In this document: positions 1-64,000 of the stretch, piece after piece | Position numbering within the stretch: position 1 is the first letter of the stretch | How the letters are laid out: every line of letters begins with the position of its first letter | DNA from: a virus | Reading direction: 5' to 3' (one strand) | UHGV virus genome: UHGV-1682877 | Length of the DNA stretch: 64,000 bases | Translations under genes and position numbers: made by a program | Notes under the pieces: model-generated | What the model saw: the letters and a program-made list of their open reading frames with translations, nothing else | What the model was told of the DNA's origin: nothing | Databases searched by the model: none

Positions 1-9
1 TTTATTTTT

Positions 10-231
10 ATGTTCATTGGTTTTCTTCAAATTTTAGAATATAATTGTTTTTATGCAGATAATTATGAACCTGCAAGAATTACTATTGCAGAAAATTATA
101 AAACAATTGAAAATTTAACTGAAATTAATGATAATTTAATTCGTTTCAAATCTATAAAAACTGCTTGGGGAAATTGGTCACCTATTCCAGATTCAGTTTT
201 TGAACTAGAACTCTTAAAAAATAATAAATAA
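10..231 (+). CDS. hypothetical protein (start may lie upstream of window)
   Basis: ORF track; followed by hairpin terminator. Confidence 0.35.
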   Translation: MFIGFLQILEYNCFYADNYEPARITIAENYKTIENLTEINDNLIRFKSIKTAWGNWSPIPDSVFELELLKNNK

Positions 232-237
232 TTTATA

Positions 238-270
238 AGACTTAATGAGAAATCATTAAGTCTTTTTTAT
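238..270 (+). terminator. rho-independent terminator
   Basis: hairpin agacttaatga/tcattaagtct followed by TTTTTT. Confidence 0.6.
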
Positions 271-308
271 ACTCAAAACCGCAATGCTTCAAAATCTTTT
301 AATCAAAA

Positions 309-345
309 TTGAAAATTTAATAAAAATATTATATAATATATATAG
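309..345 (+). promoter_or_regulatory. sigma70-like promoter, member of repeated TTGAAA-N17-TATAAT-ATATATAGAAAG family
   Basis: ttgaaa 309-314, 17 nt spacer, tataat 332-337, conserved downstream atatatagaaa. Confidence 0.55.
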
Positions 346-371
346 AAAATAAAAAAGGAAGTTGAATTTAT

Positions 372-1094
372 ATGATTCCTGGTCTTTATGCAAACTATCA
401 AAAACAATGGGGCCAAAACACTATTTGGATTATTTCTGACCTTCACTTTGGCGATAAAGAATTGCAGAAGGGCATTGCTAAACGTCCTTCTGATGAACAA
501 CTTTTAAAGAATATTAACTCTTGCGTTGGTAAGAAAGATACTCTTATTGTCTTGGGTGATGTAGGCGATTTATCTTACGTCCGCAAGCTCAAAGGTTATA
601 AAGTTCTTATTAAAGGAAACCATGATGCAGGTTCTTCACTCTACCAAAGAGAAATTTTTTATAAACGTTATCCGCAAGACTACATTTCCTATAAAGGTGT
701 AAAAGCAGAAGTAAAAGAAATATTCCCTGAATATTCTTTTTCTATTGATGAAGGTTTTGGTTTTCACAATCCTTTTGATTGGTGGGAAGTAACTTTAGAT
801 AATAGACTTTTTGATGAAGTTTATGAAGGCGCATTAATTATTGGCGAAAAGCTTATTCTTTCACATGAACCTATTGCTAATATCAATTGGGCGCTAAACC
901 TGCATGGCCACAATCATTTTGGTATTCCGCATCCTGATAAATATCATTATAACTTTAATGCGGATGTGATTAATTACAAACCCATTAATCTAAATAAATT
1001 TATGAAAGAAGGTTATTTATCTAAAATTCCTTCTATTCATAGACTTACTATTGATTCAGCTACTGAAAGAAAACAAAAAAGAAAAAATAAATGA
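372..1094 (+). CDS. calcineurin-like metallophosphoesterase
   Basis: motifs ISDLHFGD, VLGDVGD, KGNHD, LHGHNH. Confidence 0.8.
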   Translation: MIPGLYANYQKQWGQNTIWIISDLHFGDKELQKGIAKRPSDEQLLKNINSCVGKKDTLIVLGDVGDLSYVRKLKGYKVLIKGNHDAGSSLYQREIFYKRYPQDYISYKGVKAEVKEIFPEYSFSIDEGFGFHNPFDWWEVTLDNRLFDEVYEGALIIGEKLILSHEPIANINWALNLHGHNHFGIPHPDKYHYNFNADVINYKPINLNKFMKEGYLSKIPSIHRLTIDSATERKQKRKNK

Positions 1095-1116
1095 TTACAA
1101 GATTTTGTAACCAAAA

Positions 1117-1153
1117 TTGAAAATTTAATAAAAATATATTATAATATATATAG
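1117..1153 (+). promoter_or_regulatory. repeated promoter family copy
   Basis: ttgaaaatttaataaaaatatattataatatatatagaaagttaaggaaag. Confidence 0.5.
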
Positions 1154-1369
1154 AAAGTTAAGGAAAGACAAAATAATATATAATATTTCTGAATGATGTA
1201 TTAAGAAAGTTTCTAAAGAGAAAACAATTAAAAGTATTCTTATACTTGGCAATATTAAATACGAAATCAAACAAAATAAAATCTCTACTTACAAGATAAA
1301 ACACAATAACCATCATTACATAATTATAAAAAGTATTGACGAGCTGATTTCAGTTGAGGAGGTATTACC

Positions 1370-1594
1370 ATGAAAGAAAAAAAGTGGTATATTGGAAACA
1401 CTGCCACAGAAAGAGATTGTTACTTTTTGTTCCAGGCAACGGAAGAAGAATTTACTTTTCTTCGTACAGTAATCGAGTCTTTCAATGGCGTAAGTAGCTG
1501 GTTGCTTTGTGAACCTTGGTCTGGCGTTCTCAGCGTATTTGACATTCCGTTTGACACAAAAGAAGAAGCAGAAAAATTTTATGGTGGAAATTGA
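1370..1594 (+). CDS. hypothetical small early protein (paralog of next gene)
   Basis: ORF; RBS gaggagg; shares MKxKKWxI...AT.EE motif with 1614-1859. Confidence 0.5.
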   Translation: MKEKKWYIGNTATERDCYFLFQATEEEFTFLRTVIESFNGVSSWLLCEPWSGVLSVFDIPFDTKEEAEKFYGGN

Positions 1595-1613
1595 CACTAA
1601 GGAGGTAAAAATA

Positions 1614-1859
1614 ATGAAAAAGAAATGGTGGATTTTAAATCATCATTCAGAAGGAAACTGTTTCTACATGGTTAATGCCACAGTAGAAGAAATAGATACA
1701 CTTCGCTGTCTTATTGACAACAATGCAGAAGTCAACGAAAACTGCCTGTATTATGATTATTATTGGGGCTGTGTAGAAGTAGTTAGTCCAGGTTTTGCCA
1801 CAAAGGAAGAGTGTCAAGAATACTTCAATACAGCCAAAGAATTTGCGTTCTTCAGATAA
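1614..1859 (+). CDS. hypothetical small early protein (tandem paralog)
   Basis: ATG at 1614 after RBS aaggagg; track ORF 1509 trimmed. Confidence 0.5.
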   Translation: MKKKWWILNHHSEGNCFYMVNATVEEIDTLRCLIDNNAEVNENCLYYDYYWGCVEVVSPGFATKEECQEYFNTAKEFAFFR

Positions 1860-1871
1860 GGAGATAAAACA

Positions 1872-2099
1872 ATGAACAATAAGTATACAAATTGGGATGA
1901 ACTTTGTGATTTAATCATTCACTTTGGCGGTGAATATAATATTGATGCAGATGAATCTGATGAAAATCATTATTTTATCTGCCCTGAGTGCGGAGAGCCT
2001 ATTTATAATGGCGATTTTGCTGAGTCTGATTTTCTAAACAATAATAATCTTAGTTGCCCTGTTTGTGGAACCACTGCTGCTGATATGTTTGGAGGTTGA
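1872..2099 (+). CDS. small zinc-ribbon protein
   Basis: CPECG ... CPVCG pairs. Confidence 0.5.
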   Translation: MNNKYTNWDELCDLIIHFGGEYNIDADESDENHYFICPECGEPIYNGDFAESDFLNNNNLSCPVCGTTAADMFGG

Positions 2100-2105
2100 T
2101 TATTA

Positions 2106-2564
2106 ATGAGTGTTGCTAAATCTTATGAAAATTTTACCAAACTGTCTGAACCCTATGAAGAAAATGGCAAGATGTATATTCAGCTTCAGAATCCCAAAAC
2201 TGGTACTGTCCGCAAAGCAAGATGGTATGAAGAAACAAAAGTAAAGAAAACTAATAGCGGAAATCCTAATCTTAAAAGAGTGCGCGGTTTCAGCAAAGGC
2301 CCTATTCTTGTAGTTCGCAATATTAAAACTCATGCGGATGAACTTTGGTGTAAAGAATCCAATGCAAGATACGCAGTAGGTATTGGTTGGCATTTTGTTT
2401 CTGAAGAAGAACTTCCCACAGAAATGCCCAAAAACCTCAAATATGTACTTCTTACTTGGGATGAATTTAAAGGCAAAGATGATTTTCATTCTAAAACCTC
2501 TAAGCAACTCGCCGCAATTATTACTCGCAAACTTGAAGCTAATAAAACTATTACTTTTTGTTAA
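2106..2564 (+). CDS. hypothetical protein
   Basis: ORF track. Confidence 0.45.
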   Translation: MSVAKSYENFTKLSEPYEENGKMYIQLQNPKTGTVRKARWYEETKVKKTNSGNPNLKRVRGFSKGPILVVRNIKTHADELWCKESNARYAVGIGWHFVSEEELPTEMPKNLKYVLLTWDEFKGKDDFHSKTSKQLAAIITRKLEANKTITFC

Positions 2565-2574
2565 GGAGGACTAA

Positions 2575-2745
2575 ATGAATATTGCAAAAATTGTAACTGA
2601 TTTTATCCAGTCTGGCGAAATTCAGGAATTGGCAAATAGCCAGCCTGAACATAAAGAAGCTTTTATTACAGGTGCTACTTGGGCAGCTTGTATGATTGCT
2701 ATGAAATGCGTTGAAGCAGAACAGAAGAAGGAGGATAAAGAATGA
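2575..2745 (+). CDS. hypothetical small protein (56 aa)
   Basis: ATG preceded by RBS aaggagg; ATGA overlap with next gene; below track threshold. Confidence 0.35.
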   Translation: MNIAKIVTDFIQSGEIQELANSQPEHKEAFITGATWAACMIAMKCVEAEQKKEDKE

Positions 2746-3029
2746 AAGCCATTTATAAAGCACATGGCGTTGATTTTTGGGAATGGGATACAACTTGGAC
2801 TAAAGAAGAAGCCTTACAATCTTTAAAAGATTTTTTTAAATCTATTAATCATAATGTTATAATTTTTAGTGCTGATAAACTTAAATATGGTTTTTACATT
2901 GAATCTGAATGTGCTTGGGTTGCACATATCTTTTATGGCGGTATTTTAGTAATTGATAAAGATGATTATTATTTTTATTCTTATTATCATAAGAATAAAT
3001 TTAAAGAATCTTTTGGAGGAATTGAGTGA
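2742..3029 (+). CDS. hypothetical protein
   Basis: ORF track, overlapping-stop operon. Confidence 0.45.
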   Translation: MKAIYKAHGVDFWEWDTTWTKEEALQSLKDFFKSINHNVIIFSADKLKYGFYIESECAWVAHIFYGGILVIDKDDYYFYSYYHKNKFKESFGGIE

Positions 3030-3316
3030 AACATTCAGTATTTGTTATTTGTGATACATCTGCTTCTCCAAAGTTGACTTATCTGACTCATAATGGTAAA
3101 ATTTGGACATCCAATTTAGAAGAAGCCGCAATTTGGTTTAACAAAACAAACGCTCAGTTATATATTGAAAAATTTGTTACAGAGATTTTTCATCGCCAAA
3201 TAGAGGCAATTAATAGAGAAGGAATCAATAAATTTACATCAGCAAAATATAATACAGTTTATGAAAATTACTTTCGATTGAAACGAATTTATAAACCTTT
3301 GGAGGTATCTGTATGA
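3026..3316 (+). CDS. hypothetical protein
   Basis: ORF track. Confidence 0.45.
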   Translation: MKHSVFVICDTSASPKLTYLTHNGKIWTSNLEEAAIWFNKTNAQLYIEKFVTEIFHRQIEAINREGINKFTSAKYNTVYENYFRLKRIYKPLEVSV

Positions 3317-3534
3317 GAACAAGATGTATTCTTTATAAAATTGATGAAAACTATAAAAACTCTTATTTGGGCTATGATTTTCTTAATATGACTACATATT
3401 TTACGCCTTCTTCTTCTACTGCTTTTATTTTTAATTCTGTAAAAATTGCAGAAAATTACCTCAAAACGCACAATCTTCAGCTAAACATTCAGACTATTTA
3501 TAATGAAAGGAATATTGAAAATGAGTGGTTTTAA
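3313..3534 (+). CDS. hypothetical protein
   Basis: ORF track. Confidence 0.4.
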   Translation: MRTRCILYKIDENYKNSYLGYDFLNMTTYFTPSSSTAFIFNSVKIAENYLKTHNLQLNIQTIYNERNIENEWF

Positions 3535-3742
3535 GACTATTGATAATCAGTCCACCTTGATTACAGTTTGCGGTGAATGTCCTTTTGCTTCTAAAAAGAC
3601 ATATGAATATACTAGAAAAAATCCTCATGACCCCTATGGAGATGTACAGTACATCTTTGAAAAGAAATGTGAAAGATATAATACTATTGTACCTGATACT
3701 TTGCCGGTTTGTGAAGCTATGGAATTTTGTTATAATGATTAA
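3503..3742 (+). CDS. hypothetical Cys-containing small protein
   Basis: ORF track. Confidence 0.4.
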   Translation: MKGILKMSGFKTIDNQSTLITVCGECPFASKKTYEYTRKNPHDPYGDVQYIFEKKCERYNTIVPDTLPVCEAMEFCYND

Positions 3743-3756
3743 AGGAGCTGATGATT

Positions 3757-3972
3757 ATGACTTATCAATATTATGAGTATAACATTGTATTGAAAAATAA
3801 TGAAATTCGCCAAGGTATTATTAGTGCGGAAGATTATTATTCTGCTCTTGATGATATTATCCATCAGTATAATAATATTAAATCTATTCTATTGTCAGAA
3901 ATTGATTCTCTTGGTAGTGTAAGTTTTTCTGAAGAAATTATTAATGAAATCAAAAGAAATGAGGTAGTTTAA
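3757..3972 (+). CDS. hypothetical protein
   Basis: ATG 3757 after RBS aaaggag. Confidence 0.4.
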   Translation: MTYQYYEYNIVLKNNEIRQGIISAEDYYSALDDIIHQYNNIKSILLSEIDSLGSVSFSEEIINEIKRNEVV

Positions 3973-3973
3973 C

Positions 3974-4216
3974 ATGGAAACTCATCACGGAATTATTAAT
4001 CATACTGAGCATTATTCTCTTGAAATCAATAGATTTATGAACGCTCTTGATGCAGTAATTGAATCTGCTATTGATTATGGCCAAGCAGAAGAAACAGATG
4101 AAGAAAGATTAACTCTTAAAACTCTTGATGATAATATTAATCTTTTGTTTAGAAAGTTGGGGATTTCTGCCGATTGGTACGCTCGCAATGGGCATCTTAT
4201 CAATAGGATTAAGTAA
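3974..4216 (+). CDS. hypothetical protein
   Basis: ORF track. Confidence 0.4.
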   Translation: METHHGIINHTEHYSLEINRFMNALDAVIESAIDYGQAEETDEERLTLKTLDDNINLLFRKLGISADWYARNGHLINRIK

Positions 4217-4223
4217 ATAAAAC

Positions 4224-4262
4224 AAAGGTCAACAGATTTTGTAACACTGTTGACCTTTTAAA
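4224..4262 (+). terminator. rho-independent terminator overlapping next promoter -35
   Basis: aaaggtcaacag/ctgttgaccttt hairpin plus T-run. Confidence 0.55.
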
Positions 4263-4286
4263 AATTTTATGGTATAATATTTATAG
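4250..4286 (+). promoter_or_regulatory. repeated promoter family copy
   Basis: ttgacc-17-tataat then atttatagaaaataaaaaaggag. Confidence 0.5.
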
Positions 4287-4311
4287 AAAATAAAAAAGGA
4301 GTTTTAAAAGT

Positions 4312-5985
4312 ATGGAAGATTTTATGAACAAATTAAATCTTACTAAAGATGAAGATTTATTAGATTTTTATTTTCAAACTTACGGCGATGATGAAGCTAT
4401 GCCAGCAAGAAATTATCTTAAATTTTGGCATGAAGCTAAAAGTGAATACTTGCTTCCTCTTTTCAAGAATCAGCTTATTTACAAGAAAGAAATCAGTTTT
4501 GATGTAGATACTGAAATTCTTATTTCAAGAATTCACAGACTTTTTATTAAAGATAATAAAAATTCTAATATCTATTACAAACTTAAAAATAGATTATTTG
4601 AAATTGTTGATAATTTATTTCCTAATGTAAGTAAAGATATTCGTATAAACAAAGATGTTTCTTGTGATTCATACCTCTGGGTAAGTTCTTGTTTAAATTT
4701 TCGCACTCTAGCTTTGAATAGAACTGCAACTACTTTTCAATATAATAATTTTAAAATCCCGCAAGGTACAAAAGTTTTTAAAGCTTTTAAATCTTTTGTT
4801 AATTTTGCATTGAAAAATAAACTTATTGAACAAATTGAGTATGATGAAATAAATGATTTTATTGAATATTTGCGGATTCAACATTCTCAAGTATTTAACC
4901 AAAAAAAGATTTCCGGCAATTTATGTATCTCAATTCATCCTATGGATTATATTACCATGAGTGATAATGGTAATAATTGGGAATCTTGTATGCGCTGGGG
5001 CGATGGCGGAGGAGATTATAAAGTAGGTACTTTGGAAATGCTTAATTCTCCTTCTGTTGTAGTTTGTTATCTTGAAAGCAAAAAACCTTGGAATATCAAT
5101 GATGATTATTCCTGGAATAATAAGAAATGGCGGGAATTATTTATTGTTGATAAAAATTTTATTTGTGGTATCAAAGGTTATCCATATCCTAGTGTTTATT
5201 TGGAGACTATGTGCGCTAATTGGTTAGCAGATTTAGTTGAAGAATATTATCACAATAAGTTTGATAGAACTAATTTCCGCTATGATAAAAAAATTACATT
5301 TGAAACTATTCTAATGTATAATGATATTAATGCAAATGGAGAATGTTTTTTATACTACTCAGAGGATGCTATTGAAGCAGATGAAGAAATTGAATTTAAT
5401 TACAGTGGATATGCAAGATGTTTGAGATGCGGTGAAATTATTTCTGAAGATTGGACAGATTCAGATACTTTATCTAGTATGTTTCTTTGTCCTAATTGCG
5501 CAGGTTTGATATTTTGTGCAGATTGTGGCGATTTAATTAATCCAGAAGATTATGGCGTTGAACACAATGGAAACTGGTATTGTGAAGAATGTATGTTAGA
5601 TCATGGCTTCTTCTGTAGTGAGTGTGATGAATTTCATTGGAATGATGAAGATGAAAACACCGCAATTTATGTTGCGTACAAAGATAAAAATTCTGAACAA
5701 GTAGAATTAAGAATACTTAATTATTTATGCTCTGATTGTATTAATGAAAATCTTGAATATGGAAATATTGTTGAAGTAGAATATGAAGGCAAAAAATATT
5801 ATGTTGCCACTGTTGATTTTATTACTTCAGAATATATTAGTCAAGTTTCTCGCTATGGCGATAAAGATGGACATAAAATGATTTCTACCTTTGCTTTTTA
5901 CCATGATTTAACTCTTAATAAAACAATCTTGTACAATCCTGAATACTTTATCAATAAGGAGTATTTAAATGAAGAAAATGACTAA
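4312..5985 (+). CDS. unknown-function protein, paralog family A, with C-terminal multi-Cys zinc-ribbon array
   Basis: 557 aa; core NWESCMRWGDGGGDY; C-terminal CxxC clusters; paralog of 8092-9396. Confidence 0.6.
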   Translation: MEDFMNKLNLTKDEDLLDFYFQTYGDDEAMPARNYLKFWHEAKSEYLLPLFKNQLIYKKEISFDVDTEILISRIHRLFIKDNKNSNIYYKLKNRLFEIVDNLFPNVSKDIRINKDVSCDSYLWVSSCLNFRTLALNRTATTFQYNNFKIPQGTKVFKAFKSFVNFALKNKLIEQIEYDEINDFIEYLRIQHSQVFNQKKISGNLCISIHPMDYITMSDNGNNWESCMRWGDGGGDYKVGTLEMLNSPSVVVCYLESKKPWNINDDYSWNNKKWRELFIVDKNFICGIKGYPYPSVYLETMCANWLADLVEEYYHNKFDRTNFRYDKKITFETILMYNDINANGECFLYYSEDAIEADEEIEFNYSGYARCLRCGEIISEDWTDSDTLSSMFLCPNCAGLIFCADCGDLINPEDYGVEHNGNWYCEECMLDHGFFCSECDEFHWNDEDENTAIYVAYKDKNSEQVELRILNYLCSDCINENLEYGNIVEVEYEGKKYYVATVDFITSEYISQVSRYGDKDGHKMISTFAFYHDLTLNKTILYNPEYFINKEYLNEEND

Positions 5986-6346
5986 AAAAGATTATTATAA
6001 AAAAATTCTCCAACATTTTGGAGATAATTGCCCAGAATCAGAAATGATTAGAAATTTCCTTGAAAATGAAATTATGTTGCTTGATAGAAAAACAGAGTCT
6101 GCAAAGTTAAAAGCTATTGAAGCAAAAGAAAAAGGTGATGAATTGCGCGAACAGATTTATGACATTTTGCCCAGCTGCGAGGAAAATCCCATCCCTGTTT
6201 CTAAAATAAAAGAAATTTTAAATAATGATTTAATTACTTCTCAAAAAATTTCTGCACGTTTAACTCAGTTATTTAAATTAAACAAAATTGAGAAACAAGA
6301 AATTTCTTTTGAAGGTCAGAAAAAGACTGGATATAGAAAAATTTAA
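5969..6346 (+). CDS. hypothetical protein
   Basis: ORF track; terminator follows. Confidence 0.45.
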   Translation: MKKMTKKDYYKKILQHFGDNCPESEMIRNFLENEIMLLDRKTESAKLKAIEAKEKGDELREQIYDILPSCEENPIPVSKIKEILNNDLITSQKISARLTQLFKLNKIEKQEISFEGQKKTGYRKI

Positions 6347-6352
6347 GAAGAT

Positions 6353-6385
6353 AAAGAGGAGAATTTTTTCTCCTCTTTTTTATTA
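6353..6385 (+). terminator. rho-independent terminator
   Basis: aagaggagaa/ttctcctctt hairpin plus TTTTTT. Confidence 0.6.
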
Positions 6386-6423
6386 CCATAATTATAATAA
6401 CATATTTTTTGCTAAAAATAAAG

Positions 6424-6480
6424 TTTGAAACTTTTAGCTTGGCTTAGGTCGGGGCGGAGACGTGCGAATAAAAATAGCTT
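6424..6480 (+). promoter_or_regulatory. conserved GC-box element (copy 1 of 3)
   Basis: tttgaaacttttagcttgg...tcggggcggagacgtgcgaataaaaatag; near-identical copies at ~13916 and ~48250. Confidence 0.45.
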
Positions 6481-6514
6481 TAACAAATTTTTTAAAGGAT
6501 AAAGGAGAATAACA

Positions 6515-7291
6515 ATGTTATATAGTTTAAATACAAGACTAAAAAAATTAATGCCAGATGAAATCAAATGTCAAATAAATAGATTAGGAGACATTTTTGA
6601 TTTAATTAAAGAAAATCCAGACATTAGATGTAATATTCAATACACTAATATGGGCGAATTATCTGAAAAAAAACTGGATGAACAAATTGATTTCATTAAA
6701 GAAGTGGCAAAAGATTATACAATAGCTGTAATTAATTTCCAAGATTTGCGGAAATTAAAAGCAAAAGGCTATAATGTATATTTAGATTTGCCGGTTTCAG
6801 ATTGGGAAACTTTTAATAATTTAAAAAATATTGGCGTTTCAGATATTTACATTGACGGAGCTTTAGGATTCCAAATGGAGAAAATTGGAAAAGCAAAAGG
6901 AAAAATAAAGATTAGGGTTACTCCGCATATGTCGCCAAATGCGCAATGGTCATCTTCAGATAATGAAAATTCTTTTTATATTCGACCAGAAGATATAGAT
7001 AATTATTCTAAATATGTAGATATTTTAGACTTTAGAGATAACAGCAAAGATGCAGAAGAAACTTTATTCAATATTTATAAAAGGAAGATTTTTCCTTTTG
7101 ATTTAAATAATTTAATTAGACAACTGAATTTACCAACTAATAATATTTATATTGCAAATAGTTTTTGTTCAAACAGATTGAATTGCGGGCAAAGATGTCA
7201 GGAGCCTGATATTTCTTGTCATTTATGTAGAAATGCAATTTTAATTTCTAATAAAATGAATGAATATATTAGTTTAACGGAAAAAAATTGA
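6515..7291 (+). CDS. hypothetical protein with Cys-rich C-terminus
   Basis: ORF track. Confidence 0.45.
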   Translation: MLYSLNTRLKKLMPDEIKCQINRLGDIFDLIKENPDIRCNIQYTNMGELSEKKLDEQIDFIKEVAKDYTIAVINFQDLRKLKAKGYNVYLDLPVSDWETFNNLKNIGVSDIYIDGALGFQMEKIGKAKGKIKIRVTPHMSPNAQWSSSDNENSFYIRPEDIDNYSKYVDILDFRDNSKDAEETLFNIYKRKIFPFDLNNLIRQLNLPTNNIYIANSFCSNRLNCGQRCQEPDISCHLCRNAILISNKMNEYISLTEKN

Positions 7292-7342
7292 TTTTCTTTA
7301 AAAAATATAATATAATATTTATATAATAAAAGAAATAATAAG

Positions 7343-7377
7343 TTTTATAAAACTCACCAAAGGTGAGTTTTATAAAA
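7343..7377 (+). terminator. terminator-like hairpin (same core as 33550)
   Basis: aaactcacc aaa ggtgagttt hairpin. Confidence 0.45.
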
Positions 7378-7400
7378 CAAATAAGAAAGATGGGGATGAT

Positions 7401-8126
7401 ATGAAACTAAATAATTATGATTATAGATTTTTAAAAAAGTTGTTACAGTCTACACAGCATGAACTATTAGAATTTTTACCCAAAGCGCTTAATGCCATTT
7501 ACCATAAAGAAGATATTATTATTACCAATAATTATATTTGCGCTAAAGGTGATATCCCAGTAGCTTTAGTTGCTCATTTAGATACCGTATATCCAGAACC
7601 ACCTAAACAGATTTTTCATGATCCAGAATATAATATTATTTGGGGAACAAATGGTTTGGGTGCAGATGATAGAGCAGGCGTTTTTGCTATTTTAAATATT
7701 TTAGAATGTGGCTATAAGCCTACTGTAATTTTTTGTTGCGATGAAGAAAATGGCGGTTTAGGTGCTTATCAACTGACTAAAGATTTTTCAAAACCTTTCA
7801 CCAATTTTGAAATGCTTATTGAGCTAGACCGCCAAGGAACAAAAGATGCAGTATATTATTCATTAAATAACACTGATTTTGAAAATTATATCAATAATTA
7901 TGGATTTGAAACTGCGGTAGGTGTATTCACAGATATTTGTATTCTAGGCCCAATTTGGGATGTTCCCGCAGTTAATCTTTCTGTTGGTTATTTTAATGAA
8001 CATAGTTATGCGGAAATGCTTTATTACCCAGCTTTATTTGATACTATTGATAAGGTTTGTTTAATTTTAGAAGAAAAGAGGACAAAAGACTTTGAATTTA
8101 CAGAAATCACTGGAAGCAGCAATTAA
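7401..8126 (+). CDS. M20/M28/M42-type zinc metallopeptidase-like protein
   Basis: AHLDTV, GADDRAG, DEENGGLG motifs. Confidence 0.55.
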   Translation: MKLNNYDYRFLKKLLQSTQHELLEFLPKALNAIYHKEDIIITNNYICAKGDIPVALVAHLDTVYPEPPKQIFHDPEYNIIWGTNGLGADDRAGVFAILNILECGYKPTVIFCCDEENGGLGAYQLTKDFSKPFTNFEMLIELDRQGTKDAVYYSLNNTDFENYINNYGFETAVGVFTDICILGPIWDVPAVNLSVGYFNEHSYAEMLYYPALFDTIDKVCLILEEKRTKDFEFTEITGSSN

Positions 8127-9396
8127 ATATTCTCAAAATTATTCTTTTCCTCTTGATTGTGAAGAAATAATTACTTCTTGGGAAATTAATAAAGCTAAAT
8201 TGAACAAAGAATATTTGAACGAAAAAATTACTTTACAATTAACTGATGAACCAGTATCTATTACTCTTGATGAAACTTTTAGAAGAGATAGTTTTTTTGA
8301 ATTTATTGATAAAGTTATGAATTTGTTGGAACCATCTGAAGATGCTCCAGATAGTGAAATAGAACTATATTACCATTTTTATGATTTTCTTAGTGATAAT
8401 GTAAATAATTTTTATTCTAATATTGTTACTTCAGATTTTTTAAATATTGTAAAACGTGGAAGTAAAATTATTAAATCTTTTAAATATTTTGTTAAAGATA
8501 AACAAAAGCTCAGAAAAATCCAGGATATGGCAAGTGAATTAATTCAAACACAAAAAATTTCTGGATATTTATTTGCTTCTATTGATCCATTTGAATTTTT
8601 AACTTCTAGTGAGAATAATTGCAATTGGCGTTCTTGTCATTCATTAGATGGAGATTATCGTGCGGGAAATATTAGCTATATGAATGATCAATCTACTATT
8701 ATTGTATTTTTAGCAAATGAAGAAAAAATCAATGTAGACTGTTTACCAAAATCTATCAAAGTCTATAATAAAAAATGGAGAATGTTAATTCATATAAATC
8801 AAAATGATAATATAATTTATTATGGAAGGCAATATCCTTCTTATAATAAAAATTTATTAGATTTAGTTTATAGTAAATTATTTTGTGATAAAGGTTTTAT
8901 GCCTCCTAAAAAGGTTACTTTTGACCAAATTAATTTAAATCAGGATAATTGTATTGATTTAGACCACAATTATATGGCATTAAATAACAAAGTTTTTGAT
9001 ACTTTAGAGTTAATTGATATTCCAGAAAATTCGTTAAATTATAATGATATTGTATATTCTTCATTCTACCAAACGCAAGTCAGTATTAATAGAGAATATA
9101 AATATTATTATAGTAAAGATAAGCAAAAGACAATAGATTTATTTTTAACTAAAGTTGGTTATCCTGTTGCTTGCGCTTGCGGATGTGGCAGAAAAGTAAG
9201 TAATTCGGCAAGCTTTATTTGTGATACTTGTGCAGAAAAATATAATGCTGAAGGAAATTTATATCCAATTTGCTCTTGTTGTGGACAAAGAATAAATTTA
9301 AAAGATAAACAGAGTTATAAACAAGAAGAAGAAGGTCTTTATTGTAGTCTTTGTTGGCGAGGAATTAAGTCACTTGAACGTCAATTGAATTTTTAA
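8092..9396 (+). CDS. unknown-function protein, paralog family A member 2, with C-terminal zinc ribbons
   Basis: NCNWRSCHSLDGDY core aligns with 4312 gene; TTG start overlaps upstream gene by 35 nt, true start uncertain. Confidence 0.5.
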   Translation: MNLQKSLEAAIKYSQNYSFPLDCEEIITSWEINKAKLNKEYLNEKITLQLTDEPVSITLDETFRRDSFFEFIDKVMNLLEPSEDAPDSEIELYYHFYDFLSDNVNNFYSNIVTSDFLNIVKRGSKIIKSFKYFVKDKQKLRKIQDMASELIQTQKISGYLFASIDPFEFLTSSENNCNWRSCHSLDGDYRAGNISYMNDQSTIIVFLANEEKINVDCLPKSIKVYNKKWRMLIHINQNDNIIYYGRQYPSYNKNLLDLVYSKLFCDKGFMPPKKVTFDQINLNQDNCIDLDHNYMALNNKVFDTLELIDIPENSLNYNDIVYSSFYQTQVSINREYKYYYSKDKQKTIDLFLTKVGYPVACACGCGRKVSNSASFICDTCAEKYNAEGNLYPICSCCGQRINLKDKQSYKQEEEGLYCSLCWRGIKSLERQLNF

Positions 9397-9414
9397 TAAA
9401 AATATATTATAATA
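9386..9414 (+). promoter_or_regulatory. repeated promoter family copy
   Basis: ttgaat ... tataat atatttagaaaattaag. Confidence 0.45.
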
Positions 9415-9443
9415 TATTTAGAAAATTAAGAAAGGAATAAAAT

Positions 9444-9902
9444 ATGACTGTAAAAGAGCATGAAGTAAAAGTTTTTAAATGGCATTATACTTTGGTTAAA
9501 AGTTCAGCCATTTTTTATTTAAAAGATTTTATTAATCAAAATGTTTCAGATATTGATTATTATATTGCTGATAATAATGAAAGTAATAAAATTATTTTGA
9601 ATATTAACGGAGTAGAGTATCGTCTTTTAATTAATGATTATCTTCTTTATGACCCTTATTATAATACTTTTGTCATATTAGAAAAATCTCCAGAATCTCT
9701 TTTTAAAGAATATGAAAAAGATTATGTTATTAAATTTTTAGATAATTATATTGGTAAAAATTTTCATGATATAAATACTATTTTTAGTTGTGCAAAACAT
9801 TTTTCTTCTAAAGAAGAAGCTGAAAAAGTAGTAGATTTTTTAGTTGATAATTTTAATAGTAGCAGAGCTTGTTTTGAAATTATTGACTTAAATGAGGAAT
9901 AA
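9444..9902 (+). CDS. hypothetical protein (paralog family B)
   Basis: ORF track. Confidence 0.5.
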   Translation: MTVKEHEVKVFKWHYTLVKSSAIFYLKDFINQNVSDIDYYIADNNESNKIILNINGVEYRLLINDYLLYDPYYNTFVILEKSPESLFKEYEKDYVIKFLDNYIGKNFHDINTIFSCAKHFSSKEEAEKVVDFLVDNFNSSRACFEIIDLNEE

Positions 9903-9904
9903 TT

Positions 9905-18829: not shown

Positions 18830-20053
18830 TTGGCTTTTGATTTTAAACCTATTACAAAAATTTGTTTAAATATTACAGAAATGTGCCAGTGTGCTTGTCC
18901 TTTTTGTTTTGCAGAATATCACCCTCATAGAATATCTTACCAAGTTGCAAAGGATGCGGCAGACTGGATTATTAAAAATTCAGAATTAACAGGAGAAGTA
19001 GGATCTATCGGTTTTTTTGGCGGTGAACCGCTTCTTGAATGGGATACGATTATTGTTCCACTTACCAAGTATATTAAAGATGAGCGAGGATTAAAAGATT
19101 TTGAATTGGGTGTTACGACAAATTGTCTTTTGCTTGATGAAGAAAAGTTAAAATTTATGAAAAAATATGACTTTGGTTTACTATGCTCTATTGATGGAGC
19201 AAAAGAAACTCAAGATTATAATAGACCTTGCCGCAATGGACAAAGTAGCTTCGATATTATTGATGAAAAGATTCCTTTAATTCTAAAATATTTTCCAGAT
19301 ACTTTAATGCGTTCTACTATTATTCCCGCAACATGTGAACATTATTTTAAAAATTTAGAGTATGGATGGAATAAAGGATTCTATCATAGTTTTACAATTA
19401 TTAATCAATTTGAAGAATGGCCCGAAGATAAAAGAAAAATTCTTGAAGAGCAAGTTAGAAAATTTTCTAATTATTTAATTACATGTTTTAGAGAAGGATT
19501 GCCTTTTATGCGCCAACGAACTCTTGAACAAGCAATTAATAAAATAGTTGGAACAAATCTTCATTTTGCTCAAGGTAATGTTGAAAGAATTAAATTTGAT
19601 GATTTAGGAAGATGTTGTGGACTTGGTAGTGGATATGGTGCTATTAATTATGAAGGAGACATTTTTACTTGTCAAGAAGCAGTAAGCCGAGAAAAAGATA
19701 AAAATATTTTTTATATTGGAAATATTTATACTGGTATTGACAAAGAGCGTCAACAAAAATTATTTGATGATGTATATGCTAATGGTGGAAATGTTTATAA
19801 TTCTGTCGATAAAAATAAGTGTAAAGAATGTCCAATAGAAGCTAGCTGTAATATGAATAGTTGTTTAGTTAATAATTATTTAGAAAGACAATTATTTGAC
19901 ATTCAAGCAGATGCAATGTGTTGGTGGAATAATCTTATGGCGAAAGAAGCTCAATATATTTGTTATATACTTGGTACAGAAAATAATGAATATTTTAAAG
20001 ATTATTTTAAATGGGTAATTACCTCACAAGGAGGGACACTTAGCAATGATTGA
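18830..20053 (+). CDS. radical SAM enzyme with C-terminal SPASM-like Cys cluster
   Basis: CQCACPFC (CxxxCxxC), GGEPLL, C-terminal CKECPIEASCNMNSC; TTG start 18830 after RBS aaggagg. Confidence 0.75.
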   Translation: MAFDFKPITKICLNITEMCQCACPFCFAEYHPHRISYQVAKDAADWIIKNSELTGEVGSIGFFGGEPLLEWDTIIVPLTKYIKDERGLKDFELGVTTNCLLLDEEKLKFMKKYDFGLLCSIDGAKETQDYNRPCRNGQSSFDIIDEKIPLILKYFPDTLMRSTIIPATCEHYFKNLEYGWNKGFYHSFTIINQFEEWPEDKRKILEEQVRKFSNYLITCFREGLPFMRQRTLEQAINKIVGTNLHFAQGNVERIKFDDLGRCCGLGSGYGAINYEGDIFTCQEAVSREKDKNIFYIGNIYTGIDKERQQKLFDDVYANGGNVYNSVDKNKCKECPIEASCNMNSCLVNNYLERQLFDIQADAMCWWNNLMAKEAQYICYILGTENNEYFKDYFKWVITSQGGTLSND

Positions 20054-20795
20054 GTATATTCCTATTTCTAACAATTTAGCAGAAACTGTAGCAGAAATTG
20101 CTAATAAAAAATTTGAAGGCATGGTGCGAGAAGGAATAAATAATGGCGGAATTGTTGCTTTTGCAGATGGTTGTACTGGTTGCGAAAGTGGATGTTCTGG
20201 TTCTTGTACTGGAAGCTGTAGTAGCAGTTGTAAAGATAGTTGTAAGGATACTTGCAAAGATACCTGTAAAGGAAGTTGTAAAAACGGATGTAAAGAAGGG
20301 TGTAAAGGAAAATGTACTGGTAGCTGTCAATCTAGCTGCGAAAATGCCTGCGCACCTGGGTGTCAGTATAATTGTGAAGATGGTGGGCAAACAGTAGAAA
20401 CTTACAATTCTACAAGGCAGTATACTTTTGATGGTTGGTCTAGTACCGTAAGTCCAAACTCTACTATTAATATTTCTGCTGATGATTGGAATACCCTTGC
20501 AGGTAAAGTTAAAGGAGCAGCTCGTGCGGGTTGGGAGAAAAATGTAAGTGTGACAAGAGCATCTTCTGGAGGATGGATTACTGCTGCAATATATAATTCT
20601 ATGGTTAATGGATTAAATTCTTTGGGTAATTCTTTAGGAAGTGTTGGTTCTTCGACTTACATTGAAGCAAGTCATTTTTCTAAATTAACCAATGCATTAA
20701 ATAAAGCAACTATTCCAAAGAAAAAATGCTGCGAGTTAAAAGAATATTGTATGGAAAGTTGCAATGAAACAAGAGGCCCATTAACTGGTTCTTAA
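20046..20795 (+). CDS. Cys-repeat protein, candidate substrate of upstream radical SAM enzyme
   Basis: about 16 consecutive CxxxC units (CKDSCKDTCKDTCKGSC...), 8 nt overlap with upstream gene. Confidence 0.6.
   Translation: MIEYIPISNNLAETVAEIANKKFEGMVREGINNGGIVAFADGCTGCESGCSGSCTGSCSSSCKDSCKDTCKDTCKGSCKNGCKEGCKGKCTGSCQSSCENACAPGCQYNCEDGGQTVETYNSTRQYTFDGWSSTVSPNSTINISADDWNTLAGKVKGAARAGWEKNVSVTRASSGGWITAAIYNSMVNGLNSLGNSLGSVGSSTYIEASHFSKLTNALNKATIPKKKCCELKEYCMESCNETRGPLTGS
20170..20370 (+). repeat. 12 bp-periodic coding tandem repeat
   Basis: tgtaaagatagt-like units. Confidence 0.6.
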
Positions 20796-20811
20796 CTAGG
20801 ACACTGTTAAA

Positions 20812-20842
20812 TTGAAAATTTTAAAAAAATATTATATAATAT
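20812..20842 (+). promoter_or_regulatory. repeated promoter family copy (first of tandem pair)
   Basis: ttgaaa-17-tataat atatatagaaagttaaggaaag. Confidence 0.5.
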
Positions 20843-20897
20843 ATATAGAAAGTTAAGGAAAGAGTAATAAAAATTTCTTGAACAAAATAAATTAATT

Positions 20898-20926
20898 TGA
20901 AAAAATAAAAAATAAATGATATAATA
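20898..20926 (+). promoter_or_regulatory. repeated promoter family copy (second of tandem pair)
   Basis: gatataatatatatagaaagttaagagaggag. Confidence 0.45.
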
Positions 20927-20956
20927 TATATAGAAAGTTAAGAGAGGAGAAAATTT

Positions 20957-21151
20957 ATGAATAAGATTATTTTTAAAGCTAAGAATTGGACTATGACTTT
21001 TAGAACTAGACAGCAAGCCCTTAATTTTATCCGTAAAAATTCCATTAATCCTTATACTGCCAATATTTTGGTTCTTATTGGTACTCAGGATGTATTTCAT
21101 TTGGGTTCTCCTCGTGCAGATCAGTATTTTGGACTGAAAAGAAAAAATTGA
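20957..21151 (+). CDS. hypothetical small protein
   Basis: ORF track. Confidence 0.4.
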   Translation: MNKIIFKAKNWTMTFRTRQQALNFIRKNSINPYTANILVLIGTQDVFHLGSPRADQYFGLKRKN

Positions 21152-21176
21152 AAATTTAAAAAAAATATGATATAAT
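21148..21176 (+). promoter_or_regulatory. promoter for tRNA island 2
   Basis: ttgaaa-17-tataat. Confidence 0.5.
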
Positions 21177-21263
21177 ATTTAAGGAAAGACTTGTACAGCA
21201 AATAAAGCTTAAAAGCACTTGACTGGTAATCAAGAAGAAAATGAGTCTTGCTTAAATATTCAT

Positions 21264-21349
21264 GTGGGCGTGATGAAATAGGAAAACATATCGCACTTAA
21301 AATGCGCTGCTAATCTAGCTTGTGGGTTCGAGTCCCATCGCCCACACCA
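21264..21349 (+). tRNA. tRNA-Leu (anticodon TAA)
   Basis: acceptor gtgggcg/cgcccac, loop cttaaaa, long variable arm, CCA. Confidence 0.65.
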
Positions 21350-21350
21350 T

Positions 21351-21390
21351 CTTTAAAACTGATACTCTTTACTATTAGTTTTAAAGATAA
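21351..21390 (+). other. perfect 12 bp inverted-repeat hairpin between tRNAs
   Basis: atctttaaaact ... agttttaaagat. Confidence 0.5.
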
Positions 21391-21413
21391 CAATGAACTT
21401 GAGTTTACTGATA

Positions 21414-21491
21414 TGCGTCTGTAACTCAACTGGATAGAGTAACTGCCTTCTAAGCAGTAAGCCAGGGGTTCGAGTCCCTTCAGGCGTACCA
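21414..21491 (+). tRNA. tRNA-Arg (anticodon TCT)
   Basis: loop cttctaa, T-arm aggggttcgagtccctt, CCA. Confidence 0.65.
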
Positions 21492-21676
21492 AGCAGAACT
21501 ATAATAGGCAACAAAAGGAAATAGCTGATGTGAAAGGCATCTTGTCTTGCTGACATGACAATAAACTTTGAACGGGCGTATAATGCGTATCGTGCCTGCG
21601 GGTGTAGAGTCAGAAAAGTAGGGGAATAATTGAGGAGCAGCTATAGGTGAGGCCCCACCTCCACCTTCCTTAATAT

Positions 21677-21768
21677 GGGGCAATGGCAGAGTTTGGCTTA
21701 TTGCACTTGTCTTGAAAACAAGCAAACTAGCAATAGTTTCACTGGTTCAAATCCAGTTTGCCCCGCCA
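21677..21768 (+). tRNA. tRNA-Ser (anticodon TGA)
   Basis: acceptor ggggcaa/ttgcccc, loop cttgaaa, long variable arm, CCA. Confidence 0.65.
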
Positions 21769-21772
21769 ATAA

Positions 21773-21846
21773 GCAGGTATAGTTTAATGATAGAACTCTG
21801 GACTTCCACTCCAGCGATGCGGGTTTGATTCCCGTTACTTGCTCCA
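21773..21846 (+). tRNA. tRNA-Gly (anticodon TCC)
   Basis: loop cttccac, T-arm gcgggtttgattcccgt, CCA. Confidence 0.65.
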
Positions 21847-21909
21847 TAAAGATACTCACAGCAATTTATTTTTTATAATGGGTATAAAAAAATAAAGTAT
21901 CTTGTATTT

Positions 21910-21985
21910 GCTAACGTGGCGCAACAGGTAGCGCAGCGGCCTTGTAAACCGCAGGTTAAGAGTTCAAGTCTCTTCGTTAGCTCCA
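21910..21985 (+). tRNA. tRNA-Thr (anticodon TGT)
   Basis: acceptor gctaacg/cgttagc, loop cttgtaa, CCA. Confidence 0.65.
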
Positions 21986-21987
21986 AT

Positions 21988-22063
21988 GGTTCGCTAGTTC
22001 ATTAGGTAGAACACTTGCCTTTTAAGCAAGATGTGCTGGGTTCAAATCCCAGGCGAGCCACCA
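21988..22063 (+). tRNA. tRNA-Lys (anticodon TTT)
   Basis: loop cttttaa, T-arm ctgggttcaaatcccag, CCA. Confidence 0.7.
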
Positions 22064-22437
22064 TTAGTCTTATCATACAGACGTAAAATAAATGAGTACC
22101 CCAGATAATGCTGAACTGGGTATCCGGGTATCGGGAGAATTAGTCTGGCAACTGTTGAAGCGACGATACTGCGTGACCAGGCATAAGGGCGACCTAAGTC
22201 GTTAGCTATGGGTAAACAGGTTGATAGCCGCATAGTAAAATGTTTCCTTGCGTCATTAAAATGCAAGGCGTTATAGGAGAGACGGCGGAGCATTACTCAT
22301 CTCCACTCCTTCTGCTACGAGAAGTAGAAAATCAAGGCTTCTGAGAAATGCTAATGAGAATGGTCAACCTCTGATTAAAAAAGGACTAAAGCTAGCTTAG
22401 GTTTTAGGTTATCCTCCTTACGAGGGAAAACCTTATT
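22064..22437 (+). ncRNA. structured non-coding region, candidate novel ncRNA
   Basis: ~370 nt with no RBS-supported ORF, locally GC-richer, multiple hairpins (ccttgc/gcaagg, cttct/agaag, nested ggtt-cctc/gagg-aacc). Confidence 0.3.
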
Positions 22438-22522
22438 TGCCAGAATGTTGGAATTGGTAGACAAAGAAGTCTCAAAAACTTTCGCTTTATGCGTGCGGGT
22501 TCGAATCCCGCTTCTGGTACCA
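22438..22522 (+). tRNA. tRNA-Leu (anticodon CAA)
   Basis: acceptor gccagaa/ttctggt, loop ctcaaaa, long variable arm, T-arm gcgggttcgaatcccgc, CCA. Confidence 0.65.
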
Positions 22523-22594
22523 TTATATTTTTAAATTATTTATAAAGACCTTAACAGCAAAGACTTGGACAGTAAATCCGTAGCTTAAAGTTGC

Positions 22595-22640
22595 GCAGGT
22601 TCAAATCCTGCCCTCCACACCATATGTGGAGGTAGAGAAG
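22595..22640 (+). other. orphan tRNA T-arm plus permuted acceptor-like hairpin
   Basis: gcaggttcaaatcctgc then cctccaca-ccata-tgtggagg; no matching 5' half. Confidence 0.35.
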
Positions 22641-22734
22641 TGGTTAAACTCCGCGGAACCAAAAACAAATGGTCTAGGAATTATTTCTCTCTTGCCTAAG
22701 AGAGAAAACTAAAAAACAAAAGGAGAAAGTTATT

Positions 22735-24258
22735 ATGGAAAATAAGATGCTTAATATTTTGAAGGAAAAGAATACTCATTCTATCACTGAGAACGGCGGT
22801 TTGACTTATAATTCTACTATGAATGGAATTATGGATTTGTTTGCTCTTGGTGGTGCTTATCGAAATCGCTCAGATGATGATTGTATTTTTCTTTTTAAGA
22901 AGGCTTTTGAGGAAGATATTTCTTATGCTTTGAAGTGTCTCTTTTATTTGCGAGACGTACGCGGTGGACAGGGAGAACGCAGATTTTTTAAGGTCGTAAC
23001 TTCTTGGTTGGCAGTTAATCACACCGAGGAAATGCGTAGAAATCTGAAGTATGTTCCTGAGTATGGTCGCTGGGATGATTTGTATGCTTTTGTTGATACT
23101 CCGCTTGAGGCAGATGCTTTTAAGACTATGTATCATCAGCTTGCTCTTGATGTTCAGTGTAAAACTCCTTCTCTTTTGGCTAAGTGGTTGAAGTCTGAAA
23201 ATACTTCTTCTGCAGAATCTCGTATGCTTGGAGCTAAAACCAGAATGGCTTTTAATATGTCTCCTAAGCAGTATCGCAAGATTCTCTCTATTCTTCGTGA
23301 AAGAATTAGAGTTTTGGAAAGACTGATGAGTGAAAACCGTTGGGATGAAATTGAATTTGATAAGATTCCTTCTAAGGCAGGTCTAAAGTATCGCAATGCT
23401 TTTGCAAAGCACGATATTGAAAGAGAAAAGTCTAATAAGGTAACTTATGAAGAGTTTGTAAAGGATTCTAATACTAAGGTCAATGCTGATACTTTGAATC
23501 CCGCAGATGTAGTTCATGCTGTTGTTTCTAAATTTCCCTATTATAGAGGAAATTTTAATGGAACTGATGTGGAGAGAGCTGCACTCAATAAGTATTGGGA
23601 TAATCTAAAGGATTATTTTAATAATGCTGTTTTTGACGGTGTTGCTGTCGTTGATACTTCTGGTTCTATGTGTGGTTTTTATGGTAGTGAGAAAACTATT
23701 GCACCTATTGATGTAGCTATTTCTCTTGGTATGTATTGTGCTGAGAAGTGTAATCCCAATTCTCCCTGGTATGGACATTATATTACTTTTTCCCGAACTG
23801 CAAGATTGGTACCTGTTGAAGGTATTGATTTTGTTGATAAGGTGCGTAGAATTTATCAAAAGAATCTTTGTGAGAATACCAACATTAAAAGTATTTTTGA
23901 TTTGCTATTGAGCAATGCTATTAAATATAATATTCCTAATGAAGAAATGCCTAAAAACATTGTAATCATTAGTGATATGGAATTTGATTATTGCGCTGGT
24001 TACTATAATAGTGATGAATACAAGTCTGAAATGGAAAAGATTATGCAAGTTTGGAACTCTCATGGTTACACTACTCCACATTTGATTTTCTGGAATGTTG
24101 ACGCTCGAAATGATAATATTCCCATGAAGATGAAGGATGGTATTACTTTTATTTCTGGTTATTCTGCGGTAACTTATGAAATGTTGATGACTGGTAAAAC
24201 TGGTTTTGATTTGGTTTTGGAAAAGTTGAACAATAAGAGATATGAGGTAATCAAGTAA
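22735..24258 (+). CDS. vWA/MIDAS-domain protein with helical N-domain (DUF2828-like; possibly TROVE/Ro60-like)
   Basis: DTSGSM MIDAS motif near residue 305; N-terminal ENGGLTY...DLFALGGAYR...RDVRGGQGERR. Confidence 0.5.
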   Translation: MENKMLNILKEKNTHSITENGGLTYNSTMNGIMDLFALGGAYRNRSDDDCIFLFKKAFEEDISYALKCLFYLRDVRGGQGERRFFKVVTSWLAVNHTEEMRRNLKYVPEYGRWDDLYAFVDTPLEADAFKTMYHQLALDVQCKTPSLLAKWLKSENTSSAESRMLGAKTRMAFNMSPKQYRKILSILRERIRVLERLMSENRWDEIEFDKIPSKAGLKYRNAFAKHDIEREKSNKVTYEEFVKDSNTKVNADTLNPADVVHAVVSKFPYYRGNFNGTDVERAALNKYWDNLKDYFNNAVFDGVAVVDTSGSMCGFYGSEKTIAPIDVAISLGMYCAEKCNPNSPWYGHYITFSRTARLVPVEGIDFVDKVRRIYQKNLCENTNIKSIFDLLLSNAIKYNIPNEEMPKNIVIISDMEFDYCAGYYNSDEYKSEMEKIMQVWNSHGYTTPHLIFWNVDARNDNIPMKMKDGITFISGYSAVTYEMLMTGKTGFDLVLEKLNNKRYEVIK

Positions 24259-24268
24259 ATAGTATTTT

Positions 24269-24297
24269 AAGAGAGGTAAAATTACCTCTCTTTTTTT
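24269..24297 (+). terminator. rho-independent terminator
   Basis: agagaggtaa/ttacctctct hairpin plus TTTTTTT. Confidence 0.65.
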
Positions 24298-24312
24298 ATA
24301 AGGAGGATTAAA

Positions 24313-25374
24313 ATGATATTATTAAATGATGATAATAGACACAGAGATTTTACAGGTGTAACTCGTTTTCACAATGCAGGTTATTTTGGAGAAAGAGTAA
24401 ATGCCGCAAGTGGAGAAACCTGGGATGTTAATAGATATAATCCAGATAATTTAGTAAGAAATTGCTTAAAGGATAAACAATTTTCAGATGAACATCCAAT
24501 AAATACTGCGGCAACATTTTTTCAAGTAGCTCCAAAAGCTCATCTATTTATGCTTTATTCCATTGATGGCAGTTATGGTAGTGGAGATAATTATAACTCT
24601 AAATTTTTTAATGAATCAGTAGAAATTATTGAAAAATATAATATTACTAATATGTTTACCTCTTTAAATTGTAGTAGACATACTAAATTTTTTGAAGATT
24701 TAAAAAATTGGTATATTAAACATCCTAGTTTTAAACCCTTTTGGTGCGCAGGAAATGATTCTTCTAAAAAATATAATCCAATTATGGAAATTGAAGAAGT
24801 AATTGGTGTAGCCGCTTATACTTTAATGGTAAATGGTACAGTAAATCCTGCTTATTATTCTAGTATTAGTAGTTATGTAGACTTTTCTGCACCTAGTATG
24901 ATTTATTTAAATCCGCAAGCTACAAAACCAGACGCAGCAACTTATTCCAATTCTGGTACTTCTTTTTCTACACCTTGGTTATGTGGAATGAGCTGTTTAG
25001 TAGATGATTTCTTTATTGATAAAAAAGGATTACCTCTAACAAGAGAAGGAATGATTCAATTCTTTAAAGATAATTGTAAAGATATAGGCGATAAGGGTAT
25101 TGATCCAAAAACAGGATTTGGCGCAGTAATTTTACCTGAACCAAATTCTATTGATATTGATAAATATTATAATATTGGGAGGACAAATATGAGTACATTA
25201 GATAAATTTAAAGATAAAAATGATATTTCTAATTGGGCTAAAGCAAGTATTGAATGGGCTGTTAATACAGGTATTCTTCAAGGTGACGATAAAGGCTATC
25301 TTTTACCCAAAGCTTACCTAACTAGAGAGCAAATGGCAGTTATGTTAGAGCGTTTTAAAAATATTATAAAATAA
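24313..25374 (+). CDS. subtilisin-like serine protease with C-terminal SLH-like wall-binding domain
   Basis: SNSGTSFSTPW catalytic Ser motif; C-terminal WAVNTGILQGDDKGYLLP...LTREQMAVML. Confidence 0.6.
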   Translation: MILLNDDNRHRDFTGVTRFHNAGYFGERVNAASGETWDVNRYNPDNLVRNCLKDKQFSDEHPINTAATFFQVAPKAHLFMLYSIDGSYGSGDNYNSKFFNESVEIIEKYNITNMFTSLNCSRHTKFFEDLKNWYIKHPSFKPFWCAGNDSSKKYNPIMEIEEVIGVAAYTLMVNGTVNPAYYSSISSYVDFSAPSMIYLNPQATKPDAATYSNSGTSFSTPWLCGMSCLVDDFFIDKKGLPLTREGMIQFFKDNCKDIGDKGIDPKTGFGAVILPEPNSIDIDKYYNIGRTNMSTLDKFKDKNDISNWAKASIEWAVNTGILQGDDKGYLLPKAYLTREQMAVMLERFKNIIK

Positions 25375-25380
25375 TTTTAA

Positions 25381-25410
25381 GGGAGTCAAAATGACTCCCT
25401 TTTTATTTTT
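25381..25410 (+). terminator. rho-independent terminator
   Basis: gggagtca/tgactccc hairpin plus T-run. Confidence 0.65.
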
Positions 25411-25479
25411 TTAAAAAAATATTATATAATATATATAGAAAGTTAAGGAATAAATAAATAAGAAAGAAGTTGAAATTTT

Positions 25480-25749
25480 ATGATTTATAGAAAAAGCAAA
25501 TACAGTAAAGATCAGACTGCAATTTGGCAAGGTGAAACTGCGGTTATTCTTGCTCAATCAGCAGAAGCTATGACAATAGATGAAATTAAAAACAATAGTA
25601 TTCAATTAACAGGTGTTTCTACTCAAAAAATGGCTAGGATTCTTGGGCATTTGATTGAAATGGGTATGGTAACAAAAGCAAAAAGCAAAAGTGGAAAAAT
25701 GGTCTATAAATCTTTGGCAGTAATGGAAATGCAAGGTTATGAAATTTAA
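25480..25749 (+). CDS. hypothetical protein
   Basis: ORF track. Confidence 0.4.
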   Translation: MIYRKSKYSKDQTAIWQGETAVILAQSAEAMTIDEIKNNSIQLTGVSTQKMARILGHLIEMGMVTKAKSKSGKMVYKSLAVMEMQGYEI

Positions 25750-25768
25750 ATAAAGGAGTTTGATATTT

Positions 25769-27037
25769 ATGGCATACTATGGTTTAGTAACTAAAATTGA
25801 AAATGTAAGAAAAGACCCTAATTCTGATAGACTCTATTTGGCTGATTGTTTTAGAGAAGGAGTTATTGTAGGCCCTAATATGAAGGAAAGCGAGTTGGTT
25901 CTTTATCTTCCTACTGATGGAGCTATTGAGCGTTGGTTTGGTGATGAGTTTAAACTTTTCCGCAAGAATTTAGATGGTACCGCGCAAGGTGGTTATTTGG
26001 AAAATAATGCTCATATTAGAGCAATTAAGCTAAGAGGTAATGAATCTTCTGGTATTGTTATTTCTTATTCTACTATTGTTGAGCATTTTGGTGAGCAAAA
26101 TTGGAAAGATGGCGATCAGGTCACTGAAATTAATAATAAGCTATTTTGTTATAAATATATTCCTAAACCTTCGGCTATTCCTCGCACTACTCCTAAAACT
26201 TCTTATAAAGGTCGTAAAGCAGCTGGAATTAAGTATCCTGATTTTGCCATGCATATTGATACTGCCCAATTAGCTTACAATCTTGGAATTTTTAGACCTG
26301 GAGATAAAATTAATCTAACCCTTAAAATGCATGGAACTAGCCAGCGTAGTGCATATACTTGGGCAGAATATCCTATGTCTTGGTTTAGAAAGCTATTTCA
26401 CATGAAACCTAAGAGAAAGTTGCAGTATGTTTTAGGTACTCGTAGAACTGTTGTTACTACTGATGGGGTAGGTTATTATGGTAATGACAAATTTAGATTT
26501 AGTCACCATGAAGCTTTAAAACCTTATCTCGATGAAGGTATGGAAGTTTTTTATGAAGTAGTTGGTTGGTATGGAGCAAAAGAAAATGAAACTATTATGC
26601 CAATTGTAGATAATAGTAAAATTAATGACAAGAAATTTATGAAAAAGTTTGGTAAGTATACTACTTTTTCTTATGGTTGTACTCCTGGTCATTCTGCAAT
26701 GTGGATTTATAGAATTACTTCTCATAATGGTGAATATGAATATTCTCCAGAGGAAATTACTACTTGGTGTAATGAATATGGTTTTAATCGTGTTCCTATT
26801 ATTGAGGATTTTGAATTTACTACTGTTGATGACTTGCTCGCTAAAATTGACAAATATTTTGAAGATATTGTTGACCCAGTTGGTTTAACTCATGTTAAAG
26901 AAGGTGTAGTAGTTAGAATTGCTAATAGACGTACTTTTACTGCATTAAAACAAAAAACCTGGGAGTTTAAAGTCCTTGAAGGTCTAGTTAAAGATACTGA
27001 AACCCAGCCCGATATGGAAGAAGCACAGGAGGTTTAA
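25769..27037 (+). CDS. Rnl2-family RNA ligase with N-terminal tRNA-binding OB domain
   Basis: N-terminal LVTKIENVRKDPNSDRLYLADCF (tRNA-binding fold); KMHGTS motif I like T4 Rnl2 KIHGTN; EGVVVR motif IV; KQK motif V. Confidence 0.6.
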   Translation: MAYYGLVTKIENVRKDPNSDRLYLADCFREGVIVGPNMKESELVLYLPTDGAIERWFGDEFKLFRKNLDGTAQGGYLENNAHIRAIKLRGNESSGIVISYSTIVEHFGEQNWKDGDQVTEINNKLFCYKYIPKPSAIPRTTPKTSYKGRKAAGIKYPDFAMHIDTAQLAYNLGIFRPGDKINLTLKMHGTSQRSAYTWAEYPMSWFRKLFHMKPKRKLQYVLGTRRTVVTTDGVGYYGNDKFRFSHHEALKPYLDEGMEVFYEVVGWYGAKENETIMPIVDNSKINDKKFMKKFGKYTTFSYGCTPGHSAMWIYRITSHNGEYEYSPEEITTWCNEYGFNRVPIIEDFEFTTVDDLLAKIDKYFEDIVDPVGLTHVKEGVVVRIANRRTFTALKQKTWEFKVLEGLVKDTETQPDMEEAQEV

Positions 27038-27039
27038 AT

Positions 27040-27489
27040 ATGACTTTAGAAATTATGCACAATGACATGATGCAGGCTTTGAAGAATGGTGATACTCAAA
27101 AGAAGAATGTACTTTCCAATATGATTGGTGAAGTACAAAAAGCAGCAATTACGCCAAAAGGCAGAATTGAAATTACCGAAGAGCTTGTTAATAATACTTT
27201 AATCAAGTATCAAAAGATGATTCAAGAAATGATTGATACTTGTCCAGAAAACCGCAAAGAGTTATTTATTCAATATAATCTTGATATGGCTGTTGTAAAG
27301 CAGTATGCACCACAACTTCTCACTGACAAAAAAGCAATTAAAACTCAAATTGAAAAGATGCTTGCAGAAAATGAGCTTGATGCAATTAAGGCAAATAAAG
27401 GTAGAGCAATGAAACTTTTTGCTCCTGTTTTTAAGGGTAAGGCAGATATGAAAATTGTTAATCAAATTGTGTCGGAGGTAATGACCTAA
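27040..27489 (+). CDS. YqeY/GatB-domain protein
   Basis: architecture matches YqeY family, C-terminal GKADMKIVNQIVSEVM. Confidence 0.6.
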   Translation: MTLEIMHNDMMQALKNGDTQKKNVLSNMIGEVQKAAITPKGRIEITEELVNNTLIKYQKMIQEMIDTCPENRKELFIQYNLDMAVVKQYAPQLLTDKKAIKTQIEKMLAENELDAIKANKGRAMKLFAPVFKGKADMKIVNQIVSEVMT

Positions 27490-27490
27490 T

Positions 27491-27670
27491 ATGTTTCATT
27501 TAATAATGACGATTATTTGGGGTATCTTAATGTGTGTTAATGGAGTTTTGCTATGTGAAACAATTTTACACAATAGATATAAAGAAAAGAAAATGCGTAT
27601 TTTCTGGTTCCTTTTTTGCGTATTTTGGTTTATTTTTGAAATCTTGCGGCTCGGAGGCTTTATTCTTTGA
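27491..27670 (+). CDS. small hydrophobic protein (about 59 aa), putative
   Basis: ATG-initiated ORF below track threshold; two hydrophobic segments. Confidence 0.3.
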   Translation: MFHLIMTIIWGILMCVNGVLLCETILHNRYKEKKMRIFWFLFCVFWFIFEILRLGGFIL

Positions 27671-27885
27671 AAATTGTAATTGATAAAAAAGATTTTATGG
27701 AATATATTCGTGCTATGGTAGATAAGGATTTTGACAATTTTATGTTTGCAAATCCTTATGCGACGAAAGAAGATTATATTAATTTATATTATTCTTTTGA
27801 TACAATTCATAATTTAGATGATATTTGTGAAGAAGAATATTGTAAAAGAATTATTAATGGTGAAATAGAAGAAATTGAAGATTGA
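27667..27885 (+). CDS. hypothetical protein
   Basis: ORF track; start may be ATG about 27699. Confidence 0.35.
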   Translation: MKIVIDKKDFMEYIRAMVDKDFDNFMFANPYATKEDYINLYYSFDTIHNLDDICEEEYCKRIINGEIEEIED

Positions 27886-27890
27886 AAGAA

Positions 27891-27937
27891 TTAAGGGCAA
27901 AGATTAAGATCTTTTGCCCTTAATTTATTTTTTTAAA
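27891..27937 (+). terminator. rho-independent terminator
   Basis: ttaagggcaaa/tttgcccttaa hairpin plus T-run. Confidence 0.6.
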
Positions 27938-27985
27938 AATTTATATTATAATATATATAGAAAGTTAAGAAAGGAATTGATATTT

Positions 27986-28699
27986 ATGAATAAGAGTAAA
28001 GTTTATTGTTTTACTGACCTTCATGGCAATTCAAATTTGTTTAAGCAGATTAAAAATTTCATTCAAGCAGAAGATAAAGTGTTCGTGCTGGGTGATGTAA
28101 TTGACAGAGGGACAGAAGGTTGGAAAATACTTAAAGAAATTTTAAAAGATGAAAGATTTACTCTTCTTAAAGGAAATCATGAACAAATGTTAGTAGATTC
28201 TGGAAGAGAATTTTTAAAAAATGAAAGATGTCTATATGGAGATGATATTTATCGTCACATGAATAATGGAGGTTTATCTACTTTACTAGACTGGTCTAAA
28301 GAAAAAAATGCTATTGAGTATTTAAATTTAATTAATAAACTTCCAGTTTATGAACAATACACTAATAAAAATGGAATTAAAATTCATTTAAGTCATGCAG
28401 GTTTTTCTCCTAATAATATTTCTGGTGATGAATTTGATTTTCTTTGGAATAGATTACATTATAAATTTAGATGTTTAATTAATCCAAATGAATTAATTAT
28501 TCATGGCCATACCCCAATTCCTCTAATGATAGAAGATATAGGAGAATTTCGCAATCCTCCCAAATATGAAGGTGGAGCTTGTTGGTATAATAATAATCAA
28601 AAGGTTAATCTTGATTTAGGTACTCATTGGAGTAAGCAAATTATCCTTTTTGATTTAGATACTTTTGATGAACATATCTTTTCTGCTCAAGGAGAATAA
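27986..28699 (+). CDS. calcineurin-like metallophosphoesterase (PP2A/ApaH-like)
   Basis: FTDLHGN, VLGDVIDRG, KGNHE, IIHGHTP. Confidence 0.8.
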   Translation: MNKSKVYCFTDLHGNSNLFKQIKNFIQAEDKVFVLGDVIDRGTEGWKILKEILKDERFTLLKGNHEQMLVDSGREFLKNERCLYGDDIYRHMNNGGLSTLLDWSKEKNAIEYLNLINKLPVYEQYTNKNGIKIHLSHAGFSPNNISGDEFDFLWNRLHYKFRCLINPNELIIHGHTPIPLMIEDIGEFRNPPKYEGGACWYNNNQKVNLDLGTHWSKQIILFDLDTFDEHIFSAQGE

Positions 28700-28701
28700 T
28701 T

Positions 28702-29106
28702 ATGATACTATTAATACTAGGATTAACATTACCTTTTACTGGAGCAATAATTTTAGGTTGTTTTATATATGATTATGATGAATATAAACTAGATTGTAAA
28801 ATTGTAAGGAAACATAAATATGTAGTTTTAAAATTAAAAGAATTTATTTCTTTCTATAATTTAAGTCCAGAAAATTATGAACTACAAAAATATTCGGTTG
28901 TTTTTTTAAAGCCTTTCTCTACACGAAAATATTTAACAGACAATAATATACGTATTATTTTTACAAATTATGTAGAAATGTTAAAATATAAAATTTGGAA
29001 AAAGACAGAAATTAAAAAAATAAATACAGAAAAAGAAAGAAAAGAACTTAAAGAATATTTTGAAATTGTAAAAAAACAAATTGAGGAGTTTGATAAAAAT
29101 GTCTAA
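28702..29106 (+). CDS. hypothetical membrane protein
   Basis: N-terminal hydrophobic segment. Confidence 0.4.
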   Translation: MILLILGLTLPFTGAIILGCFIYDYDEYKLDCKIVRKHKYVVLKLKEFISFYNLSPENYELQKYSVVFLKPFSTRKYLTDNNIRIIFTNYVEMLKYKIWKKTEIKKINTEKERKELKEYFEIVKKQIEEFDKNV

Positions 29107-29374
29107 AGACCCTAGAAAATATGAAATGCATGATTTTTATTGTATGAATTGCGGAAAGAAGTCAATGTCAATTCCTCGATTAAGAGGACGTTTTAGAGAA
29201 GTTGGGCATAAGAAAGTTATGTATTGCCCTCATTGTAAAGAAACTGTTAATATGGTAGAATGTAGAAATGATGAAGAAGCGTATAATTTTAAACTAGATT
29301 TTGAAGAAGGACTTTTTAAAGAAGAAGCACAAAATAGTATTTCTTATGTAAAGGAGTTTGGTATTTATGATTAA
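29099..29374 (+). CDS. zinc-ribbon protein
   Basis: CMNCG ... CPHCK. Confidence 0.45.
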   Translation: MSKDPRKYEMHDFYCMNCGKKSMSIPRLRGRFREVGHKKVMYCPHCKETVNMVECRNDEEAYNFKLDFEEGLFKEEAQNSISYVKEFGIYD

Positions 29375-29870
29375 TTTGCATATTCTTTGCGGTATTCCTG
29401 CTTCCGGTAAATCTACCTGGGCAAAACAACAGAATGGTAAAATTATCTCAAGAGATGAAATCCGCAAGAATTATGTAGGCGAAAATCCTGGAAAAAATTA
29501 TTTTAGTAAAGAAAAACAGGTATATAAAGAAATGATTGCAAATATTAAAATCGCAATTAAAGAAAATGTAGAAAATATTTATATAGATGCGACTCATATT
29601 GATATTGTTTCAAGAACTAAACTTTTAAACAATTTTTTTAATCTGAAAGATAAGAATAATATTAATCTTACTTTTGATTATTTTCCTATTCTTTTAGATG
29701 TTGCTTTAAAAAGAAATTCTGAAAGAGAAGGTTTTGCTAAAATTCCAGAAGAAGCAATAAAAAATTTTTATTTTAAATCTTCTATTCCTTCCAAAGATGA
29801 GATGAATAAATATCTTGATTGGGGTTTTCATAATGTGAATACTATTTTGCATTATACTGAGGAGGTGTAA
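29367..29870 (+). CDS. pnk: polynucleotide kinase (T4 Pnk kinase-domain-like)
   Basis: GIPASGKSTWA P-loop; KRNSEREGFAKIPEEAIKNFY parallels T4 Pnk KRNSKRGTKAVP..MY. Confidence 0.7.
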   Translation: MINLHILCGIPASGKSTWAKQQNGKIISRDEIRKNYVGENPGKNYFSKEKQVYKEMIANIKIAIKENVENIYIDATHIDIVSRTKLLNNFFNLKDKNNINLTFDYFPILLDVALKRNSEREGFAKIPEEAIKNFYFKSSIPSKDEMNKYLDWGFHNVNTILHYTEEV

Positions 29871-29872
29871 TA

Positions 29873-30415
29873 ATGGTTTGGTTTACCAGTGATCTTCATC
29901 TAGGCCATAATAAGCCCTTTCTTTATGAACCAAGAGGGTTTAAGAATATTCAAGAACATGATAACGCAATTATTGAAAATTGGAATAAAATTATTCGTCC
30001 TAATGATAAAGTTTATGTGCTTGGCGATTTGATGCTAAATGATAATGAAGCAGGAATTGAAAAAATTAAACAATTAAAAGGACAAATTTATGTAGTTAGA
30101 GGAAACCATGATAGTGAAGTTCGTGTAAATTTATATAATAATTGTAACAATATTATTAAAGTAACTGAAGGTCAATTTTTAAGATATGGTAAATATCATT
30201 TTTATTTAAGTCATTATCCTACACTTTGTAGTAATTTTGATAATGAGAAACCTCTTAAAGCAAGAATGATTAGTTTGTGCGGACATTCTCATAGTCAGGA
30301 TGCTTTTGCGAATTGGGATAAAGGTCTTATTTATCATGTAGAATTAGATGCTCATAATAATTTCCCTGTTTCTATTGATTCGATTATTAAGGATATTAAA
30401 AATAGAATTAAGTAA
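29873..30415 (+). CDS. calcineurin-like metallophosphoesterase, candidate 3'-phosphatase partner of Pnk
   Basis: TSDLHLGH, VLGDLMLND, RGNHD, LCGHSH. Confidence 0.7.
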   Translation: MVWFTSDLHLGHNKPFLYEPRGFKNIQEHDNAIIENWNKIIRPNDKVYVLGDLMLNDNEAGIEKIKQLKGQIYVVRGNHDSEVRVNLYNNCNNIIKVTEGQFLRYGKYHFYLSHYPTLCSNFDNEKPLKARMISLCGHSHSQDAFANWDKGLIYHVELDAHNNFPVSIDSIIKDIKNRIK

Positions 30416-30421
30416 TAAATT

Positions 30422-30453
30422 AAAGACCCTAGAGTGCTTTTGCTCTAGGGTCT
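30422..30453 (+). terminator. terminator-like hairpin
   Basis: agaccctagagtgc tttt gctctagggtct. Confidence 0.45.
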
Positions 30454-30586
30454 TCGTGCATACTCGTGGCAGACCGTGTCGCCGATTTTTCGCGCCTCTA
30501 GCAATTTTTTACGCAAATACCAAGAATTTTATTTTTCTCAGAATTTATGATATAATTATAATATAAAATAAGATAGGAGAATTTTA

Positions 30587-31024
30587 ATGAGTTTAAGAAA
30601 AACAATTAATCTTTTACCCGTAGAATTTAATTACACAAATAATTCAATTGAGGCAATAGTTTATTATGAACGAAAATACTATACTGGGACTGCTACTTGT
30701 CATCCTGATGATATGGACTTTTTCTCAACCAAAGTAGGTCAAACAATAGCTCACAAAAGAGCAATTATTAATACTTTAAAAGATATTAAAGAAAGAGCTA
30801 ATATCGAATATAACGCTGTAAAAAGATTTTATAACGATATTTTAAGAGAAAATAAAAAATGTGAGTATACAATCATTATTAAAGAAATAGTAAGACTAAA
30901 ACGGCAAATTAATAAGTATTTGGGTTATATTAAAACAGAAGAAAAAGAATTAAATACATATTTAAAAGCTCAAAGTAAAGTAATTACTTCTCTAAAAAGA
31001 CAAAGAAAGGCCATAAATAATTAA
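30587..31024 (+). CDS. hypothetical protein
   Basis: ORF track. Confidence 0.45.
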   Translation: MSLRKTINLLPVEFNYTNNSIEAIVYYERKYYTGTATCHPDDMDFFSTKVGQTIAHKRAIINTLKDIKERANIEYNAVKRFYNDILRENKKCEYTIIIKEIVRLKRQINKYLGYIKTEEKELNTYLKAQSKVITSLKRQRKAINN

Positions 31025-31078
31025 TTATTTTATTTATTTTTTTAATCTAATAAAGAAAGATAATTTATTTTATCTTAT

Positions 31079-32350
31079 TTGAACAATAGGAGAGTGGAAA
31101 TTATTATTAAATTCTACGATACTTGTAGTCTTTTATTAGCCGGGGAATCAGCTTTTGAAGATAATGAAAAATTTATCATTTCTTCTATTACTTTAAAAGA
31201 ATTAGAAAGAATTAAAACCGCGGCAAATAAAGATTCTGATATAAAATATTCCGCAAGACTTTTGCTTCATTTATTTGAAAAATATCCAAATAATTATTCT
31301 GTTAAAATTCATCAAATAAATTATGAATACATTTTAGATAAAATGAATTTTGATATTAATGATGATGCTAGAATTTTGTCTGATGCTTGGAATGAATTTG
31401 AAACAAATAAATGTTTAGAATTTATAACTAATGATTTAAGTTTAAAACATATTGCTTTATGTTTGTTTCCTAAAGAAAATGTTTCTTCTGTTGAAGAAAA
31501 TTTAGATACTTATAGTGGACTTGCAGAAATTACTGCTAGTGAAGAATTAATTTCTGAATTTTATGAAAATCCTAACTATAATCATTTTAATCTTAAAAAA
31601 GGAGAATATTTACTTCTAAAAAATCCTGATAATTTTGATGAACTTATAGATGTGCGGGTTTGGACAGGAGAGACTTATCGTTATTTAAAATTTCCTACTT
31701 TTGATTCTACCTGGTTTGGAAAAGTACAACCATATCAAGGAGATATATATCAAAAATGTGCTTTTGATAGTTTAGCTAATAATAAAATTACTTTACTACA
31801 AGGCCCAGCAGGAGTAGGAAAATCTTACATTTCTTTAGCTTTTTTAATGTATATGTTAGAAAAAAATAGAATAGATAAAATTATAATCTTTTGTAATACA
31901 GTGGCAACTATTAATTCCGCTAAATTAGGGTTTTACCCAGGTACAAAAGACGATAAATTACTTGACTCGCAAATTGGTAATATGCTTTCTGCCAAATTAG
32001 GCGGTAAAGAAGGTGTTCTTCGTATGATGGAAGAAGATAAATTAGTTTTATTGCCTTTTAGCGATATTAGAGGTTATGATACTAGCGGAATGAACGCAGG
32101 TATTTATATAACAGAAGCACAAAATTTAGACAGAACTTTAATTAAATTAGCTCTTCAACGTATTGGTGAAGATTGTATTTGTATTATTGATGGTGACGCT
32201 AAAACACAAGTTGACTCATTAGCTTATTCTGGTAATAATAATGGTATGAGAAGAATGTCTAAAATTTTTAGAGGTTCTGATATTTATGGAGAAGTAACTT
32301 TAAATAATATTCATAGATCTAAAATAGCAGAACTTGCAGAATTAATTTAA
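31079..32350 (+). CDS. phoH: PhoH-like ATPase with N-terminal PIN domain
   Basis: Walker A LLQGPAGVGKSY; PIN-like N-terminus. Confidence 0.75.
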   Translation: MNNRRVEIIIKFYDTCSLLLAGESAFEDNEKFIISSITLKELERIKTAANKDSDIKYSARLLLHLFEKYPNNYSVKIHQINYEYILDKMNFDINDDARILSDAWNEFETNKCLEFITNDLSLKHIALCLFPKENVSSVEENLDTYSGLAEITASEELISEFYENPNYNHFNLKKGEYLLLKNPDNFDELIDVRVWTGETYRYLKFPTFDSTWFGKVQPYQGDIYQKCAFDSLANNKITLLQGPAGVGKSYISLAFLMYMLEKNRIDKIIIFCNTVATINSAKLGFYPGTKDDKLLDSQIGNMLSAKLGGKEGVLRMMEEDKLVLLPFSDIRGYDTSGMNAGIYITEAQNLDRTLIKLALQRIGEDCICIIDGDAKTQVDSLAYSGNNNGMRRMSKIFRGSDIYGEVTLNNIHRSKIAELAELI

Positions 32351-32365
32351 TAATAATAATAACTA

Positions 32366-32397
32366 AGAGCTAGAATAAAATCCTAGCTCTTTTTTTA
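32366..32397 (+). terminator. rho-independent terminator
   Basis: agagctag/ctagctct hairpin plus TTTTTT. Confidence 0.65.
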
Positions 32398-32420
32398 AAA
32401 CAAAAGAAAGGAGAGTGTAT

Positions 32421-33215
32421 ATGAATACACAGCCTGTATCTTATTTACAAACAGATGCAAGATGGAAAAATATTAGTTATTCAGCGAAAGGTGAATCAAC
32501 TACAATTGGCGCTTCTGGCTGCGGCCCCACCGCAATGTCTATGGTTTTAGCTACATGGGCAGATAAAAAAGTTACTCCAAAAACTGAATGTGCTTGGGCT
32601 TTAGCGCATGGTTATAAAGCTCCTCACCAAGGAACTTATTATGGATATTTTAAGCCTGCTGCTGCACGATACGGTTTAACAGCCTATATGTTGAATGGTG
32701 CAAATATTTATGGCAATAGTTCTAGTAAATATCATAATTTAGCAAAAGCTGAAATTGATAAAGGTAATTTAGTTATAGCTTGTATGGGCAAAGGATTATG
32801 GACAAGTAGTGGTCATTTCATTTTAGTGTGGAATATTCAAGGAAATACTATTTATATTAATGACCCTAATAGTACAAAAACCGCACGCACTAGAGGTAAT
32901 TATAGTCTTTTCAAACAACAGGTAAAATATTACTTTATAATTGAAAAACCTAAAACAAATAATAATAATAATAAACCTACAATTAAACAAGAGGAGGATG
33001 AAGACATGACTCAAGAAAAATTTAATGAAATGATGAATAATTATTTAGTTCAATTAGCTAAACAAAATGCTGATTGGGGTAAAGATGAATTAAATTGGGC
33101 AGTTTCTATGGGACTAATTAAAGGTGATGAAACTGGCAAACTAATGCCTAACAAGTTTTTAACTAGACTAGAAGGCGTCACTATAATGAAGAGATTATAT
33201 GATAAACTTTGTTAA
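32421..33215 (+). CDS. C39-like (papain-fold) peptidase with SLH-like wall-binding domain, endolysin candidate
   Basis: GCGPTAMSMVL Cys motif, SGHFILV His; C-terminal WAVSMGLIKGDETGKLMP...LTRLEGVTIM. Confidence 0.55.
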   Translation: MNTQPVSYLQTDARWKNISYSAKGESTTIGASGCGPTAMSMVLATWADKKVTPKTECAWALAHGYKAPHQGTYYGYFKPAAARYGLTAYMLNGANIYGNSSSKYHNLAKAEIDKGNLVIACMGKGLWTSSGHFILVWNIQGNTIYINDPNSTKTARTRGNYSLFKQQVKYYFIIEKPKTNNNNNKPTIKQEEDEDMTQEKFNEMMNNYLVQLAKQNADWGKDELNWAVSMGLIKGDETGKLMPNKFLTRLEGVTIMKRLYDKLC

Positions 33216-33540
33216 AAAGAATAGAAACAAAAGAAAAAAGAAAAAAGAATTTTCAAAAGTTCTTTTAGCTCAAGAATCTGCTTTAATATGGGTTCATTCT
33301 CTTGCTCATATTATTCTGGCATTTTATTGCATTCACGAAGGATTTACTGGCTCTTTGCCTTGGTTGGCTGCGGAAGCCAGTTTACCTTGGGCTGCTTATG
33401 CAGTTAGTCAAGCTTTTTATTACAATAAAGCCACTCGTGAGAATACTAAAAATGGCATAAAATATGAAACTGTGATGAATAATCTGACGCCACAAACGCC
33501 CACTTCTTCCGATGAACCGGATGTTTTTGGGCCGATTTGA
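33199..33540 (+). CDS. holin-like membrane protein
   Basis: two predicted TM helices, charged C-terminus, overlaps lysin gene end. Confidence 0.45.
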   Translation: MINFVKKNRNKRKKKKEFSKVLLAQESALIWVHSLAHIILAFYCIHEGFTGSLPWLAAEASLPWAAYAVSQAFYYNKATRENTKNGIKYETVMNNLTPQTPTSSDEPDVFGPI

Positions 33541-33549
33541 AGATTATAT

Positions 33550-33600
33550 GGGTTATAAACTCACCAAAGGTGAGTTTATAACCCTTTATTTGTTTTATTT
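33550..33600 (+). terminator. rho-independent terminator (same hairpin core as 7343)
   Basis: gggttataaactcacc aaa ggtgagtttataaccc plus T-rich tail. Confidence 0.6.
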
Positions 33601-33697
33601 TTAAAAAAATGATATAATATTATTAAAGAATAAAAGATTGATTTATTAATAATATTATACTACTTTTATTTAAGAAAATCAAAGAAGGGAGAATTAA

Positions 33698-34192
33698 ATC
33701 ATAGGTACTATTATTTACACTGATGGCTCAACTTTAAAAAATGGTAGTAAAGATGCTTCTGGAGGTTATGGAGTAGTTGTTTACAAGTATCTTAAAGACC
33801 CCAAAAATTTACATTTAGTAAATGCTTTTGCTCATCAAACTATTGGAACTACAAATAACAGAGAAGAAATGAAAGCTATTCTTTGGGCTTTGTATAACTA
33901 TGGAGTTTCAGCGGATTCTTTTACTTATCCTATTGTTTATACAGATTCTTTATATTGTGTAAATACTTTCAATGATTGGATGTACAGGTGGAAAAATAAT
34001 AATTGGCGGAAAGCAGATAAATCGACTCCTGAAAATTTGGATTTAATAAAATTTTATGATATAATATATAATAAATGGAATAGAAAGATTGATTTAAGAA
34101 AAATTAAAGGTCATGCTGGTATTGAAGGCAATGAACTTGCTGATGATTTAGCTACTGGTAGAGTGACTGTTAAGGAGGTATTGGATGAATAA
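33698..34192 (+). CDS. rnhA: ribonuclease H
   Basis: IYTDGS N-terminal motif and GHAGIEGNELADDLA C-terminal motif; no in-frame ATG before IYTDGS, probable ATC/ATA start after RBS agaagggag. Confidence 0.6.
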   Translation: MIGTIIYTDGSTLKNGSKDASGGYGVVVYKYLKDPKNLHLVNAFAHQTIGTTNNREEMKAILWALYNYGVSADSFTYPIVYTDSLYCVNTFNDWMYRWKNNNWRKADKSTPENLDLIKFYDIIYNKWNRKIDLRKIKGHAGIEGNELADDLATGRVTVKEVLDE

Positions 34193-36065
34193 TTTATATA
34201 ATAAAGATTCAATTCAAAGTCTTACTCCACTAGAATTTACAAGACTTAGACCTGGAGTATATGTTGGTTCTACTGAATATTCAACTCAGCTATTGATTGA
34301 GATTGTTTCTAATGCAGTTGATGAGTTTAAAGCAGGTCATTGCACTGAAATTAATGTAACTATTTCAGATAATAATGTAATCACAGTTAAAGATAATGGG
34401 CAAGGTTTTTTAATTAATTCCACTAGAGAAGATGGAAAAACAATTCTTGAAGCTGCTTTTAGTGTGCTTAACACTTCTGGTAAATATACTGAAGATGGTG
34501 TTTATGAAGGTACCGCGTTAGGTCTAAACGGAATCGGCAGTAAATTAGTTGTATTTTTAAGTCATTGGACAAAGGTACTTAGTTATCAAAAAGGAAATTT
34601 TGAAGAAGTTTCTTTTGAAGAAGGAATTTTCAAAAACCGCAAAACTGGTAAAGTAAAAAATGATAAAGAATCTGGTACTGTTGTTACTTGGCAAGCAAGT
34701 GAAGAATTTTTTACTCACCCAGAAGTAGATTTAAAAATTATTAATAATCTTTTTGAAGTTTTAGTTTGTTTATGTCCAGGTTTAACTATCACTTTAAATG
34801 AAAAAACTTTTTTCTCTAAGAATGGATTAACTGATTTGGTTGATTCTACTGTAGACAAAAATAGCGAAATTATTAAAAATAGACTTAAAATTGATTTTAA
34901 AGATAATAAGAATGAATTAAATTTAGTATTAACTTATACTGATAAATATTCTTCTACTATTGTTCCTTATGTTAATACAGGACTTACTGACACTGGCCCG
35001 CACATTACTCAAATTAAAACTATTCTAACAAGAGAAATGAATAAGTTTTTTAGAGATAAAGGTTGGCTAAAAGAAAAAGATAGTAATTTATCTGGTGATG
35101 ATTGCCAAGAAGGATTATATTTAGTATTTAATATTACTGCTCCTGGTATAGCTTACGACGCTCAGACCAAAAGTAGAATTGTTAAAATTGATATGCACCC
35201 TTTCGCAGGAATTATTGCACAAGAATTACAGTATTGGTTTGAAGCAAATGAAAAAGAAATAAAGAAAATCGCGGATAAGGCGATTAATGCTCGAAAAGCT
35301 AGAGAAGCAGCTAGAAAAGCTAGAGAAGCTGTTAGAGATAAGGGCAAAAAAGAAACTGGTCTTAAAGCTAAAGTTGCTTTAAGCAATAAATTTATTGATT
35401 GCACAAATAAACATCCAAGCCAGCGTAATTTGCTGTTAGTCGAGGGTCTAAGCGCAGGATCTTCTGCCGTTGAAGCACGGAATCCCAAAACAGATTGTAT
35501 TTATATGTTAAAAGGCAAAACTATTAGCCCTAGAAAACAATCTGTTGAAAAGATTCTTGCTAATCAAGAAATCTCCGATATTATTAAAGTAATTGGTGGA
35601 GGTTTTGATAAAACTTTTGATGTAGATAAAATGCAATTTGATAAAATCGTAATTACTTCAGATGCAGATTCTGATGGAGCTAGTATTGAGTTACTTTTAA
35701 CTACATTCTTTTTTACTTATATGCGACCTTTAGTCGAAGCAGGGAAGCTTTATAGAGCAGTTACTCCTTTGTACATTATTCGTCAGAAGAATAATGAATA
35801 CTATGCTTATACTGATGAAGAACTTGAAGAGTGGAAAACTCAGCATCAAGGCACTTATGAGCTAGTGAGAGCGAAGGGTTTGGGCGAGTTAAACGCACGC
35901 GATCTTCAGAAAGTCTGCTTTGAGCAAGAACGCTATAAAAGAATTACTATTAGTGATGCAGAAAAAGCAGATGAATTACTTGAAATTTTAATGGGAGTTA
36001 AAGTAGAACCCCGCAAACAATATATTTATGAAAATGCTACTGAGCTTGGTTTTACTTTTGATTAA
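34185..36065 (+). CDS. type II topoisomerase ATPase/TOPRIM subunit (GyrB/T4 gp39-like)
   Basis: LLLVEGLSAGSSAV and ITSDADSDGASIELLL TOPRIM motifs. Confidence 0.75.
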   Translation: MNNLYNKDSIQSLTPLEFTRLRPGVYVGSTEYSTQLLIEIVSNAVDEFKAGHCTEINVTISDNNVITVKDNGQGFLINSTREDGKTILEAAFSVLNTSGKYTEDGVYEGTALGLNGIGSKLVVFLSHWTKVLSYQKGNFEEVSFEEGIFKNRKTGKVKNDKESGTVVTWQASEEFFTHPEVDLKIINNLFEVLVCLCPGLTITLNEKTFFSKNGLTDLVDSTVDKNSEIIKNRLKIDFKDNKNELNLVLTYTDKYSSTIVPYVNTGLTDTGPHITQIKTILTREMNKFFRDKGWLKEKDSNLSGDDCQEGLYLVFNITAPGIAYDAQTKSRIVKIDMHPFAGIIAQELQYWFEANEKEIKKIADKAINARKAREAARKAREAVRDKGKKETGLKAKVALSNKFIDCTNKHPSQRNLLLVEGLSAGSSAVEARNPKTDCIYMLKGKTISPRKQSVEKILANQEISDIIKVIGGGFDKTFDVDKMQFDKIVITSDADSDGASIELLLTTFFFTYMRPLVEAGKLYRAVTPLYIIRQKNNEYYAYTDEELEEWKTQHQGTYELVRAKGLGELNARDLQKVCFEQERYKRITISDAEKADELLEILMGVKVEPRKQYIYENATELGFTFD

Positions 36066-36077
36066 AGGAGGAAAAGA

Positions 36078-38453
36078 ATGAGTTTAATTACAGAAGTTGA
36101 TATTCTTGATGAAGCCAAAGAAAACTTTTTAACTTATAGTTCGGAAGTTTTGACAGATAGAGCTATTCCTTCAATTGAAGATGGTCTTCTTTCTGCACAA
36201 AGAAAAATTCTTTGGACTATGGAAGATTATCTTAAAATGAATAACAAAAGTAAAACAAAAAAGTGTAACGCTATTGTGGGAAGTACATTAGCAACTAGCT
36301 ATTTTCATGGTGATGCTAGTTGCTATGGAGTTTTATGTAAAATGTCTCAGGATTATCTTATGCGGTATCCTCTAATTGCGGGGCAGGGTTCATTGGGTAC
36401 ACAAGAGAATAATGATATGGTGGCTTCTGCTAGATATACAGAAGCTAAACCTGGTATTTATGCAGATTTGATGATGAAGGATTTTAAAAAGAATATTGTC
36501 CCAACAAAAGAGACATATAATGGTGAATTTATGGAACCAGTTATTCTTCCTTCACTTTTTCCTAATGCAATTTGCAATGGTAGACAGGCTATTGGTGTGT
36601 CTATGAGCCATAATAGTAGCCCACACAATTTGACAGAAGTATGTGAAACTGCAATCGCATTTATTCAGAAAAAAATTTCCAATACTAACGATCTGCTTAA
36701 ATATTTACCTGGGCCAGATTTTCCATTAGGCGGTACTATTATTAATATCAAAGATATTTATACTGCTTTTAATACTGGTCATTCTTCTGTTTCTTTAAAG
36801 ATTCAAGGAGATTATGAGATTAAAGATAATAAAATTATCTTTACTACCATTCCTTATAGAACCTATCGAAATAAAATTAAAGAACAGATTGAAAAAAATG
36901 TAGATGTTTTGGCAGAAGTAATTGAGGATTTTGACGATGAATCCAACGTTGGACAAAACAAGTTAATCTTTTACGTTAAGAAAAACGTAAATCCGCAAAT
37001 TGCTTTAAATAGATTATTTAAATTAACTGATTTGCAGACTACCCTTTCCTATAATATGAATTTTATTGTTAATGGTACTCCTAAACTTTGTTCTATGTTA
37101 GATTTAATTAAGAATTATGTTTTACATCAAGAAAACATGTTAATTAATTCTACTACTTTTGACAAAGAGAAAGCAGAAGTTAGAGTTCATATTTTGGAAG
37201 GTCTTATTGCTGCGGTAGATAAAATTGATGAAGTAATTAAAATTATTAAGCAATCTGAAAATAATCAAATGGCAAAAGAAGGTTTGATGGCTTTTCTTTC
37301 TATTGATGAAGTTCAGGCAAATGCAGTTTTAGACATGAAACTCGGCAAATTAAGTAAAATTAACAAAAATGAATTAATTCAAGAATTGGAAGATAAAAAG
37401 AAGTTTATTGAATATTGTATTGGTATTTTAACCAATAAAGAAATTCGCGATAATACTTTAATTAATATTATTACTGAATTAAAAGATAAATATGGAGATA
37501 AGAGAAGAACTAAACTATTAAACTTAGAAGATAATAATATTGAAACAATAGTCCCTGATATTGTCCCTGAAAATTGTGTTGTATCTATTACTAAATCTGG
37601 TAATATTAAACGCATTCCTAGCAAAAATTATAAAACGCAAAAGCGCAATGGTGTAGGTATTAAAAATAATGATGATATTATTTCTTATATTTGTAATACT
37701 AATACTATTGATACTTTAATGGTTTTTTCTTCTAAGGGGAAAATGTATCGTTTGCTGGTGAACAATATCCCAGAAGGGACTAACTCTTCCAAAGGAAGTA
37801 ATTTAAATACTTTAATTAAGTTTGATAAAAATGAATTTCCTATGGCTTTTGCTTCTTTACATCAAGGAACAAATGCAAAGTATGTTTTTTTTGTAACTAA
37901 GAATGGTATTATTAAAAAGGTTGCTTTAGAGGAATTTAATAATACTAAAAGAAATATGGGCGTTGTGGCAATCTCTTTAAAAGAAAATGATGCACTTAGA
38001 GCTGTAACTTTTATTGAAGAAGAGACAATGTTATTAATTACCAAGAATGGCACTGTTTTACATTTTGATTCAAAAGATATGCCAATTTCTTCTCGAATTG
38101 CGCAAGGAGTAAAAGGAATTAATTTGCGCGAAGGGGATAGTGTATTTACCTGTTTACCAGTTACAAATAATAAAAATAATCTAGCTTTTATCAGCGAAGA
38201 TGGCAATGGCAAACAAGTTTTATTAAAAGAATTTGTATTGCAAAAAAGAGGTGGAAGAGGTACTTATGGCTATCGAGGAATTATTGCGGGCTGTTGTTTA
38301 ATTAATAATAGTAATAATTTATTGATTGTGGGAGATAAATCTACTATTAAAATTTCAGCAAAAGAATTGACATTAGGAAGTAAAGTTGCACAAGGGGTAA
38401 AAATTATTAAGAATAATAATAAGATAAATTCTGTATCTAAAATTGAGGAGTGA
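36078..38453 (+). CDS. type II topoisomerase DNA breakage-reunion subunit (GyrA/T4 gp52-like)
   Basis: AIPSIEDGLLSAQRKILWTM N-terminal motif. Confidence 0.7.
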   Translation: MSLITEVDILDEAKENFLTYSSEVLTDRAIPSIEDGLLSAQRKILWTMEDYLKMNNKSKTKKCNAIVGSTLATSYFHGDASCYGVLCKMSQDYLMRYPLIAGQGSLGTQENNDMVASARYTEAKPGIYADLMMKDFKKNIVPTKETYNGEFMEPVILPSLFPNAICNGRQAIGVSMSHNSSPHNLTEVCETAIAFIQKKISNTNDLLKYLPGPDFPLGGTIINIKDIYTAFNTGHSSVSLKIQGDYEIKDNKIIFTTIPYRTYRNKIKEQIEKNVDVLAEVIEDFDDESNVGQNKLIFYVKKNVNPQIALNRLFKLTDLQTTLSYNMNFIVNGTPKLCSMLDLIKNYVLHQENMLINSTTFDKEKAEVRVHILEGLIAAVDKIDEVIKIIKQSENNQMAKEGLMAFLSIDEVQANAVLDMKLGKLSKINKNELIQELEDKKKFIEYCIGILTNKEIRDNTLINIITELKDKYGDKRRTKLLNLEDNNIETIVPDIVPENCVVSITKSGNIKRIPSKNYKTQKRNGVGIKNNDDIISYICNTNTIDTLMVFSSKGKMYRLLVNNIPEGTNSSKGSNLNTLIKFDKNEFPMAFASLHQGTNAKYVFFVTKNGIIKKVALEEFNNTKRNMGVVAISLKENDALRAVTFIEEETMLLITKNGTVLHFDSKDMPISSRIAQGVKGINLREGDSVFTCLPVTNNKNNLAFISEDGNGKQVLLKEFVLQKRGGRGTYGYRGIIAGCCLINNSNNLLIVGDKSTIKISAKELTLGSKVAQGVKIIKNNNKINSVSKIEE

Positions 38454-39547
38454 TATTATTGTATCCAGAAGCTAAAATGATTCCGCCAATGAAAATCTGG
38501 AAAATTCCTTCTGATATGGAAGCATATAAACTTCCAGAAATTTTAAATTCTAAAGAGTATTTTGCTGAAGAAAAAATTGATGGTTATTGGTATCAGTATG
38601 AAAAAACAGAACATTATTCTTATCTTTTTAGTAGAAATATTTCTAAAACAACTGGATATTATTCTGAAAAGGGAGAAAATGTACCTCATATTATGAAGGC
38701 TTTAGATAGTTGTCTTCCTCCTAATACTACTTTAATTGGAGAAATTTTTTATCCAGGAAAAACTTCAAAAGAAGTAACAACTATTATGGGGTGTTTGCCG
38801 GCTACCGCAATTAAAAGACAAAAGAATAACCTTATTCATTATTATATCCATGATATTATTCAATATGATGGATGTAATTTAGTTAATTGTCCTGCTTGGG
38901 ATAGGTATAAAATTTTAAAAGCAATTTGGGATAAACATTATTTGGATCAGTTTAATTTTCTTAAATTGGCTTTTGCTTTTGATACAAAAATTCAAGAACG
39001 TCTTGATATTATTTTAAAAGTGGGCGGAGAAGGACTTGTTTTAAAAAAGAAAAATTTGCCGTATTATCCTGATAAACGTCCTGCTTGGTCTACTATTAAA
39101 ATTAAACGTACAGATAGCGTGGATTTAGTCTGTATTGGCTTTTGTCCTGCTACTAAAAAATATACAGGAAAAGATTTAGAAACATGGGAGTATTGGGAAA
39201 CTCCTGATGGTTTGCAAGAAGGACGTTATTATATAAATTGGATTAAAGATAAAGATAACTATACTCCTATTACTAAGCCTTATTTTTTTGGTTGGAAAAC
39301 TGCATTAGAGGTAGGAGCCTATGACAATACAGGAAAATTAGTTAAAATTGGAACAGTTTCTTCTGGCTTAACAGATGAAGATAAAAATCTAATTCTTAAA
39401 AAACCAGAAGAATTTTTAAATCATGTTGTCAGTATTGATTGTATGCAAATTGATAAAAATGAACACACTTTGCGGCATCCTCATTTTATTAAAATCAGAG
39501 AAGATAAACCAGCAAAAGATTGTTTAATAGAAGAAATTTTTTCTTGA
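38450..39547 (+). CDS. ATP-dependent DNA ligase
   Basis: KIDGYW adenylation motif I (KxDG). Confidence 0.6.
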   Translation: MILLYPEAKMIPPMKIWKIPSDMEAYKLPEILNSKEYFAEEKIDGYWYQYEKTEHYSYLFSRNISKTTGYYSEKGENVPHIMKALDSCLPPNTTLIGEIFYPGKTSKEVTTIMGCLPATAIKRQKNNLIHYYIHDIIQYDGCNLVNCPAWDRYKILKAIWDKHYLDQFNFLKLAFAFDTKIQERLDIILKVGGEGLVLKKKNLPYYPDKRPAWSTIKIKRTDSVDLVCIGFCPATKKYTGKDLETWEYWETPDGLQEGRYYINWIKDKDNYTPITKPYFFGWKTALEVGAYDNTGKLVKIGTVSSGLTDEDKNLILKKPEEFLNHVVSIDCMQIDKNEHTLRHPHFIKIREDKPAKDCLIEEIFS

Positions 39548-39602
39548 TTTTTTTAAAAAAATATAATATAATATAAATACAATAAAGGTTAAGGAAAAAA
39601 TA

Positions 39603-39812
39603 ATGACAAAAAAACAAATTAAAAAAATTGCATCTGAAATGACTGCATTAGAAAAAATCCATAATGATGGAAACAGTAGTCAAGATCAAATTGCTAAAGC
39701 TGAAAAGCGTATTATGCAATTAACAGAAATGATTATGCGATTGCCGCACGGTCAAGGCTTTGAAGTTATGGCAGAAATTGATGAAATTATTCAAAAGAAT
39801 TTGAAAAATTAA
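39603..39812 (+). CDS. hypothetical protein
   Basis: ORF track. Confidence 0.4.
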   Translation: MTKKQIKKIASEMTALEKIHNDGNSSQDQIAKAEKRIMQLTEMIMRLPHGQGFEVMAEIDEIIQKNLKN

Positions 39813-39925
39813 AATTTTTTTGATATAATATATACATAAATTAAGTTAATAACTATGAAAGAAATAATACTCATAGATTATTATATAAATTAAAAAAATA
39901 TTTAAATAAAAGGAGATAATTAATT

Positions 39926-40192
39926 ATGGCAATGTCCGACAATTCTAAGAAGGTTTTTGAGTATTTGAAGAATAACGCTGGTACTGATATGACGAGTGCT
40001 GATGTGGCTGGCGCACTGGGTTTGGAGAAGCGTCAGGTCGATGGTATTTTTACTTCCGCTATTCAGCGTAAGGGTTATGGTATTCGTGTTCCCGCTGAGG
40101 TTGAGCTACCTGATGGTACTCATAAGGCTATTAAACTGCTTCAGTTGACCGAGGAAGGTATGAACTTTACCCCTGACGATATTGATGATTGA
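39926..40192 (+). CDS. hypothetical protein
   Basis: ORF with locally GC-richer codon choice. Confidence 0.45.
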   Translation: MAMSDNSKKVFEYLKNNAGTDMTSADVAGALGLEKRQVDGIFTSAIQRKGYGIRVPAEVELPDGTHKAIKLLQLTEEGMNFTPDDIDD

Positions 40193-40204
40193 TAATTAAT
40201 GTAA

Positions 40205-40233
40205 AAGGAGGACTTTTGTCCTCCTTTTATTTC
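40205..40233 (+). terminator. rho-independent terminator
   Basis: aaggaggac/gtcctcctt hairpin plus T-run. Confidence 0.6.
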
Positions 40234-40254
40234 TCTTAAAGAGGTGTAATAAAA

Positions 40255-40914
40255 TTGGGCAAAGTTATTATCCAATCCGCAACTACTAAGAATCCTCTTC
40301 ATCTTATCGGCGTTGAAGCGGGAGTATGTTGGAACGCAAAAATCACAAATAAATATAATAATATTAAAAGAGCTAAAGAATGTATTGAATCTGGGCATGG
40401 AAGAGTTATGGAATTTCCACAAGTTTATATGATCCTTGAAGGATATAGCGCAAAAACTTTGAGAGAATTTTATACTCATATTTCAGGTGGCCCCACACGA
40501 CTACAAGCGTCAACTCGCTATATCAACTATGATTCTTTTTCTTTTGTTTCTCCTTCTTTTACTTCTAAAGAAATGAAACAAAAATATGAAGAAAGTATGC
40601 AATCAATTGCTCAGAATTATAAAGTATTAGTTGATATGGGGATGCCGATTGAAGATGCTAGTCTTTTGCTTCCTCTCGGTATGGAAACAAAAGTAGTAGT
40701 AAGAACTAATTTGCGGAATTTAGTTGATATGTCCCATCAAAGAATGTGTAAACGTGCCTATTGGGAATATCAAAATGTTATGCAGGATATAAAAAAAGCA
40801 CTTGCTATTTACTCAGAAGAATGGAAATATTTGGTAGATCACTTATTTGTTCCCAAATGTCAATATTTCGGCAAATGTACCGAGAAGCATTCTTGCGGTA
40901 AATTGAAAAATTAA
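40255..40914 (+). CDS. thyX: flavin-dependent thymidylate synthase (ThyX)-like
   Basis: THISGGPTRLQASTRY resembles ThyX RHRx7S motif; TTG start. Confidence 0.5.
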   Translation: MGKVIIQSATTKNPLHLIGVEAGVCWNAKITNKYNNIKRAKECIESGHGRVMEFPQVYMILEGYSAKTLREFYTHISGGPTRLQASTRYINYDSFSFVSPSFTSKEMKQKYEESMQSIAQNYKVLVDMGMPIEDASLLLPLGMETKVVVRTNLRNLVDMSHQRMCKRAYWEYQNVMQDIKKALAIYSEEWKYLVDHLFVPKCQYFGKCTEKHSCGKLKN

Positions 40915-41008
40915 AAAAAATATTATACAATATTTATAGAAAATAAAAAGAAAAGCCTCTTTTCAGAAGTGGCAATAAAAAAAATAATTAAATCAAAAGG
41001 AGAAAATA

Positions 41009-41965
41009 ATGAGTAAGAAGTTTATTAATGCAGTACATTTGAATGGTTTTGTTCATAGTCACAAGCTTGAAAAGAAGGTTTCTGGCAGTGCTTCTAAGAA
41101 TCCTGGTACTGAGTATATTCGTGGTGATGTTAATATTGCAACAGATAATAAGTGTCTGAATGTTGTTACTGTTCATTTTAGATATGTAACCGCGGTTACT
41201 GCTCGTGGTACTAATGATACTTATAATATTCTTGAGCGAATTTTGAATAATGATCTGGGTAATGTCATGGATAATGGCAAGGATAATGCGGCATATGTAA
41301 GAATTGATACTGCTATTGCTTTGAATGAATTTTATGATAAGAATGATATGGAAAAGCTGGTAAGTAATCGACGTCTTGAAGGTGGTTTTATTCATCTTGA
41401 GGTTTGCCCCGAAGAGGGAATTGATGAATCTAAGAGTGCAACTTTCAATGAAGATATTGTGATTAATAATTGTGTGCGTTATGAGGCAGATGATGAGAGA
41501 GGTAAGCCTGAGCGTGTTGTTATTAAGGGTGCAGTTTTTGATTTTCGTAAGGCATTGCTTCCTGTTGAATTTACTGCTGTAAATCCTGCGGCGATGGATT
41601 ATTTTGAAGGGCTGGAAGCAAGTCCTAAGAATCCAGTTTTTACTCGTATTCAGGGTAAAATTATTTCTCAGACTGTGGTAAAGAAGATCGAGGAAGAGTC
41701 TGCTTTTGGCGAAGCAATTGTGAAAGAAACTCCTCAGTCTTATAAGGATTATGTAGTTAATTGGGCGCAGCAGACTCCTTATGAGTGGGATAGTGAAGAT
41801 ACTATTCTTGCTTCTGAGCTTCAGGATTATGTTGCAGCACGAGAGATTGCTCTTGCAACCATTAAGAAGAATCAGCTCGATTATCAGAATAAAGCAAATA
41901 ATAACGCTATTGGTGGCGGAACTGGGGTTACAGTTAATTCTAGTAAGAATGATTATGATTTTTAA
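41009..41965 (+). CDS. hypothetical protein, possible ssDNA-binding partner of Sak4
   Basis: position upstream of Sak4-like ATPase; no diagnostic motif. Confidence 0.35.
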   Translation: MSKKFINAVHLNGFVHSHKLEKKVSGSASKNPGTEYIRGDVNIATDNKCLNVVTVHFRYVTAVTARGTNDTYNILERILNNDLGNVMDNGKDNAAYVRIDTAIALNEFYDKNDMEKLVSNRRLEGGFIHLEVCPEEGIDESKSATFNEDIVINNCVRYEADDERGKPERVVIKGAVFDFRKALLPVEFTAVNPAAMDYFEGLEASPKNPVFTRIQGKIISQTVVKKIEEESAFGEAIVKETPQSYKDYVVNWAQQTPYEWDSEDTILASELQDYVAAREIALATIKKNQLDYQNKANNNAIGGGTGVTVNSSKNDYDF

Positions 41966-41977
41966 TTAAAATTTTAT

Positions 41978-42015
41978 ATGAATGAGCTTTTTTAAAGCTC
42001 ATTCATATTTTTCTT
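41978..42015 (+). terminator. rho-independent terminator
   Basis: atgaatgagctt/aagctcattcat hairpin plus T-rich. Confidence 0.6.
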
Positions 42016-42048
42016 TAAAATTATTTTATTTAAAAAGGAGATTATTTT

Positions 42049-43020
42049 ATGGGTTTGCTTGATATTAAGCCGCATGAAGTTTCAAGAGATTTGCGGGGAT
42101 ACTCAGTTCTTTTCTATGGAGCACCTAAGAGTGGTAAGACGACAGTTGCTTCTAGATTTCCAGGCTCACTTTTGTTAGCTTTCGAGAAAGGTTATAATGC
42201 ATTGCCTGGTGTTTACGCCCAGCCAATTAATTCTTGGGGTGAGTTTAAGAAAACTTTGCAGGAATTGAAAAATCCTGAAGTACAAGAAAAGTTTTCAACT
42301 ATTGTAATTGATACAGCAGATATTGCTTATAGTTATTGTGAGCGTTATATCTGTAGTCGTGAAGGTGTAGATACAATTGCTGATCTTGCATATGGTAAGG
42401 GTTATGCAATGGTTGGTAATGAATTTGATGAATCTATTAGAAAGATTTTACAGCTAAATTATGGTCTTGTCCTTATTTCTCATGCCACAGATAAAGTTTT
42501 TAAGGATGAATCGGGAGCAGAATTTAATCAGATTGTTCCTACTCTTGATAAAAGAGGCCGCTTGATTTGTGAAAGAACTTGTGATATTATTGGTTATTCT
42601 ACTGCTGTGAATACAGAAGATGGAGTTAAAACTCGTTTGTATATGAGAGGTACTCCTAGATTTGTTGCAGGTAGCCGATTTGCTTATATTCCTGATTACA
42701 TTAATTTCAGTTATGATAATCTGGTAAATGCTATTGCTGAAGCTATTGATAAGCAGTCTCAGCAAACAAATGGTCAGTATATTACAGATAAACCTACACA
42801 GGTTGTTTCTAAGGATACTGAATATGATTTTGATGGTTTGATGAATGAGTTTCAGGATTTGGTTGGACAGTTGATGTCTAGTAATCAAACAAATGCAGTT
42901 AAGATTACCGCAATTACTGATAAGTATTTGGGTAAGGGTAAGAAAGTTGGCGAATGTACTCCTGATCAGTCTGAGCAGTTGGATTTGATTGTACATGACT
43001 TGAAAGATTTAATGAATTAA
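42049..43020 (+). CDS. Sak4-like RecA-fold ATPase (AAA_24-type)
   Basis: Walker A GAPKSGKTT, Walker B IVIDTAD. Confidence 0.6.
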   Translation: MGLLDIKPHEVSRDLRGYSVLFYGAPKSGKTTVASRFPGSLLLAFEKGYNALPGVYAQPINSWGEFKKTLQELKNPEVQEKFSTIVIDTADIAYSYCERYICSREGVDTIADLAYGKGYAMVGNEFDESIRKILQLNYGLVLISHATDKVFKDESGAEFNQIVPTLDKRGRLICERTCDIIGYSTAVNTEDGVKTRLYMRGTPRFVAGSRFAYIPDYINFSYDNLVNAIAEAIDKQSQQTNGQYITDKPTQVVSKDTEYDFDGLMNEFQDLVGQLMSSNQTNAVKITAITDKYLGKGKKVGECTPDQSEQLDLIVHDLKDLMN

Positions 43021-43037
43021 TTATAGCAATAATAACA

Positions 43038-43071
43038 AAAGTCAAGAGGATTATCCTCTTGACTTTTGTTT
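43038..43071 (+). terminator. rho-independent terminator
   Basis: aaagtcaagagga/tcctcttgacttt hairpin. Confidence 0.55.
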
Positions 43072-43100
43072 AAATATATGTTATAATATTAAAAAAGGAA

Positions 43101-43640
43101 GTGATAAAAATTGCACATAAAGTAAAATGTTTTGTGTGCGGAAGTACATTTGACCGAGATAAAGAAGAATGTATACCAATTCCTAATAAAAGAAGATATG
43201 CACATAAGTTATGTTATGAAAGATATAGTCAAAATATTGCAGAAGAAGAAAAAAACCGGATTGCTTTAGAAGAATATATTAAACAACTTTTTAATTATGA
43301 TATAATTCCTAAAGTAGTTTATAAACAAATTAAAGACTATGTAAATGAAAATCATTATACTTATTCTGGTATTTTAAAAACTTTAAAATATCATTTTGAA
43401 GTAAAAGGTGGAGATTTAGGAAAGGCTCAAGGCAGAATTGGAATTGTCCCTTATCAGTATGAAAATGCTAGAAATTATTATTATACAATTTGGGAAAATC
43501 AACAAAGAAATGAAAATAAAGAAATAGAAAATTTTATTCTGCCTACAGAAGAAATTCATATCACTCCCCCTAAAACAAGAGAGCCAATGAGAAAAAGGAA
43601 AAGATTTTTTACTTTTTTGGAGGAAGATATGAATGAGTAA
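43101..43640 (+). CDS. hypothetical zinc-finger protein
   Basis: GTG start; CFVCG ... HKLC. Confidence 0.4.
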   Translation: MIKIAHKVKCFVCGSTFDRDKEECIPIPNKRRYAHKLCYERYSQNIAEEEKNRIALEEYIKQLFNYDIIPKVVYKQIKDYVNENHYTYSGILKTLKYHFEVKGGDLGKAQGRIGIVPYQYENARNYYYTIWENQQRNENKEIENFILPTEEIHITPPKTREPMRKRKRFFTFLEEDMNE

Positions 43641-45162
43641 ATATATAGATTTAACGGCAGTAGCCCAAGTTATTGGTTGTGTTTTTAATGATAATTCAAT
43701 TTTAGATGCACCTGATGAATTTCCTATTTTTGAAGAAGATTTTACAGAAGAAGTTCACAAAATTATTTTTGGGTCTATGTACAATATACATGAAGCAAAA
43801 TCAGCAATTACTTTAGATACTATTGTTGATTATTTGGCAGTTAGACCCAAATATGAAGCTGTGTTCAAAGCAAATGGTGGTTTAGAGTATGTAACTAAAG
43901 CCGCAGAATTAGCCACTAGAGATACTTTCAAATATTATTATAGTCGATTAAAAAAATTTACTTTATTAAGAGCTTATGATAAATTTGGAGTAGATGTTTC
44001 TTTTCTATATGATACTAATAATATTTTAGATTTAAAAAAGAAGCAAAAGCAAGAAGACTGGTTAGATTCTACTTCTCTTGTTGAAATAGCTGATATTATT
44101 GATAAACGAATTGATGATATTAAAGTTAAGTATATTGACAATAATGTAATTGGAGGATACCAAGCAGGAGAAGGAATTTTAGAATTAATTGAAAATTTTA
44201 AAAAGAATCCTGAAGTTGGTGCTCCACTTTATGGAAGACTGGTAAATACTGTTACTAGAGGCGCAAGACTTAGAAAATTGTATCTTAGATCTGCTGCTAC
44301 GGGTGCAGGTAAAACTAGAGCTTTAATTGCAGATGCTTGTAATTTTGCTTGTAATAAAATTTATGATACTAATTTTGGTATGTGGATTAAAAATGGAGCT
44401 TCTTTGCCAACTTTATTTATTGGTACTGAGCAAGATAAAGAAGAAATTCAAACTATGATGTTAGCTTTTCTTTCTGCGGTAAATGAAGACCATATTCTTA
44501 GAGGTGAATACAAAGCAGGAGAAGAAGAACGAGTTATTGAAGCAGGAAAAATTTTATCTGAATCACCTATTTGGGTAGAATTATTGCCTGATTATTCTTT
44601 AATGGATGTAGAAAATACTGTTAAAAGAAATATTAGGGAACATGATATAGCTTATGTCTGTTTTGATTACATTCAAAGTACAATGAAAATTCTTGAAGAA
44701 GTCACAAGACGAAGTGGTGGAGTAAGATTAAGAGAAGATAATATTCTTTTTATGTTAAGTGTTAGACTTAAAGATATTTGTAATGAGTATGGCATTTTTC
44801 TTATTACTGCAACACAACTTTCAGGTGATTTCCGCAATACTGATACTCCTGACCAAAGTTTGTTAAGAGGTGCAAAAAGCTTAGCAGATAAGGTGGATAT
44901 AGGTGAAATTATTTTGGATGTAACAGAAGAGGATTTAGAAACATTAAAACCAATCTTGTCTACAAATAATTTTCAAATTCCTGATAAAAAGATTTCAGTT
45001 TATAAAAACAGAAGAGGTTCTTATAAAGGAGTTTATTTATGGTGTGCTTCTGATTTAGGTATTTGTAGAATTCAGCCACAATTTGTTACAAAATGGAACT
45101 ACGATTTAGTTCCTATTGAAGATATAAAAATTATTATGGAAGATGAACCTTCCGCATTTTAA
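43633..45162 (+). CDS. dnaB: DnaB-like replicative helicase
   Basis: Walker A SAATGAGKTRAL, RecA-like C-terminal domain. Confidence 0.65.
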   Translation: MSKYIDLTAVAQVIGCVFNDNSILDAPDEFPIFEEDFTEEVHKIIFGSMYNIHEAKSAITLDTIVDYLAVRPKYEAVFKANGGLEYVTKAAELATRDTFKYYYSRLKKFTLLRAYDKFGVDVSFLYDTNNILDLKKKQKQEDWLDSTSLVEIADIIDKRIDDIKVKYIDNNVIGGYQAGEGILELIENFKKNPEVGAPLYGRLVNTVTRGARLRKLYLRSAATGAGKTRALIADACNFACNKIYDTNFGMWIKNGASLPTLFIGTEQDKEEIQTMMLAFLSAVNEDHILRGEYKAGEEERVIEAGKILSESPIWVELLPDYSLMDVENTVKRNIREHDIAYVCFDYIQSTMKILEEVTRRSGGVRLREDNILFMLSVRLKDICNEYGIFLITATQLSGDFRNTDTPDQSLLRGAKSLADKVDIGEIILDVTEEDLETLKPILSTNNFQIPDKKISVYKNRRGSYKGVYLWCASDLGICRIQPQFVTKWNYDLVPIEDIKIIMEDEPSAF

Positions 45163-45176
45163 AAAGGAGAATATTA

Positions 45177-45383
45177 ATGACTATTTATTATGCTAACTCT
45201 CATATGCCCGCAGTGAAGAATGAAAAGAAAATTGATTATAAGATGCCTATATCTATGTTTGAGGGTTTATTGAAGACTCGCAATAAGGAAGAGAAGCGAA
45301 TGAATCCTTATGAATATGTTACCAAAATTGTTAATAATGAATTTGGTCTGAGAGGTAAAGTTGTTAATGTAATTACATATTAA
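45177..45383 (+). CDS. hypothetical protein
   Basis: ORF track. Confidence 0.4.
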   Translation: MTIYYANSHMPAVKNEKKIDYKMPISMFEGLLKTRNKEEKRMNPYEYVTKIVNNEFGLRGKVVNVITY

Positions 45384-45385
45384 TT

Positions 45386-46483
45386 ATGGCCGGTTATTAC
45401 AATAAAGATTCTCTAAAAGAACAGTTAGATTTAGAAAATATTTATGATTTAGTCGCAGAATTAGGAGGAGAGCCAGAATATGTAGAAACTGGACTTATTT
45501 CGCAGACTATTTGTCATAATTATCCAGGTGAAGGTTCCAGAAAATTATACTATTATCAAAATTCTCATTTGTTTAAATGTTTCACAGATTGTGATTCTAC
45601 TTTTGACGTTTTTGAATTAGTAATTAAAGCTATGAAAATTCAAAAAGGTTATGAATGGGAATTATATGATGCAATGGTTTATATTGCTAGTTATTTTGGT
45701 TTGGGAGAAGCGGAACGCCCAAACCAAAATAACAATTCTGAACAATGGGTAGTTTTTAAGAGACATGATTTTTCATTGCCTTCTTTAAAACAAAATCCAA
45801 TTTTAAAAGAATATAATCCAAAAATTTTAAAGAATTTTTCTTATCCAAGAATTTTTGATTGGGAGCAAGAAGGAATTTCACATCAAATTAATTTAAAAAA
45901 TTTAATTGGTTATTTTCCAGCAGGAGAACAAATAACAATTCCACATTTTGATATAAACAATAGATTAATTGGAATTAGAGGTAGAGCTTTAATTCAAGAA
46001 AATGCAGAGAGATTTGGTAAATATAGACCTCTGCAAATTAATAATATTATATATAGTCATCCTTTAAGTATGAATTTATATAATTTAAACAATAGTAAAG
46101 AAAATATTAAAGCTAGTAAGACCGCAATTATTTTTGAATCTGAAAAAAGCACTCTTCAATTACAAACTTTTTATGGCTTTGAAAATAATATTTCAGTAGC
46201 ATGTTGTGGTAGTAATATTTCAAGCTACCAAATATATTTATTAGAAAAATTAGGGGTAAAGGAAATTATCATTGCTTTTGATAGACAGTTTAAAGAAATA
46301 GGTGATAGTGAATTTCAAAGATTAAAGAATAAATTAATTAATTTAAATAGAAAATATGGAAATTTAATTCAGATAACAGCAATTTTTGATAAAAATATGA
46401 TTACTCCTTATAAATCTAGTCCAAGTGATATGGGGAGGGACATATTTGAAAAATTATTATCTGAAAGAATTATTCCAAAATAA
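45386..46483 (+). CDS. dnaG: DnaG-like DNA primase
   Basis: zinc-binding region CHNYPGEGSRKLYYYQNSHLFKCFTDCD. Confidence 0.6.
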   Translation: MAGYYNKDSLKEQLDLENIYDLVAELGGEPEYVETGLISQTICHNYPGEGSRKLYYYQNSHLFKCFTDCDSTFDVFELVIKAMKIQKGYEWELYDAMVYIASYFGLGEAERPNQNNNSEQWVVFKRHDFSLPSLKQNPILKEYNPKILKNFSYPRIFDWEQEGISHQINLKNLIGYFPAGEQITIPHFDINNRLIGIRGRALIQENAERFGKYRPLQINNIIYSHPLSMNLYNLNNSKENIKASKTAIIFESEKSTLQLQTFYGFENNISVACCGSNISSYQIYLLEKLGVKEIIIAFDRQFKEIGDSEFQRLKNKLINLNRKYGNLIQITAIFDKNMITPYKSSPSDMGRDIFEKLLSERIIPK

Positions 46484-46520
46484 AGTAGTGGTGATCTCCG
46501 CATGAAAGGAGATTAATACT

Positions 46521-48257
46521 ATGAACTATAAATTAATTAATCCTATTGATTCAAATAAATCAATAGTGGAACAAATTTTAAATAACAGGGGGATTCAAGA
46601 TATACAAACTTATTTGAATCCAAATGATTCTGTTATTTATAATCCAAATTTAATAAATAATATGCAGCAAGGAGTAGAAATGCTTTTTCGTCACTTAGGA
46701 AAAGATTTAATTTATTTAATTGTAGATGATGATGATGATGGATTTACTTCTGCTGCTATTTTTTTAAATTATTTATATAAAATTGTTCCATCAATAGTAG
46801 AAGCAAATATTATTTATGATTTTCACCCGCATAAAGCTCATGGAATTTGGTTAGACCAAATTCCGCAAGAAACTAAATTGGTTATAGCTTTAGATTCTAG
46901 CAGTAATGAGTATGATATACATGAGCAATTATTCAATGAAGGAATTGATGTTTTAGTAATCGACCACCATAAAGCAGATAAAGTTAGTCCTTTTGCTTGT
47001 GTAATAAATAATCAACTTTGCGATTATCCAACTAAATCATTATCCGGCGCAGGTATGGTATATAAATTTTGTAAGTATATTGATAATTTACTTAACTTAG
47101 ATTACGCAGATAATTTTCTTGATTTAGTGTCTCTTGGTTTGACAGGAGACGTTATGAGTTTAAGAGATTTAGAAACATCTTATTTAACTAGAAAAGGATT
47201 AGAAAATATTCAAAATCCTTTTATGCGAGAGATGGTAGAAAAAAATAGTTATCAATTAGGTACTGATATTACATCCATAGGAGTTGCTTTTTATATTGTA
47301 CCTTATATTAATGCAGTTGCTAGATTGGGGACAAAAGAAGAAAAGAAAATATTATTTGAAGCAATGCTTAATTGGAAAGCTTTAAATCAAATTCCTTCTA
47401 CTAAACGAGGATGCAAAGGACAAATGGAAGCAATTGTTACTCAAGCAGTTAGAATGAGTAATAATATTAAAAATCATCAAAATAAAATTAGAGATGAAAA
47501 CATTGAGATTATTAGTAATCAAATTGAAGAAAAAGATTTATTAAAAAATAAAATTTTAATAATTCAATCAACTCCAGAAGAGCCAATTAATAGATCTATT
47601 TCTGGATTAATTGCAAATCGACTGGTTTCAGAATACCAGCGTCCTGTTATTATTTTAAATGAATATAATATAGACAATAAAATAACTTGGGAAGGTTCAG
47701 CAAGAGGGTATGAAAAATCTCAATTAAAAGATTTACAAACCTTTGAACAAAAATCTAATTTAATTAATTGGGCGCAAGGACATGCTAATGCTCATGGTTT
47801 ATCTATTTCAGATGAAAATTTATCGAAATTTATAGATTATTGCAATCAAGAATTAAAAAATGTGGAATTTACTCCTGATTATAGAGTAGATTTTATATGG
47901 CAATATTCTGATATTTTGGCTAAAAATATTTTAGACATTGGTAATTTAAAACATCTTTGGGGAAAAGATGTAGAAGAAGCTTTAATAGTTATAAAAGGAA
48001 TTCGAGTAACTGCTAACAATCTTCATCTTATGGCAAAAGATAGAAATCCTACATTAAAAATTGATTTAAAAGATAATATAAAAGCAATTAAGTTTAAATC
48101 AGGAGAAGAAGAATATAATAACTTATATACTGAACAAGGTTGCGTAGTTATTGATATTCTTTGTAAGTGTGAGATAAATGAATATTGCGGAAACATTAAT
48201 CCGCAATTAATTATTCAAGATTATGAAATTGTATCTCGCCAGGATTATTTCTTTTGA
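46521..48257 (+). CDS. recJ: DHH-family phosphoesterase (RecJ-like exonuclease)
   Basis: DDDDDG and VIDHH motifs. Confidence 0.65.
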   Translation: MNYKLINPIDSNKSIVEQILNNRGIQDIQTYLNPNDSVIYNPNLINNMQQGVEMLFRHLGKDLIYLIVDDDDDGFTSAAIFLNYLYKIVPSIVEANIIYDFHPHKAHGIWLDQIPQETKLVIALDSSSNEYDIHEQLFNEGIDVLVIDHHKADKVSPFACVINNQLCDYPTKSLSGAGMVYKFCKYIDNLLNLDYADNFLDLVSLGLTGDVMSLRDLETSYLTRKGLENIQNPFMREMVEKNSYQLGTDITSIGVAFYIVPYINAVARLGTKEEKKILFEAMLNWKALNQIPSTKRGCKGQMEAIVTQAVRMSNNIKNHQNKIRDENIEIISNQIEEKDLLKNKILIIQSTPEEPINRSISGLIANRLVSEYQRPVIILNEYNIDNKITWEGSARGYEKSQLKDLQTFEQKSNLINWAQGHANAHGLSISDENLSKFIDYCNQELKNVEFTPDYRVDFIWQYSDILAKNILDIGNLKHLWGKDVEEALIVIKGIRVTANNLHLMAKDRNPTLKIDLKDNIKAIKFKSGEEEYNNLYTEQGCVVIDILCKCEINEYCGNINPQLIIQDYEIVSRQDYFF

Positions 48258-48310
48258 TTTTTGAAAGTTTTAGCTGGAAGCTCATCGGCGCGGAGACGAT
48301 GAATTAAAAT
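48250..48310 (+). promoter_or_regulatory. conserved GC-box element (copy 3 of 3)
   Basis: tttgaaagttttagctggaagctcatcggcgcggagacgatgaattaaaatggagtttagtaattttt. Confidence 0.45.
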
Positions 48311-48351
48311 GGAGTTTAGTAATTTTTAGAATAAATAGGAGAAAAATTAAA

Positions 48352-48588
48352 ATGGATGATATTTATAAGTTGCAGGAAGTTTTTGAAGAAAAAGATATGA
48401 AAATTAAAGAATATGTTTTTGACAGTTTGTGTTTAAGATACAAATACGCAAGAATGATGTTAGCTATTTATGAAGTTAAAAATGGCCAGGAATTTGAAAC
48501 ACGAATGAATTTAGCGAGAAGAGATTGTTTACGTTTCTTTGATATTCTTAGAGAAAACCTTTTGGAGGATAAAAATGACTCTAACTGA
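48352..48588 (+). CDS. hypothetical protein
   Basis: ORF track. Confidence 0.4.
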   Translation: MDDIYKLQEVFEEKDMKIKEYVFDSLCLRYKYARMMLAIYEVKNGQEFETRMNLARRDCLRFFDILRENLLEDKNDSN

Positions 48589-49744
48589 TAAACAATACCA
48601 AGGATTGCAGATTGCAGTACAAAGATATAGATCTAAAGAACCATATACTGTAGTTTCGGGATACGCTGGAACTGGCAAAAGCACGTTAGTAGGTTTTATT
48701 ATTGATGCTCTAAATTTAGACAAAGAAAATGATGTAGCTTTTATTGCTTATACAGGTAAAGCTGCTAAAGTTTTAAAATCAAAAGGTAATAAAAACGCAA
48801 TGACTGCTCATAAATTACTTTATAAAGCTGTAAAAAATCCTAATGGAACATATAGATTTTATCCTAAAATGACTATTGATGATTATAAACTTATTGTGGT
48901 GGATGAAGTTTCCATGTTACCTAAAAAAATGTGGGAACTTCTTCTTTCCCATCATATTCCTGTTCTAGCAACTGGTGATCCCGGCCAGTTGCCTGCTTTA
49001 ACAGAAGGAACAGATATTCTAAATAATCCACATGTTTTTCTTGATGAAATTATGCGGCAGGCGCAAGAAAGTGAAATTATTAGGTTAAGCATGGATATTA
49101 GAAATGGCAAACTTATTAAACCTTTTAAAGGAAAAGAGGTAAATGTAGTTTGTGCTTCTGATTTAAATCAAGGTATGCTAGCTTGGGCAGATCAGATTAT
49201 TTGTGCTAAAAATGATACTAGATATTACTTAAATGATGTTTGCCGCAAATTATTCTGGGGTGTTGATTCAGGTGCTCTTCCTGTTGTTGGAGATAAAATT
49301 ATTTGTCTGCATAATGATTGGAAAAAATTAAATTCTTTGGAAGACCCACTTATTAATGGTGCAATTGGAACTATCAAAAATTATAAAGTTTTATATGATA
49401 AAAATTTAAAAGATAATATTCTTAAATTAGATTTTATGCCAGAAGAATACGATGATGAAAATCTTTTAGGATTATTTTCTATGAATAATGTAGATTATAA
49501 TCAATTAGTAAATCATACGCCAAGTGTTACTCAAGATAATTATTATCTTTTACCTAAAAATTACAAACTTCAAAGTTTTGATTATGGTTATGCAATTACT
49601 TGTTGGAAAGCGCAAGGCAACGAATATCAAAAGGTATTAGGTATTGAAGAAAACTTTCCTTTTAAACAAGAAGAACATAAAAGATATTTATATACTTTAG
49701 TGACTCGTGCATCTGAAAAACTTACTCTTGTTTTAAAAAATTAA
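48575..49744 (+). CDS. SF1 helicase (Dda/RecD-like)
   Basis: Walker A GYAGTGKST, Walker B VVDEVSM, ATGDPGQLP, CWKAQGNEY. Confidence 0.7.
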   Translation: MTLTDKQYQGLQIAVQRYRSKEPYTVVSGYAGTGKSTLVGFIIDALNLDKENDVAFIAYTGKAAKVLKSKGNKNAMTAHKLLYKAVKNPNGTYRFYPKMTIDDYKLIVVDEVSMLPKKMWELLLSHHIPVLATGDPGQLPALTEGTDILNNPHVFLDEIMRQAQESEIIRLSMDIRNGKLIKPFKGKEVNVVCASDLNQGMLAWADQIICAKNDTRYYLNDVCRKLFWGVDSGALPVVGDKIICLHNDWKKLNSLEDPLINGAIGTIKNYKVLYDKNLKDNILKLDFMPEEYDDENLLGLFSMNNVDYNQLVNHTPSVTQDNYYLLPKNYKLQSFDYGYAITCWKAQGNEYQKVLGIEENFPFKQEEHKRYLYTLVTRASEKLTLVLKN

Positions 49745-49762
49745 AAAAATATGTTATAATAT
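49738..49762 (+). promoter_or_regulatory. repeated promoter family copy
   Basis: atgttataatataataagaaaggtg. Confidence 0.4.
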
Positions 49763-49782
49763 AATAAGAAAGGTGTGATAAT

Positions 49783-52700
49783 TTGTTGAAATTTCCAGGT
49801 AGTGTACATAATCACTCGGAGTTCAGTAATATTCGTTTACGCGATTGTATCATAAAAGTAGAAAATTTAATTGATACAGCTGTTTCTTTGGGGCATAAAG
49901 TATTAGCTATTACTGACCATGATTGTTTATCAGGACATTTATCTGCCTTATCTTATTATGAAAAGATTAAAAAAGATAATCCTGATTTTAAACTAATTTT
50001 AGGTAATGAGATTTATCTTTGTCGAAATGGATTAAATCAAGATAATTTTATTTCAGGAGAAGATAGTTATTATCATTTTATCTTATTAGCAAAAGATAAA
50101 GAAGGTCATAAACAACTTAGAGAAATTTCTACTCGCGCATGGTTAAGAAGTTATAAAACAGGTAAAATGCGAAGAGTCCCCACTTATTATCAAGATTTAA
50201 TTGATATTATTGATAATAATAAGGGTCATCTTATTGCATCAAGTGCTTGTTTGGGCGGTTTTCTATCTTCAGAATGTTTAAAGTTAGCTGAAAATCCAGA
50301 TGAAGAAAGAAAAAATCATCTTGTTAAATGGTGTAAATCAATGGTAAAATTATTTGGAGAAGGTAATTTTTATATTGAATTGCAGCCACCTGAGAAAAAA
50401 GATAATGAACAATATTTAGCTAATCAACAGCTATTAAAAATTGCAAAAGAATTAAATATTCCTTGGATTGTAACCACAGATTCACATTATGCTCGGTTAG
50501 AAGATCGACCAATTCATAAGGCATATCTTAATTCTCAAGATGGCGAAAGAGAAGTTGATGCTTTTTATGCTACAACTTATATGATGACTACTGAAGAACT
50601 TGAATCTCATTTTGATTTTTCTCTTGATGAAGCATATAAAAATATTGATTATATTGCTTCGCAGTGTGAAGATTATGATTTGCGGAAATCTCTAAAAATT
50701 CCACAATTACCTTGGAAAATTTTTAATCCAAAAAGTAATTTATATAATTGGGTAAATGATATTCCTCTTTTGAAGGAATTTATTGAATCTGATTATATTG
50801 GTGATGTGGAATTGGCTAAAGCTATTGTTGAACGATTAGAAAAAGATGAAACTTTAAGAAATCAAAAAACTTATGAAGCAATTAATGATTGTTTGGATAA
50901 AACTTGGGAATCATCAATAGTAAATAAAACTCATTGGAGTGCTTATTATTTAAATCTTCAAAAAATTATTGATTGCTGTTGGGAGGCTGGCAGTTTAGTT
51001 GGCCCAGGTCGTGGCTCAGGTGTTGGTTTTATTTTGTTATATCTTTTAGATATAACGCAAATTAATCCTTTGCGAGAAACTGTTCAAACTTTTAGTTGGA
51101 GATTTCTTAATCCTAGTCGAGTTTCTGTTTTGGATGTAGATGTAGATATTGAAGGATCTAAAAGAGCACAAGTTCTTTCTCACCTAAGAGAAGTTTATGG
51201 TGAAGATAGAGTTGCAAATGTTATTACTTTTGGTAAAGAAACTTCTAAAAGTGCTATTTTAACAGCTTGTAGAGGTTTAGGTATTGATGTAGATGAAGCC
51301 CAGTACATTGCATCTCTTATTCCCGCAGATAGAGGATTAATTCGCACTTTATCTCAATGTTATTATGGTGATAAGGAAAATGGTTATCCTGTCATTAGAC
51401 CTTTTGTTGATAAAATGAAAGAATATCCTGAATTGTGGGATGTAGCTCATAAAATTGAAGGTTTGATTTGTCGTTCTGGTATTCATGCAGGCGGAGTTAT
51501 CTTTGTGGATGAGCCTTTTACTGAGTCTGCTTCTTTAATGCGTGCTCCTGATGGAACAATAGTAACAGGTTACGATCTACATCGAGCTGAAGATGTAAGT
51601 CTTATTAAATACGATTTGCTGTCTGTTGAAGCTATGGATAAAATGCATAATTGTCTTGATCTTTTGCTTGCAGCCAATAAAATTCAAGATAAAGGTTCTT
51701 TAAGAGAAACTTATGAAGAAATTTTAGGTGTATATAATATTGAACGCAATGATTCTGAAATGTGGAAAATGGTTAATAACCATGAAATTCAATCTTTATT
51801 TCAAATGGAAAAACAAAGCGGAATACAAGGTATTGCATTAACTCACCCTAAATCAGTTGAAGATTTAGCCCACTTAAATTCAATTATTCGATTAATGGCT
51901 CAGGAAAAAGGTGGAGAGCAACCTTTAAATAAATATGCTCGCTTTAAAGCAAATATTAATCTATGGTATCAAGAAATGGAAAACTATGGATTAACTGAGC
52001 AAGAGCAAGAATTACTTAAACCATATCTTTCTGGTAGTTATGGTATATGTGAGAGTCAGGAAGGATTTATGCAGTTAGTCCAAATTCCAGAGTGCGGTGG
52101 TTTTGATTTGACTTTCGCTGATAGTTTGCGGAAAGCTATTGCAAAGAAAAATCCTGCTGCATATGATGAACTTACCAAAAAGTATTTTACAGAAGTAAAA
52201 GAAAAAAGTTTAAGTCAAAATCTTTGTAATTATGTTTGGAATGTGTTAGTTGCAACCAGTCGAGGATATGGATTTAATCTATCTCATACGCTTGCCTATT
52301 CTATCATTGCTGTTCAAGAAATGAATTTAGCTTTTAAATTTCCTATTGTTTATTGGAATTGCGCTTGTCTTATTAATGATGCAGGTGGAGAAGATGGAAG
52401 CACTGATTATAACAAAATTGCCACTGCTTTAGGAAAAATGCAAAAAGCAAATATTAAAATTTCTCTTGTAGATATTAATAATTCACAATATAATTTTGTT
52501 CCTGATGAGAAACAGAATTTAATTTGGATGGGTTTAAAAAGTTTGCTTAATGTCGGAGATGATTTAATTAAAGATATTATTGCTAAACGTCCTTATGATT
52601 CTATGATAGATTTTTACAATCGAGTTAGACCTAATAAACAAGCAATGATTACTTTGATTAAAGGCGGTGCTTTTGATAATTTGTCTCCTAGATATGACAC

Positions 52701-53622
52701 AATGATTACTTATTTGTGGCTTACTTGTGATAAAAAATCAAGATTAACTTTACAGAATCTTCCAGGATTAATTAGACATAAAATTTTGCCAGAAGAAACA
52801 GAAGAACAAATAACTGCAAGAAAAATTTATGAGTTTAACAGATATTTAAAAAATGAATGTAAATATGACAATGAATATTATAAACTTGATGAAAGAGCTT
52901 TAAATTTTATTTATGAAATGGATTATGGGCATTGGATTGAAAATAATTATTTCTTAAATAAGAAAATTTGGGATAAAAATATTTATCAGACTTGGATGGA
53001 CGTTTTTAGAAATTGGATTAATCAAGATAAACAAAATATTTTAAATAAATTAAATACAAGCATTTTTATGAAAGATTGGGAAAAATATGCTTCTGGTAAT
53101 TTATCTTCTTGGGAAATGGAAGCTTTATGTTTTTATTATCATCCGCATGAATTAATTAATGTTAATAAAAATAAGTATGGTATTGTTGATTTTGAACAAT
53201 TGCCTATTGAGCCAGAAGTAGAAAAGTTTTTCAAAAAAGGTGCTGTTCAAATTCCTATTTATAAATTACATAAAATTTGTGGAACTTGTATTGCAAAAAA
53301 CAAACCGAAAGGAATTGTTTATCTTTTAACTACTACTGGGGTAGTACCAGTAAAATTGAGAAAAGAACATTTTGCTATTTTTGATAAACAAATTTCCGAA
53401 CGTCAATCAGATGGAACTAAGAAAGTGATTGAAAAGAGTTGGTTTAATAGAGGCAATATGATTTTAGTCCAGGGTATTCGTCGAGGAGATGAATTTGTTA
53501 GTAAAAAATATGCTTCTAGTATTTCTCATCAACTATATCATATTGATAATATTGATGAACATGGAGATTTGATTTTAAGACATACAAGACTTCAAGGAGA
53601 TATTGAAGATGAAGAAGATTAA
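49783..53622 (+). CDS. dnaE: DNA polymerase III alpha subunit-like replicative polymerase (DnaE/PolC type) with PHP domain
   Basis: N-terminal PHP motifs HNHSEFS...AITDHD; 1279 aa; TTG start. Confidence 0.7.
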   Translation: MLKFPGSVHNHSEFSNIRLRDCIIKVENLIDTAVSLGHKVLAITDHDCLSGHLSALSYYEKIKKDNPDFKLILGNEIYLCRNGLNQDNFISGEDSYYHFILLAKDKEGHKQLREISTRAWLRSYKTGKMRRVPTYYQDLIDIIDNNKGHLIASSACLGGFLSSECLKLAENPDEERKNHLVKWCKSMVKLFGEGNFYIELQPPEKKDNEQYLANQQLLKIAKELNIPWIVTTDSHYARLEDRPIHKAYLNSQDGEREVDAFYATTYMMTTEELESHFDFSLDEAYKNIDYIASQCEDYDLRKSLKIPQLPWKIFNPKSNLYNWVNDIPLLKEFIESDYIGDVELAKAIVERLEKDETLRNQKTYEAINDCLDKTWESSIVNKTHWSAYYLNLQKIIDCCWEAGSLVGPGRGSGVGFILLYLLDITQINPLRETVQTFSWRFLNPSRVSVLDVDVDIEGSKRAQVLSHLREVYGEDRVANVITFGKETSKSAILTACRGLGIDVDEAQYIASLIPADRGLIRTLSQCYYGDKENGYPVIRPFVDKMKEYPELWDVAHKIEGLICRSGIHAGGVIFVDEPFTESASLMRAPDGTIVTGYDLHRAEDVSLIKYDLLSVEAMDKMHNCLDLLLAANKIQDKGSLRETYEEILGVYNIERNDSEMWKMVNNHEIQSLFQMEKQSGIQGIALTHPKSVEDLAHLNSIIRLMAQEKGGEQPLNKYARFKANINLWYQEMENYGLTEQEQELLKPYLSGSYGICESQEGFMQLVQIPECGGFDLTFADSLRKAIAKKNPAAYDELTKKYFTEVKEKSLSQNLCNYVWNVLVATSRGYGFNLSHTLAYSIIAVQEMNLAFKFPIVYWNCACLINDAGGEDGSTDYNKIATALGKMQKANIKISLVDINNSQYNFVPDEKQNLIWMGLKSLLNVGDDLIKDIIAKRPYDSMIDFYNRVRPNKQAMITLIKGGAFDNLSPRYDTMITYLWLTCDKKSRLTLQNLPGLIRHKILPEETEEQITARKIYEFNRYLKNECKYDNEYYKLDERALNFIYEMDYGHWIENNYFLNKKIWDKNIYQTWMDVFRNWINQDKQNILNKLNTSIFMKDWEKYASGNLSSWEMEALCFYYHPHELINVNKNKYGIVDFEQLPIEPEVEKFFKKGAVQIPIYKLHKICGTCIAKNKPKGIVYLLTTTGVVPVKLRKEHFAIFDKQISERQSDGTKKVIEKSWFNRGNMILVQGIRRGDEFVSKKYASSISHQLYHIDNIDEHGDLILRHTRLQGDIEDEED

Positions 53623-54163
53623 AATTATTGCAATTGCAGGAAAAAGTGGTGCGGGGAAAGATTCTATTCTTTCCTCCGCCATTAAGCTTAATCCGCAATT
53701 AAACCCAATTATTTCTTGTACTACTAGACCTAAAAGAGATAATGAAACAGAAGGAAAAGATTATCATTATCTTACTAATGAAGAATTCGCGGTTAAACTT
53801 TTAAATGGAGATATGCTAGAAGCTACTTCATTTAATGGGTGGTGTTACGGAACCTCTTATTCTACTCTTGATACAAATAAAATTAATATTGGAGTTTTTA
53901 ATCCAGAAGGTTTAGAAATTTTAAAAGACAATCCAAATATTATTTTAAAGATTTTTTATATAGATGTATCAAATAAAGAAAGATTGATAAGACAACTTAA
54001 TAGAGAAAAAGAACCTAATATTGAAGAAATTATTCGCAGATATGAGACAGATGAAAAAGATTTTAGAAGTTTTGTTTCAGAATTTAATTGTGAAATTTTA
54101 AAAAATTTAACTAGAAAAGATTTTACAGCTAGTGTGCAACGTATTGCTGGGCAAATCTTTTAA
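53603..54163 (+). CDS. guanylate kinase-like nucleoside monophosphate kinase
   Basis: P-loop AGKSGAGKDS; TTRPKRDNETEGKDYHYLTNEEF. Confidence 0.6.
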   Translation: MKMKKIKIIAIAGKSGAGKDSILSSAIKLNPQLNPIISCTTRPKRDNETEGKDYHYLTNEEFAVKLLNGDMLEATSFNGWCYGTSYSTLDTNKINIGVFNPEGLEILKDNPNIILKIFYIDVSNKERLIRQLNREKEPNIEEIIRRYETDEKDFRSFVSEFNCEILKNLTRKDFTASVQRIAGQIF

Positions 54164-54179
54164 ATATAAATACTACAAT

Positions 54180-54200
54180 TTGTATATATAATATGTATCA
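54180..54200 (+). promoter_or_regulatory. promoter-like -10 upstream of nrdD
   Basis: tatataatatgtatc ... atatatagaggtg. Confidence 0.35.
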
Positions 54201-54224
54201 ATAAATATATATAGAGGTGTAATA

Positions 54225-56513
54225 ATGTTTGATTTAATTAAACGTGATGGTTCAATCGCGGTTTTTAATAAAAATAAAATTGTTAATGCAATTAATAAAG
54301 CTTTTATTGAAGTAGACGGACAGTTGTATGAAGATGATACTGCAAAAGATATAGCAAATGAAATTGAAAAAAAAATGCAGCATTATCCTGAAGGAAGTAT
54401 TGGTGTTGAAGATATTCAAGATTGGGTTGAAGATTTTTTAATGCAGTCTTATCGAAGAGATGTGGCTAGAGCTTATATTCGTTTTAGATATAAGAAAGAA
54501 GTAGCAAGAGAAAAGAAAAATGATTTTATTAATGCTATTAGAGAAAAACTTGATGCTTCTAATATTCAAAATCAAAACGCAAATGTTGATGAGTCTTCTT
54601 TTGGCGGGAGAACTGGTGAAGCAAGTGATATAGTCACAAAACAATTGGCTTTGGATTATATTGTTTCACCCATGGCCAGAAAAAATCATTTAAATAATGA
54701 AATTTATATTCATGATTTAGGTAGTTATTATGTAGGTAGTCATAATTGTTTATCTATTCCCTTTGATGATTTGCTTGCTAATGGTTTTAATACACGCCAG
54801 ACAGATGTAAGACCGGCTCAAAGTGTTAATACTGCTTTTCAGCTTGTCGCAGTTATTTTTCAGCTACAATCTTTACAACAATTTGGTGGTGTGAGCGCAA
54901 CTCATCTTGATTGGACAATGGTACCTTATGTAAGAAAGAGTTTTTATAAACATTATTGTGATGGATTAAAATATTTTTGCGATTGGTCTGATAGTAGTTG
55001 CGCAGGAATGAAAATAAATCTTTTAGAAGAAAATTGTTCTATAAATAATATTAAATTTTTAACACAGATAGGGATTGGAAACAAACCATATAAATATGCT
55101 ATGGATATGACAATAAAAGAAACATATCAAGCTGTTGAAGGAATGTATCATAATCTTAATACATTGCAATCACGCTCTGGAAATCAATTACCTTTTACAT
55201 CAATTAATTATGGTACTTGCACACTACCAGAAGGACGTTTGGTAACTAAAGCTCTTCTCGATGTTTCAATAAAAGGAATTGGAAAATTACATAAAACAAG
55301 TATTTTCCCTTGCGGAATTTTTCAAATGATGAAAAATGTAAATCGTAAACCTGGAGATCCAAATTATGATTTATATCAATTAGCGTTAAAATCAACCGCT
55401 CAAAGACTATATCCTAATTATGCAAATGTTGATTGGAGTGGAAACGAAGGTTATGATCCAGACGATCCGTGTACATATTTCTCGACAATGGGGTGTAGAA
55501 CGGCTAACGGATGGGATATTAATGGCCTAGGACAACGTAAAGATGGACGTGGAAATATTTGTCCTGTAACTATTATTATGCCTACTTTAGCTATGGAAGC
55601 TAAAGAAATTACTAATAATACAAAATTTAAATTTACACAGTTCTGCAATAAAGATGAATATGAACAAAGTAAAAAAAATGGAACTTCTTATCACGTTCAT
55701 ATATTTATGGAGCTTCTGGATAAAAAAATTAATGAAGCAAAAGATATGTTAATTGAACGCTTTGAATGGATTTGTTCTCAATCTCCTGATTCAGCTAAAT
55801 TCATGTATGAAAATAATGTTATGGCAGGATATATTCCAGAAGAAGGTATCCGTAGTGCTCTAAAACATGGAACTTTAGCTTTGGGTCAAATTGGTCTTGC
55901 TGAGACTCTACAAATTTTGATTGGTAAAGACCACACCACTCCAGAAGGAATGGAATTAGCAAAAAAAATTGAATCTTTATTTAAAAAGCGTTGTGCAGAA
56001 TTTAAAGAATATTATAAGTTAAATTTTGGTGTTTATTATACTCCCGCAGAAAATTTAGCTTATACAGCAATGGAAAAATTTAAAGAAAAATATGGTATTA
56101 TTCCTAACGTTTCAGATAAAGATTTCTTTACAAATAGTATACATGTTCCCGTTTGGAAGGAAATGTCTCCTTTTGAAAAAATTGATATAGAATCTCAATT
56201 AACAGGATATTCAAGCGCTGGTTGTATTACATATATTGAATTAGATTCAACAGTAAAAAATAATTTAGAAGCATTAGAAATTATAGTAAATTATGCTATG
56301 GATAAAGATATCCCTTATTTTGCAATTAATGTACCTAATGATACTTGTTTAGAGTGCGGATACTGTGATGAATTTAATGATAGTTGTCCTGAATGTGGTA
56401 GTAGTCATATTCAACAATTAAGAAGAGTAACCGGTTATTTAACAGGAGATTATAAAACTGCATTTAATCTAGGTAAACAGCAAGAAGTCTCTATGAGAGT
56501 AAAACATTTATAA
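54225..56513 (+). CDS. nrdD: anaerobic ribonucleoside-triphosphate reductase (class III, NrdD)
   Basis: N-terminal ATP-cone; C-terminal Cys cluster and glycyl-radical motif RRVTGYL. Confidence 0.85.
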   Translation: MFDLIKRDGSIAVFNKNKIVNAINKAFIEVDGQLYEDDTAKDIANEIEKKMQHYPEGSIGVEDIQDWVEDFLMQSYRRDVARAYIRFRYKKEVAREKKNDFINAIREKLDASNIQNQNANVDESSFGGRTGEASDIVTKQLALDYIVSPMARKNHLNNEIYIHDLGSYYVGSHNCLSIPFDDLLANGFNTRQTDVRPAQSVNTAFQLVAVIFQLQSLQQFGGVSATHLDWTMVPYVRKSFYKHYCDGLKYFCDWSDSSCAGMKINLLEENCSINNIKFLTQIGIGNKPYKYAMDMTIKETYQAVEGMYHNLNTLQSRSGNQLPFTSINYGTCTLPEGRLVTKALLDVSIKGIGKLHKTSIFPCGIFQMMKNVNRKPGDPNYDLYQLALKSTAQRLYPNYANVDWSGNEGYDPDDPCTYFSTMGCRTANGWDINGLGQRKDGRGNICPVTIIMPTLAMEAKEITNNTKFKFTQFCNKDEYEQSKKNGTSYHVHIFMELLDKKINEAKDMLIERFEWICSQSPDSAKFMYENNVMAGYIPEEGIRSALKHGTLALGQIGLAETLQILIGKDHTTPEGMELAKKIESLFKKRCAEFKEYYKLNFGVYYTPAENLAYTAMEKFKEKYGIIPNVSDKDFFTNSIHVPVWKEMSPFEKIDIESQLTGYSSAGCITYIELDSTVKNNLEALEIIVNYAMDKDIPYFAINVPNDTCLECGYCDEFNDSCPECGSSHIQQLRRVTGYLTGDYKTAFNLGKQQEVSMRVKHL

Positions 56514-56709
56514 ACTATATAAGGCAAACATTTATGTGGAAAATGTGTGGTATGTTTTTTTTGATTAAAAGATTTAAGCAAATTTTAGTTAATACGAGCA
56601 TAAAGCGCTTAACTGCTGAGGCAAAAGTTTGTACTGGAGAAGAATAAATTTCTGAAATGGCAAAATAAGACAAAAATATTTGGTAATCAGTAGCAAAAGG
56701 AGAAAATAT

Positions 56710-57111
56710 ATGTCTAAGTTTTATTATGGAGACAGAGTTCGCGTTTCAAATACATATGTTGTAGATAGGGCATGCGGTACTGTTGTTGGTAAAGTAAGAG
56801 CAAGGGGTGGCTACGCTCTTACTAAAGAAGGCAGTGATTCTAATAAAGAAAGTAGTGATGCTTTCAATTACTTAGTTAAATTAGATAATATTAGTTCTGC
56901 TTACTATACTATACATGGAAAAAATTGCAACTATATTTGGGGACATGCATCTGATAATGCTGATTGTATCATTGTGAAAGAAAATGAGATGGAACATTTA
57001 CAAGACTATTTTTCTAAAAATATTATACTTGAGTTCAATGAGCATACAATCACAGTAGAAAGGTTAGAAGAGTATGAACAATTTATTAAAAAAATATGCT
57101 TGTTATTTTAA
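56710..57111 (+). CDS. hypothetical protein
   Basis: ATG after RBS aaaggag. Confidence 0.4.
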   Translation: MSKFYYGDRVRVSNTYVVDRACGTVVGKVRARGGYALTKEGSDSNKESSDAFNYLVKLDNISSAYYTIHGKNCNYIWGHASDNADCIIVKENEMEHLQDYFSKNIILEFNEHTITVERLEEYEQFIKKICLLF

Positions 57112-57421
57112 TAAACAAGAAGGCCGAAGATATCCAGTTAGTAACCAAATTGTTACATGTGTATATATTACAGAAGATAAGCAAGAAGTAATTAATTATT
57201 TAAATAAAAATAATCTTTCTATTGCTAAAATGCGAAAAAATTTTATAGAATGGCAAGAAAATAATGAACATTGGATATGGCATCCAATGTCAGAAGGTTT
57301 TAGAGGTTATAGATTTTATAAAGTTAAAATATCTAAAAACTATAACAATTATGAAGTTTTAAAAACAATAATACTTCCTTGCTGTGCTAATTATTGTTGT
57401 TCTTGGGAGATAATGAAATGA
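57074..57421 (+). CDS. hypothetical Cys-containing protein
   Basis: ORF track. Confidence 0.4.
   Translation: MNNLLKKYACYFNKQEGRRYPVSNQIVTCVYITEDKQEVINYLNKNNLSIAKMRKNFIEWQENNEHWIWHPMSEGFRGYRFYKVKISKNYNNYEVLKTIILPCCANYCCSWEIMK

Positions 57422-64000: not shown

Follow-up and report, generated by a model that had tools for sequence, protein, structure and literature searches.

Repair of tRNA in T4-type phages employs the polynucleotide kinase Pnkp (PseT), which carries a HAD (DxDxT) 3′-phosphatase domain, together with RNA ligase 1. In the bacterial Pnkp-Hen1 system a kinase, a binuclear metallophosphoesterase (MPE) and a ligase are combined, as in Clostridium thermocellum Pnkp (CthPnkp), and in Pnkp1-Rnl-Hen1 the components are split across polypeptides (PMC4411300).

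The window analysed here, 64,000 nucleotides long, comes from an AT-rich phage of anaerobic gut Firmicutes with a large genome (~135 kb), and spans its early and replication region. Encoded in it is a kinase homologous to the kinase domain of PseT, with an RNA ligase gene a few genes upstream, a pairing reminiscent of rnlA in phage RB16. Unlike T4 PseT the 167-aa kinase has no HAD domain, and is flanked instead by two separate MPE genes (MPE-B and MPE-C). The ligase also differs from T4 RNA ligase 1, being of the phrog_968 type with a weak DRB0094-like match in its N-terminal part. Kinase, MPE and ligase occur together as in bacterial Pnkp-Hen1, and on separate polypeptides as in Pnkp1-Rnl-Hen1; in contrast to CthPnkp every module has its own gene, and a second MPE is present. 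TIGR04075 scored 17.9 bits (cut-off 750), and the ORFs of 300 aa or more that were scanned include no Hen1-like methyltransferase. On balance we lean towards a pathway for mending RNA (probably tRNA) breaks, made up of MPE-B, MPE-C, the kinase, a Zn-ribbon protein and a ligase-YqeY pair. These two MPEs and a third, MPE-A, are different enzymes rather than recent duplicates. The two-MPE operon, with its putative role in RNA repair, is conserved across many gut-phage genomes.

Active-site motifs of the three metallophosphoesterases

Three MPE genes, all on the + strand, were verified in the window: MPE-A (372-1094), MPE-B (27986-28699) and MPE-C (29873-30415), in agreement with a preliminary description of this DNA. 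Each exceeds the Pfam Metallophos (PF00149) cut-off of 21.5 bits (32.9, 47.4 and 35.7 bits for A, B and C respectively), and MPE-C also matches PF12850 (38.3 bits; cut-off 27). A six-frame regular-expression search of the whole window for DxH...GD...GNH[DE] returned exactly these three ORFs and none elsewhere.

The full DxH / GDxxD / GNH(D/E) / GHxH set had been ascribed to all three. This is correct for MPE-A, which has DLH (residues 23-25), GDVGD (62-66), GNHD (82-85), SHEP (H165) and GHNH (179-182), but it is not literally so for the other two. MPE-B has DLH (11-13), GDVIDR (36-41), GNHE (63-66), SHAG (H137) and H-GHTP (173-177), the last being without the second His of GHxH, as in lambda phosphatase. 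MPE-C has DLH (7-9), GDLML (51-55), GNHD (77-80), SHYP (H114) and GHSH (137-140); the second Asp of GDxxD is absent, and Leu is invariant at this position in the C family. Changes of active-site residues, which would have pointed to non-catalytic copies, were sought. No metal ligand is substituted in A, B or C, and in alignments of 29-31 homologs each the ligands are invariant or nearly so, so that all three appear catalytically intact.

The genes were described as paralogous, which is valid at the level of the superfamily but not in the sense of recent copies. Each belongs to a family of its own, separated long ago from the other two and represented by hundreds to thousands of orthologs in the contigs of related phages. 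MPE-A and MPE-C are 27% identical over 81 aa, while the BLASTP match of MPE-B to either is limited to motifs II-III, extending to motifs I-III on profile comparison. The differences in length and inserts that had been remarked upon are real, and include a ~60-aa insert in A relative to C (hhalign). We class MPE-B as lambda-phosphatase/NinI-like, and A and C as two branches of a small Aq_1665-like clade.

The B-to-C operon and its conserved linkage

MPE-B and MPE-C are the first and last genes of a five-gene unit in which adjacent genes abut or overlap, in the order promoter (27947), MPE-B, orf134, Zn-ribbon, kinase, MPE-C, terminator (~30422-30490). Promoters and terminators throughout are identified as pattern matches only. 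The unit is preceded by an imperfect terminator-like hairpin (27893-27921, found by eye) with a T-run, and opens at a promoter motif at 27947-27963 (whole element 27893-27963, + strand), a class of motif that does not occur again before 39824. The start of MPE-B (237 aa; invariant Arg41 in GDVIDR, with GNHE, NGG, WNR (R156) and HGHTP) is taken as ATG 27986, because an AAAGGA ribosome binding site (RBS) lies 8 nt upstream and the mechanically assigned TTG at 27914 falls inside the terminator/promoter region. It is followed on the same strand by orf134 (28702-29106), with a hydrophobic N-terminus, which is present in close relatives only and for which a search for a family match found none. The 91-aa Zn-ribbon protein (29099-29374, +; CxxC...CxxC, phrog_1257) begins at ATG 29099 with a GAGGAG RBS at 29083-88 (mechanical start TTG 29081), and is conserved just 5′ of the kinase. 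The kinase (29367-29870, +) is a stand-alone PseT-type polynucleotide 5′-kinase with GIPASGKSTWAK, SRDEIR and LKRNSER, starting at ATG 29367 (mechanical start TTG 29358). Its stop codon (29868-29870) is abutted by ATG 29873 of MPE-C (180 aa), for which a GAGGAGG RBS lies within the kinase gene. Two hairpins 3′ of MPE-C (30422-30455, and 30466-30482 followed by TTTTT; 30422-30490, +) likely mark the end of the unit.

Directly 5′ of the operon is the ligase-YqeY unit. A terminator hairpin (25379-25401) is followed by the promoter motif that opens it (25425-41; element 25379-25441, +), and it encodes the ATP-dependent RNA ligase (25760-27037, +; 425 aa, Pfam RNA_ligase at threshold) and a YqeY/GatB-C-like protein (27040-27489, +). 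Upstream of this region is a DUF2828+DUF7788 protein (22735-24258, +; phrog_850 'RNA-binding protein'), which is repeatedly met near MPE-C homologs and is directly preceded by an array of seven tRNA genes (21264-22522, +). Downstream of the operon, the conserved orf145 (30587-31024, +) separates MPE-C from a PIN-PhoH protein (31079-32350, +; PIN_4 plus PhoH ATPase), itself a conserved neighbour. The 17 phage tRNAs, the phrog_850 protein, YqeY and PIN-PhoH are in keeping with an RNA-centred module. The other ten tRNA genes (10813-13823, +) are possibly substrates of, or back-ups for, an RNA-repair function.

In a tblastn search the kinase matches 150 phage records; of 40 rows sampled, most carry the annotation pseT or polynucleotide kinase. 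It is 29% identical to RB16 PseT (E 3e-14) over the kinase domain only (residues 1-129), the two having in common the P-loop, SRD(E/D)IR and LKRNxxRG. In the PDB it matches the tRNA kinase PSTK and Pnkp1 (4xrp) of the Pnkp1-Rnl-Hen1 repair complex. The protein, of 167 aa, lacks a phosphatase domain. In other phages members of its family carry an additional domain in the same polypeptide: HAD in T4-like phages, as in RB16, where the gene adjoins rnlA, and HD in two Bacillus phages, KLEB27-3 and PBC2, where it adjoins RNA ligase. For this reason we infer that MPE-B and MPE-C supply the healing of 2′,3′-phosphate ends. A kinase-MPE fusion protein was searched for and not found.

Linkage was counted in IMG/VR loci dereplicated at 90% identity. 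The kinase and MPE-C lie downstream of MPE-B on the same strand in 36 of 46 clusters, and RNA ligase is present in 22. In loci centred on MPE-C the kinase is upstream on the same strand within a flank of ~6 kb in 54/78, with Zn-ribbon in 42/78 and PIN-PhoH in 38/78; the order B-[Zn]-kinase-C is kept down to 32-38% identity. The earlier suggestion that one MPE is a partner of Pnk is thus borne out for MPE-C, by the abutting reading frames and by these counts, and the B subfamily is tied to the kinase-C pair even more tightly than C is to the kinase. Not every C-family gene has a kinase beside it: Staphylococcus Kayvirus and the most distant IMG/VR loci have none, and in a Ruminococcaceae genome the gene stands by itself on the chromosome. 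Partnership with Pnk is therefore not inherent in the family. The Herelleviridae 'phosphoesterase' (phrog_547; Staphylococcus Kayvirus, Enterococcus Schiekvirus) matches MPE-C at 6.5e-43 and MPE-A at 2e-26, and the tblastn matches to this type, 31-33% identical, come from 1,624 phage records. Enterococcus phage GVEsP-1 also has a tandem trio, comprising two C-like MPEs and one lambda-phosphatase-like MPE, but in the Herelleviridae phages (Kayvirus, GVEsP-1), unlike here, no Pnk kinase adjoins the MPE genes.

Predicted activities of MPE-B and MPE-C

The MPE-B profile detects the phosphatase domain of CthPnkp (4j6o; 2e-4), and phrog_8238 (a kinase-phosphatase-ligase of 737 aa) matches both the kinase and MPE-B; nevertheless MPE-B is much nearer to lambda phosphatase (NinI; 1g5b). 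The two align over nearly their full length (1.5e-7 with the single sequence and 1.8e-16 with the profile, PP1/PP2A coming next), all the catalytic residues of lambda phosphatase are kept, including the equivalents of Arg53, His76 and Arg162, and the best family match is phrog_246 'NinI-like serine-threonine phosphatase' (3e-30). Identity is only ~25-30%, however, and MPE-B has a conserved C-terminal extension (YxxNHKxxLD...LDTFDEHIF) that is not found in lambda phosphatase. Lambda NinI is encoded in the nin region, MPE-B in a Pnk/RNA-ligase operon. The earlier proposal was that two of the MPEs may be Ser/Thr phosphatases or nucleotide phosphodiesterases, and for MPE-B the resemblance speaks in favour of the former. 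MPE-B would then be a protein Ser/Thr(/Tyr) phosphatase like NinI or PrpA, reversing host kinase signalling or kinase-based defence, with its place in the kinase operon incidental. We consider this unlikely. MPE-B is in one transcription unit with the kinase and MPE-C, and that linkage is conserved. Moreover MPE-B scores far below the NCBIfam equivalog cut-offs for PrpA (38 bits, cut-off 326) and PrpB (33 bits, cut-off 332), and lambda phosphatase, whose own physiological substrate is unknown, nonetheless hydrolyses nucleoside 2′,3′-cyclic phosphates (PMC2190708). Against a repair role for MPE-B, lambda-like phosphatases also occur in unrelated settings, such as the replication module of phiCD211.

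The top NCBIfam match of MPE-B is ApaH (3e-10), and ApaH structures rank second for its profile, so that action on dinucleoside polyphosphates or Np4-capped RNA could be envisaged. The score is 39.8 bits against a cut-off of 176, though, and the match covers the N-terminal half only. The related notion that the MPEs act in nucleotide salvage (as nucleotidase or diphosphatase), with a possible tie to NAD salvage, draws on one contig where MPE-A homologs are near Nampt, PRPP-synthetase-like and NAD synthase genes, but this neighbourhood is a single locus. Either role seems very improbable.

Turning to RNA repair, published determinants allow the activities to be predicted. Arg237 of CthPnkp, equivalent to Arg53 of lambda phosphatase, is required for monoesterase activity but dispensable for diesterase activity, and the GNH His determines cyclic phosphodiesterase activity (PMC2190708). 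The motif-II Arg is present in 30/30 members of the B family, 0/29 of the C family and 0/31 of the A family, while the His is invariant in all three. A and C thus look like diesterase-only enzymes. Other invariant arginines, R38 in A and R21 in C, might replace the absent one.

From the sequences we infer the substrates, order of steps and biological role as follows. MPE-B and MPE-C would do the work that falls to HAD in T4 PseT, to HD in HD-Pnk and to the lambda-phosphatase-like domain in bacterial Pnkp. MPE-B, with the Arg of GDxxDR and the His of GNHE, is expected to have both diesterase and monoesterase activity. MPE-C, keeping His79 but having no Arg after GD, should be a diesterase only, capable of cyclic-phosphate opening. 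The two might plausibly act in turn, C on the cyclic phosphate and B in removing the 2′- or 3′-phosphate that this step leaves. Against this, B alone could perform both healing steps, as CthPnkp does, which leaves C without a required role.

MPE-A and its relation to MPE-C

The only solved relative of the A and C families is Aquifex aeolicus Aq_1665 (1xm7). It is the sole significant sequence and structure match of MPE-A (5e-5; Foldseek 1.4e-8) and the best match of MPE-C (2e-11; Foldseek 4e-11, TM 0.72), for which YfcE and MJ0936 come next. With these proteins A and C share a compact single-domain MPE fold without the motif-II Arg, but MPE-C scores 23.9 bits with the YfcE subfamily model, short of its cut-off of 56.25, and the GNH His kept in A and C is Asn in MJ0936 and Cys in YfcE (PMC2190708). 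MPE-A (240 aa) differs from this type in its insert (residues ~88-150, between motifs III and IV) and its basic C-terminal helix (222-239).

A and/or C might alternatively be nucleases of Mre11/SbcD or P. putida MPE type, degrading or processing host or phage DNA or RNA rather than removing terminal phosphates, for example in host shut-off or the trimming of damaged ends. The missing Arg is a feature of the diesterase-only Mre11 and MJ0936 (PMC2190708), both of which are among the Foldseek matches of MPE-C, and the basic helix of MPE-A is conserved. Host DNA damage has been reported for one phage MPE (PMC12287305), and ssDNA endonuclease activity for the P. putida enzyme (PMC7826289). Yet the mycobacteriophage MPE type that has been characterised (Bxb1 gp47) has only the GNHD motif in common with them (hhalign probability 1-3%), and the weak NCBIfam matches to the ligase-associated endonuclease PdeM reach 17-20 bits against a cut-off of 150. 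Since C is tightly coupled to a 5′-kinase, end healing is the better fit, and nuclease function is rather doubtful.

It had also been proposed that the substrates may include cyclic-nucleotide defence signals. On this view at least one of the three enzymes would hydrolyse cyclic mono-, di- or oligonucleotides that serve as immune signals in CBASS, Pycsar or type III CRISPR, or else related nucleotide alarmones. Some MPEs are cyclic-nucleotide phosphodiesterases, Rv0805 is among the Foldseek matches of MPE-C, the His that determines such activity is conserved in A, B and C, and calcineurin-like T5 A1 orthologs are predicted to counter such signals (PMC7824862). The genes that prevail around A, B and C, however, are those of RNA ligase, Pnk, Thg1 and PhoH, a setting that resembles RNA repair rather than anti-signalling and gives the proposal no specific support, and PADLOC gave no matches. 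We know of no characterised anti-signalling phage enzyme that is an MPE. This function is most unlikely.

MPE-A, an insert-bearing relative of C with an early-type promoter of its own and again without Arg after GDxxD, is most likely a nucleic-acid phosphodiesterase. The promoter is of sigma-70 type (309-348, +), with TTGAAA, a 17-nt spacer and TATAAT, then a conserved ATATATAGAAA, and a terminator hairpin (237-264) lies just 5′ of it. The following promoter motif is at 1140, so the gene is monocistronic; it is probably an early gene. In the window it lies 27 kb from the B-to-C operon, and its tie to RNA repair is weak: in 27 dereplicated MPE-A loci the kinase is present in 5/27, Thg1 in 4/27 and ligase in 4/27. 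In one sub-clade, however, the gene order is ligase-B-A-Thg1-kinase-C, with A between B and a Thg1-like 3′-5′ polymerase, so that all three MPE types are clustered there together with two more enzymes that act on RNA ends.

Metallophosphoesterase families and active sites

The three calcineurin-like metallophosphoesterase (MPE) genes of the window, MPE-A (372-1094), MPE-B (27986-28699) and MPE-C (29873-30415), all on the plus strand, are present as the preliminary description gave them. With PF00149 they score 32.9, 47.4 and 35.7 bits respectively, passing the Pfam gathering threshold of 21.5, and MPE-C also matches PF12850 (38.3 bits against a threshold of 27). The pattern DxH...GD...GNH[DE] was confined to these three reading frames in a six-frame regular-expression scan of the window. 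The full motif set DxH / GDxxD / GNH(D/E) / GHxH that had been attributed to all of them is found in MPE-A; in MPE-B GHxH is replaced by H-GHTP, i.e. the form of lambda phosphatase, and in MPE-C GDLML replaces GDxxD. The metal-ligand motifs (DxH, GD, GNH(D/E), the motif-IV H and GH(x)) are intact in all three. Each MPE was aligned with 28-30 diverse metagenomic homologs, giving families of 29-31; homolog matches numbered more than 2,800 for MPE-A, about 280 for MPE-B and more than 2,200 for MPE-C. Within each alignment there is little or no variation at the metal ligands and the catalytic His. Substituted active-site residues, which might have marked some copies as non-catalytic, were sought; none of the sites is degenerate, and the ligands are kept in all three families.

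The description of the enzymes as three paralogs requires revision, in that BLASTP and profile-profile comparison place them in three distinct families that are not recent paralogs. By pairwise BLASTP MPE-A and MPE-C share 27% identity over 81 residues, and MPE-B aligns with either over the motif II-III segment only. The hhalign profiles of MPE-A and MPE-C align over their whole length (144 columns, probability 97.7%) apart from an insert of ~60 residues in MPE-A, and alignment of MPE-B with MPE-C is restricted to motifs I-III. Both MPE-A and MPE-C match phrog_547 'phosphoesterase', and their matches to solved structures are essentially to Aq_1665 (1xm7) alone, with profile E values of 4.7e-5 and 2.1e-11 respectively. 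AlphaFold modeled both with confidence (pLDDT 87.8 for MPE-A and 93.5 for MPE-C), and 1xm7 was the top Foldseek match for both (1.4e-8 for MPE-A; 3.8e-11 with TM 0.72 for MPE-C), followed in the list for MPE-C by YfcE, MJ0936, Mre11 and Rv0805. By profile and predicted structure the two are assigned to the Aq_1665-like clade of small MPEs. MPE-C scored 23.9 bits with the YfcE family TIGR00040, under the subfamily cut-off of 56.25, and neither MPE-A (17.4 bits) nor MPE-C (20.4 bits) reached the cut-off of 150 for the PdeM ligase-associated endonuclease TIGR04123. In the model the insert of MPE-A forms a beta-alpha-beta-beta unit, for which Foldseek gave only non-significant KH-domain-like matches (E ~0.2-1); an RNA-binding domain was considered for it and is not claimed. 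The C-terminus of MPE-A is a conserved basic helix.

MPE-B matches phrog_246 (3e-30) and, over the full length, lambda phosphatase (1g5b), with E values of 1.5e-7 for the single sequence and 1.8e-16 for the profile. The next profile matches are ApaH (9e-7), PP1 (5e-6) and the phosphatase domain of Clostridium thermocellum Pnkp (CthPnkp; 4j6o, 2e-4). The signatures GDxxDR, GNHE, NGG, WxR and GHTP are all found in the protein; D11, H13, D40, R41, H65, E66, N94, H137, W154, R156, H173 and H175 are invariant in the family, and D37 and N64 are kept in 29 of its 30 members. On this sequence similarity MPE-B is classed in the lambda phosphatase/NinI-like family and is a predicted phosphatase. It did not reach the NCBIfam equivalog cut-offs for ApaH (39.8 against 176 bits), the PrpA type (37.9 against 326) or the PrpB type (33.3 against 332).

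Linkage of the phosphoesterases with a polynucleotide kinase

A 17-nt motif, TATAATATATATAGAAA, occurs in 15 copies in the window allowing up to two mismatches, where 0.22 would be expected; 14 lie on the plus strand, spanning 332-40942, and one on the minus strand at 57011-57027. TTGAAA is found upstream at -35 spacing, and a conserved leader, gTTAAGgAAAGGA, containing a ribosome-binding site, follows. These elements are probably phage early/middle promoters that are read by a host sigma-70-type polymerase. The copy at 27947 precedes a plus-strand unit in which five genes abut or overlap, these being MPE-B, orf134, a Zn-ribbon gene, a stand-alone P-loop kinase (29367-29870) and MPE-C. The ATG of MPE-C at 29873 comes right after the kinase stop codon (29868-70), with GAGGAGG just upstream, and there are two hairpins 3' of the gene. 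Directly upstream is a ligase unit on the same strand, comprising a terminator (25379-25401), a TATAATATATATAGAAA copy at 25425, the RNA ligase (25760-27037), YqeY, two small ORFs and an end hairpin (27893-27921). MPE-A, also on the plus strand, is preceded by a terminator at 237-264 and a copy at 332-348, and since the next copy is at 1140 it looks monocistronic. All these promoters, terminators and units are assigned at the level of sequence patterns and are putative. With low confidence, we suggest that MPE-A may be a nucleic-acid phosphodiesterase with an early-type promoter of its own.

Gene linkage was analyzed in loci collected from IMG/VR using the family alignments of MPE-C, MPE-A and MPE-B, and from GTDB genomes using that of MPE-C. 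The window proteins were mapped onto the ORFs of each locus by phmmer, loci were dereplicated at 90% identity of the central protein, and neighbors were counted if they lay no more than 6 kb away on the strand of that protein's gene. It had been proposed that one MPE is the partner of a Pnk, and this is borne out for MPE-C, which lies directly 3' of the kinase and has it nearby in 54 of 78 dereplicated clusters (Zn-ribbon gene in 42, PIN-PhoH in 38 and MPE-B in 18). The presence of MPE-B in the same conserved operon had been missed. Kinase and MPE-C accompany it in 36 of 46 clusters, the Zn-ribbon gene and PIN-PhoH each in 32, and the RNA ligase in 22. The 27 clusters centered on MPE-A contained the kinase, MPE-C and a fourth MPE type, MPE-D, in five each, Thg1 and RNA ligase in four each, and MPE-B in two. 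The order MPE-B-[Zn-ribbon]-kinase-MPE-C is kept down to 32-38% identity. The kinase is missing beside the most distant MPE-C homologs (31-36% identity), and the Herelleviridae homologs are likewise without it.

In one sub-clade the gene order is [MPE-D]-ligase-B-A-Thg1-kinase-C, and many relatives, one of them near-identical to the window, have MPE-D on the upstream side of the ligase. Neither Thg1 nor MPE-D was detected in the window by phmmer at E < 1e-4. In several related phages a Thg1-like 3'-5' nucleotidyltransferase adjoins MPE-A or MPE-B, upstream of the kinase (loci L100-L105, L108, L205-L210, L216-L217 and L224-L226); gene neighborhoods have previously linked Thg1 with Pnk and RNA ligase (PMC2904730). 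On the chromosome of Ruminococcaceae bacterium KHP2 a cellular homolog of MPE-C (52% identity) stands by itself, on an 825-kb contig (L199, 4968-5570), where the neighboring GNAT and ACT-domain genes provide an uninformative context. This suggests that the family has been exchanged between Clostridia and their phages. The cultured Schiekvirus Enterococcus phage GVEsP-1 carries a tandem trio of MPEs (L009, 5992-8166), two C-like and one lambda-phosphatase-like, and a Pnk kinase was not detected; a repertoire of multiple MPEs is therefore not unique to the window. A general association of lambda-phosphatase-like genes with RNA repair was also considered and rejected; in phiCD211 such a gene belongs to a replication module, and the linkage is therefore particular to the MPE-B subfamily.

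The kinase matches AAA_33, phrog_505 'polynucleotide kinase' (2.8e-17), the tRNA kinase PSTK and Pnkp1 of the Pnkp1-Rnl-Hen1 repair complex (PMC4411300). A tblastn search of cultured phages gave 150 records, and most of the 40 rows sampled fell on genes with a pseT or polynucleotide kinase annotation. BLASTP alignment with RB16 PseT, a T4-type kinase-HAD protein, gave 29% identity (E 3e-14) over residues 1-129 of 295 only, i.e. the kinase domain, and the two proteins have in common the P-loop (GxPxSGKSTWAK), SRD(E/D)IR (SRDEIR) and LKRNxxRG (LKRNSER). With its P-loop, catalytic Asp (RD motif) and lid arginines all present, the protein is a PseT-type 5'-kinase domain. It ends at 167-170 aa and MPE-C is a separate gene; no C-terminal HAD (DxDxT) 3'-phosphatase domain of the kind carried by T4 PseT was found. 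Pfam also detected no HD domain, so that the kinase differs from the fused HD-Pnk and from its homologs in Bacillus phages KLEB27-3 and PBC2, where a 331-aa kinase-HD protein (PF01966) adjoins an RNA ligase. The latter genes lie at 3501-4496 (L285) and 3504-4499 (L286), and that of PBC2 is labeled just 'hypothetical protein'. In RB16 rnlA is three genes upstream of pseT. From RB16 PseT and the Bacillus HD fusions it appears that this kinase family is normally paired with a phosphoesterase and a ligase. The window kinase has no fused partner, and MPE genes lie on both flanks. No kinase-MPE fusion was found among all the ORFs of the fetched loci, where longer kinase ORFs carried an HD domain or an unassigned extension, never an MPE. 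For the RNA ligase there is no sequence-detectable relative in the PDB.

A possible route of RNA end healing

Healing of RNA ends followed by ligation is the classic phage reply to host tRNA-cleaving defenses, as with T4 PseT/Rnl1 against PrrC, and tRNA cutting is also common to many newly found defense systems. According to Keppetipola & Shuman (PMC2190708), monoesterase activity depends on the Arg of motif II (GDxxDR; R237 of CthPnkp and R53 of lambda phosphatase), diesterase activity does not, and Mre11, MJ0936 and Rv0805, which act on diesters only, do not have this residue. The same study found that cyclic phosphodiesterase activity is determined in part by the GNH histidine, and that nucleoside 2',3'-cyclic phosphates are opened by lambda phosphatase. 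In our alignments the motif-II Arg is present in 30/30 members of the MPE-B family, 0/29 of the MPE-C family and 0/31 of the MPE-A family, and the GNH His is invariant in all three. There are further invariant arginines at R21 of MPE-C and R38 of MPE-A, which might make up for the one lacking in motif II and are a weak point of what follows. Taking this distribution together with the published determinants, we predict that MPE-B is a diesterase-monoesterase, and that MPE-C and MPE-A are diesterases that can attack cyclic phosphates.

In the route that we propose as the simplest one, MPE-C, as a diesterase lacking the motif-II Arg, would open the 2',3'-cyclic phosphate, and MPE-B, as a lambda-phosphatase-like monoesterase, would then strip the resulting phosphate, with the cassette acting beside the stand-alone PseT-type kinase and the separate RNA ligase. 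The ends to be healed would be the products of metal-independent ribonucleases, e.g. anticodon nucleases. The sub-clade version would add a third MPE (MPE-A) and a Thg1-like 3'-5' polymerase. We put forward as a tentative and rather doubtful proposal that the MPE-B/Zn-ribbon/Pnk/MPE-C cassette of many large phages of gut Clostridia could be an uncharacterized RNA end-healing machine, in which 3'-healing is split between two binuclear MPEs, C then B. By analogy with CthPnkp, MPE-B alone might be sufficient for healing. The MPE-C family also exists without the kinase, and this is a weak point of the model. PADLOC gave no matches for any of the three MPEs, the kinase, the Zn-ribbon protein, orf134 or the DUF2828 protein.

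The system would be a variant of the known RNA repair by Pnk, phosphoesterase and ligase, and the proposed pathway has parallels in T4 PseT/Rnl1 and bacterial Pnkp (PMC3592404, PMC1920235, PMC3675462). Bacterial Pnkp (TIGR04075) has three modules fused in one polypeptide, whereas in the window kinase, MPEs and ligase are separate ORFs, and the kinase scored 17.9 bits with TIGR04075 against a cut-off of 750. Concerning Hen1, the methyltransferase partner of bacterial Pnkp, no methyltransferase family was found among the Pfam-scanned ORFs of the window (all those of at least 300 aa and part of the smaller ones). Comparative surveys indicate that calcineurin-like or HD domains occasionally supply the phosphatase of phage RNA-repair systems (PMC7824862), and in rV5-like phages a calcineurin-like phosphoesterase sometimes occurs alongside an RNA ligase and a nucleotide kinase (PMC9503650). 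One phage MPE type has been studied experimentally, that of mycobacteriophage cluster A (A10ZJ24 gp48 / Bxb1 gp47), and is reported to damage host DNA (PMC12287305). It was rejected as a relative, with hhalign probabilities of 1.2% against the MPE-C family and 3.0% against the MPE-B family; being unrelated, its function is not transferable to the MPEs of the window. A search of the literature, exclusive of the 2016 survey of Burroughs & Aravind, found no paper in which the B-Zn-kinase-C cassette is described or tested. That survey, the main comparative one of RNA repair, reportedly covers calcineurin-like phosphoesterases in RNA-repair neighborhoods.

If the proposal is correct, the cassette, which is widespread among uncultured phages of Clostridia from gut and rumen, would be a third case in which this kinase family is paired with a 3'-phosphoesterase, the HAD and HD fusions being the first two. 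The lambda-phosphatase family would gain a natural role on nucleic-acid ends, and there would be a concrete substrate hypothesis, open to testing, for two large 'phosphoesterase' families (the phrog_547-like and the NinI-like) that are annotated in thousands of phage genomes. If it is wrong, these are just three ordinary uncharacterized MPE genes of a kind already met in Herelleviridae.

The genomic setting

The window is AT-rich (G+C ~30%), with nearly all genes on the plus strand as far as ~60.3 kb. Near that point GC skew and gene orientation flip, and from ~60300 to 64000 every ORF of at least 90 aa is on the minus strand. DnaB, RecJ, PolIII-alpha, gyrase B/A and DNA ligase are encoded, together with ThyX, anaerobic NrdD, dUTPase and RNase H, a set of replication and nucleotide-metabolism genes such as large phages of anaerobic Firmicutes typically carry. 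The MAG bins containing contigs with MPE-C homologs (GTDB) are mostly Clostridia (Lachnospiraceae, Oscillospiraceae, Ruminococcaceae and Acutalibacteraceae), with some Bacilli. Neither region had a megablast match among 50,697 phage records, and thus there is no close cultured relative. Human gut metagenomic contigs of 120-138 kb have 96-99% protein identity and ~98% DNA identity to the window.

The 17 tRNA genes are split between two arrays. The first contains a GIY-YIG gene of homing-endonuclease type (12359-13006) and a tRNA to which ARAGORN assigned no identity and an anticodon of four bases (tgaa; 13040-13112); this might be a frameshift-suppressor-like tRNA, or else the call is wrong. 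Immediately upstream of the second array a 419-aa radical-SAM protein overlaps a 249-aa phrog_6085 protein (18794-20795), and these may be an RNA/tRNA- or nucleotide-modifying pair. Immediately 3' of the same array is a DUF2828+DUF7788 protein (22735-24258; phrog_850 'RNA-binding protein'), homologs of which adjoin MPE-C in 13 of the 78 dereplicated loci.

The window also encodes an S8 peptidase that carries an SLH domain, and its gene lies at a mosaic joint (24313-25401, compared with 1-1532 of L001). The L001 relative is ~98% identical in DNA sequence from 25402 of the window onward; before the joint it has MPE-D (GNHEEHP/GHFH) and two ORFs, where the S8 peptidase-SLH gene is found in the window. 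The terminator at 25379-25401 falls at the break.

What the first reader, a model, noticed from the sequence alone, without database searches (positions are those of the whole stretch)
6424..48310. Three copies of a GC-rich conserved upstream element distinct from the main promoter family
Copies at about 6424-6480, 13916-13965 and 48250-48310 share TTGAAA-TTTTAGCT...CGG(C/G)GCGG(A/G)GACG...GAATTAAAAT(A/G)GAGTTTAGTAATTTTT. Each sits 30-100 bp upstream of a gene start (6515, 14059 at the head of the tail-fibre cluster, 48352). The GC-rich box is conspicuous in a ~30% GC genome. It may be a second promoter class for a different transcription stage, a regulator binding site, or a small structured RNA.
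Basis: seen in the sequence. Interest (0 to 1): 0.6.

Follow-up and report, generated by a model that had tools for sequence, protein, structure and literature searches.

The report
Second promoter-like motif in gut phage
Three copies of a GC-rich box followed by an AT-rich, -10-like segment sit ahead of three gene units of an uncultured human-gut phage that lack the phage's usual promoter; this is most likely a small second class of factor-dependent promoter and not a structured RNA, which is a real but fairly ordinary kind of finding.

Summary
The window has exactly three copies of CGG[C/G]GCGG[A/G][G/C]ACG, then 2-3 nt, then GAAT[T/A]AAAAT[A/G]G..TTTA..TTTTT. All are on the + strand, at 6424-6495, 13916-13970 and 48260-48330 (0.13 core matches expected by chance). 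The element is conserved, in the same place upstream of the helicase/DNA-polymerase genes, in related phage lineages whose polymerase is 65-73% identical. No Rfam family matches, folds are no better than shuffled sequence, RNAalifold finds no consensus structure, and there is no covariation, so a structured RNA is not supported. The context points to a promoter. The element is orientation-specific and has no dyad symmetry. It contains a -10-like NAAAAT but no -35. No sigma70-type promoter lies between it and the downstream gene. The six-gene unit behind copy 2 is bracketed by two terminators, which leaves the element as its only promoter candidate. It is not the late promoter class: there is no copy in about 24 kb of the structural/lysis arm, and probably only three copies per 137-kb genome. 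No recognition factor was identified. About 49 kb of the genome could not be read ORF by ORF. Verdict: a clade-specific cis-regulatory DNA motif, most likely a factor-dependent promoter. Interest is moderate to low.

The parts
6424..6495 (+). Copy 1. TTGAAA is at 6425-6430, the GC core CGGGGCGGAGACG at 6450-6462, GAAT at 6466-6469, the -10-like AAAAAT at 6470-6475, G at 6477, TTTA at 6479-6482 (predicted start A6482) and the T-run at 6488-6493.
   Evidence: nhmmer E=1.6e-11
13916..13970 (+). Copy 2, which lacks the upstream TTGAAA..TTTTAGCT half. The GC core CGGCGCGGGCACG is at 13920-13932, GAAT at 13936-13939, the -10-like TAAAAT at 13940-13945, TTTA at 13950-13953 (predicted start A13953) and the T-run at 13958-13964.
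   Evidence: nhmmer E=7e-14; ten strain variants
48260..48330 (+). Copy 3. TTGAAA is at 48261-48266, the GC core CGGCGCGGAGACG at 48286-48298, GAAT at 48301-48304, the -10-like TAAAAT at 48305-48310, TTTA at 48315-48318 (predicted start A48318) and the T-run at 48323-48327.
   Evidence: nhmmer E=1e-9. This is the copy whose position is conserved in related lineages.
6353..6378 (+). Intrinsic terminator ahead of copy 1: an 11-bp stem followed by a T-run.
13874..13904 (+). Terminator hairpin ACCTCAAGT/ACTTGAGGT plus T7, after tRNA-Gln (13748-13823) and immediately ahead of copy 2.
   Evidence: read from the sequence; tRNA. It is conserved in strains. The scan tool did not list it.
6515..7291 (+). 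Unit 1: a 258-aa protein of unknown function. The next gene has its own sigma70-type promoter at 7288-7316.
14059..18247 (+). Unit 2: six genes of 89, 410, 121, 168, 403 and 156 aa. The 410-aa and 168-aa proteins have weak Mtd_N / tail-spike-like N-termini.
   Evidence: no sigma70-type promoter lies upstream
18254..18286 (+). Terminator closing unit 2: GGGTAGAAG..CTTCTACCC plus T7. A main-family promoter follows at 18289-18334.
48352..49744 (+). Unit 3: a 78-aa ORFan overlapping a Dda-like SF1 helicase. The DNA polymerase III alpha gene that follows has its own sigma70-type promoter at 49732-49760.

Best explanation
Each copy is a DNA-level, orientation-specific transcription start signal of a second, minor promoter class. 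The AT-rich half supplies a -10-like hexamer N-A-A-A-A-T. A G usually sits two bases downstream of it, and an invariant TTTA lies 7-8 nt downstream, whose A is the predicted start (A6482, A13953, A48318). Where the phage's ordinary promoters carry TTGAAA at -35, this element carries a GC-rich box at about -20 to -32. Host sigma-A RNA polymerase alone should therefore use it poorly, and it would need a specificity factor that reads the GC box, such as an activator, a sigma-appropriating pair or an alternative sigma. The factor is probably phage-encoded and lineage-specific. The element drives a small regulon of three units: a 258-aa protein, a six-gene tail-fibre-like operon, and a small ORF plus helicase. 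SHOWN: the motif, its copy number, strand and conservation; the absence of a -35 and of any other promoter; the flanking terminators; the absence of RNA structure. INFERRED: that transcription starts here, the exact start site, and the dependence on a factor.
For: (1) There are three copies only, all on the coding strand, far beyond chance.
(2) Unit 2 lies between a terminator at 13874-13904 and one at 18254-18286. No sigma70-type site on the + strand lies between 13665 and its ATG among the sites listed; four weaker sites were not shown. Unit 1 also follows a terminator at 6353-6378 with no sigma70-type promoter before its ATG. Only 9/12 matches occur near copy 3. In contrast, about 18-24 other gene starts carry a near-consensus TTGAAA-N17-TATAAT.
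(3) The hexamer keeps A at position 2 and T at position 6 in all three window copies, in their strain variants, and in the L135-type, L145-type and L270-type relatives (TAAAAT, AAAAAT, CAAAAT, CAAATT). TTTA follows at a fixed 7-8 nt.
(4) The GC box has no dyad symmetry, as read from the sequence.
(5) The element sits at the same place, ahead of the small ORF + helicase + PolIII-alpha, in lineages with 65-73% polymerase identity and a higher genomic GC of 38-42%. A GC-rich box persists in a 30% GC genome.
(6) In the L135-type lineage two conserved blocks flank a hypervariable 10-nt spacer, as in bipartite promoter recognition. The distance to the downstream sigma70 promoter changes by 13 nt in L254/L270, so the element is not phased with that promoter.
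(7) There is no RNA-structure signal.
Against: There are no transcript data. No recognition factor was found: Pfam and PHROGs hits for window proteins include no sigma, RNA polymerase, MotA/AsiA-like or HTH regulator, and most early proteins are ORFans. One relative (L262) has CGAAAT, which loses the key A. One strain (L277) has A in place of the G two bases downstream. In the L135-type lineage a consensus sigma70 promoter lies 28-41 nt downstream, so a promoter role there would be redundant. Copy 3 has no terminator upstream, so its unit could be read through from the RecJ-like gene. A GC box at -20 to -32 is an unusual position for an activator or a -35 equivalent. The distance from box to hexamer is not identical across lineages. 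The three units have no evident common function or timing.
Confidence: 0.45

Rival explanations
1. The element is a binding site (operator or activator site) for a phage regulator and has no promoter activity of its own. It would be analogous to the SPBRE repeats of Bacillus phage SPbeta, which are bound by the master repressor MrpR at about ten promoter regions.
For: There are few copies per genome, placed at heads of transcription units. The L135-type lineage has the element just upstream of a consensus sigma70 promoter. The replication module is SPbeta-like (YorF, YorH, DnaB/YorI, RecJ/YorK, PolIII-alpha/YorL at 38% identity), and SPbeta uses a repeated regulatory element (PMC10516654). The AT half contains an AAAAT-N10-11-ATTTT inverted pair, read from the sequence.
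Against: In the window no sigma70-type promoter lies next to any of the three copies for such a site to regulate. The distance to the sigma70 promoter in relatives is not conserved, with a 13-nt difference. The GC box has no dyad symmetry. The SPBRE, derived here as AAATACAAAAAATATGTAT, is unrelated in sequence. No tyrosine-recombinase-fold or HTH protein was seen in the window.
Confidence: 0.2
2. The element is a promoter for a phage-encoded RNA polymerase, either YonO-like as in SPbeta or of another kind: a GC-rich specificity region, an AT-rich melting region, and a purine start directly after AAAAT.
For: The layout resembles single-polypeptide-RNAP promoters. The base after AAAAT is an interchangeable purine, A/G polymorphic between strains in copies 1 and 2. 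The replication genes are SPbeta-like, SPbeta has the RNAP YonO, and YonO's promoter is still undefined (PMC5467207). About 49 kb of the genome was not inspected ORF by ORF.
Against: No RNAP gene appears in about 88 kb examined (window, 3.7 kb upstream, 20 kb downstream). tblastn with YonO found nothing in any fetched locus, and the 867-aa late protein is unrelated to YonO. SPbeta YonO transcribes the late structural operon, whereas this element is absent from the part of the structural arm that was examined. L145 has T at the supposed +1.
Confidence: 0.1
3. The element acts at the RNA level, as a leader, processing site or protein-binding site in the mRNA, or as a small RNA, recognised mainly by sequence and not by structure.
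For: Copy 3 is probably transcribed from upstream, because there is no terminator after the RecJ-like gene. The phage carries an RNA-handling module (Ro/TROVE-like protein, RNA ligase, kinase-like and phosphoesterase genes). In the L135-type lineage a 5-bp stem tolerates G-U changes.
Against: There is no Rfam match, even at E up to 10. MFE z-scores run from -0.6 to +1.0. RNAalifold predicts 0 pairs. Zero pairs show changes on both sides, and pairing is no better than in column shuffles. Copy 2 and the L135-type copies lie between a terminator and the next promoter, where little transcript is expected. The short ATG-initiated frames (MEFSNF*, MALTNF*) lack a Shine-Dalgarno at usable spacing and have ATA or ATT in half of the copies.
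Confidence: 0.08
4. The element is an origin-type element, a promoter plus an AT-rich unwinding region that primes replication, like T4 oriF/oriG, which are MotA-dependent promoters with a downstream DNA-unwinding element.
For: The ancestral, conserved copy lies inside the replication module, directly ahead of the helicase and polymerase. It has a GC box followed by a long AT-rich tract. Relatives have a single copy.
Against: GC skew is uniformly positive from 1 to 60 kb with no change at 48.3 kb; it flips only where gene orientation flips. The window phage has two further copies ahead of unrelated genes. There are no iterons or repeated boxes.
Confidence: 0.05
5. The element is a functionless repeated remnant spread by recombination.
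For: Copy 2 is unusually polymorphic: 6 A/G sites in 34 nt against 12 in 243 nt of flank, p=0.014. Copy 2 is truncated at its 5' side.
Against: A GC-rich box is retained in a 30% GC genome and across lineages. Polymorphism falls on the degenerate positions, while CCGGCGCGG, CACG and AATTAAAAT are fixed in 10 strains. Strand and position relative to genes are strictly conserved.
Confidence: 0.05

Closest known systems
T4 middle promoters (MotA/AsiA sigma appropriation)
   Same: Both have a sigma70-type -10 element, no -35, and a phage-specific box upstream of the -10 (the MotA box is centred near -30). Both are used for a subset of genes inside the early/DNA-metabolism region, and in T4 some double as replication origins.
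   Different: The box sequence is unrelated: the MotA box is (a/t)(a/t)(a/t)TGCTTtA, whereas here it is CGGSGCGGRSACG or TTGCGGCGACA. No MotA or AsiA homologue was detected. The host is probably a low-GC Firmicute. Only about three copies exist per genome.
phi29 late promoter A3 with activator p4
   Same: Both are Firmicute-phage promoters that lack a -35 and depend on a phage DNA-binding protein. p4 sites are A/T-tract inverted pairs (CTTTTT-N15-AAAATG, from my own knowledge), and the AT half here contains AAAAT-N10-11-ATTTT.
   Different: p4 binds far upstream, near -82. There is no GC box in phi29, and no p4 homologue was seen here.
SPBRE / MrpR operator system of Bacillus phage SPbeta
   Same: Both are phage-specific repeated intergenic elements found at a handful of transcription-unit heads, in phages sharing the YorF-YorL type replication module (PMC10516654).
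   Different: The SPBRE is AT-rich (AAATACAAAAAATATGTAT) and abuts sigma-A promoters as a repressor site. The present element is GC-rich plus AT-rich and, in the window, stands alone without a sigma70 promoter. No MrpR-like protein was seen.
T7/SP6-type single-subunit RNAP promoters and the undefined YonO promoter
   Same: Both have a contiguous conserved sequence of about 25-45 bp with an upstream specificity part, an AT-rich part and a purine immediately after it.
   Different: No phage RNAP was found in the 88 kb examined. The sequence is unrelated, and the element is absent from the late arm.

Membership tests
Housekeeping sigma70/sigma-A consensus promoter (the window's main family) | A -35 hexamer resembling TTGACA, 16-18 bp upstream of the -10 | tested here: not met
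   The consensus scan finds no such site on the + strand at copies 1 and 2, and only a 9/12 match at copy 3 that is not conserved in the other copies. The -35 position is occupied by GC-rich sequence.
Housekeeping sigma70/sigma-A consensus promoter (the window's main family) | A -10 hexamer resembling TATAAT, with A at position 2 and T at position 6 | tested here: met
   NAAAAT is present in all window copies and nearly all variants. The exception is CGAAAT in L262.
T4-type MotA-dependent middle promoter | A MotA box (a/t)(a/t)(a/t)TGCTTtA centred near -30 | tested here: not met
   The box sequences read are unrelated to the MotA box (consensus recalled from the literature).
T4-type MotA-dependent middle promoter | Phage-encoded MotA and AsiA homologues | tested here: inconclusive
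   No PHROG or Pfam hit of that kind was found for 50 window proteins scanned. However, the early proteins are ORFans and about 49 kb of the genome was not inspected.
SPbeta SPBRE / MrpR operator | The 15-bp SPBRE sequence | tested here: not met
   The SPBRE derived from five SPbeta promoter regions is AAAAAATATGTATA and flanks, with no similarity to the element.
SPbeta SPBRE / MrpR operator | A tyrosine-recombinase-fold repressor (MrpR/YopR) | tested here: inconclusive
   No Phage_integrase-type Pfam hit appears on called genes of the window or flanks. The rest of the genome was not seen.
Rfam structured RNA (riboswitch, leader, sRNA) | A match to a curated covariance model | tested here: not met
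   Only tRNAs reach gathering score. At E up to 10 there are only chance-level hits of 8-19 bits against gathering scores of 46-100.
Rfam structured RNA (riboswitch, leader, sRNA) | A conserved secondary structure with covariation | tested here: not met
   RNAalifold predicts 0 pairs on 13 variants. The candidate stem has 0 pairs with changes on both sides and does not beat shuffles. Fold z-scores are not significant.
Promoter of a phage-encoded RNA polymerase (T7-like or YonO-like) | The phage genome encodes such a polymerase | tested here: inconclusive
   None was found in about 88 kb. About 49 kb was not inspected.
Intrinsic terminator | A GC-rich hairpin immediately followed by a U-tract | tested here: not met
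   The scan does not call the elements as terminators. The T-run lies about 25 nt after the GC box, and the hairpin is weak and not conserved.

The most novel reading that the evidence does not exclude
The element is the recognition sequence of an as yet unidentified transcription system, either a new sigma-appropriation or activator pair or a non-canonical phage RNA polymerase related to SPbeta YonO. This system would operate in a widespread clade of about 130-kb human-gut phages with SPbeta-like replication genes. The conserved helicase-proximal copy might also serve as a transcription-primed replication origin.
Probability: 0.12. Interest if true: 0.55.

Novelty: new member of a known kind. 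Interest (0 to 1): 0.3.

Why it matters
If correct, the motif defines a second transcription class in an abundant but uncultured family of large human-gut phages. Proteins flanking the element were found in dozens of metagenome assemblies. The motif would point to an unknown phage-encoded specificity factor among the ORFan early genes. It also gives concrete coordinates for start-site predictions that can be tested against metatranscriptomes. Beyond that it is an ordinary kind of feature: phages commonly have several promoter classes.

Tried and rejected
- **Structured RNA or riboswitch:** rejected on Rfam, single-sequence folds (27), RNAalifold (56) and pair counting on a candidate 5-6 bp stem (78).
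- **Leader peptide** (MEFSNF*, MALTNF*): rejected because half the copies have ATA, ATT or TTG and no Shine-Dalgarno at usable spacing.
- **By-product of paralogous genes:** rejected.
- **ECF-type promoter** (TGAAAC-N16-GTC in copy 1): rejected because the GTC varies between strains (GTC, ACC, GCC) and copy 2 has no -35.
- **Other sigma classes:** sigma54, sigmaH, sigmaB, sigmaD, SPO1 gp28/gp34, TcdR-like and pBS32 SigN (TTTACGT..GATATAAT) consensus sequences were compared by eye. None fits all copies.
- **CRISPR-repeat, tracrRNA-like or solitary-repeat idea** (GTTTTAGCT..AATTAAAAT): rejected because the 5' half is missing in copy 2 and the hairpin is broken in strain variants.
- **Invertase or DGR site:** rejected because the copies are in direct orientation, lie far from the invertase and DGR (which are beyond the window end), and sit upstream of genes.
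- **SPbeta comparison:** the PyonO region between the published primer-extension primers shows no convincing similarity. The SPBRE is unrelated.
- **Searches that led nowhere:** megablast against cultured phages; GTDB genomes; the pattern TTTGAAASTTTTAGCT, which was too unspecific; a homologue search with the 729-aa tail-protein fragment, which gave no hit; the 78-aa protein, which has only >90% identical relatives; PDB sequence searches for the 258-, 410- and 403-aa proteins.
- **Genome coverage:** I could not read the last ~49 kb of the genome ORF by ORF.

Full report
**What the window is.** The 64-kb window is 30.5% GC. It comes from a human-gut metagenome scaffold, ENA ERZ28663491 scaffold_130 (67.7 kb). 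It belongs to an uncultured phage of about 137 kb; near-identical contigs of 130-137 kb exist (IMGVR_UViG_3300045988_145614 and ERZ28662716 scaffold_29). Genes run on the + strand from before the window start to about 60.3 kb. They comprise ORFan early genes, two tRNA clusters with 17 tRNAs, an RNA-handling module, topoisomerase, ligase, and an SPbeta-like replication module (YorF, YorH, DnaB, RecJ-like, Dda-like helicase, PolIII-alpha 38% identical to SPbeta YorL) followed by NrdD. From 60,357 onward, and for at least 20 kb beyond the window end, genes run on the - strand. These encode holin, tail proteins, an invertase and a DGR, so this is the late arm. About 18-24 gene starts carry a near-consensus TTGAAA-N17-TATAAT promoter with a conserved downstream region.

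**The observation.** The 13-nt GC core CGGSGCGGRSACG occurs exactly three times in the window, all on the + strand, with no additional match at up to 2 mismatches on either strand; 0.13 are expected from shuffles. After the core come 2-3 nt, then GAAT[T/A]AAAAT, a purine, G, then TTTA at a fixed 7-8 nt from the hexamer, and a T-run. Copies 1 and 3 also share an upstream TTTGAAA[C/G]TTTTAGCT. Copy 2 does not; it begins a few bases after a terminator hairpin that follows tRNA-Gln. The downstream proteins (258, 89 and 78 aa) are unrelated, so the repeat is an independent intergenic motif.

**Copy number and distribution.**
- A profile built from 13 variants finds no further copy in the window, in 3.7 kb upstream of it, or in 20 kb beyond its end.
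- In 2.85 Mb of fetched loci the profile hits only this clade, plus one chance match.
- An exact-pattern scan of IMG/VR for the core plus hexamer found only copies 1 and 3 in the 137.7-kb relative. Its copy 2 differs by one base and was found with another pattern.
- Three copies per genome is therefore likely, and the element is not the promoter class of the structural/lysis arm.

**Conservation in relatives.** Searching with the polymerase gave 17 viral and 23 metagenomic loci at 50-100% identity. They share the gene order p365 - RecJ-like - (extra ORF) - small ORF - helicase - polymerase.
- In the lineages at 65-73% identity, a homologous element sits ahead of the small ORF + helicase. These are the L135-type at 38-39% GC, L145/L147 at 42% GC, and L254/L270.
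- The L135-type lineage has one copy per genome. The order there is always terminator - element - consensus sigma70 promoter - small ORF. Among its 12 distinct variants, TTGCGGCGACA and GG(G/A)(T/C)TTAGG are essentially invariant and the 10 nt between them are hypervariable.
- In L254/L270 the element is 13 nt closer to the sigma70 promoter. It is therefore not positioned relative to that promoter.
- More distant lineages (50-64% identity, and L142) have only sigma70-type promoters at this place.

**Strain variation.** Ten strains of the window phage show six A/G polymorphic positions within 34 nt of copy 2, against 12 in 243 nt of flank (p=0.014). CCGGCGCGG, CACG and AATTAAAAT are fixed in all ten. 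Copy 3 is less variable.

**It is not a structured RNA.**
- There is no Rfam hit at gathering score apart from tRNAs, and only chance-level hits at E up to 10.
- Folding energies of the three copies do not differ from shuffles, with z from -0.6 to +1.0.
- RNAalifold on 13 variants predicts no pair.
- A 5-6 bp stem that can be drawn in most L135-type variants shows no change on both sides and does not beat column shuffles. It is absent or different in the window copies.
- The small AGCT hairpin of copies 1 and 3 is broken in strains L291 and L292.

**Why I favour a promoter.**
- Unit 2 (14059-18247, six genes) lies between two good intrinsic terminators, at 13874-13904 and 18254-18286. It has no sigma70-type promoter, so the element is the only conserved candidate for starting its transcription.
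- Unit 1 likewise follows a terminator (6353-6378) without a sigma70-type promoter.
- The element is strictly co-oriented with the downstream genes, and its GC box has no dyad symmetry.
- The AT half reads as a -10 hexamer, with A at position 2 and T at position 6 kept in TAAAAT, AAAAAT, CAAAAT and CAAATT. A G usually sits two bases downstream, the position contacted by sigma region 1.2 according to established knowledge of sigma70 promoters. A pyrimidine-purine step (T-A of the invariant TTTA) lies 7-8 nt downstream.
- This model predicts starts at A6482, A13953 and A48318, giving leaders of 33, 106 and 34 nt.
- The place of the -35 is occupied by the GC box, at about -20 to -32. In an AT-rich genome this should make the site poor for sigma-A holoenzyme alone and dependent on a factor that reads the box.
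- This is how T4 MotA-dependent middle promoters and the phi29 A3 promoter work. The element fails the sequence tests for membership in those families, and no homologous factor was found.

**Weak points.**
- There are no transcript data, and no factor was identified.
- L262 has lost the key A of the hexamer, and L277 has lost the downstream G.
- A promoter role is redundant with the sigma70 promoter in the L135-type lineage.
- Copy 3 has no upstream terminator.
- The box position is unusual.

**Rivals.**
- A regulator-binding site without promoter activity, like the SPBRE/MrpR system of SPbeta (PMC10516654), is the main rival. However, the window has no adjacent promoter for such a site to regulate, and the SPBRE sequence derived here is unrelated.
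- A promoter for a phage RNA polymerase is attractive, because SPbeta has YonO and its promoter is still undefined (PMC5467207). No RNAP was found in about 88 kb, and the element is missing from the late arm that YonO would be expected to serve.
- An origin-type element is not supported by GC skew.
- A functionless remnant is unlikely, given that a GC-rich box is retained in a 30% GC genome and across lineages.

**Verdict.** The feature is real, statistically secure and conserved. It is most likely a minor, factor-dependent promoter class (confidence about 0.45), or otherwise a regulator site (about 0.2). It is a new member of a known kind of feature, in an uncultured but widespread gut phage. 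Interest is about 0.3.

Noticed in passing
window 296-57908 (e.g. 306-351, 1114-1159, 10175-10220, 20809-20854, 25399-25444, 40900-40945): The main promoter family has about 18-24 copies of TTGAAA-N17-TATAAT. Many have TG before the -10 and a conserved downstream ATATATAGAAAGTTAAGGA that runs into the ribosome-binding site, so conservation extends well beyond the promoter hexamers.
   Followed up: partly
window 13040-13112: ARAGORN calls a tRNA with a four-base anticodon (tgaa) and an undetermined amino acid; Rfam also scores it as tRNA (53 bits). It may be a frameshift-suppressor-like tRNA or one with an odd anticodon loop. It sits in a 10-tRNA cluster (10813-13823); a second cluster of 7 lies at 21264-22522.
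   Followed up: no
window 22735-30415: There is an RNA-handling module. It contains a 507-aa protein with DUF2828/DUF7788 (PHROG 'RNA-binding protein', Ro/TROVE-like) next to the tRNA cluster, an RNA ligase (25760-27037), YqeY, an AAA_33 kinase-like protein, and three metallophosphoesterases. A partner non-coding RNA (Y-RNA-like) was not looked for.
   Followed up: no
window 18794-20795: A radical SAM enzyme (419 aa) is followed by a 249-aa protein matching Pfam tSAM_targ_Cxxx_rpt, a Cys-repeat radical-SAM target. This is a possible peptide-modification pair carried by a phage.
   Followed up: no
L248 1436-6603 and 9326-9943 (3.5-12 kb beyond the window end): A diversity-generating retroelement (RVT_1 reverse transcriptase, accessory genes, and a 587-aa Big_3 target) and a 205-aa resolvase/invertase lie next to the tail-fibre and holin genes. 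Within the window, the 410-aa and 168-aa proteins of unit 2 have weak Mtd_N-like N-termini.
   Followed up: partly
L292 1724-3237; L142, L139, L148, L150 polymerase region: In some relatives the helicase carries a LAGLIDADG insertion (747 aa in place of 389 aa). In others the PolIII-alpha match is split by 0.2-1.2 kb. This suggests inteins or introns in the replication genes of this clade.
   Followed up: no
window 12359-13006: A GIY-YIG endonuclease gene sits inside the tRNA cluster. In other strains the same slot holds a PDDEXK_5 protein or nothing (L277, L282 versus L278, L281), so it is a variable mobile-nuclease slot.
   Followed up: no
window 27630-27690: There is another small GC island, TTTGAAATCTTGCGGCTCGGAGGC, preceded by TTGAAA, at the start of a 72-aa ORF. 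It resembles the TTGCGGCGACA box of the L135-type relatives, but it lacks the AT half and is not hit by the element profile.
   Followed up: partly
window 13917-13949 across ten strains (L276-L285): All six polymorphic sites in copy 2 are A/G on the + strand and occur in mixed combinations between strains. The density is about four times that of the flanks (p=0.014).
   Followed up: yes
L151 19153-20835 (SPbeta record NC_001884 59152-60834): There is a 1.7-kb stretch without annotated genes between yonN and yonK of SPbeta. [quoted passage not shown] No similarity to the element was found.
   Followed up: partly
window 24313-25374: A 353-aa protein has weak peptidase S8 and SLH (S-layer homology) matches. 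This hints at a host with an S-layer-type envelope. No relative of the phage was found in 185,579 species genomes.
   Followed up: no

Follow-up and report, generated by a model that had tools for sequence, protein, structure and literature searches.

A radical SAM/SPASM gene exchanged together with a cysteine-array gene between close phages: a candidate protein-stapling cassette

What might a phage of anaerobic bacteria do with a radical SAM (rSAM) enzyme whose gene runs directly into that of a protein with cysteine at every fourth residue? The question is raised by a locus within a 64,000-nt stretch of the virus genome UHGV-1682877 (the window, meaning the whole stretch of DNA that was analysed). 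An earlier note had read this locus as a RiPP-style enzyme-substrate pair, and that reading gains weight from the placement of the enzyme among maturases, from the PF27846 family carried by homologues of the partner, and from the conservation of the pair, its coupling, and its exchange as a unit. On balance, and with modest confidence, we consider the two genes to form an enzyme-substrate cassette whose product would be a thioether-crosslinked, full-size, virion-associated protein.

The enzyme and its nearest families

The enzyme gene carries the following features.

18784..18803, + strand: putative terminator-like hairpin from a consensus scan (8-bp stem, T-rich tail), just 5' of the enzyme gene
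18816..18822, + strand: Shine-Dalgarno sequence AAGGAGG, read from the sequence, 7 nt 5' of TTG 18830
18830..20053, + strand: radical SAM/SPASM enzyme, 407 aa, TTG start, without an N-terminal RRE
18884..18907, + strand: CxxxCxxC motif (C19, C23, C26) for the SAM-binding [4Fe-4S] cluster, read from the sequence
19616..19921, + strand: SPASM region (C263, C281, C331, C334, C340, C345, C364), from alignment A1

A longer alternative frame of 419 aa would begin at TTG 18794, but this codon falls within the hairpin, so the start at 18830 is favoured. Promoter-like sites were no commoner in a consensus scan than in shuffled sequence. The canonical radical SAM motif to which the earlier note had drawn attention is present in the ORF as CQCACPFC (C19-x3-C23-x2-C26), its three cysteines being nearly invariant in an alignment with 19 homologues (A1), and what had been described as a SPASM-like C-terminal cluster proved to be a full seven-Cys motif, invariant in the same homologues. 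Its spacing (C263-x12-G276-x4-C281, C331-x2-C334-x5-C340-x4-C345, C364) fits the canonical seven-Cys SPASM pattern C-x9-15-G-x4-C ... C-x2-C-x5-C-x3-C ... C. The SPASM models PF13186 and TIGR04085 are not listed among the matches of the window enzyme in the Pfam and NCBIfam scans, while relatives do match them.

Profile searches, which the earlier note had suggested for the enzyme, led to maturases that form thioethers on Cys-containing peptides and not to cofactor enzymes. The enzyme matches the Pfam family Radical_SAM (PF04055) with an E-value of 2.9e-14 and 54 bits, against a cut-off of 29.5. Its best NCBIfam match is PapB (NF047865; 150.3 bits over profile positions 2-323 of 330), for which the curated cut-off of 340 bits is not reached and relatives score 155-261 bits; below PapB in the ranking come nif11-like, SCIFF, CcpM, ScfB-related, CXXX-repeat maturase, and QhpD models. 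Every curated maturase-family cut-off in NCBIfam is missed by the enzyme. The SCIFF maturase model (TIGR03974) gives 119.9 bits against a cut-off of 425, and the partner, with 249 aa and 22 Cys, is not a short precursor; the CXXX-repeat target maturase model (TIGR04115) gives 95.3 bits against 350; and QhpD (TIGR03906) gives 92.9 bits against 453, in the context of a phage genome and not of a qhp operon, with scores of 93-183 bits across the enzyme and its relatives. Among nine relatives scanned against NCBIfam, the best match was PapB in seven and SCIFF or QhpD, both thioether formers, in the other two. A reading of the enzyme as an anaerobic sulfatase maturase (TIGR03942) was rejected on its low score (41.7 bits against a cut-off of about 349) and on the absence of the sulfatase target motif C/S-x-P/A-x-R from the array of the partner.

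The nearest PDB chain is CteB (5WGG; E 1.7e-20), with anSME at 1e-7. Residues 4-148 of the enzyme align to CteB 91-241, about 10 residues of the protein precede the radical SAM core, and its matches to RRE-bearing NCBIfam families begin at profile positions 75-96; neither the profiles nor the CteB alignment gave any sign in the enzyme of the RRE, the leader-binding domain of PapB/CteB-type maturases. Together, these matches support placing the enzyme in a predicted thioether-crosslinking clade that includes CteB/SCIFF, PapB, and QhpD.

The cysteine-array protein

The partner gene and its parts are listed here.

20028..20035, + strand: Shine-Dalgarno sequence AAGGAGGG for the Cys-array gene, read from the sequence, within the 3' end of the enzyme gene
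20046..20053, + strand: start/stop overlap of 8 nt, ATGATTGA, between ATG 20046 and the enzyme's TGA (20051-20053)
20046..20795, + strand: Cys-array protein, putative substrate, 249 aa from ATG 20046; homologues P0001-P0009 carry PF27846
20046..20171, + strand: N-terminal leader-like region of 42 residues with the motif YIPIS..LAE, like the (I/L/V)P.(F/Y)L of partners
20172..20375, + strand: cysteine array, C43-x2-C46 and then 16 CxxxC units to C110
20421..20711, + strand: C-terminal domain of three beta-alpha repeats (ISADDWNTL.., ITAAIYNSM.., IEASHFSKL..)
20727..20762, + strand: conserved C-terminal cluster CC-x5-C-x3-C, from alignment A4

The overlap between the stop codon of the enzyme and the start of a 249-aa protein, seen already in the earlier note, thus amounts to 8 nt; overlaps of 1-20 nt are typical of related loci, which argues for translational coupling of the two genes. 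The count of about 16 consecutive CxxxC units likewise holds: the array has 17 in-register cysteines and 16 intervals. Cysteines lie at residue 43, at every fourth residue from 46 to 110, and at 228, 229, 235, and 239 (22 in the whole protein), so that the array is flanked by 42 residues on its N-terminal side and 139 on its C-terminal side; C228 and C239 are nearly invariant in alignment A4. Chance does not account for such an array, since a 12-nt tandem period spans 20226-20307 in the DNA, the Cys register is retained in homologues at 25-45% identity, and the repeat number changes by entire units among near-identical strains (by one in P0262 and by nine in P0002).

Between the cysteines D, E, N, Q, S, T, and K predominate, and the intervening residues depend on the clade, with K/S/T-G-S/T in that of the window and E or Q at +1 in 82% of units elsewhere. 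No single acceptor residue is conserved across clades, and Asp or Glu occurs in only seven of the 17 window units, one or two residues after the Cys. Thr is also an acceptor type for thioether enzymes of the ranthipeptide/QhpD type. The AlphaFold2 (AF2) pLDDT of the array is about 30, and so no confident unmodified fold can be assigned to it, while a domain of about 100 residues in the same protein is confidently folded in the prediction. No informative structural relative of this folded domain was found, the Pfam and PHROG scans gave no Ig or FN3 domain in the window's own protein, and no signal peptide was evident by eye.

PF27846 (tSAM_targ_Cxxx_rpt) is precomputed on P0001-P0009 and on almost all of 234 profile matches, and is marked 'weak' on P0140. 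The window protein itself matches phrog_6085 (E 5e-8) and, weakly, TIGR04117 (E 1.5e-4), and it reaches 17.5 bits against a cut-off of 20 for TIGR04114 while adjoining a radical SAM/SPASM gene. A tblastn search of the GenBank phages with the protein gave nothing, probably through low-complexity filtering and divergence.

The leader-like N-terminal region that the earlier note had described is present here, with its motif, and it is clade-specific and absent in some partners. The motif was rejected as a universal leader, there being at least three N-terminal types among the partners, including none at all; in some partners the array starts at residue 3, and in others it lies at the C-terminus. 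Within the window's clade, the YIPIS..LAE region may serve in recognition by the enzyme.

Conservation, exchange, and genomic context of the pair

The earlier note had also suggested a search for conserved synteny of the gene pair, and this was found in viruses and prophages alike. Of 80 viral loci, 69 have a Cys-rich ORF next to the enzyme gene (51 directly downstream, 16 upstream within 2.5 kb, and two downstream within 2.5 kb), and in most the stop of one gene overlaps the start of the other; three of the 80 loci are cut by contig ends. The partner is present at 29 of 32 prophage loci of the clade in anaerobic Clostridia, versus about two of 48 more distant rSAM/SPASM genes, and the pairing is kept down to 24% enzyme identity. 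The size of the family is a lower bound. Hosts of the clade are strict anaerobes, mostly Clostridia, and prophages with the pair are present in strains that can be grown in culture, among them Peptoniphilus duerdenii ATCC BAA-1640, P. indolicus ATCC 29427, Lawsonibacter faecis NSJ-52, Ezakiella peruensis, and Clostridium tepidiprofundi DSM 19306. Among 50,697 GenBank phage records, only phAss-1, which was assembled from a metagenome, belongs to the clade, and therefore no cultured phage in that set carries it. Enzyme matches in 'Bacteriophage sp.' records (MT83xxxx) were set aside as phage relatives, as the one that was opened (L002) is a bacterial SCIFF locus beside SecDF.

Two further features concern the neighbourhood of the pair.

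18354..18692, + strand: small conserved neighbour protein, whose homologues adjoin the rSAM gene only in a large-phage lineage (L026, L033, L034, L038, L039, L083)
18698..20809, + strand: exchangeable two-gene cassette (intergenic leader, rSAM gene, Cys-array gene), from blastn against the sister contig L033

Comparison with the sister contig L033 by blastn gave 96.9% identity over 13009-18697 and 94-96% over 20810-25450; between these blocks, just two short segments still align, at about 70% identity. In place of the window's genes, the sister contig has a divergent rSAM gene (36% amino acid identity) and a differently built Cys protein. Exactly these two genes have thus been exchanged as a unit between phages that are 94-97% identical on both flanks. 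GC content gave no sign marking the cassette as foreign. The protein at 18354-18692 has no family match in Pfam, NCBIfam, or PHROG; it was considered as a detached recognition partner and set aside, since it accompanies the pair only in the one large-phage lineage.

In other loci, the partners carry fused FN3 domains or Ig arrays of the Hoc-like type (E 1e-82 to 1e-101), and relatives of the Cys-array protein reach 500-1640 aa. Outside the Cys arrays, these partners show homology to proteins annotated as Hoc-like in Faecalibacterium phages and also to a 'virion structural protein' of Bacillus phages. Pairs lie between tape measure, baseplate, and tail-fibre genes, and FN3/Ig proteins encoded inside tail operons share both the arrays and the beta-alpha domain. 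A protein of 568 aa with its Cys array at the C-terminus weakly matches a PHROG family named 'virion structural protein' (E 1e-6); by eye this protein looked tail-fibre-like. In the window itself, the tail-fibre cluster that the earlier note had placed next to the pair consists of weak matches (Mtd_N, E 3e-4; tail spike, E 1.5e-5; tail proteins in tblastn, about 1e-4) in the genes that the pair follows. The window also encodes an SLH-domain protein.

Proposed product, alternatives, and known systems

In the reading that we favour, the seven-Cys SPASM domain would hold two auxiliary Fe-S clusters beside the SAM-binding cluster, and the enzyme, translated together with the 249-aa protein, would act on the 17-Cys array in the cytoplasm of the anaerobic host. 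The likeliest outcome would be a set of thioether crosslinks within the protein, from cysteines to nearby side chains, giving a full-size protein that combines a stapled Cys stalk with a folded domain of three beta-alpha repeats. This protein would most likely be built into the particle or sit on it, in association with the tail or the surface, and its redox-insensitive crosslinks would replace disulfides in a reducing, anaerobic habitat. From the sequences we infer that the array is a substrate of the enzyme, that the bonds are probably thioethers, and that the Cys-array protein is probably part of the phage particle. The size and domain content of the partner argue for a protein rather than a peptide product, and the fusions to FN3, Ig, and structural domains, together with the tail-module context in relatives, favour one of full size and virion type. 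While the earlier note had held that a virion protein and a secreted peptide could not be told apart from sequence, the evidence from these fusions and tail modules now leans towards the former.

The array might instead be a substrate or partner of the enzyme in a chemistry other than thioether formation, such as formylglycine formation, epimerisation, C-C links, or metal or Fe-S binding. This is unlikely in view of the thioether families that lead the ranking for the window enzyme and for each of the nine relatives, of the much lower score of the sulfatase maturase, whose target motif is missing from the array, and of the inter-Cys residues, which include the known acceptors Asp, Glu, Asn, and Thr. 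It would nonetheless accommodate the scores of all matches to characterised thioether enzymes, which lie below cut-off, the lack of an acceptor conserved across clades, the two or three rSAM genes held by some related loci, which suggest more than one step, and the chemical diversity of SPASM enzymes (PMC11002830).

It is improbable that the modified protein works away from the virion, within infected cells or during lysis, for instance to take over the host or to counter its defences. The window partner has no recognisable virion domains, one pair (L167) lies among small early-type genes (NADAR, UDG, GIY-YIG) and not among tail genes, another (L083) lies near an endolysin-like gene, and counter-defence loci, too, typically take the form of cassettes that vary between phages identical elsewhere; set against these are the array and beta-alpha domain shared with FN3/Ig proteins of tail operons and the position of the window pair after tail-fibre-like genes.

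Less probable still is a classical RiPP, in which a leader and a Cys-array core would give a protease-released crosslinked peptide, exported or freed by lysis as a bacteriocin-like or signalling molecule. The nearest enzyme families are all RiPP maturases, many partners have a conserved N-terminal motif, and a Peptidase_C39_2 gene follows the partner in L083. A partner of 249 aa with a predicted, confidently folded 100-residue domain does not resemble such a precursor, nor do relatives of 500-1640 aa with FN3, Ig, or virion structural domains or arrays that begin at residue 3 or lie at the C-terminus; the enzyme, moreover, has no RRE, and no ABC transporter or C39 peptidase was found among the window ORFs scanned. 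Fortuitous adjacency of an unrelated radical SAM gene and a low-complexity Cys-rich ORF is effectively refuted by the clade-specific pairing down to 24% enzyme identity, the start/stop overlap, and the replacement of the two genes together.

If a thioether-stapled virion protein is indeed the product, radical SAM crosslinking would extend from small natural products to proteins of virus particles. This would explain how exposed fibres are hardened in phages of anaerobic gut bacteria, where disulfides are unstable, and would give a function to PF27846, phrog_6085, and phrog_1802, which together hold hundreds of uncharacterised homologues. An RRE-less maturase acting on long periodic arrays in full-size proteins would also be a possible protein-stapling tool. 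A broader proposal, which we regard as possible rather than probable, is that phages of strict anaerobes use a dedicated rSAM enzyme to build thioether staples, ladder-fashion, into the cysteine-array stalks of tail fibres, decoration proteins, and other components of the particle in place of disulfides, trading enzyme and substrate as a cassette between close phages; for virions, this would be a new kind of post-translational modification by an enzyme.

The earlier note had recognised the arrangement from no phage system. A description of a phage rSAM gene with a Cys-array protein was not found in the searchable literature, and the phAss-1 paper leaves that phage's own copy unmentioned; however, the arrangement is already captured in silico by TIGR04114, TIGR04115, TIGR04117, PF27846, and PHROGs 6085 and 1802, all uncharacterised families. 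The CXXX-repeat radical SAM target system (TIGR04114/PF27846, TIGR04115, TIGR04117), which to our knowledge has never been experimentally characterised, shares with the window an array with Cys at every fourth residue beside an RRE-less rSAM/SPASM maturase. In contrast to that system, the window enzyme is not a TIGR04115 member (95 bits against 350) and scores higher with PapB, and its target is phage-encoded with a folded beta-alpha domain, and with virion domains in relatives, whereas some bacterial repeat proteins have twin-arginine-type signals. Covalent stabilisation of phage particles is known from the isopeptide chainmail of HK97 and from disulfides in some capsids and tails. The proposed role, covalent reinforcement of virion proteins, is alike, but those bonds form autocatalytically or by oxidation, while here an oxygen-sensitive radical enzyme would act before assembly.

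With CteB/SCIFF (thermocellin), the window pair has in common the SPASM auxiliary clusters, predicted here, and a Cys-rich substrate. The N-terminal peptide-binding domain of CteB is missing from the window enzyme, however, a SCIFF precursor has some 45 aa and contains six Cys, as against 249 aa here, and the true SCIFF locus (L002) looks quite different. PapB/freyrasin, a ranthipeptide system, resembles the window in having a substrate with many repeated short Cys motifs, and acidic residues lie C-terminal to several array cysteines, as PapB requires; PapB joins Cys to an Asp or Glu C-terminal of it, with variable spacing (PMC12373016). It differs in forming Cys-to-Asp thioethers in CX3D repeats, where the window has CxxxC and not CxxxD, in its RRE, and in its short leader-plus-core peptide. 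Asp, Glu, and Asn are acceptor residues used by ranthipeptide and QhpD enzymes (PMC11002830, PMC12373016). QhpD, likewise an rSAM/SPASM enzyme, forms Cys-Asp and Cys-Glu thioethers in a subunit that is kept within a larger assembly (PMC11002830). Although its substrate QhpC, the small subunit of quinohemoprotein amine dehydrogenase, is a compact, non-viral protein with three thioethers and the window protein has a long periodic array, the QhpD/QhpC pair offers the best functional analogy for the stapling of a structural protein.

The enzyme gene and its family

The earlier note had described two overlapping genes as a peptide-modifying radical SAM enzyme and its substrate:

18830-20053, plus strand: radical SAM enzyme gene, TTG to TGA, 407 aa, with AAGGAGG seven bases 5' of the TTG
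20046-20795, plus strand: Cys-array protein gene, starting at ATG, 249 aa, with AAGGAGGG ten bases upstream of the start

TTG 18794 would give a longer enzyme but is the less likely start, as it falls within a terminator-like hairpin (18784-18803). The claimed CxxxCxxC motif is CQCACPFC (C19, C23, C26), and the SPASM-like C-terminal cluster proved to comprise seven cysteines (C263, C281, C331, C334, C340, C345, C364) that are invariant in an alignment of 19 homologues and have the spacing of the seven-Cys SPASM motif. A Pfam search found the radical SAM core and no further domain. Among NCBIfam models, PapB ranked first for the enzyme (150 bits, aligned end to end), followed by the nif11-like, SCIFF, CcpM, ScfB-related, CXXX-repeat-target and QhpD maturases, with anaerobic sulfatase maturase far below PapB (42 bits); all scores fall under the respective curated cut-offs. 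The ranking was similar for nine relatives from other loci: PapB headed it in seven (155-261 bits), and either SCIFF or QhpD in two. Among solved structures, the thioether synthase CteB is the nearest (E 1.7e-20); this alignment starts at CteB residue 91, and the window enzyme therefore lacks the N-terminal peptide-binding (RRE) domain. Family ranking and the CteB match thus point to an enzyme of the Cys-peptide thioether clade that has no RRE and belongs to none of the curated families. An unrelated radical SAM class, such as a cofactor-biosynthesis enzyme, had been named, together with an unmodified Cys protein on co-expression, as the outcome that would count against the original reading; the ranking among Cys-peptide thioether maturases and the CteB match rule out that identity, so the objection falls.

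The Cys-array protein and its pairing with the enzyme

The partner's ATG at 20046 lies within ATGATTGA, giving the anticipated stop/start overlap, which measures 8 nt. Array cysteines stand at 43, 46 and then at each fourth residue to 110, making 16 CxxxC intervals (C46 to C110) where about 16 had been counted; four further cysteines lie at 228-239. The two-ORF observation is genuine and not a chance feature, because the array has a DNA period of 12 nt, its length differs between near-identical strains by exactly one or nine units, and its register is conserved in homologues of 25-45% identity. The protein had no match in the local Pfam copy, matched the functionally unannotated family phrog_6085 in PHROGs, and matched NCBIfam TIGR04117 and TIGR04114 weakly (17.5 bits for the latter, whose cut-off is 20). 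PF27846 (tSAM_targ_Cxxx_rpt) is present on database homologues and on almost all of 234 profile hits, and thus the Cxxx repeat is already classed in silico as a putative radical SAM target. AlphaFold gave no confident fold for residues 1-119 and a confident one for about residues 125-225 (pLDDT 80-95), with three helices, each of them following a short extended stretch, in agreement with three sequence repeats (ISADDWNTL.., ITAAIYNSM.., IEASHFSKL..).

The earlier note had also suggested a synteny search in related phages. Scanning IMG/VR with the enzyme alignment yielded 80 loci at 24-46% identity, many of them near-duplicates, so that independent lineages are fewer. A Cys-rich neighbour was found at 69 of the 80: directly downstream on the same strand in 51, upstream within 2.5 kb in 16, and further downstream in two. 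Three loci are cut by a contig edge and eight have no Cys-rich ORF by the criterion used; in part of these eight, stop-codon recoding breaks the ORFs or a low-Cys partner carries the same helical domain. Stop/start overlaps in related loci are usually 1, 4, 8, 10, 14 or 19-20 nt. In a control scan of 100,044 species genomes, with clade members defined by a clade-HMM score of 340 bits or more for the enzyme, a Cys-rich partner accompanied 29 of 32 clade loci versus about 2 of 48 more distant radical SAM/SPASM genes.

The sharpest evidence that the pairing is meaningful is the comparison with the sister phage contig L033. Its identity to the window is 96.9% over 13009-18697 and 94-96% over 20810-25450. 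The segment between these flanks encodes an enzyme with 36% identity and another type of partner, in which the beta-alpha domain of the window partner is bordered on either side by CxxC arrays. The two genes are therefore transmitted and swapped together, and the breakpoints lie a few bases beyond both ORFs. Together with PF27846 on the homologues and the conserved pairing, this cassette exchange supports the reading as enzyme and substrate, which we regard as highly probable.

Partners in other loci, possible virion association and hosts

Proteins with such an array are 130 to 1640 aa long, and the array may be N-terminal or C-terminal (phAss-1; loci L033, L053, L058, L067, L068, L078; homologue P0010). 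Some partners have FN3 domains and others Hoc-like Ig arrays (phrog_10993, E 1e-82 to 1e-101). The non-Cys parts of some are homologous to "Hoc-like head decoration" proteins of Faecalibacterium phages, whose genes adjoin a diversity-generating retroelement (DGR) with no radical SAM gene there; those of others match a protein of Bacillus megaterium phages annotated as "virion structural protein". The pair had been placed beside a tail-fibre cluster. Several other loci do hold it between tape measure, baseplate-wedge, tail and tail-fibre genes, but the window genes directly upstream resemble tail fibres weakly. A 568-aa protein with a C-terminal array looks tail-fibre-like by eye, its PHROG "virion structural protein" match being weak (E 1e-6). 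Exceptions are L167, with the pair amid small early-type genes, and L083, where the neighbours of the pair include an endolysin-like gene and one for a C39-like peptidase. On balance, virion association of the Cys-array protein is slightly favoured.

In the Faecalibacterium phages FP_Brigit and FP_Mushu (L085, L086), the "Hoc-like" genes directly follow the DGR reverse transcriptase and tail genes, and may therefore encode tail or receptor-binding proteins, not head decorations. Extreme arrays of 74-77 Cys occur in L063 (2674-4170) and L066 (2551-4050), one finishing with seven HSD triplets in tandem, the other with a (PT)n linker. The bacterial PF27846 proteins P0156, P0163 and P0191 have twin-arginine-type signal sequences (SRRxFFKKAA), which would fit cytoplasmic modification before export of the finished protein.

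Close genomic relatives are all in strict anaerobes, mostly Clostridia (Oscillospiraceae, Lawsonibacter, Peptoniphilus, Ezakiella, Clostridium, Fervidicella and Vallitalea), plus one Bacteroidota MAG. A window protein with subtilase (S8) and S-layer homology (SLH) domains (24313-25374) points to a Gram-positive, S-layer-bearing host. Among 50,697 GenBank phages the clade is represented by phAss-1 alone, a metagenome assembly whose predicted host is also in Clostridia and whose paper does not mention the pair. In phAss-1 (OQ749652, 4950-6668) the annotation divides the enzyme at an in-frame TAG into two hypothetical proteins and omits the Cys-array ORF that follows, because its TAG codons are read as Gln (code 15). 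L083, a stop-codon-recoded phage on a 190-kb Hadza gut contig, has at 1856-9666 three radical SAM genes (one intein-interrupted) and two Cys-array proteins; immediately downstream is a Peptidase_C39_2 gene, and the contig shares its DUF2828 gene with the window.

The window also holds 17 tRNA genes in two clusters (10813-13823 and 21264-22522). The first contains a GIY-YIG homing endonuclease gene (12359-13006) and an ARAGORN call (13040-13112) whose anticodon, "tgaa", has four bases and to which no amino acid is assigned; the second is directly followed by an RNA-repair-like set (22735-28699):

within 22735-28699: DUF2828/DUF7788 protein, phrog_850 "RNA-binding protein"
25760-27037: RNA ligase
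27914-28699: NinI-like phosphatase

A hairpin with a perfect 14-bp stem and a T-run (18251-18281) overlaps the first ATG of a 146-aa ORF (18252-18692). Translation of this ORF probably begins at Met35 (18354), in agreement with the start of the L083 homologue. This small protein adjoins the radical SAM gene in one large-phage lineage only, and a weak, paralogue-like match to it lies at 27908-28699.

Proposed chemistry and comparison with known systems

In CteB/PapB-type catalysis, the SAM cluster abstracts a hydrogen atom and auxiliary clusters handle Cys thiolates. PMC10177961 and PMC12373016 support this mechanism, the latter also describing PapB as joining Cys to an Asp/Glu C-terminal of it with flexible spacing. 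Enzyme and substrate would be translated together from one message and, in an oxygen-free cytoplasm, the same chemistry would close successive thioether rings along the array. Seven window units contain Asp/Glu (CESG, CKDS, CKDT twice, CKEG, CENA, CEDG), and in other clades Glu or Gln is at +1 in 82% of array units. Because no acceptor residue is conserved throughout the clades, we infer the bond type, with a thioether somewhat likelier than not. The product would retain its folded domain and, by analogy with relatives, would most likely be mounted on the particle, where thioethers would survive a reducing habitat that disulfides would not. Since its parts are correlated, the combined reading (enzyme-substrate pair, thioether, virion-associated) stands only a little above even.

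The earlier note had matched the arrangement to no phage system. A full-text search of the literature outside subscription journals found no description of such a system; PF27846/TIGR04114 already class the repeat as a radical SAM target, and family curators recognised the general kind earlier. A virion link would surprise specialists in phage structure or RiPP enzymology; here we infer both chemistry and location. The proposed pair would resemble QhpD/QhpC in placing thioethers in a protein kept within an assembly, and PapB/freyrasin in forming many small repeated rings. The window enzyme nevertheless scores under the curated cut-offs of PapB, TIGR04115, SCIFF, QhpD and anSME, and lacks the RRE of PapB and CteB. 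Its substrate repeat belongs with PF27846/TIGR04114, if marginally for the window protein itself, and the pair is therefore best filed with a kind defined in silico and experimentally uncharacterised. What is new is that the pair occurs in phages, that its substrates are protein-sized and of virion type, that the enzyme belongs to a distinct clade and that the two genes are exchanged as a cassette.

Follow-up and report, generated by a model that had tools for sequence, protein, structure and literature searches.

A 507-aa protein and a 136-nt RNA element directly upstream of its gene were identified in UHGV virus genome UHGV-1682877, of which a stretch of 64,000 nt (hereafter the window) was analysed; with a probability of roughly 0.6, the protein belongs to the Ro60 structural class as a divergent member (helical-repeat ring plus vWA/MIDAS domain) and the RNA, representing a new family, is its likely Y-RNA-like partner. 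This reading is built on the fold similarity of the protein, the structure and covariation of the RNA, and the genomic linkage of the two. A first-pass annotation, made from the sequence alone, had anticipated a tRNA-like Y-RNA partner for this gene, and the element found there displayed the layout of the bacterial Y-like RNA YrlA together with covariation, from which binding to the protein may be proposed by analogy.

The Ro60-like gene and its product

22735..24258 (+): Ro60-like protein gene, 507 aa, ATG start; DUF2828 at the N terminus, DUF7788 at the C terminus, PHROG 850 'RNA-binding protein'

The open reading frame was retained as called in the first-pass annotation, with GGAG at 22722-22725 preceding its ATG. 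The helical N-terminal part was Pfam DUF2828, and the C-terminal vWA/MIDAS domain was Pfam DUF7788 (133.5 and 106.8 bits, respectively, above the curated thresholds and over the full length); the PHROG 850 match had an E value of 1.6e-112, and the family comprised >8000 homologues and 704 phage records. The vWA-type MIDAS motif DTSGSM, already noted at first pass, corresponded to D307-T-S309-G-S311-M and was conserved in 35 homologues: S309, S311, T382, and D414 were invariant, and D307 was kept in at least 90%.

The earlier assignment to Ro60/TROVE, drawn from domain order, held for the predicted fold and failed for the sequence. By sequence, the protein is DUF2828/DUF7788, not TROVE: Pfam TROVE (PF05731) gave no match in the 35 family members, even with the cutoff relaxed to E<=10, and a family-profile search of the PDB matched no Ro60 chain; the sequence route to Ro60 was abandoned with this PDB search and the low-threshold Pfam scans both empty. 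With a predicted model of moderate confidence (pLDDT 76), the best 12 PDB matches of Foldseek were all Ro60/TROVE, spanning ~510-600 columns at low TM-scores (0.31-0.45) and 11-18% identity. Ro60, Rsr, and phiLo Ro60 (PDB 1yvp, 2nvo, and 9kop/9l5y) were the best structural matches, and the model shared with them an alpha-helical (HEAT-like) repeat ring and, C-terminal to it, a MIDAS-bearing vWA domain, but it had no detectable sequence similarity to them, and its ring closure was a prediction of the model. Binding of Y RNA on the outer surface of the ring and of misfolded RNA in its cavity, which are Ro60-type traits, may at most be predicted for this protein. A literature search on DUF2828 returned no functional paper.

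The permuted tRNA-Tyr-like RNA

22544..22679 (+): Y-RNA-like small RNA, composed of a 'frame' plus a circularly permuted tRNA-Tyr-like domain; covariance model R1 135 bits, covariation, minimum free energy (MFE)
22546..22550 (+): 5' strand AGACC of closing stem P1, pairing with 22671-22675; 92.8% paired, 4 of 7 pairs compensatory
22554..22560 (+): ACAGCAA, near-invariant single-stranded motif beside P1; alignments, unpaired in MFE folds
22570..22576 (+): anticodon-loop remnant CAGUAAA (GUA = Tyr; position 33 A, not U); sequence, alignment A4, re-permutation
22577..22581 (+): 'anticodon-stem' 3' strand UCCGU; long-range partner 22653-22657 (GCGGA), local alternative 22565-22569 (UUGGA)
22582..22592 (+): class II-type variable arm; covariation in 3 of 4 pairs, with only 55% of cells paired
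22595..22611 (+): T-arm GCAGG-UUCAAAU-CCUGC; 100% paired, compensatory change in 4 of 5 pairs
22612..22632 (+): closed acceptor stem-loop CCUCCAC-ACCA-UAU-GUGGAGG with encoded CCA; 5 of 7 pairs compensatory, CACCA near-invariant in A4
22635..22651 (+): D-arm GAG-AAGUGGUUAAA-CUC; 2 of 3 pairs compensatory
22671..22675 (+): 3' strand GGUCU of P1, followed by AG; covariation

The 136-nt RNA was organized as V-T-acceptor-D inside the closing stem, with the acceptor stem closed by a loop. The T-arm called an orphan at first pass was indeed present, followed by CCTCCAC-ACCA, but it turned out to be one part of this larger permuted tRNA-like RNA. Across 28 distinct homologues, 20 of 31 pairs changed on both sides, and 85.5% of the cells were paired versus 33-55% in slid controls; none of 500 shuffles reached the observed pairing and covariation values. 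For the UCCGU strand, the long-range pairing had two compensatory pairs and the local hairpin version one. The MFE was below that of shuffles both for 22523-22734 (z -3.1) and for 22544-22679 (z -2.8). When the homologues were re-permuted in silico, ARAGORN recognised a tRNA in 27 of the 28, with the identity tRNA-Tyr(GTA) in 21, as against no tRNA in any of the 28 in native order; the re-permuted copy of the window itself gave tRNA-Tyr(GTA) with discriminator A and encoded CCA. All seven positions of ACAGCAA were at least 90% conserved in alignment A4, and A, C, A, G, C, and A were invariant in alignment A3.

The RNA lay 55 nt upstream of the Ro60-like gene on the same strand, and an element ~190 nt upstream of the gene, likewise on the same strand, was present both in the window and in loci at only 52-55% protein identity. 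The closest relative, locus L001 (98% protein identity), lacked exactly this 157-nt element and retained the gene with its 5' hairpin, so that the copy at 22544-22679 is dispensable; other frame RNAs were still present in L001.

Rfam scans of the window, a 2-kb region, and a 211-nt region (gathering threshold and E value) returned tRNAs and noise only. On the element itself, the YrlA and Y RNA scan suggested at first pass came back empty (RF02553 and RF00019, gathering threshold and E<=10), and four cultured-phage loci likewise gave no YrlA or Y RNA match. The Ro-binding motif GNCGAAN0-1G/GGUCCGA was absent near the 5' end, which read AGACCUUAACAGCAAAG with the conserved motif ACAGCAA in its place. 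By analogy, ACAGCAA plus P1 may constitute the protein-binding module, at the position taken by GGUCCGA/GNCGAA in Y RNAs. Two other candidates were rejected: (i) a tmRNA, ordinary or permuted, with tmRNA_permuted scoring 14.5 bits where the gathering score is 47, an acceptor pair G3-C70 instead of G3:U70, and no tmRNA found by ARAGORN in the window; and (ii) a weak Rfam YrlA match at 21930-22045, which was merely tRNA-Thr plus tRNA-Lys.

Frame RNAs in the window and in other phages

21185..21250 (+): frame RNA, insert mimicking an anticodon stem-loop (CUUGA-CUGGUAA-UCAAG); motif, fold, kept in L001
21848..21906 (+): minimal frame RNA with an 8-bp P1, ACAGCAA, and an AU-rich loop; MFE z -2.4
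11481..11597 (+): second permuted tRNA-like frame RNA; R1 35 bits, E 1e-6, fold
12047..12113 (+): frame RNA, non-tRNA insert; motif, fold
13011..13128 (+): frame RNA enclosing a normal-order tRNA-like sequence; ARAGORN tRNA-??? with a 4-base anticodon at 13040-13112
13404..13566 (+): frame RNA, 159-nt insert; motif

The frame was defined by 5' and 3' ends paired in a stem (usually AGAC.../...GUCU) with single-stranded ACAGCAA immediately after, and this arrangement was found seven times within the tRNA clusters of the window. Loose regular expressions (any stem plus ACAGCAA) were noisy, giving ~3.4 matches per strand in shuffles and mixed results, and counting was restricted to the strict definition. 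Strict matches numbered eight on the + strand and zero on the - strand of the window (0.06 expected per strand), and 61 versus zero on the opposite strand in 80 related loci; seven of the eight in the window fell inside its two tRNA clusters. Many frames abutted the 3' ends of tRNAs. Covariance model R1 also gave scores as high as ~32 bits to pairs of neighbouring ordinary tRNAs, and such matches were discarded, including those at P100 742-868, T4 4322-4447, and T5 2899-3026.

All ten of the cultured phages that were checked carried frame RNAs adjoining the DUF2828 gene (Archie, P100, CKA15, PEF1, PBC2, Bas63, Los1, a Twort-like phage, phiM12, and Vibrio D481); their hosts were Listeria, Enterococcus, Bacillus, Staphylococcus, E. 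coli, Mycobacterium, Campylobacter, Sinorhizobium, and Vibrio; ACAGCAA was present in the frame elements of all ten, and the frame motif was conserved across phages of four bacterial phyla. Bas63 had frame RNAs at 7921-7978 and 8463-8588 of its locus (L081), in the 81,899-82,900 region of the phage, and CKA15 had three frames at 3160-3424 of L162, corresponding to ~25,289-25,553 of its record. In mycobacteriophage Archie and the Twort-like phage, frames flanked the DUF2828 gene with no tRNA within 9-17 kb, and frame elements occurred downstream of the gene in these two phages and in Bas63; some other copies lay kilobases from the gene. No frames were found in the tRNA regions of T4 and T5, used as negative-control phages, and the rate in unrelated phage loci was about 1 in ~35. 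Some element-bearing loci had no DUF2828 within the 5-14 kb stretch covered, and the co-occurrence of frame RNA and DUF2828 could partly reflect shared ancestry of tRNA-rich phages. For the ~490-nt super-abundant non-coding RNA of CKA15/P100, the window held no counterpart. The frame RNAs apparently make up a widespread, undescribed RNA family adjoining DUF2828 in the phages examined.

Surroundings of the locus

21148..21176 (+): sigma-70-like promoter TTGAAA-17-TATAAT with TG extension, a consensus match only, located before the tRNA/frame/Ro60-like unit
22064..22250 (+): 'Unit A' of the spacer, conserved non-coding stretch; 88% identical in L136/L164, module membership uncertain
22439..22522 (+): tRNA-Leu(CAA), last ordinary tRNA of the cluster; ARAGORN, Rfam tRNA 52 bits
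22684..22707 (+): 5'-UTR hairpin of the Ro60-like gene, UUUCUCUCUU-GCCU-AAGAGAGAAA; conserved
24269..24292 (+): intrinsic-terminator-like hairpin plus T-run directly 3' of the Ro60-like gene; sequence
25760..27037 (+): RNA ligase, first gene of the downstream RNA-repair cassette; PHROG 968 E 1.5e-45, Pfam
27040-27489: YqeY, RNA-repair cassette (PHROG/Pfam)
27914-28699 and 29873-30415: phosphoesterases, RNA-repair cassette (PHROG/Pfam)
29358-29870: P-loop kinase, RNA-repair cassette (PHROG/Pfam)
31079-32350: PIN-PhoH, RNA-repair cassette (PHROG/Pfam)

The tRNA-Leu(CAA) and the further hairpin of the first-pass annotation were both recovered, whereas its description of the ~370 nt at 22064-22438 as hairpin-rich did not survive comparison with shuffles. 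For this 375-nt spacer, the MFE was no better than that of shuffles (z -0.38; first half z +0.26), Rfam gave no match, and nhmmer and blastn found few homologues, namely the 98%-identical L001 and, for the first ~185 nt alone, the L136/L164 lineage (~88%); on these grounds it was rejected as a structured RNA. Unit A, located between tRNA-Tyr and tRNA-Met in L136/L164, displayed three compensatory pairs in this comparison (two in its 3' hairpin and one in the CCCAG/CUGGG hairpin). A frame-like start in the spacer, UAGUCUUAUCAUACAGACG, was considered and was too weak for a claim. The partner candidate of the protein is probably the 'orphan T-arm' element, not the 375-nt spacer or tRNA-Leu. Of 77 loci, 53 had the motif CTTG[CT]C[CT]AAG of the 5'-UTR hairpin ~45 nt ahead of the ATG, and variant hairpins occurred in the remaining loci; the hairpin is possibly an operator or an mRNA-stabilising structure. 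A DNA similarity search against cultured phages returned tRNA matches only.

Comparison with known systems

Ro60 and Y RNAs form a conserved RNA-surveillance particle whose bacterial and phage biology is still thin. YrlA is bound by Ro60, modified by TruB/DusA, and in some species cut by RNase P and given a CCA end. The phage RNA and YrlA (RF02553; bacteria and some phages) shared paired 5' and 3' ends, a tRNA-like domain ordered as V arm, T arm, closed acceptor stem-loop, and D arm, consensus nucleotides of the T- and D-loops, a possible CCA end as in M. smegmatis YrlA, and a position beside a Ro60-type gene (here of DUF2828 type) on the same strand within ~4 kb (PMC4201824 for the YrlA layout and its adjacency to the Ro60 gene). 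They differed in that the phage RNA had no Rfam match, carried ACAGCAA instead of GNCGAAN0-1G, adjoined DUF2828 instead of TROVE as its candidate partner, contained a recognisable whole tRNA-Tyr including the anticodon loop, and belonged to a frame that also accommodated non-tRNA inserts.

Phage phiLo Ro60 binds two phage-encoded Y-like RNAs and PNPase (PMC12135203). Two homologues of the 507-aa protein have been described: Bas63 gp130, a Ro60-like protein that counters the Ppl defence system (10.1101/2024.10.10.617714), and CKA15_055, Rsr-like by HHpred and located near highly transcribed non-coding regions (PMC12282133); both papers speculate on nearby Y RNAs, and neither defines one. These homologues belonged to the same DUF2828 family (29-33% identity over 95-99% of the query), and their genes adjoined tRNA clusters; what is new is the specific conserved RNA family found here beside both genes.

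The stable RNAs of T4 (rnaC and rnaD) and T5 (RNA1, RNA2, and the 'tRNA-like' RNA3) resembled the frame RNAs as small non-tRNA RNAs within phage tRNA operons, but they had no frame motif, gave R1 matches only as adjacent-tRNA artefacts, and were encoded in regions without a DUF2828 gene. Permuted tRNA genes of the red alga Cyanidioschyzon yield functional tRNAs. The permuted and split tRNA genes of Cyanidioschyzon merolae and Nanoarchaeum shared with the phage element a 3' part encoded before the 5' part, a break in the anticodon arm, and pairing flanks; the phage element differed by its lack of a terminal bulge-helix-bulge, A33 in many copies, and its bacterial/phage setting. A literature search on permuted tRNA in phages found nothing relevant.

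Alternative explanations

The frame RNAs might be small RNAs in their own right, or modules for processing or punctuation within phage tRNA operons, that merely share an island with DUF2828 and are not its ligands, for example, stems cut by RNase III/RNase E or stable by-products like the 'stable RNAs' of T4/T5. Such a role is considered unlikely: it would account for the concentration of seven of the eight strict matches in the two tRNA clusters, the numerous frames abutting tRNA 3' ends, the stable RNAs of unknown function in the T4 and T5 clusters, and the loss of the gene-proximal copy from L001 with retention of the gene, but the frames of Archie and the Twort-like phage flank the DUF2828 gene with no tRNA in 9-17 kb, a simple RNase III stem does not require a conserved single-stranded heptamer, and the T4 and T5 tRNA regions have no frames. 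It is distinctly improbable that the element is instead a genuine permuted tRNA-Tyr gene. In such a case, P1 would hold the two ends of the transcript together, the RNA ligase and end-healing enzymes of the phage would cut and join them, and the acceptor loop would be opened by an RNase P cut 5' of G22626 plus 3' trimming to the CCA at 22622, giving a functional tRNA-Tyr(GUA). That ARAGORN found 17 tRNAs in the window and no tRNA-Tyr among them, that genes for RNA ligase, kinase, and phosphoesterases lie 1.5-6 kb downstream, that CACCA is conserved despite its 'loop' position, and that a complete tRNA-Tyr, with discriminator A and an encoded CCA, results from re-permutation all speak for this reading; against it stand (i) A instead of the universal U at position 33 in the window and about half of the family, (ii) the use of the same frame for non-tRNA inserts and for permuted tRNA-like domains without anticodon loop or CCA, (iii) the joint presence of a normal tRNA-Tyr and the element in L136, (iv) termini forming a plain 5-9 bp helix with no bulge-helix-bulge, and (v) the precedent of M. 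smegmatis YrlA, which gains a CCA end yet is no tRNA (PMC4201824).

An element placed ~55 nt before the ribosome-binding site, at the same spacing in several lineages and with a conserved hairpin after it, could also be a cis-acting leader of the Ro60-like mRNA, serving as a tRNA-mimic operator for autoregulation or as a sensor of tRNA signals with no separate RNA; elements lying 3' of the gene in Archie, the Twort-like phage, and Bas63, copies kilobases away, and the hairpin and gene persisting in L001 without the element make this very improbable. Decay of a functionless by-product of tandem tRNA-Tyr duplication, already disfavoured, is the most remote of these explanations: the permuted order and the duplicated 5' strand of the anticodon stem are the expected remains of a truncated tandem duplication, and L001 lacks the element, but compensatory changes in five helices over 28 variants and a frame motif kept in phages of four bacterial phyla speak against it.

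Proposed mechanism and significance

Under the preferred reading of a Ro60-class protein with a Y-RNA-like partner, the protein and the RNA probably act jointly as an RNA-protein particle, because the RNA family accompanies this protein in phages. A single transcript, running from the promoter near 21148 to the terminator at 24269, would include the RNA together with the tRNA cluster and the protein gene, and tRNA-processing enzymes would then release the RNA; once the RNA is bound by the protein, its tRNA-like arm could serve as a tether for tRNA-handling/RNA-decay enzymes or as a decoy, and the remaining frame RNAs of the genome could provide alternative specificities for the same protein. 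Since the setting is a tRNA plus RNA-repair island, a likely role would be surveillance or repair of cleaved tRNAs/RNAs or the countering of host defence. A broader proposal, to which we give slightly less than an even chance, holds that the frame RNAs are widespread, undescribed, modular phage Y-like RNAs and the cognate ligands of the DUF2828 branch, forming an RNP family that acts as decoys/adaptors against tRNA-directed or other host defences; the interchangeable heads on one frame would be whole permuted tRNAs with encoded CCA, anticodon-stem-loop mimics, and other domains. If true, this modular arrangement would explain the countering of Ppl by Bas63 gp130 and the virion packaging of the Listeria phage homologue.

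DUF2828/PHROG 850 is carried by hundreds of cultured phages, therapeutic and model phages among them (Listeria P100, Felix-O1-like Bas63, Twort-like staphylococcal phages, and cluster L mycobacteriophages), and by thousands of metagenomic phages. The guess of two recent papers that these proteins use Y RNAs, made with none named, becomes testable with a defined RNA signature (closing stem, ACAGCAA, and variable head), and the definition of the RNA family would correct mis-annotated mini-ORFs in many phage genomes. If the reading is true, there is a second lineage of the Ro60/Y-RNA partnership, unrelated in sequence to the first and built from a permuted tRNA.

Architecture and covariation of the Y-like RNA

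The Tyr-type element (Y-like RNA), a 136-nt RNA upstream of the DUF2828 gene, was a tRNA whose natural ends were connected through a loop; its new ends lay in the anticodon arm and were held together by the closing stem P1. The T-arm described as an orphan in the first-pass annotation was present, but it belonged to this element (22544-22679), which was composed of:

22546-22550, P1 5' strand AGACC
22554-22560, conserved motif ACAGCAA
22570-22576, anticodon loop CAGUAAA
22577-22581, anticodon-stem 3' strand UCCGU
22582-22592, class II variable arm
22595-22611, T-arm
22612-22632, acceptor 3' strand, ACCA, UAU, and acceptor 5' strand
22635-22651, D-arm
22653-22657, anticodon-stem 5' strand GCGGA
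22658-22670, A-rich linker
22671-22675, P1 3' strand GGUCU

Twenty-eight distinct Tyr-type sequences were collected from a pattern scan of IMG/VR and from the neighborhoods of protein homologues. ARAGORN called no tRNA among these 28 in native order; after in-silico re-permutation (D-side half fused to the anticodon-loop side), it recognized the window copy and 21/28 homologues as tRNA-Tyr(GTA), and 27/28 as some tRNA. The element resembled the YrlA Y RNAs, which adjoin the Ro60 gene in 254 bacteria and 22 phages, in its module order (V, T, closed acceptor stem-loop, D) and paired termini (PMC4201824).

On the 28-sequence alignment, 85.5% of cells were paired in the proposed structure versus 33-55% with partners slid by 1-3 columns, and the observed pairing values were reached by 0/500 shuffles. 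Compensatory pairs were distributed as follows: T-arm 4/5 (100% paired), P1 4/7 (92.8% paired), acceptor stem-loop 5/7, D-arm 2/3, and two in the long-range 'anticodon' stem. A local hairpin was a possible alternative pairing, in which UUGGA, an upstream duplicate of the anticodon-stem 5' strand, takes part; it had one compensatory change in all, fewer than the long-range stem. Such a duplicated strand is the expected leftover of a truncated tandem tRNA duplication and thus suggests this origin for the element. The window copy had a better MFE than shuffles (z -2.8 and -3.1). The covariation check advised by the first-pass annotation for the upstream region backed the fold (20/31 pairs changed on both sides). 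In the Rfam scan, no family matched the element (best scores at noise level) and the YrlA model gave no match at all. A tmRNA_permuted identity was rejected (14.5 bits versus a gathering score of 47).

Gene neighborhood and comparison with related loci

The tRNA-Leu(CAA) and the 507-aa protein gene reported earlier were both recovered, and the neighborhood displayed the following landmarks:

21148-21176, sigma-70-like promoter ahead of the tRNA cluster
22439-22522, tRNA-Leu(CAA), the final one of seven tRNAs (ARAGORN and Rfam)
22722-22725, ribosome-binding site GGAG of the 507-aa ORF
22735-24258, + strand, 507-aa ORF (DUF2828 gene)
24269-24292, terminator-like hairpin plus T-run, immediately 3' of the ORF
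25760-27037, RNA ligase (PHROG 968, E 1.5e-45)

The seven tRNAs lay within 21264-22522 (ARAGORN and Rfam); since a promoter-like site preceded the cluster and a terminator-like hairpin followed the ORF, a single transcription unit plausibly spans the tRNAs and the protein gene with the RNAs in between. An RNA-repair type cassette 3' of the ORF (25760-32350) contained the RNA ligase, a YqeY/GatB-like protein, two metallophosphoesterases, an AAA_33 P-loop kinase, and a PIN-PhoH protein; the equivalent place in Listeria phages P100 and CKA15 held RtcB, RNA ligase, and 'tRNA amidotransferase'. The region 18794-20795 encoded a 419-aa radical SAM enzyme that overlapped the start of a 249-aa protein with a long CxxxC repeat run (PHROG 6085, a family of unknown function), and the two could be a maturase-substrate pair. 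The 185-nt gap 21492-21676 between tRNA-Arg and tRNA-Ser, kept in L001 only, carried a good promoter-like site ATGACA-18-TATAAT at 21555-21584.

Compared to the window, the closest relative L001 (98% protein identity; 3380-4030) lacked exactly 22526-22682 (157 nt), and the ATTAT at both edges in the window pointed to a recent deletion or insertion. L001 retained the tRNA, the 5' hairpin, the gene, and other frames (P1 plus single-stranded ACAGCAA, enclosing a variable insert); the gene-proximal element copy is therefore dispensable, or was recently gained or lost.

The 375-nt spacer (22064-22438), previously described as about 370 nt of hairpin-rich sequence, had no detectable structure (MFE z -0.38). 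Its first ~185 nt (22064-22250) were a conserved non-coding unit, which a second lineage carried at ~88% identity between its tRNA-Tyr and tRNA-Met (L136 1775-1950; L164 ~5352-5538, minus strand). This unit had three compensatory pairs, no energy signal, and no Rfam match; the remaining ~190 nt had a homologue in L001 only. The further hairpin (22684-22707) turned out to be a conserved part of the DUF2828 gene 5' UTR: its core CUUG[CU]C[CU]AAG lay ~45 nt 5' of the start codon in 53/77 loci (variant hairpins in most others), its stem covaried between lineages, and a TATAAT-type promoter immediately preceded it in many loci; it might serve as an operator or a stabiliser.

A tRNA-Cys(GCA) of 86-87 nt with a long variable arm, unusual for tRNA-Cys, followed tRNA-Leu(CAA) and preceded the Y-like RNA in L002, L005, L006, L010, L063-L067, and L074-L078, immediately 5' of the element or gene. 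Several related loci had tRNAs with a CUA (amber-reading) anticodon.

Family and fold of the 507-aa protein

Pfam assigned DUF2828 to residues 149-290 and DUF7788 to 302-492, and PHROGs assigned family 850 ('RNA-binding protein'). The C-terminal vWA domain with a MIDAS motif held: S309, S311, T382, and D414 were invariant in the family, D307 was kept in at least 90%, and VWA_2 was matched weakly by 18/35 aligned members. The Ro60/TROVE type, proposed in the first-pass annotation from domain order, survived as a fold class but not by sequence: Pfam TROVE matched 0/35 aligned members, even at E<=10, and the PDB matches of the DUF2828 family profile included no Ro60 chain. An AlphaFold2 model (35 homologues as input; pLDDT 76.4, pTM 0.64) was compared with PDB by Foldseek, and the top 12 matches were all Ro60/TROVE proteins with full-length alignments (E 5e-8 to 1e-3), comprising 9kop and 9l5y (Thermus phage phiLo), 1yvr/1yvp/2i91 (Xenopus), 2nvo Rsr, and human Ro60; vWA-only proteins ranked below. 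Because the TM-scores of these matches were low (0.31-0.45), the model points to the Ro60 fold class, and a closed ring is not claimed.

The DUF2828 family was huge (at least 8000 candidates in the homologue search), was present in 704 cultured-phage records (tblastn), and included members already annotated as 'Ro-like RNA binding protein' (cluster L mycobacteriophages) and 'RNA-binding protein' (Listeria P100). CKA15_055, from a P100-like Listeria phage, had 33% identity to the 507-aa protein. Two homologues were treated in the literature, with no RNA identified in either paper: (i) CKA15_055, which had Rsr as its top HHpred match, was detected in virions, and was encoded downstream of highly transcribed non-coding regions where the authors suggested Y RNAs (PMC12282133); and (ii) Bas63 gp130, which counters Ppl (10.1101/2024.10.10.617714).

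Frame RNAs in the window and related loci

The closing stem and ACAGCAA were found again with other inserts during homologue collection. A strict frame was defined as AGAN, 1-7 nt, and ACAGC[AT]A, followed at a distance of up to 330 nt by a complementary NTCT[TAC]G; the stem had to have 5 bp or more. Strict frames numbered 8 on the + strand and 0 on the - strand of the window (0.06 expected per strand from Markov shuffles). The 80 related loci yielded 61, all of them on the gene strand, and ~35 unrelated phage loci (~250 kb) yielded 1 in total. In MFE folds, P1 formed in all frames, and the adjoining ACAGCAA was mostly unpaired, facing an A-rich 3' segment. The inserts of six further frames comprised a second permuted tRNA-like domain, a mimic of an anticodon stem-loop, a tRNA-like sequence in normal order, a 159-nt domain, and minimal loops rich in A and U. 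The frame RNAs were located as follows (R1, covariance model from the 28 homologues):

11481-11597, + strand, second permuted tRNA-like (R1 35 bits)
12047-12113, + strand, frame RNA
13011-13128, + strand, enclosing an ARAGORN tRNA with a 4-base anticodon, tRNA-like in normal order
13404-13566, + strand, 159-nt domain as insert
21185-21250, + strand, anticodon-stem-loop mimic as insert
21848-21906, + strand, minimal frame
22544-22679, + strand, Y-like RNA upstream of the DUF2828 gene

The tRNA called at 13040-13112 had a four-base anticodon (tgaa) in an 8-nt loop; its position inside a frame RNA makes it a possible tRNA mimic rather than a frameshift-suppressor tRNA.

Linkage of frame RNAs to the DUF2828 gene

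Cultured phages were searched with R1 and a frame regex, and all those examined (10/10) had frame RNAs next to the DUF2828 gene, encoded on its strand:

Mycobacteriophage Archie, a tandem of three (5474-5727) with a permuted tRNA-like RNA (40.7 bits) in the middle, 40-300 nt 3' of gene 55
Listeria P100 and CKA15, a tandem of three, 75-340 nt 5' of the gene
Enterococcus PEF1, three frames including two tRNA-like RNAs (49 bits each), 130-560 nt 5' of the gene
Bacillus PBC2, at least 8 in a tRNA cluster 5' of the gene, two of them permuted tRNA-like (52 and 39 bits)
E. coli Bas63, a pair with one tRNA-like member (41 bits), 0.5-1.2 kb 3' of the gene
Campylobacter Los1, a single frame immediately 5' of the gene
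Twort-like staphylococcal phage, a pair with the ACAGCUA variant immediately 3' of the gene
Sinorhizobium phiM12, several, with scores of 58, 40.5, and 40.5 bits
Vibrio D481, two

The P1 sequence varied between phages with pairing kept (GGACUCC/GGAGUCC, AGAAUCU/AGAUUCU, AGGAAUC/GAUUCCU, and AAGCGGCA/UGUCGCUU). Among the few negative controls, the stretches examined of the T4 and T5 tRNA-rich regions contained neither a DUF2828 gene nor frames, and R1 matched there solely adjacent ordinary tRNAs (<=32 bits). Some element-bearing IMG/VR loci had no DUF2828 within the available 5-14 kb.

Tiny CDS annotations overlay frame RNAs in Bas63 (bas63_0137; L081 8430-8704) and PEF1 (7368-7502 and 7640-7822; L156 7368-7962), and a tiny 'hypothetical protein' CDS overlapped the super-abundant ncRNA of CKA15 (L162 2015-2325); all are probably spurious mis-annotations. 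A ~490-nt CKA15 region (L162 1986-2477; record 26,236-26,727), the reported source of up to 67% of CKA15 transcripts, was conserved in P100 (L155 3439-3978), had no homologue in the window or other loci, and had no Rfam match in P100. PEF1 additionally carried an ARAGORN-predicted tmRNA (L156 4434-4781; tag AKNEELLAVA*) in the tRNA cluster upstream of its DUF2828 gene.

Discussion

The Ro60-like protein and the frame RNA would constitute a Ro60-like/Y-like RNP, to which we give a probability of about 0.6. Seven of the eight strict frames of the window fell inside its two tRNA clusters, and the frame RNAs might be independent tRNA-operon RNAs or processing modules, which we consider unlikely; the Archie and Twort-like loci had no tRNA within 9-17 kb, and the frame RNAs were thus linked to the DUF2828 gene, not just to tRNA clusters. 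Less probable again is a reading of the element as a genuine permuted tRNA-Tyr gene, rejoined by the phage ligase: CCA is encoded in the element and the window is otherwise without tRNA-Tyr, but the anticodon loop has A33, the same frame also holds non-tRNA inserts, and L136 carries tRNA-Tyr as well as the element. A cis-regulatory leader appears very unlikely, and a functionless remnant is given still less credence.

In the Ro60-like/Y-like RNP, the frame would bind the Ro60-like protein, and the tRNA-Tyr mimic, or the other heads of the remaining frame RNAs, would tether or decoy tRNA-handling factors. Since the conserved ACAGCAA is unlike the known Ro-binding motif (Ro60/Y RNAs), we infer this putative binding from linkage and analogy. 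The RNP would act in a tRNA and RNA-repair island, possibly in counter-defence, by analogy with Bas63 gp130 acting against Ppl and with phiLo Ro60-Yrl-PNPase (PMC12135203).

Phage Ro60/Y RNA pairs and the Ro60-likeness of DUF2828 (annotations and two papers) were known already, and nearby Y RNAs were floated in those papers; a search of Rfam 15 and the literature found no description of the frame or Y-like RNA. What appears new is an RNA family backed by covariation, which combines a distinct motif and a permuted whole-tRNA head with modular variants, and whose linkage to DUF2828 is phylogenetically broad.

Follow-up and report, generated by a model that had tools for sequence, protein, structure and literature searches.

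ORF B and ORF C, which encode a C39-like peptidase and a holin-like membrane protein, form a terminator-bounded endolysin–holin cassette. The best joint explanation of the data, which we consider probable, is that this cassette is complemented by an accessory subtilase, ORF A, and that free S-layer homology (SLH) modules from the two enzyme genes assemble with the full-length chains into trimers. The window (the whole 64-kb stretch of DNA that was analysed) is best explained as the section devoted to replication and nucleotide metabolism in a phage genome of approximately 138 kb, low in G+C, with an anaerobic gut Clostridia host. The initial annotation placed the system at 24313–33215. Both enzyme genes are real and lie inside this range, but some dozen unrelated genes separate them, and the range ends short of the ORF C stop codon at 33540. 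The genes examined and the hairpins that surround them are as follows; ORF B may alternatively be read from 32415.

24269..24292, plus strand: terminator-like hairpin just 5′ of ORF A, 10-bp stem followed by a T-run (hairpin scan)
24313..25374, plus strand: ORF A, 353 aa, subtilisin-fold peptidase with a single C-terminal SLH repeat (Pfam S8 and SLH; AF2/Foldseek)
25379..25401, plus strand: terminator-like hairpin, 5 nt past the ORF A stop codon (hairpin scan)
32365..32397, plus strand: hairpin AAGAGCTAG/CTAGCTCTT with a T-run behind it, in the stretch that separates the PhoH gene from ORF B (read from the sequence)
32421..33215, plus strand: ORF B, C39-like papain-fold Cys peptidase, then a disordered linker and a module made of a helix and an SLH repeat (Pfam, AF2, Foldseek)
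33199..33540, plus strand: ORF C, 113 aa, holin-like membrane protein (hydrophobic segments; overlaps ORF B by 17 nt)
33550..33584, plus strand: strong terminator-like hairpin with a 16-bp stem, closing the lysis cassette (hairpin scan)

ORF B has two possible starts, GTG at 32415 (266 aa) and ATG at 32421 (264 aa). The ATG is probably the true start, as AGGAG lies 7 nt upstream and the length agrees with that of a 264-aa database entry (P0084). The protein matches Pfam Peptidase_C39_2 with an E value of 1.3e-12 (49 bits against a cut-off of 24; PF13529 and PF03412). In the AF2 model the catalytic domain has a pLDDT above 90, and the linker (residues 182–198) one below 50. The best Foldseek matches are the peptidase domains of PCAT1, LahT150 and ComA together with 3ERV, with TM scores of up to 0.71 on the target. 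Homologues numbered 1487, and Cys36 and His134 (GTG numbering) are invariant both in 14 and in 41 sequences. The family match, the papain-like fold and the conserved Cys/His pair place ORF B among the C39-like proteins. It has the fold and the Cys-His active site in common with 3ERV and the exporter C39 domains, but differs from PCAT1, ComA and LahT150 in its low identity to them (12–19%), in having neither an ABC transporter nor a double-glycine leader substrate, and in its apparent role as an endolysin beside a holin. Assignment of ORF B to C39 proper, as a bacteriocin leader peptidase, was rejected: the protein stands alone, carries a wall anchor and has a holin-like neighbour, and no adjacent transporter gene was seen.

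The proposal that the C39-like protein is the endolysin is supported by its relatives. The family adjoins holins in many phages and prophages, as in Bajarodcaudo virus 5, where an r1t holin lies directly upstream of a C39-family endolysin, and the catalytic domain is swapped on a common module. Judged from its sequence, ORF B has the layout expected of an endolysin, with a catalytic and a wall-binding domain, a position beside a holin-like gene and no secretion signal. The Cys-His papain-fold domain would cut peptidoglycan peptides, while the one SLH repeat would hold the enzyme on the wall. In the literature searched no lysin of the C39_2 or S8 type with a demonstrated bond specificity was found.

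ORF C had been described as an overlapping, two-transmembrane (TM), holin-like gene that follows the peptidase, and the 17-nt overlap agrees with this. Of the two TM segments, the first (TM1, residues 27–46) is strongly hydrophobic, whereas the second (TM2, about 53–75) is weaker in this phage yet conserved. A basic N-terminus precedes TM1, a GFTGSLPWL loop joins the two segments and the C-terminus is polar. It is thus a small protein with one or more TM segments and a hydrophilic, charged terminus, encoded next to an endolysin, as is general for holins. Beyond noise, none of 13 members of the ORF C family matched any Pfam family, and the PHROG matches are all of unknown function, so that the family is unannotated and outside the described holin families. 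Homologues of ORF C adjoin C39 endolysins, upstream or downstream, in 27 other loci. Genes of this family also flank two lysins that bear Amidase_2, in P0059 and in Dulem virus 33, where the gene follows an amidase carrying an ORF B-type module. As a holin, ORF C would permeabilize the membrane and so give the signal-less ORF B access to the wall. The hairpin at 32365..32397 was reported by the scan on the minus strand only, probably because the plus-strand loop, 8–9 nt as read, lies at or beyond the 8-nt limit.

Both enzymes end in an SLH repeat. The Pfam SLH profile (PF00395, gathering score 20.8) matches residues 298–342 of ORF A (E 1.5e-9, 38.1 bits) and residues 220–253 of ORF B (E 4e-5, 23.9 bits), and both modules align to SLH1 of Bacillus anthracis Sap (3PYW/6BT4), with E values of 5e-14 (family profile) and 1.5e-6. 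By BLASTP the two C-termini share 15 identities and 29 positives over 43 residues (E 2e-9), and no other part of ORF A aligns with ORF B. The initial annotation is therefore borne out in describing a C-terminal module that is common to two otherwise unrelated enzymes and resembles SLH. An HMM of the module, run against all ORFs of 40 codons or more on the two strands of the window, found just these two copies. The conserved Trp, G[IL]xxG and TRAE motifs bind the ligand in SLH domains (PMC12285257); they appear as W308, GILQG and TREQ in ORF A and as Trp, GLIKG and TRLE in ORF B, with the Ala of TRAE substituted in both alike. The monomer model of the ORF B module is of low confidence (pLDDT 50–69). 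On the strength of its sequence relatives the ORF B-type module can be regarded as a general anchor of lysins; in 19 distant representatives it is preceded by one or other of seven catalytic domains (Amidase_2, CHAP, GH25, Phage_lysozyme2, M15, M23 and C39_2).

[quoted passage not shown] However, these cellular proteins have three tandem repeats per chain, and in a library of protein-cluster representatives the module finds three matches in each classical SLH protein, whereas ORF A and ORF B carry one repeat each rather than the three of a single-chain pseudo-trimer. Any SLH trimer must therefore be intermolecular. [quoted passage not shown] LysBT1 and the endolysins of Paenibacillus thiaminolyticus phages (bioRxiv 10.64898/2026.09.23.753664) resemble ORF B in having one C-terminal SLH anchor with the W, GIxxG and TRAE motifs; SLH trimerization has been proposed for them and wall binding demonstrated. 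These Bacillales enzymes are classical hydrolases, amidases among them, for which no internal start or free SLH product has been reported, whereas the catalytic domains of ORF A and ORF B are subtilisin-like and C39-like and the host clade is gut Clostridia. Set against LysBT1-type modules, that of ORF B has an extra N-terminal helix, which is absent from the ORF A module.

ORF A has a subtilisin fold. Pfam Peptidase_S8 matches it with an E value of 4.7e-6 (26.6 bits, cut-off 21.8), covering only the C-terminal half, and the family profile aligns residues 16–225 with subtilisin BPN′ (E 2.7e-16). The AF2 model (pLDDT 94.2) superimposes on BPN′ in Foldseek with an E value of 1.6e-15 and a TM score of 0.73. 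Fold and family match together place the protein in S8. In the profile alignment Glu35, His61, Asn148 and Ser217 fall on Asp32, His64, Asn155 and Ser221 of BPN′, all four being either invariant or conserved to at least 90% across 49 sequences. The canonical Asp-His-Ser triad of S8 is thus replaced in the ORF A family by Glu-His-Ser, with the oxyanion Asn148 kept and Glu35 at least 90% conserved in 20 as well as in 49 sequences. The family therefore shares with BPN′ and the intracellular subtilisins (MEROPS S8) the fold, the conserved His and Ser and the oxyanion Asn, but differs in the Glu for the catalytic Asp, in its fusions to wall anchors, amidases or NAGPA-like domains and in its occurrence in phage lysis cassettes. 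A reading of the N-terminus revealed neither a signal peptide nor a propeptide; intracellular subtilisins are likewise not known to carry a signal peptide or a long propeptide. As hairpins at 24269 and 25379 flank it, ORF A is a self-contained transcription unit.

The suggestion that the subtilase acts at the cell surface also gains support from relatives, which have LysM, SH3, Cu-amine-oxidase-like or SLH anchors and in some cases lie in lysis cassettes. P0064 is a subtilase fused to Amidase_2 and SLH, directly 3′ of Phage_holin_1, and P0059, a subtilase–amidase lysin, is followed by a holin-like gene of the ORF C family. The order S8-SLH, Phage_holin_1, Amidase_2 is found in loci L173, L177, L179 and L180, and locus L175 reads XkdX, S8-SLH, XhlA, Hol44 holin, CHAP+SLH endolysin. 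This places the L175 gene in the exact slot of xepA, which encodes an accessory lysis-cassette protein in the PBSX late operon (xkdX–xepA–xhlA–xhlB–xlyA); the likeness is positional only, XepA being pentameric, non-enzymatic and without similarity to subtilases (PMC6834076). Because the subtilases of smaller phages share cassettes with a holin and an amidase or CHAP endolysin, or are fused to an amidase, ORF A is likely, by gene context, to be an accessory lysis enzyme. In this phage it lies 7 kb from the holin gene amid RNA-repair-like genes, and its lysis role thus rests on the relatives. ORF A would be a second signal-less wall-directed enzyme, freed at lysis to work beside the peptidoglycan hydrolase, and its substrate would be a wall-anchored or S-layer protein, or else a peptidoglycan peptide.

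It is possible, if doubtful, that ORF A is instead a true second endolysin, whose subtilisin-like domain cuts peptidoglycan, at a peptide bond in the stem or the cross-bridge, and not an S-layer or wall protein. The S8-like domain takes the N-terminal catalytic place in the S8-like + Amidase_2 + SLH lysins, a position occupied by CHAP in staphylococcal lysins, and the LysM and SH3 anchors to which S8 domains are joined are typical of peptidoglycan hydrolases. However, every lysis cassette with a stand-alone S8-SLH also has a canonical amidase or CHAP endolysin, so that S8-SLH would not be needed as a peptidoglycan hydrolase. No peptidoglycan-cutting S8 member was found in the literature searched, and we know of none.

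In each enzyme gene an internal Shine–Dalgarno sequence (SD) and an in-frame ATG lie between the catalytic domain and the module. These internal sites were absent from the initial annotation, as were the single-copy state of the SLH, the Glu in place of Asp in the subtilase triad and the lysis-cassette context of the subtilase relatives.

25178..25191, plus strand: internal SD GGAGG of ORF A (written GGG-AGG), 6-nt spacer, in-frame ATG 25189 (Met293)
25189..25374, plus strand: 61-aa free SLH protein predicted for ORF A from this SD-ATG; Pfam core 25204–25338
32993..33008, plus strand: internal SD GGAGG of ORF B (written GAG-GAG-GAT), 8-nt spacer, in-frame ATG 33006 (Met198)
33006..33215, plus strand: 69-aa free wall-binding protein predicted for ORF B, N-terminal amphipathic helix plus SLH (Pfam core 33072–33173)

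These are the only deep in-frame GGAGG-N5-9-ATG sites in the 64-kb window; the remaining 13 such sites lie at gene starts, or at gene ends or intergenic positions where a downstream gene begins. It is rather unlikely that the two sites are by-products of acidic or Gly-rich linkers, or programmed ribosome pauses that give the catalytic domain time to fold ahead of anchor synthesis, with the full-length proteins alone being made and forming homotrimers as LysBT1 does. In favour of this reading, LysBT1 homotrimerizes and a free module has not been reported for it, SD-like sequences inside genes can act as sites of translational pausing, and the linkers contain much Glu and Asp, with codons that resemble SDs, acidic linkers favouring GA-rich codons. 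The SDs are, however, written in rare codons (GGG is 4.6% of Gly, AGG 3.4% of Arg and GAG 16.6% of Glu), and the start codon is conserved besides the purine tract: the module-start Met is invariant in the 19 distant representatives, the SD-ATG spacing is held at 5–11 nt throughout the relatives, and gene callers have independently called stand-alone ORFs of 68–72 aa from this Met in other assemblies. The ORF B-type site is present in 49 of 55 viral relatives, in which sites occur at 0.0217 per codon in the linker versus 0.0011 elsewhere, and in 44/57 prophage relatives. The 13 prophage relatives that lack the site carry the same enzyme on non-SLH C-terminal modules, and serve as an internal control. 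The feature is also found in the Dulem amidase, P0059 and P0005. In related subtilase genes an in-frame ATG with an SD-like element recurs at the SLH boundary; only 3 of 15 genes pass a strict 5-mer SD test and the others have GAGGTGA or GAGGGG-type elements, several having only a 4-mer or non-canonical SD, which favours the by-product reading. Since the internal sites are unique in the window, recur in relatives and vanish with non-SLH anchors, each gene probably also yields a free SLH protein.

Functional SLH units are three-fold, and so one full-length chain and free modules would probably trimerize; the free SLH may assemble with the enzyme into a three-fold unit. The trimer would bind a wall ligand, either a pyruvylated secondary wall polymer or peptidoglycan. 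Endolysins made as two polypeptides by internal starts are established in enterococcal and clostridial phages (PMC9430671), and include Lys170 and LysIME-EF1 (Enterococcus), CTP1L, CD27L and CS74L (Clostridia), and LysP7951 (PMC9430671, PMC7098653, PMC4777826). In these, as in ORF A and ORF B, an internal SD with a start codon in frame separates the catalytic from the binding domain, and the free binding domain multimerizes with the full-length chain, whereas the short products of ORF A and ORF B are predicted. Their binding domains are unrelated to SLH and their stoichiometry is 1:3, 2:2 or 1:5, as against the three-fold assembly expected here from SLH structure. A 2022 survey of two-polypeptide endolysins contains neither SLH nor C39 (PMC9430671).

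The anchor type and internal-start design that ORF A shares with the endolysin ORF B also bear on a quite improbable alternative, in which ORF A plays no part in lysis here but is a moron, surface-remodelling or entry enzyme, for example a virion-borne S-layer opener at infection or a stripper of receptors against superinfection. Its organization as a terminator-flanked autonomous unit, placed in the region for replication and RNA repair and 7 kb away from the holin gene, fits this reading, and tail association is conceivable by position, as small-phage S8-SLH genes follow tail-fibre and XkdX genes. However, Pfam gives S8 and SLH only, so that no virion-attachment domain was detected, and with no evident signal peptide either ORF A would have no way to the wall until the holin acts. 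The subtilase fusion proteins, moreover, directly adjoin holins. An accessory enzyme released at lysis remains the preferred reading.

The SLH-like modules had been taken in the initial annotation to point to a host with an S-layer or secondary cell wall polymer; prophage relatives occur in gut Clostridia MAGs. It is very improbable that the host belongs to the Negativicutes, diderm Firmicutes in which the single SLH would attach to polyamine-modified peptidoglycan, in the manner of OmpM, instead of to a wall polymer of the S-layer type. The low G+C of the genome fits such a host, and a trimerizing single SLH is typical of the outer-membrane tethers SlpA and OmpM (PMC12285257), but no record so named occurs among the 80 genome loci with C39-family relatives and no outer-membrane-disrupting (spanin-like) gene was seen beside the cassette. 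Most of these 80 loci are from MAGs of Oscillospiraceae, Ruminococcaceae, Lachnospiraceae or unclassified Clostridia, and a few records bear the labels of other taxa.

ORF A (24313–25374, + strand) and ORF B (from 32415 or 32421 to 33215, + strand) encode two otherwise unrelated enzymes that each end in a single SLH repeat. Pfam assigns Peptidase_S8 and SLH to ORF A and Peptidase_C39_2 and SLH to ORF B, with all four matches above the curated cut-offs. The likeness between the two proteins is confined to the final ~45 residues (35% identity, E 2e-9), and both modules align to the first SLH repeat of B. anthracis Sap, the structure of which has been solved. The Trp, G[IL]xxG and TR(x)E motifs are kept in both modules; such SLH motifs (Trp, G[IL]xxG, TRAE-type) have been described as ligand-binding (PMC12285257). 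A module HMM gave no third copy in the window. The SLH-like C-terminus that the initial annotation had proposed for both enzymes is upheld by the Pfam SLH matches, the mutual alignment and the alignment to Sap, although the range it gave, 24313–33215, holds about a dozen unrelated genes and stops short of the end of the holin-like gene (ORF C, 33199–33540, + strand). Overall, observation and interpretation are both supported, the system being one of lysins with a single SLH anchor.

The C-terminal unit of ORF B, a 69-residue module formed from a helix and the SLH repeat, was searched against 1.84 billion protein representatives. This exhaustive search was used in place of a word-indexed protein search, which returned 5 matches with the same module, and gave 7,979 matches (~8,000 clusters) of two kinds. 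The first kind shows a single match across the whole module at the C-terminus of the protein. The second consists of classical three-repeat proteins with three matches each, covering the SLH core only. Among the best matches at least seven kinds of catalytic domain precede the module; those found in 19 single-module representatives are Amidase_2 (13), CHAP (3), GH25, Phage_lysozyme2, M15, M23 and C39_2. Judged from sequence, the single-SLH module is a general lysin anchor. Lysins of this type are already known, having been described experimentally only recently, and their anchors were recognised only in 2025–2026, from a small number of Bacillales enzymes; in phages of gut Clostridia this design is very common. 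New here are the C39-like and the Glu-His-Ser subtilisin-like catalytic domains, the conserved internal start and a holin family not annotated before. For gut anaerobes that are difficult to culture, the modules offer binding probes and lysin parts ready for use. One protein of the representative library (P0256, 134 residues) consists only of two tandem 'MTQxxF...SLH' modules, and several ORFs of 68–72 residues correspond to one module each; these could be wall-binding proteins in their own right or fragments of genes.

The model of ORF A (pLDDT 94) superposes on subtilisin BPN' with an E value of 1.6e-15. Aligning the family profile with BPN' places Glu35 on Asp32, His61 on His64, Asn148 on Asn155 and Ser217 on Ser221, and across 49 family members these four residues vary little or not at all. 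The conservation of the Glu-His-Ser arrangement across the family argues for an enzyme that is predicted, from the sequences, to be active with an altered triad. The Glu-His-Ser domain represents an uncharacterised catalytic module of lysis cassettes. Neither a signal peptide nor a propeptide is evident when the N-terminus is read by eye.

In the AlphaFold2 model of ORF B the catalytic domain is confident (pLDDT above 90), residues 182–198 form a disordered linker, and the C-terminal module, of three helices, is predicted with moderate confidence. The closest structures are bacteriocin-exporter C39 peptidase domains and 3ERV, a C39-like protein (12–19% identity), and Cys36 and His134 are invariant in the family. 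This family is very large (1487 matches) and includes prophage genes in gut Oscillospiraceae, Ruminococcaceae, Lachnospiraceae and related MAGs; among genome contigs no exact host match for ORF B was found, the best being 58% identical over the whole protein. No signal peptide is evident in the N-terminus, read by eye. A role in bacteriocin processing was rejected, as the gene stands without a transporter and beside a holin, and other lysin domains can take the place of the catalytic one.

ORF C overlaps ORF B by 17 nt, and the pair is bounded by two terminator-like elements:
32365–32397, hairpin and T-run read from the sequence, upstream bound
33550–33584, hairpin and T-run, downstream bound
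The ORF C protein begins with a strongly basic N-terminus, followed by an evident transmembrane segment (27–46), a conserved GFTGSLPWL turn, a weaker second hydrophobic segment and a polar tail. Its family has no Pfam match, and its PHROGs matches are of unknown function only. Homologues adjoin C39-type endolysins in 27 other loci, upstream in some and downstream in others, and are also found 3' of a PGRP-type amidase with the same module in Dulem virus 33 and 3' of a subtilase+amidase lysin (P0059). Bajarodcaudo virus 5 encodes a C39 protein, 47% identical and with a different C-terminal domain, after an r1t holin. On the strength of these gene contexts we assign the role of endolysin to ORF B and that of its holin to ORF C. 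The overlap, the terminator-like bounds and the lysis context of the relatives agree with the functions first proposed for the pair. Although Pfam has no model for it, the holin-like family (alignment A6) is widely encoded next to endolysins in phages of gut Clostridia.

Each of the two SLH genes contains an in-frame Shine–Dalgarno (SD) element and ATG at the start of the SLH module:
ATG 33006, + strand, ORF B (Met198), GGAGG with 8 nt spacing
ATG 25189, + strand, ORF A (Met293), GGAGG with 6 nt spacing
Across the window, the + strand holds 15 matches to GGAGG-N5-9-ATG. Of these, 13 lie at gene starts, at gene ends or in intergenic DNA ahead of a downstream gene start, and only those in ORF A and ORF B lie deep inside genes. 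The codons that form the internal SD elements are rare in the window (GAG 16.6% of Glu, GGG 4.6% of Gly, AGG 3.4% of Arg); the native ORF B element is GAGGAGGAT, for which the SD-silent form would be GAAGAAGAT, and that of ORF A is GGGAGG, with GGTCGT as its SD-silent form. Among viral relatives, 49 of 55 C39 genes (non-identical, with simple architecture) have a strong SD and start in the linker, at 20 times the density seen in the rest of the same genes. Prophage relatives carry them in 44 of 57 cases, and the 13 lacking them end in C-terminal domains other than SLH. The same feature is seen in the Dulem amidase, in P0059 and in a subtilase (P0005), and subtilase relatives keep the boundary ATG behind GGGAGG, GAGGAGG, GAGGTGA or GAGGGG. 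Furthermore, the module-start methionine is invariant among the 19 distant representatives, and ORFs of 68–72 residues beginning at this methionine have been called by gene callers in other assemblies. The rarity of the sites, the rare codons, the conservation, the invariant methionine and the independent gene calls together suggest that the internal sites are probably real starts, supplying free SLH modules.

SLH units are three-fold, so one full-length catalytic chain with two free modules would be the simplest assembly. If real, the conserved internal start would solve how a one-repeat anchor satisfies the three-fold binding requirement of SLH, and this stoichiometry class would be new among two-polypeptide endolysins. 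Cloning of such lysins could yield two products. Enterococcal and clostridial endolysins use an internal start to produce a free wall-binding domain that multimerises with the full-length enzyme, and the 2022 survey of internal-start endolysins mentions neither SLH nor C39 (PMC9430671). [quoted passage not shown]

The anchors seen in ORF A relatives are of the SLH, LysM, SH3-like or Cu-amine-oxidase-like types, and fusions to Amidase_2 or a NAGPA-like domain occur in some. One amidase fusion (P0064) directly follows Phage_holin_1, and P0059 has XkdX on one side and an ORF C-type holin on the other. A stand-alone S8-SLH gene is also found within the lysis cassettes of 27–69 kb phages, in two orders:
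XkdX - S8-SLH - XhlA - Hol44 holin - CHAP+SLH endolysin
S8-SLH - (small TM protein) - Phage_holin_1 - Amidase_2
The position of S8-SLH between XkdX and XhlA is the slot of xepA in PBSX (PMC6834076). A canonical peptidoglycan hydrolase always accompanies the stand-alone gene in those cassettes, and the subtilase is therefore read as an accessory lysis enzyme. In this phage ORF A forms its own unit between terminators, 7 kb from the holin. The wall anchors, amidase fusions and lysis-cassette relatives favour the earlier suggestion that the subtilase acts at the cell surface, and a capsid-maturation protease was rejected on the same grounds. The literature searched contained no paper on an S8-type lysin. 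The protein encoded at a related locus (L182, IMGVR_UViG_3300008096_000011, 3983–7867) is 1294 residues long and combines a pair of subtilisin-like Glu-His-Ser domains with a NAGPA-like domain and SH3-like repeats, ending in an SLH repeat.

Candidate substrates are a peptidoglycan peptide and the S-layer or wall proteins that SLH domains hold on the same ligand. A joint reading, put forward tentatively and rather unlikely as a whole, is that phages of S-layered Clostridia carry an extra lysis function, a wall-anchored Glu-His-Ser protease directed at SLH-anchored proteins, with protease and endolysin each forming a heterotrimer. The subtilase would arrive at the wall once the holin fires and would cleave SLH-anchored S-layer or wall proteins, loosening or clearing the layer that shares its ligand, while two separately translated SLH modules would join each catalytic chain to restore a three-fold unit with one catalytic head. 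An attack on S-layer proteins would represent a new lysis step in S-layered Gram-positives, and can be likened to the action of spanins on the outer membrane and of LysB on the mycolate layer. Sequence, fold and gene order are the level at which the system is established, and all beyond them we infer.

The window is AT-rich (~30% G+C), and nearly all of its transcription up to about 60 kb lies on the + strand. At about 60350 gene orientation changes from + to -, and the GC-skew changes sign at the same place. GenBank phages gave neither near-identical nor close DNA; an IMG/VR contig (IMGVR_UViG_3300045988_145614, 137,669 bp) matches the window, with protein identities of 100% for ORF B and 97% for ORF A. 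A promoter scan found 77 candidates against a shuffled expectation of 67 ± 8, which is not above shuffled, so no promoter is claimed. Rfam returned tRNAs only. The gene content includes a replication and nucleotide-metabolism set with an anaerobic ribonucleotide reductase, RNA-repair-like genes and 17 tRNA genes in two clusters (10813–13823 and 21264–22522). The NrdD-like reductase (54225–56513) is consistent with a strictly anaerobic host. One tRNA (13040–13112) is given by ARAGORN as 'tRNA-???' with a four-base anticodon (tgaa), yet Rfam recognises it as a tRNA at 53 bits. The RNA-repair-like set (22735–32350) lies between the two SLH genes and adjoins a tRNA cluster:
22735–24258, TROVE/Ro-like protein (DUF2828+DUF7788)
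25760–27037, RNA ligase
27040–27489, YqeY
27914–28699 and 29873–30415, two metallophosphoesterases
29358–29870, AAA_33 kinase
31079–32350, PIN+PhoH
This set may be a tRNA/RNA repair counter-defence module. Two small ORFs among the metabolism genes (27491–27670 and 28702–29106) have hydrophobic N-terminal or double hydrophobic segments, with no link to the lysis cassette, and a small zinc-finger ORF (29081–29374) matches phrog_1257, annotated as 'ribosome associated inhibitor A'.
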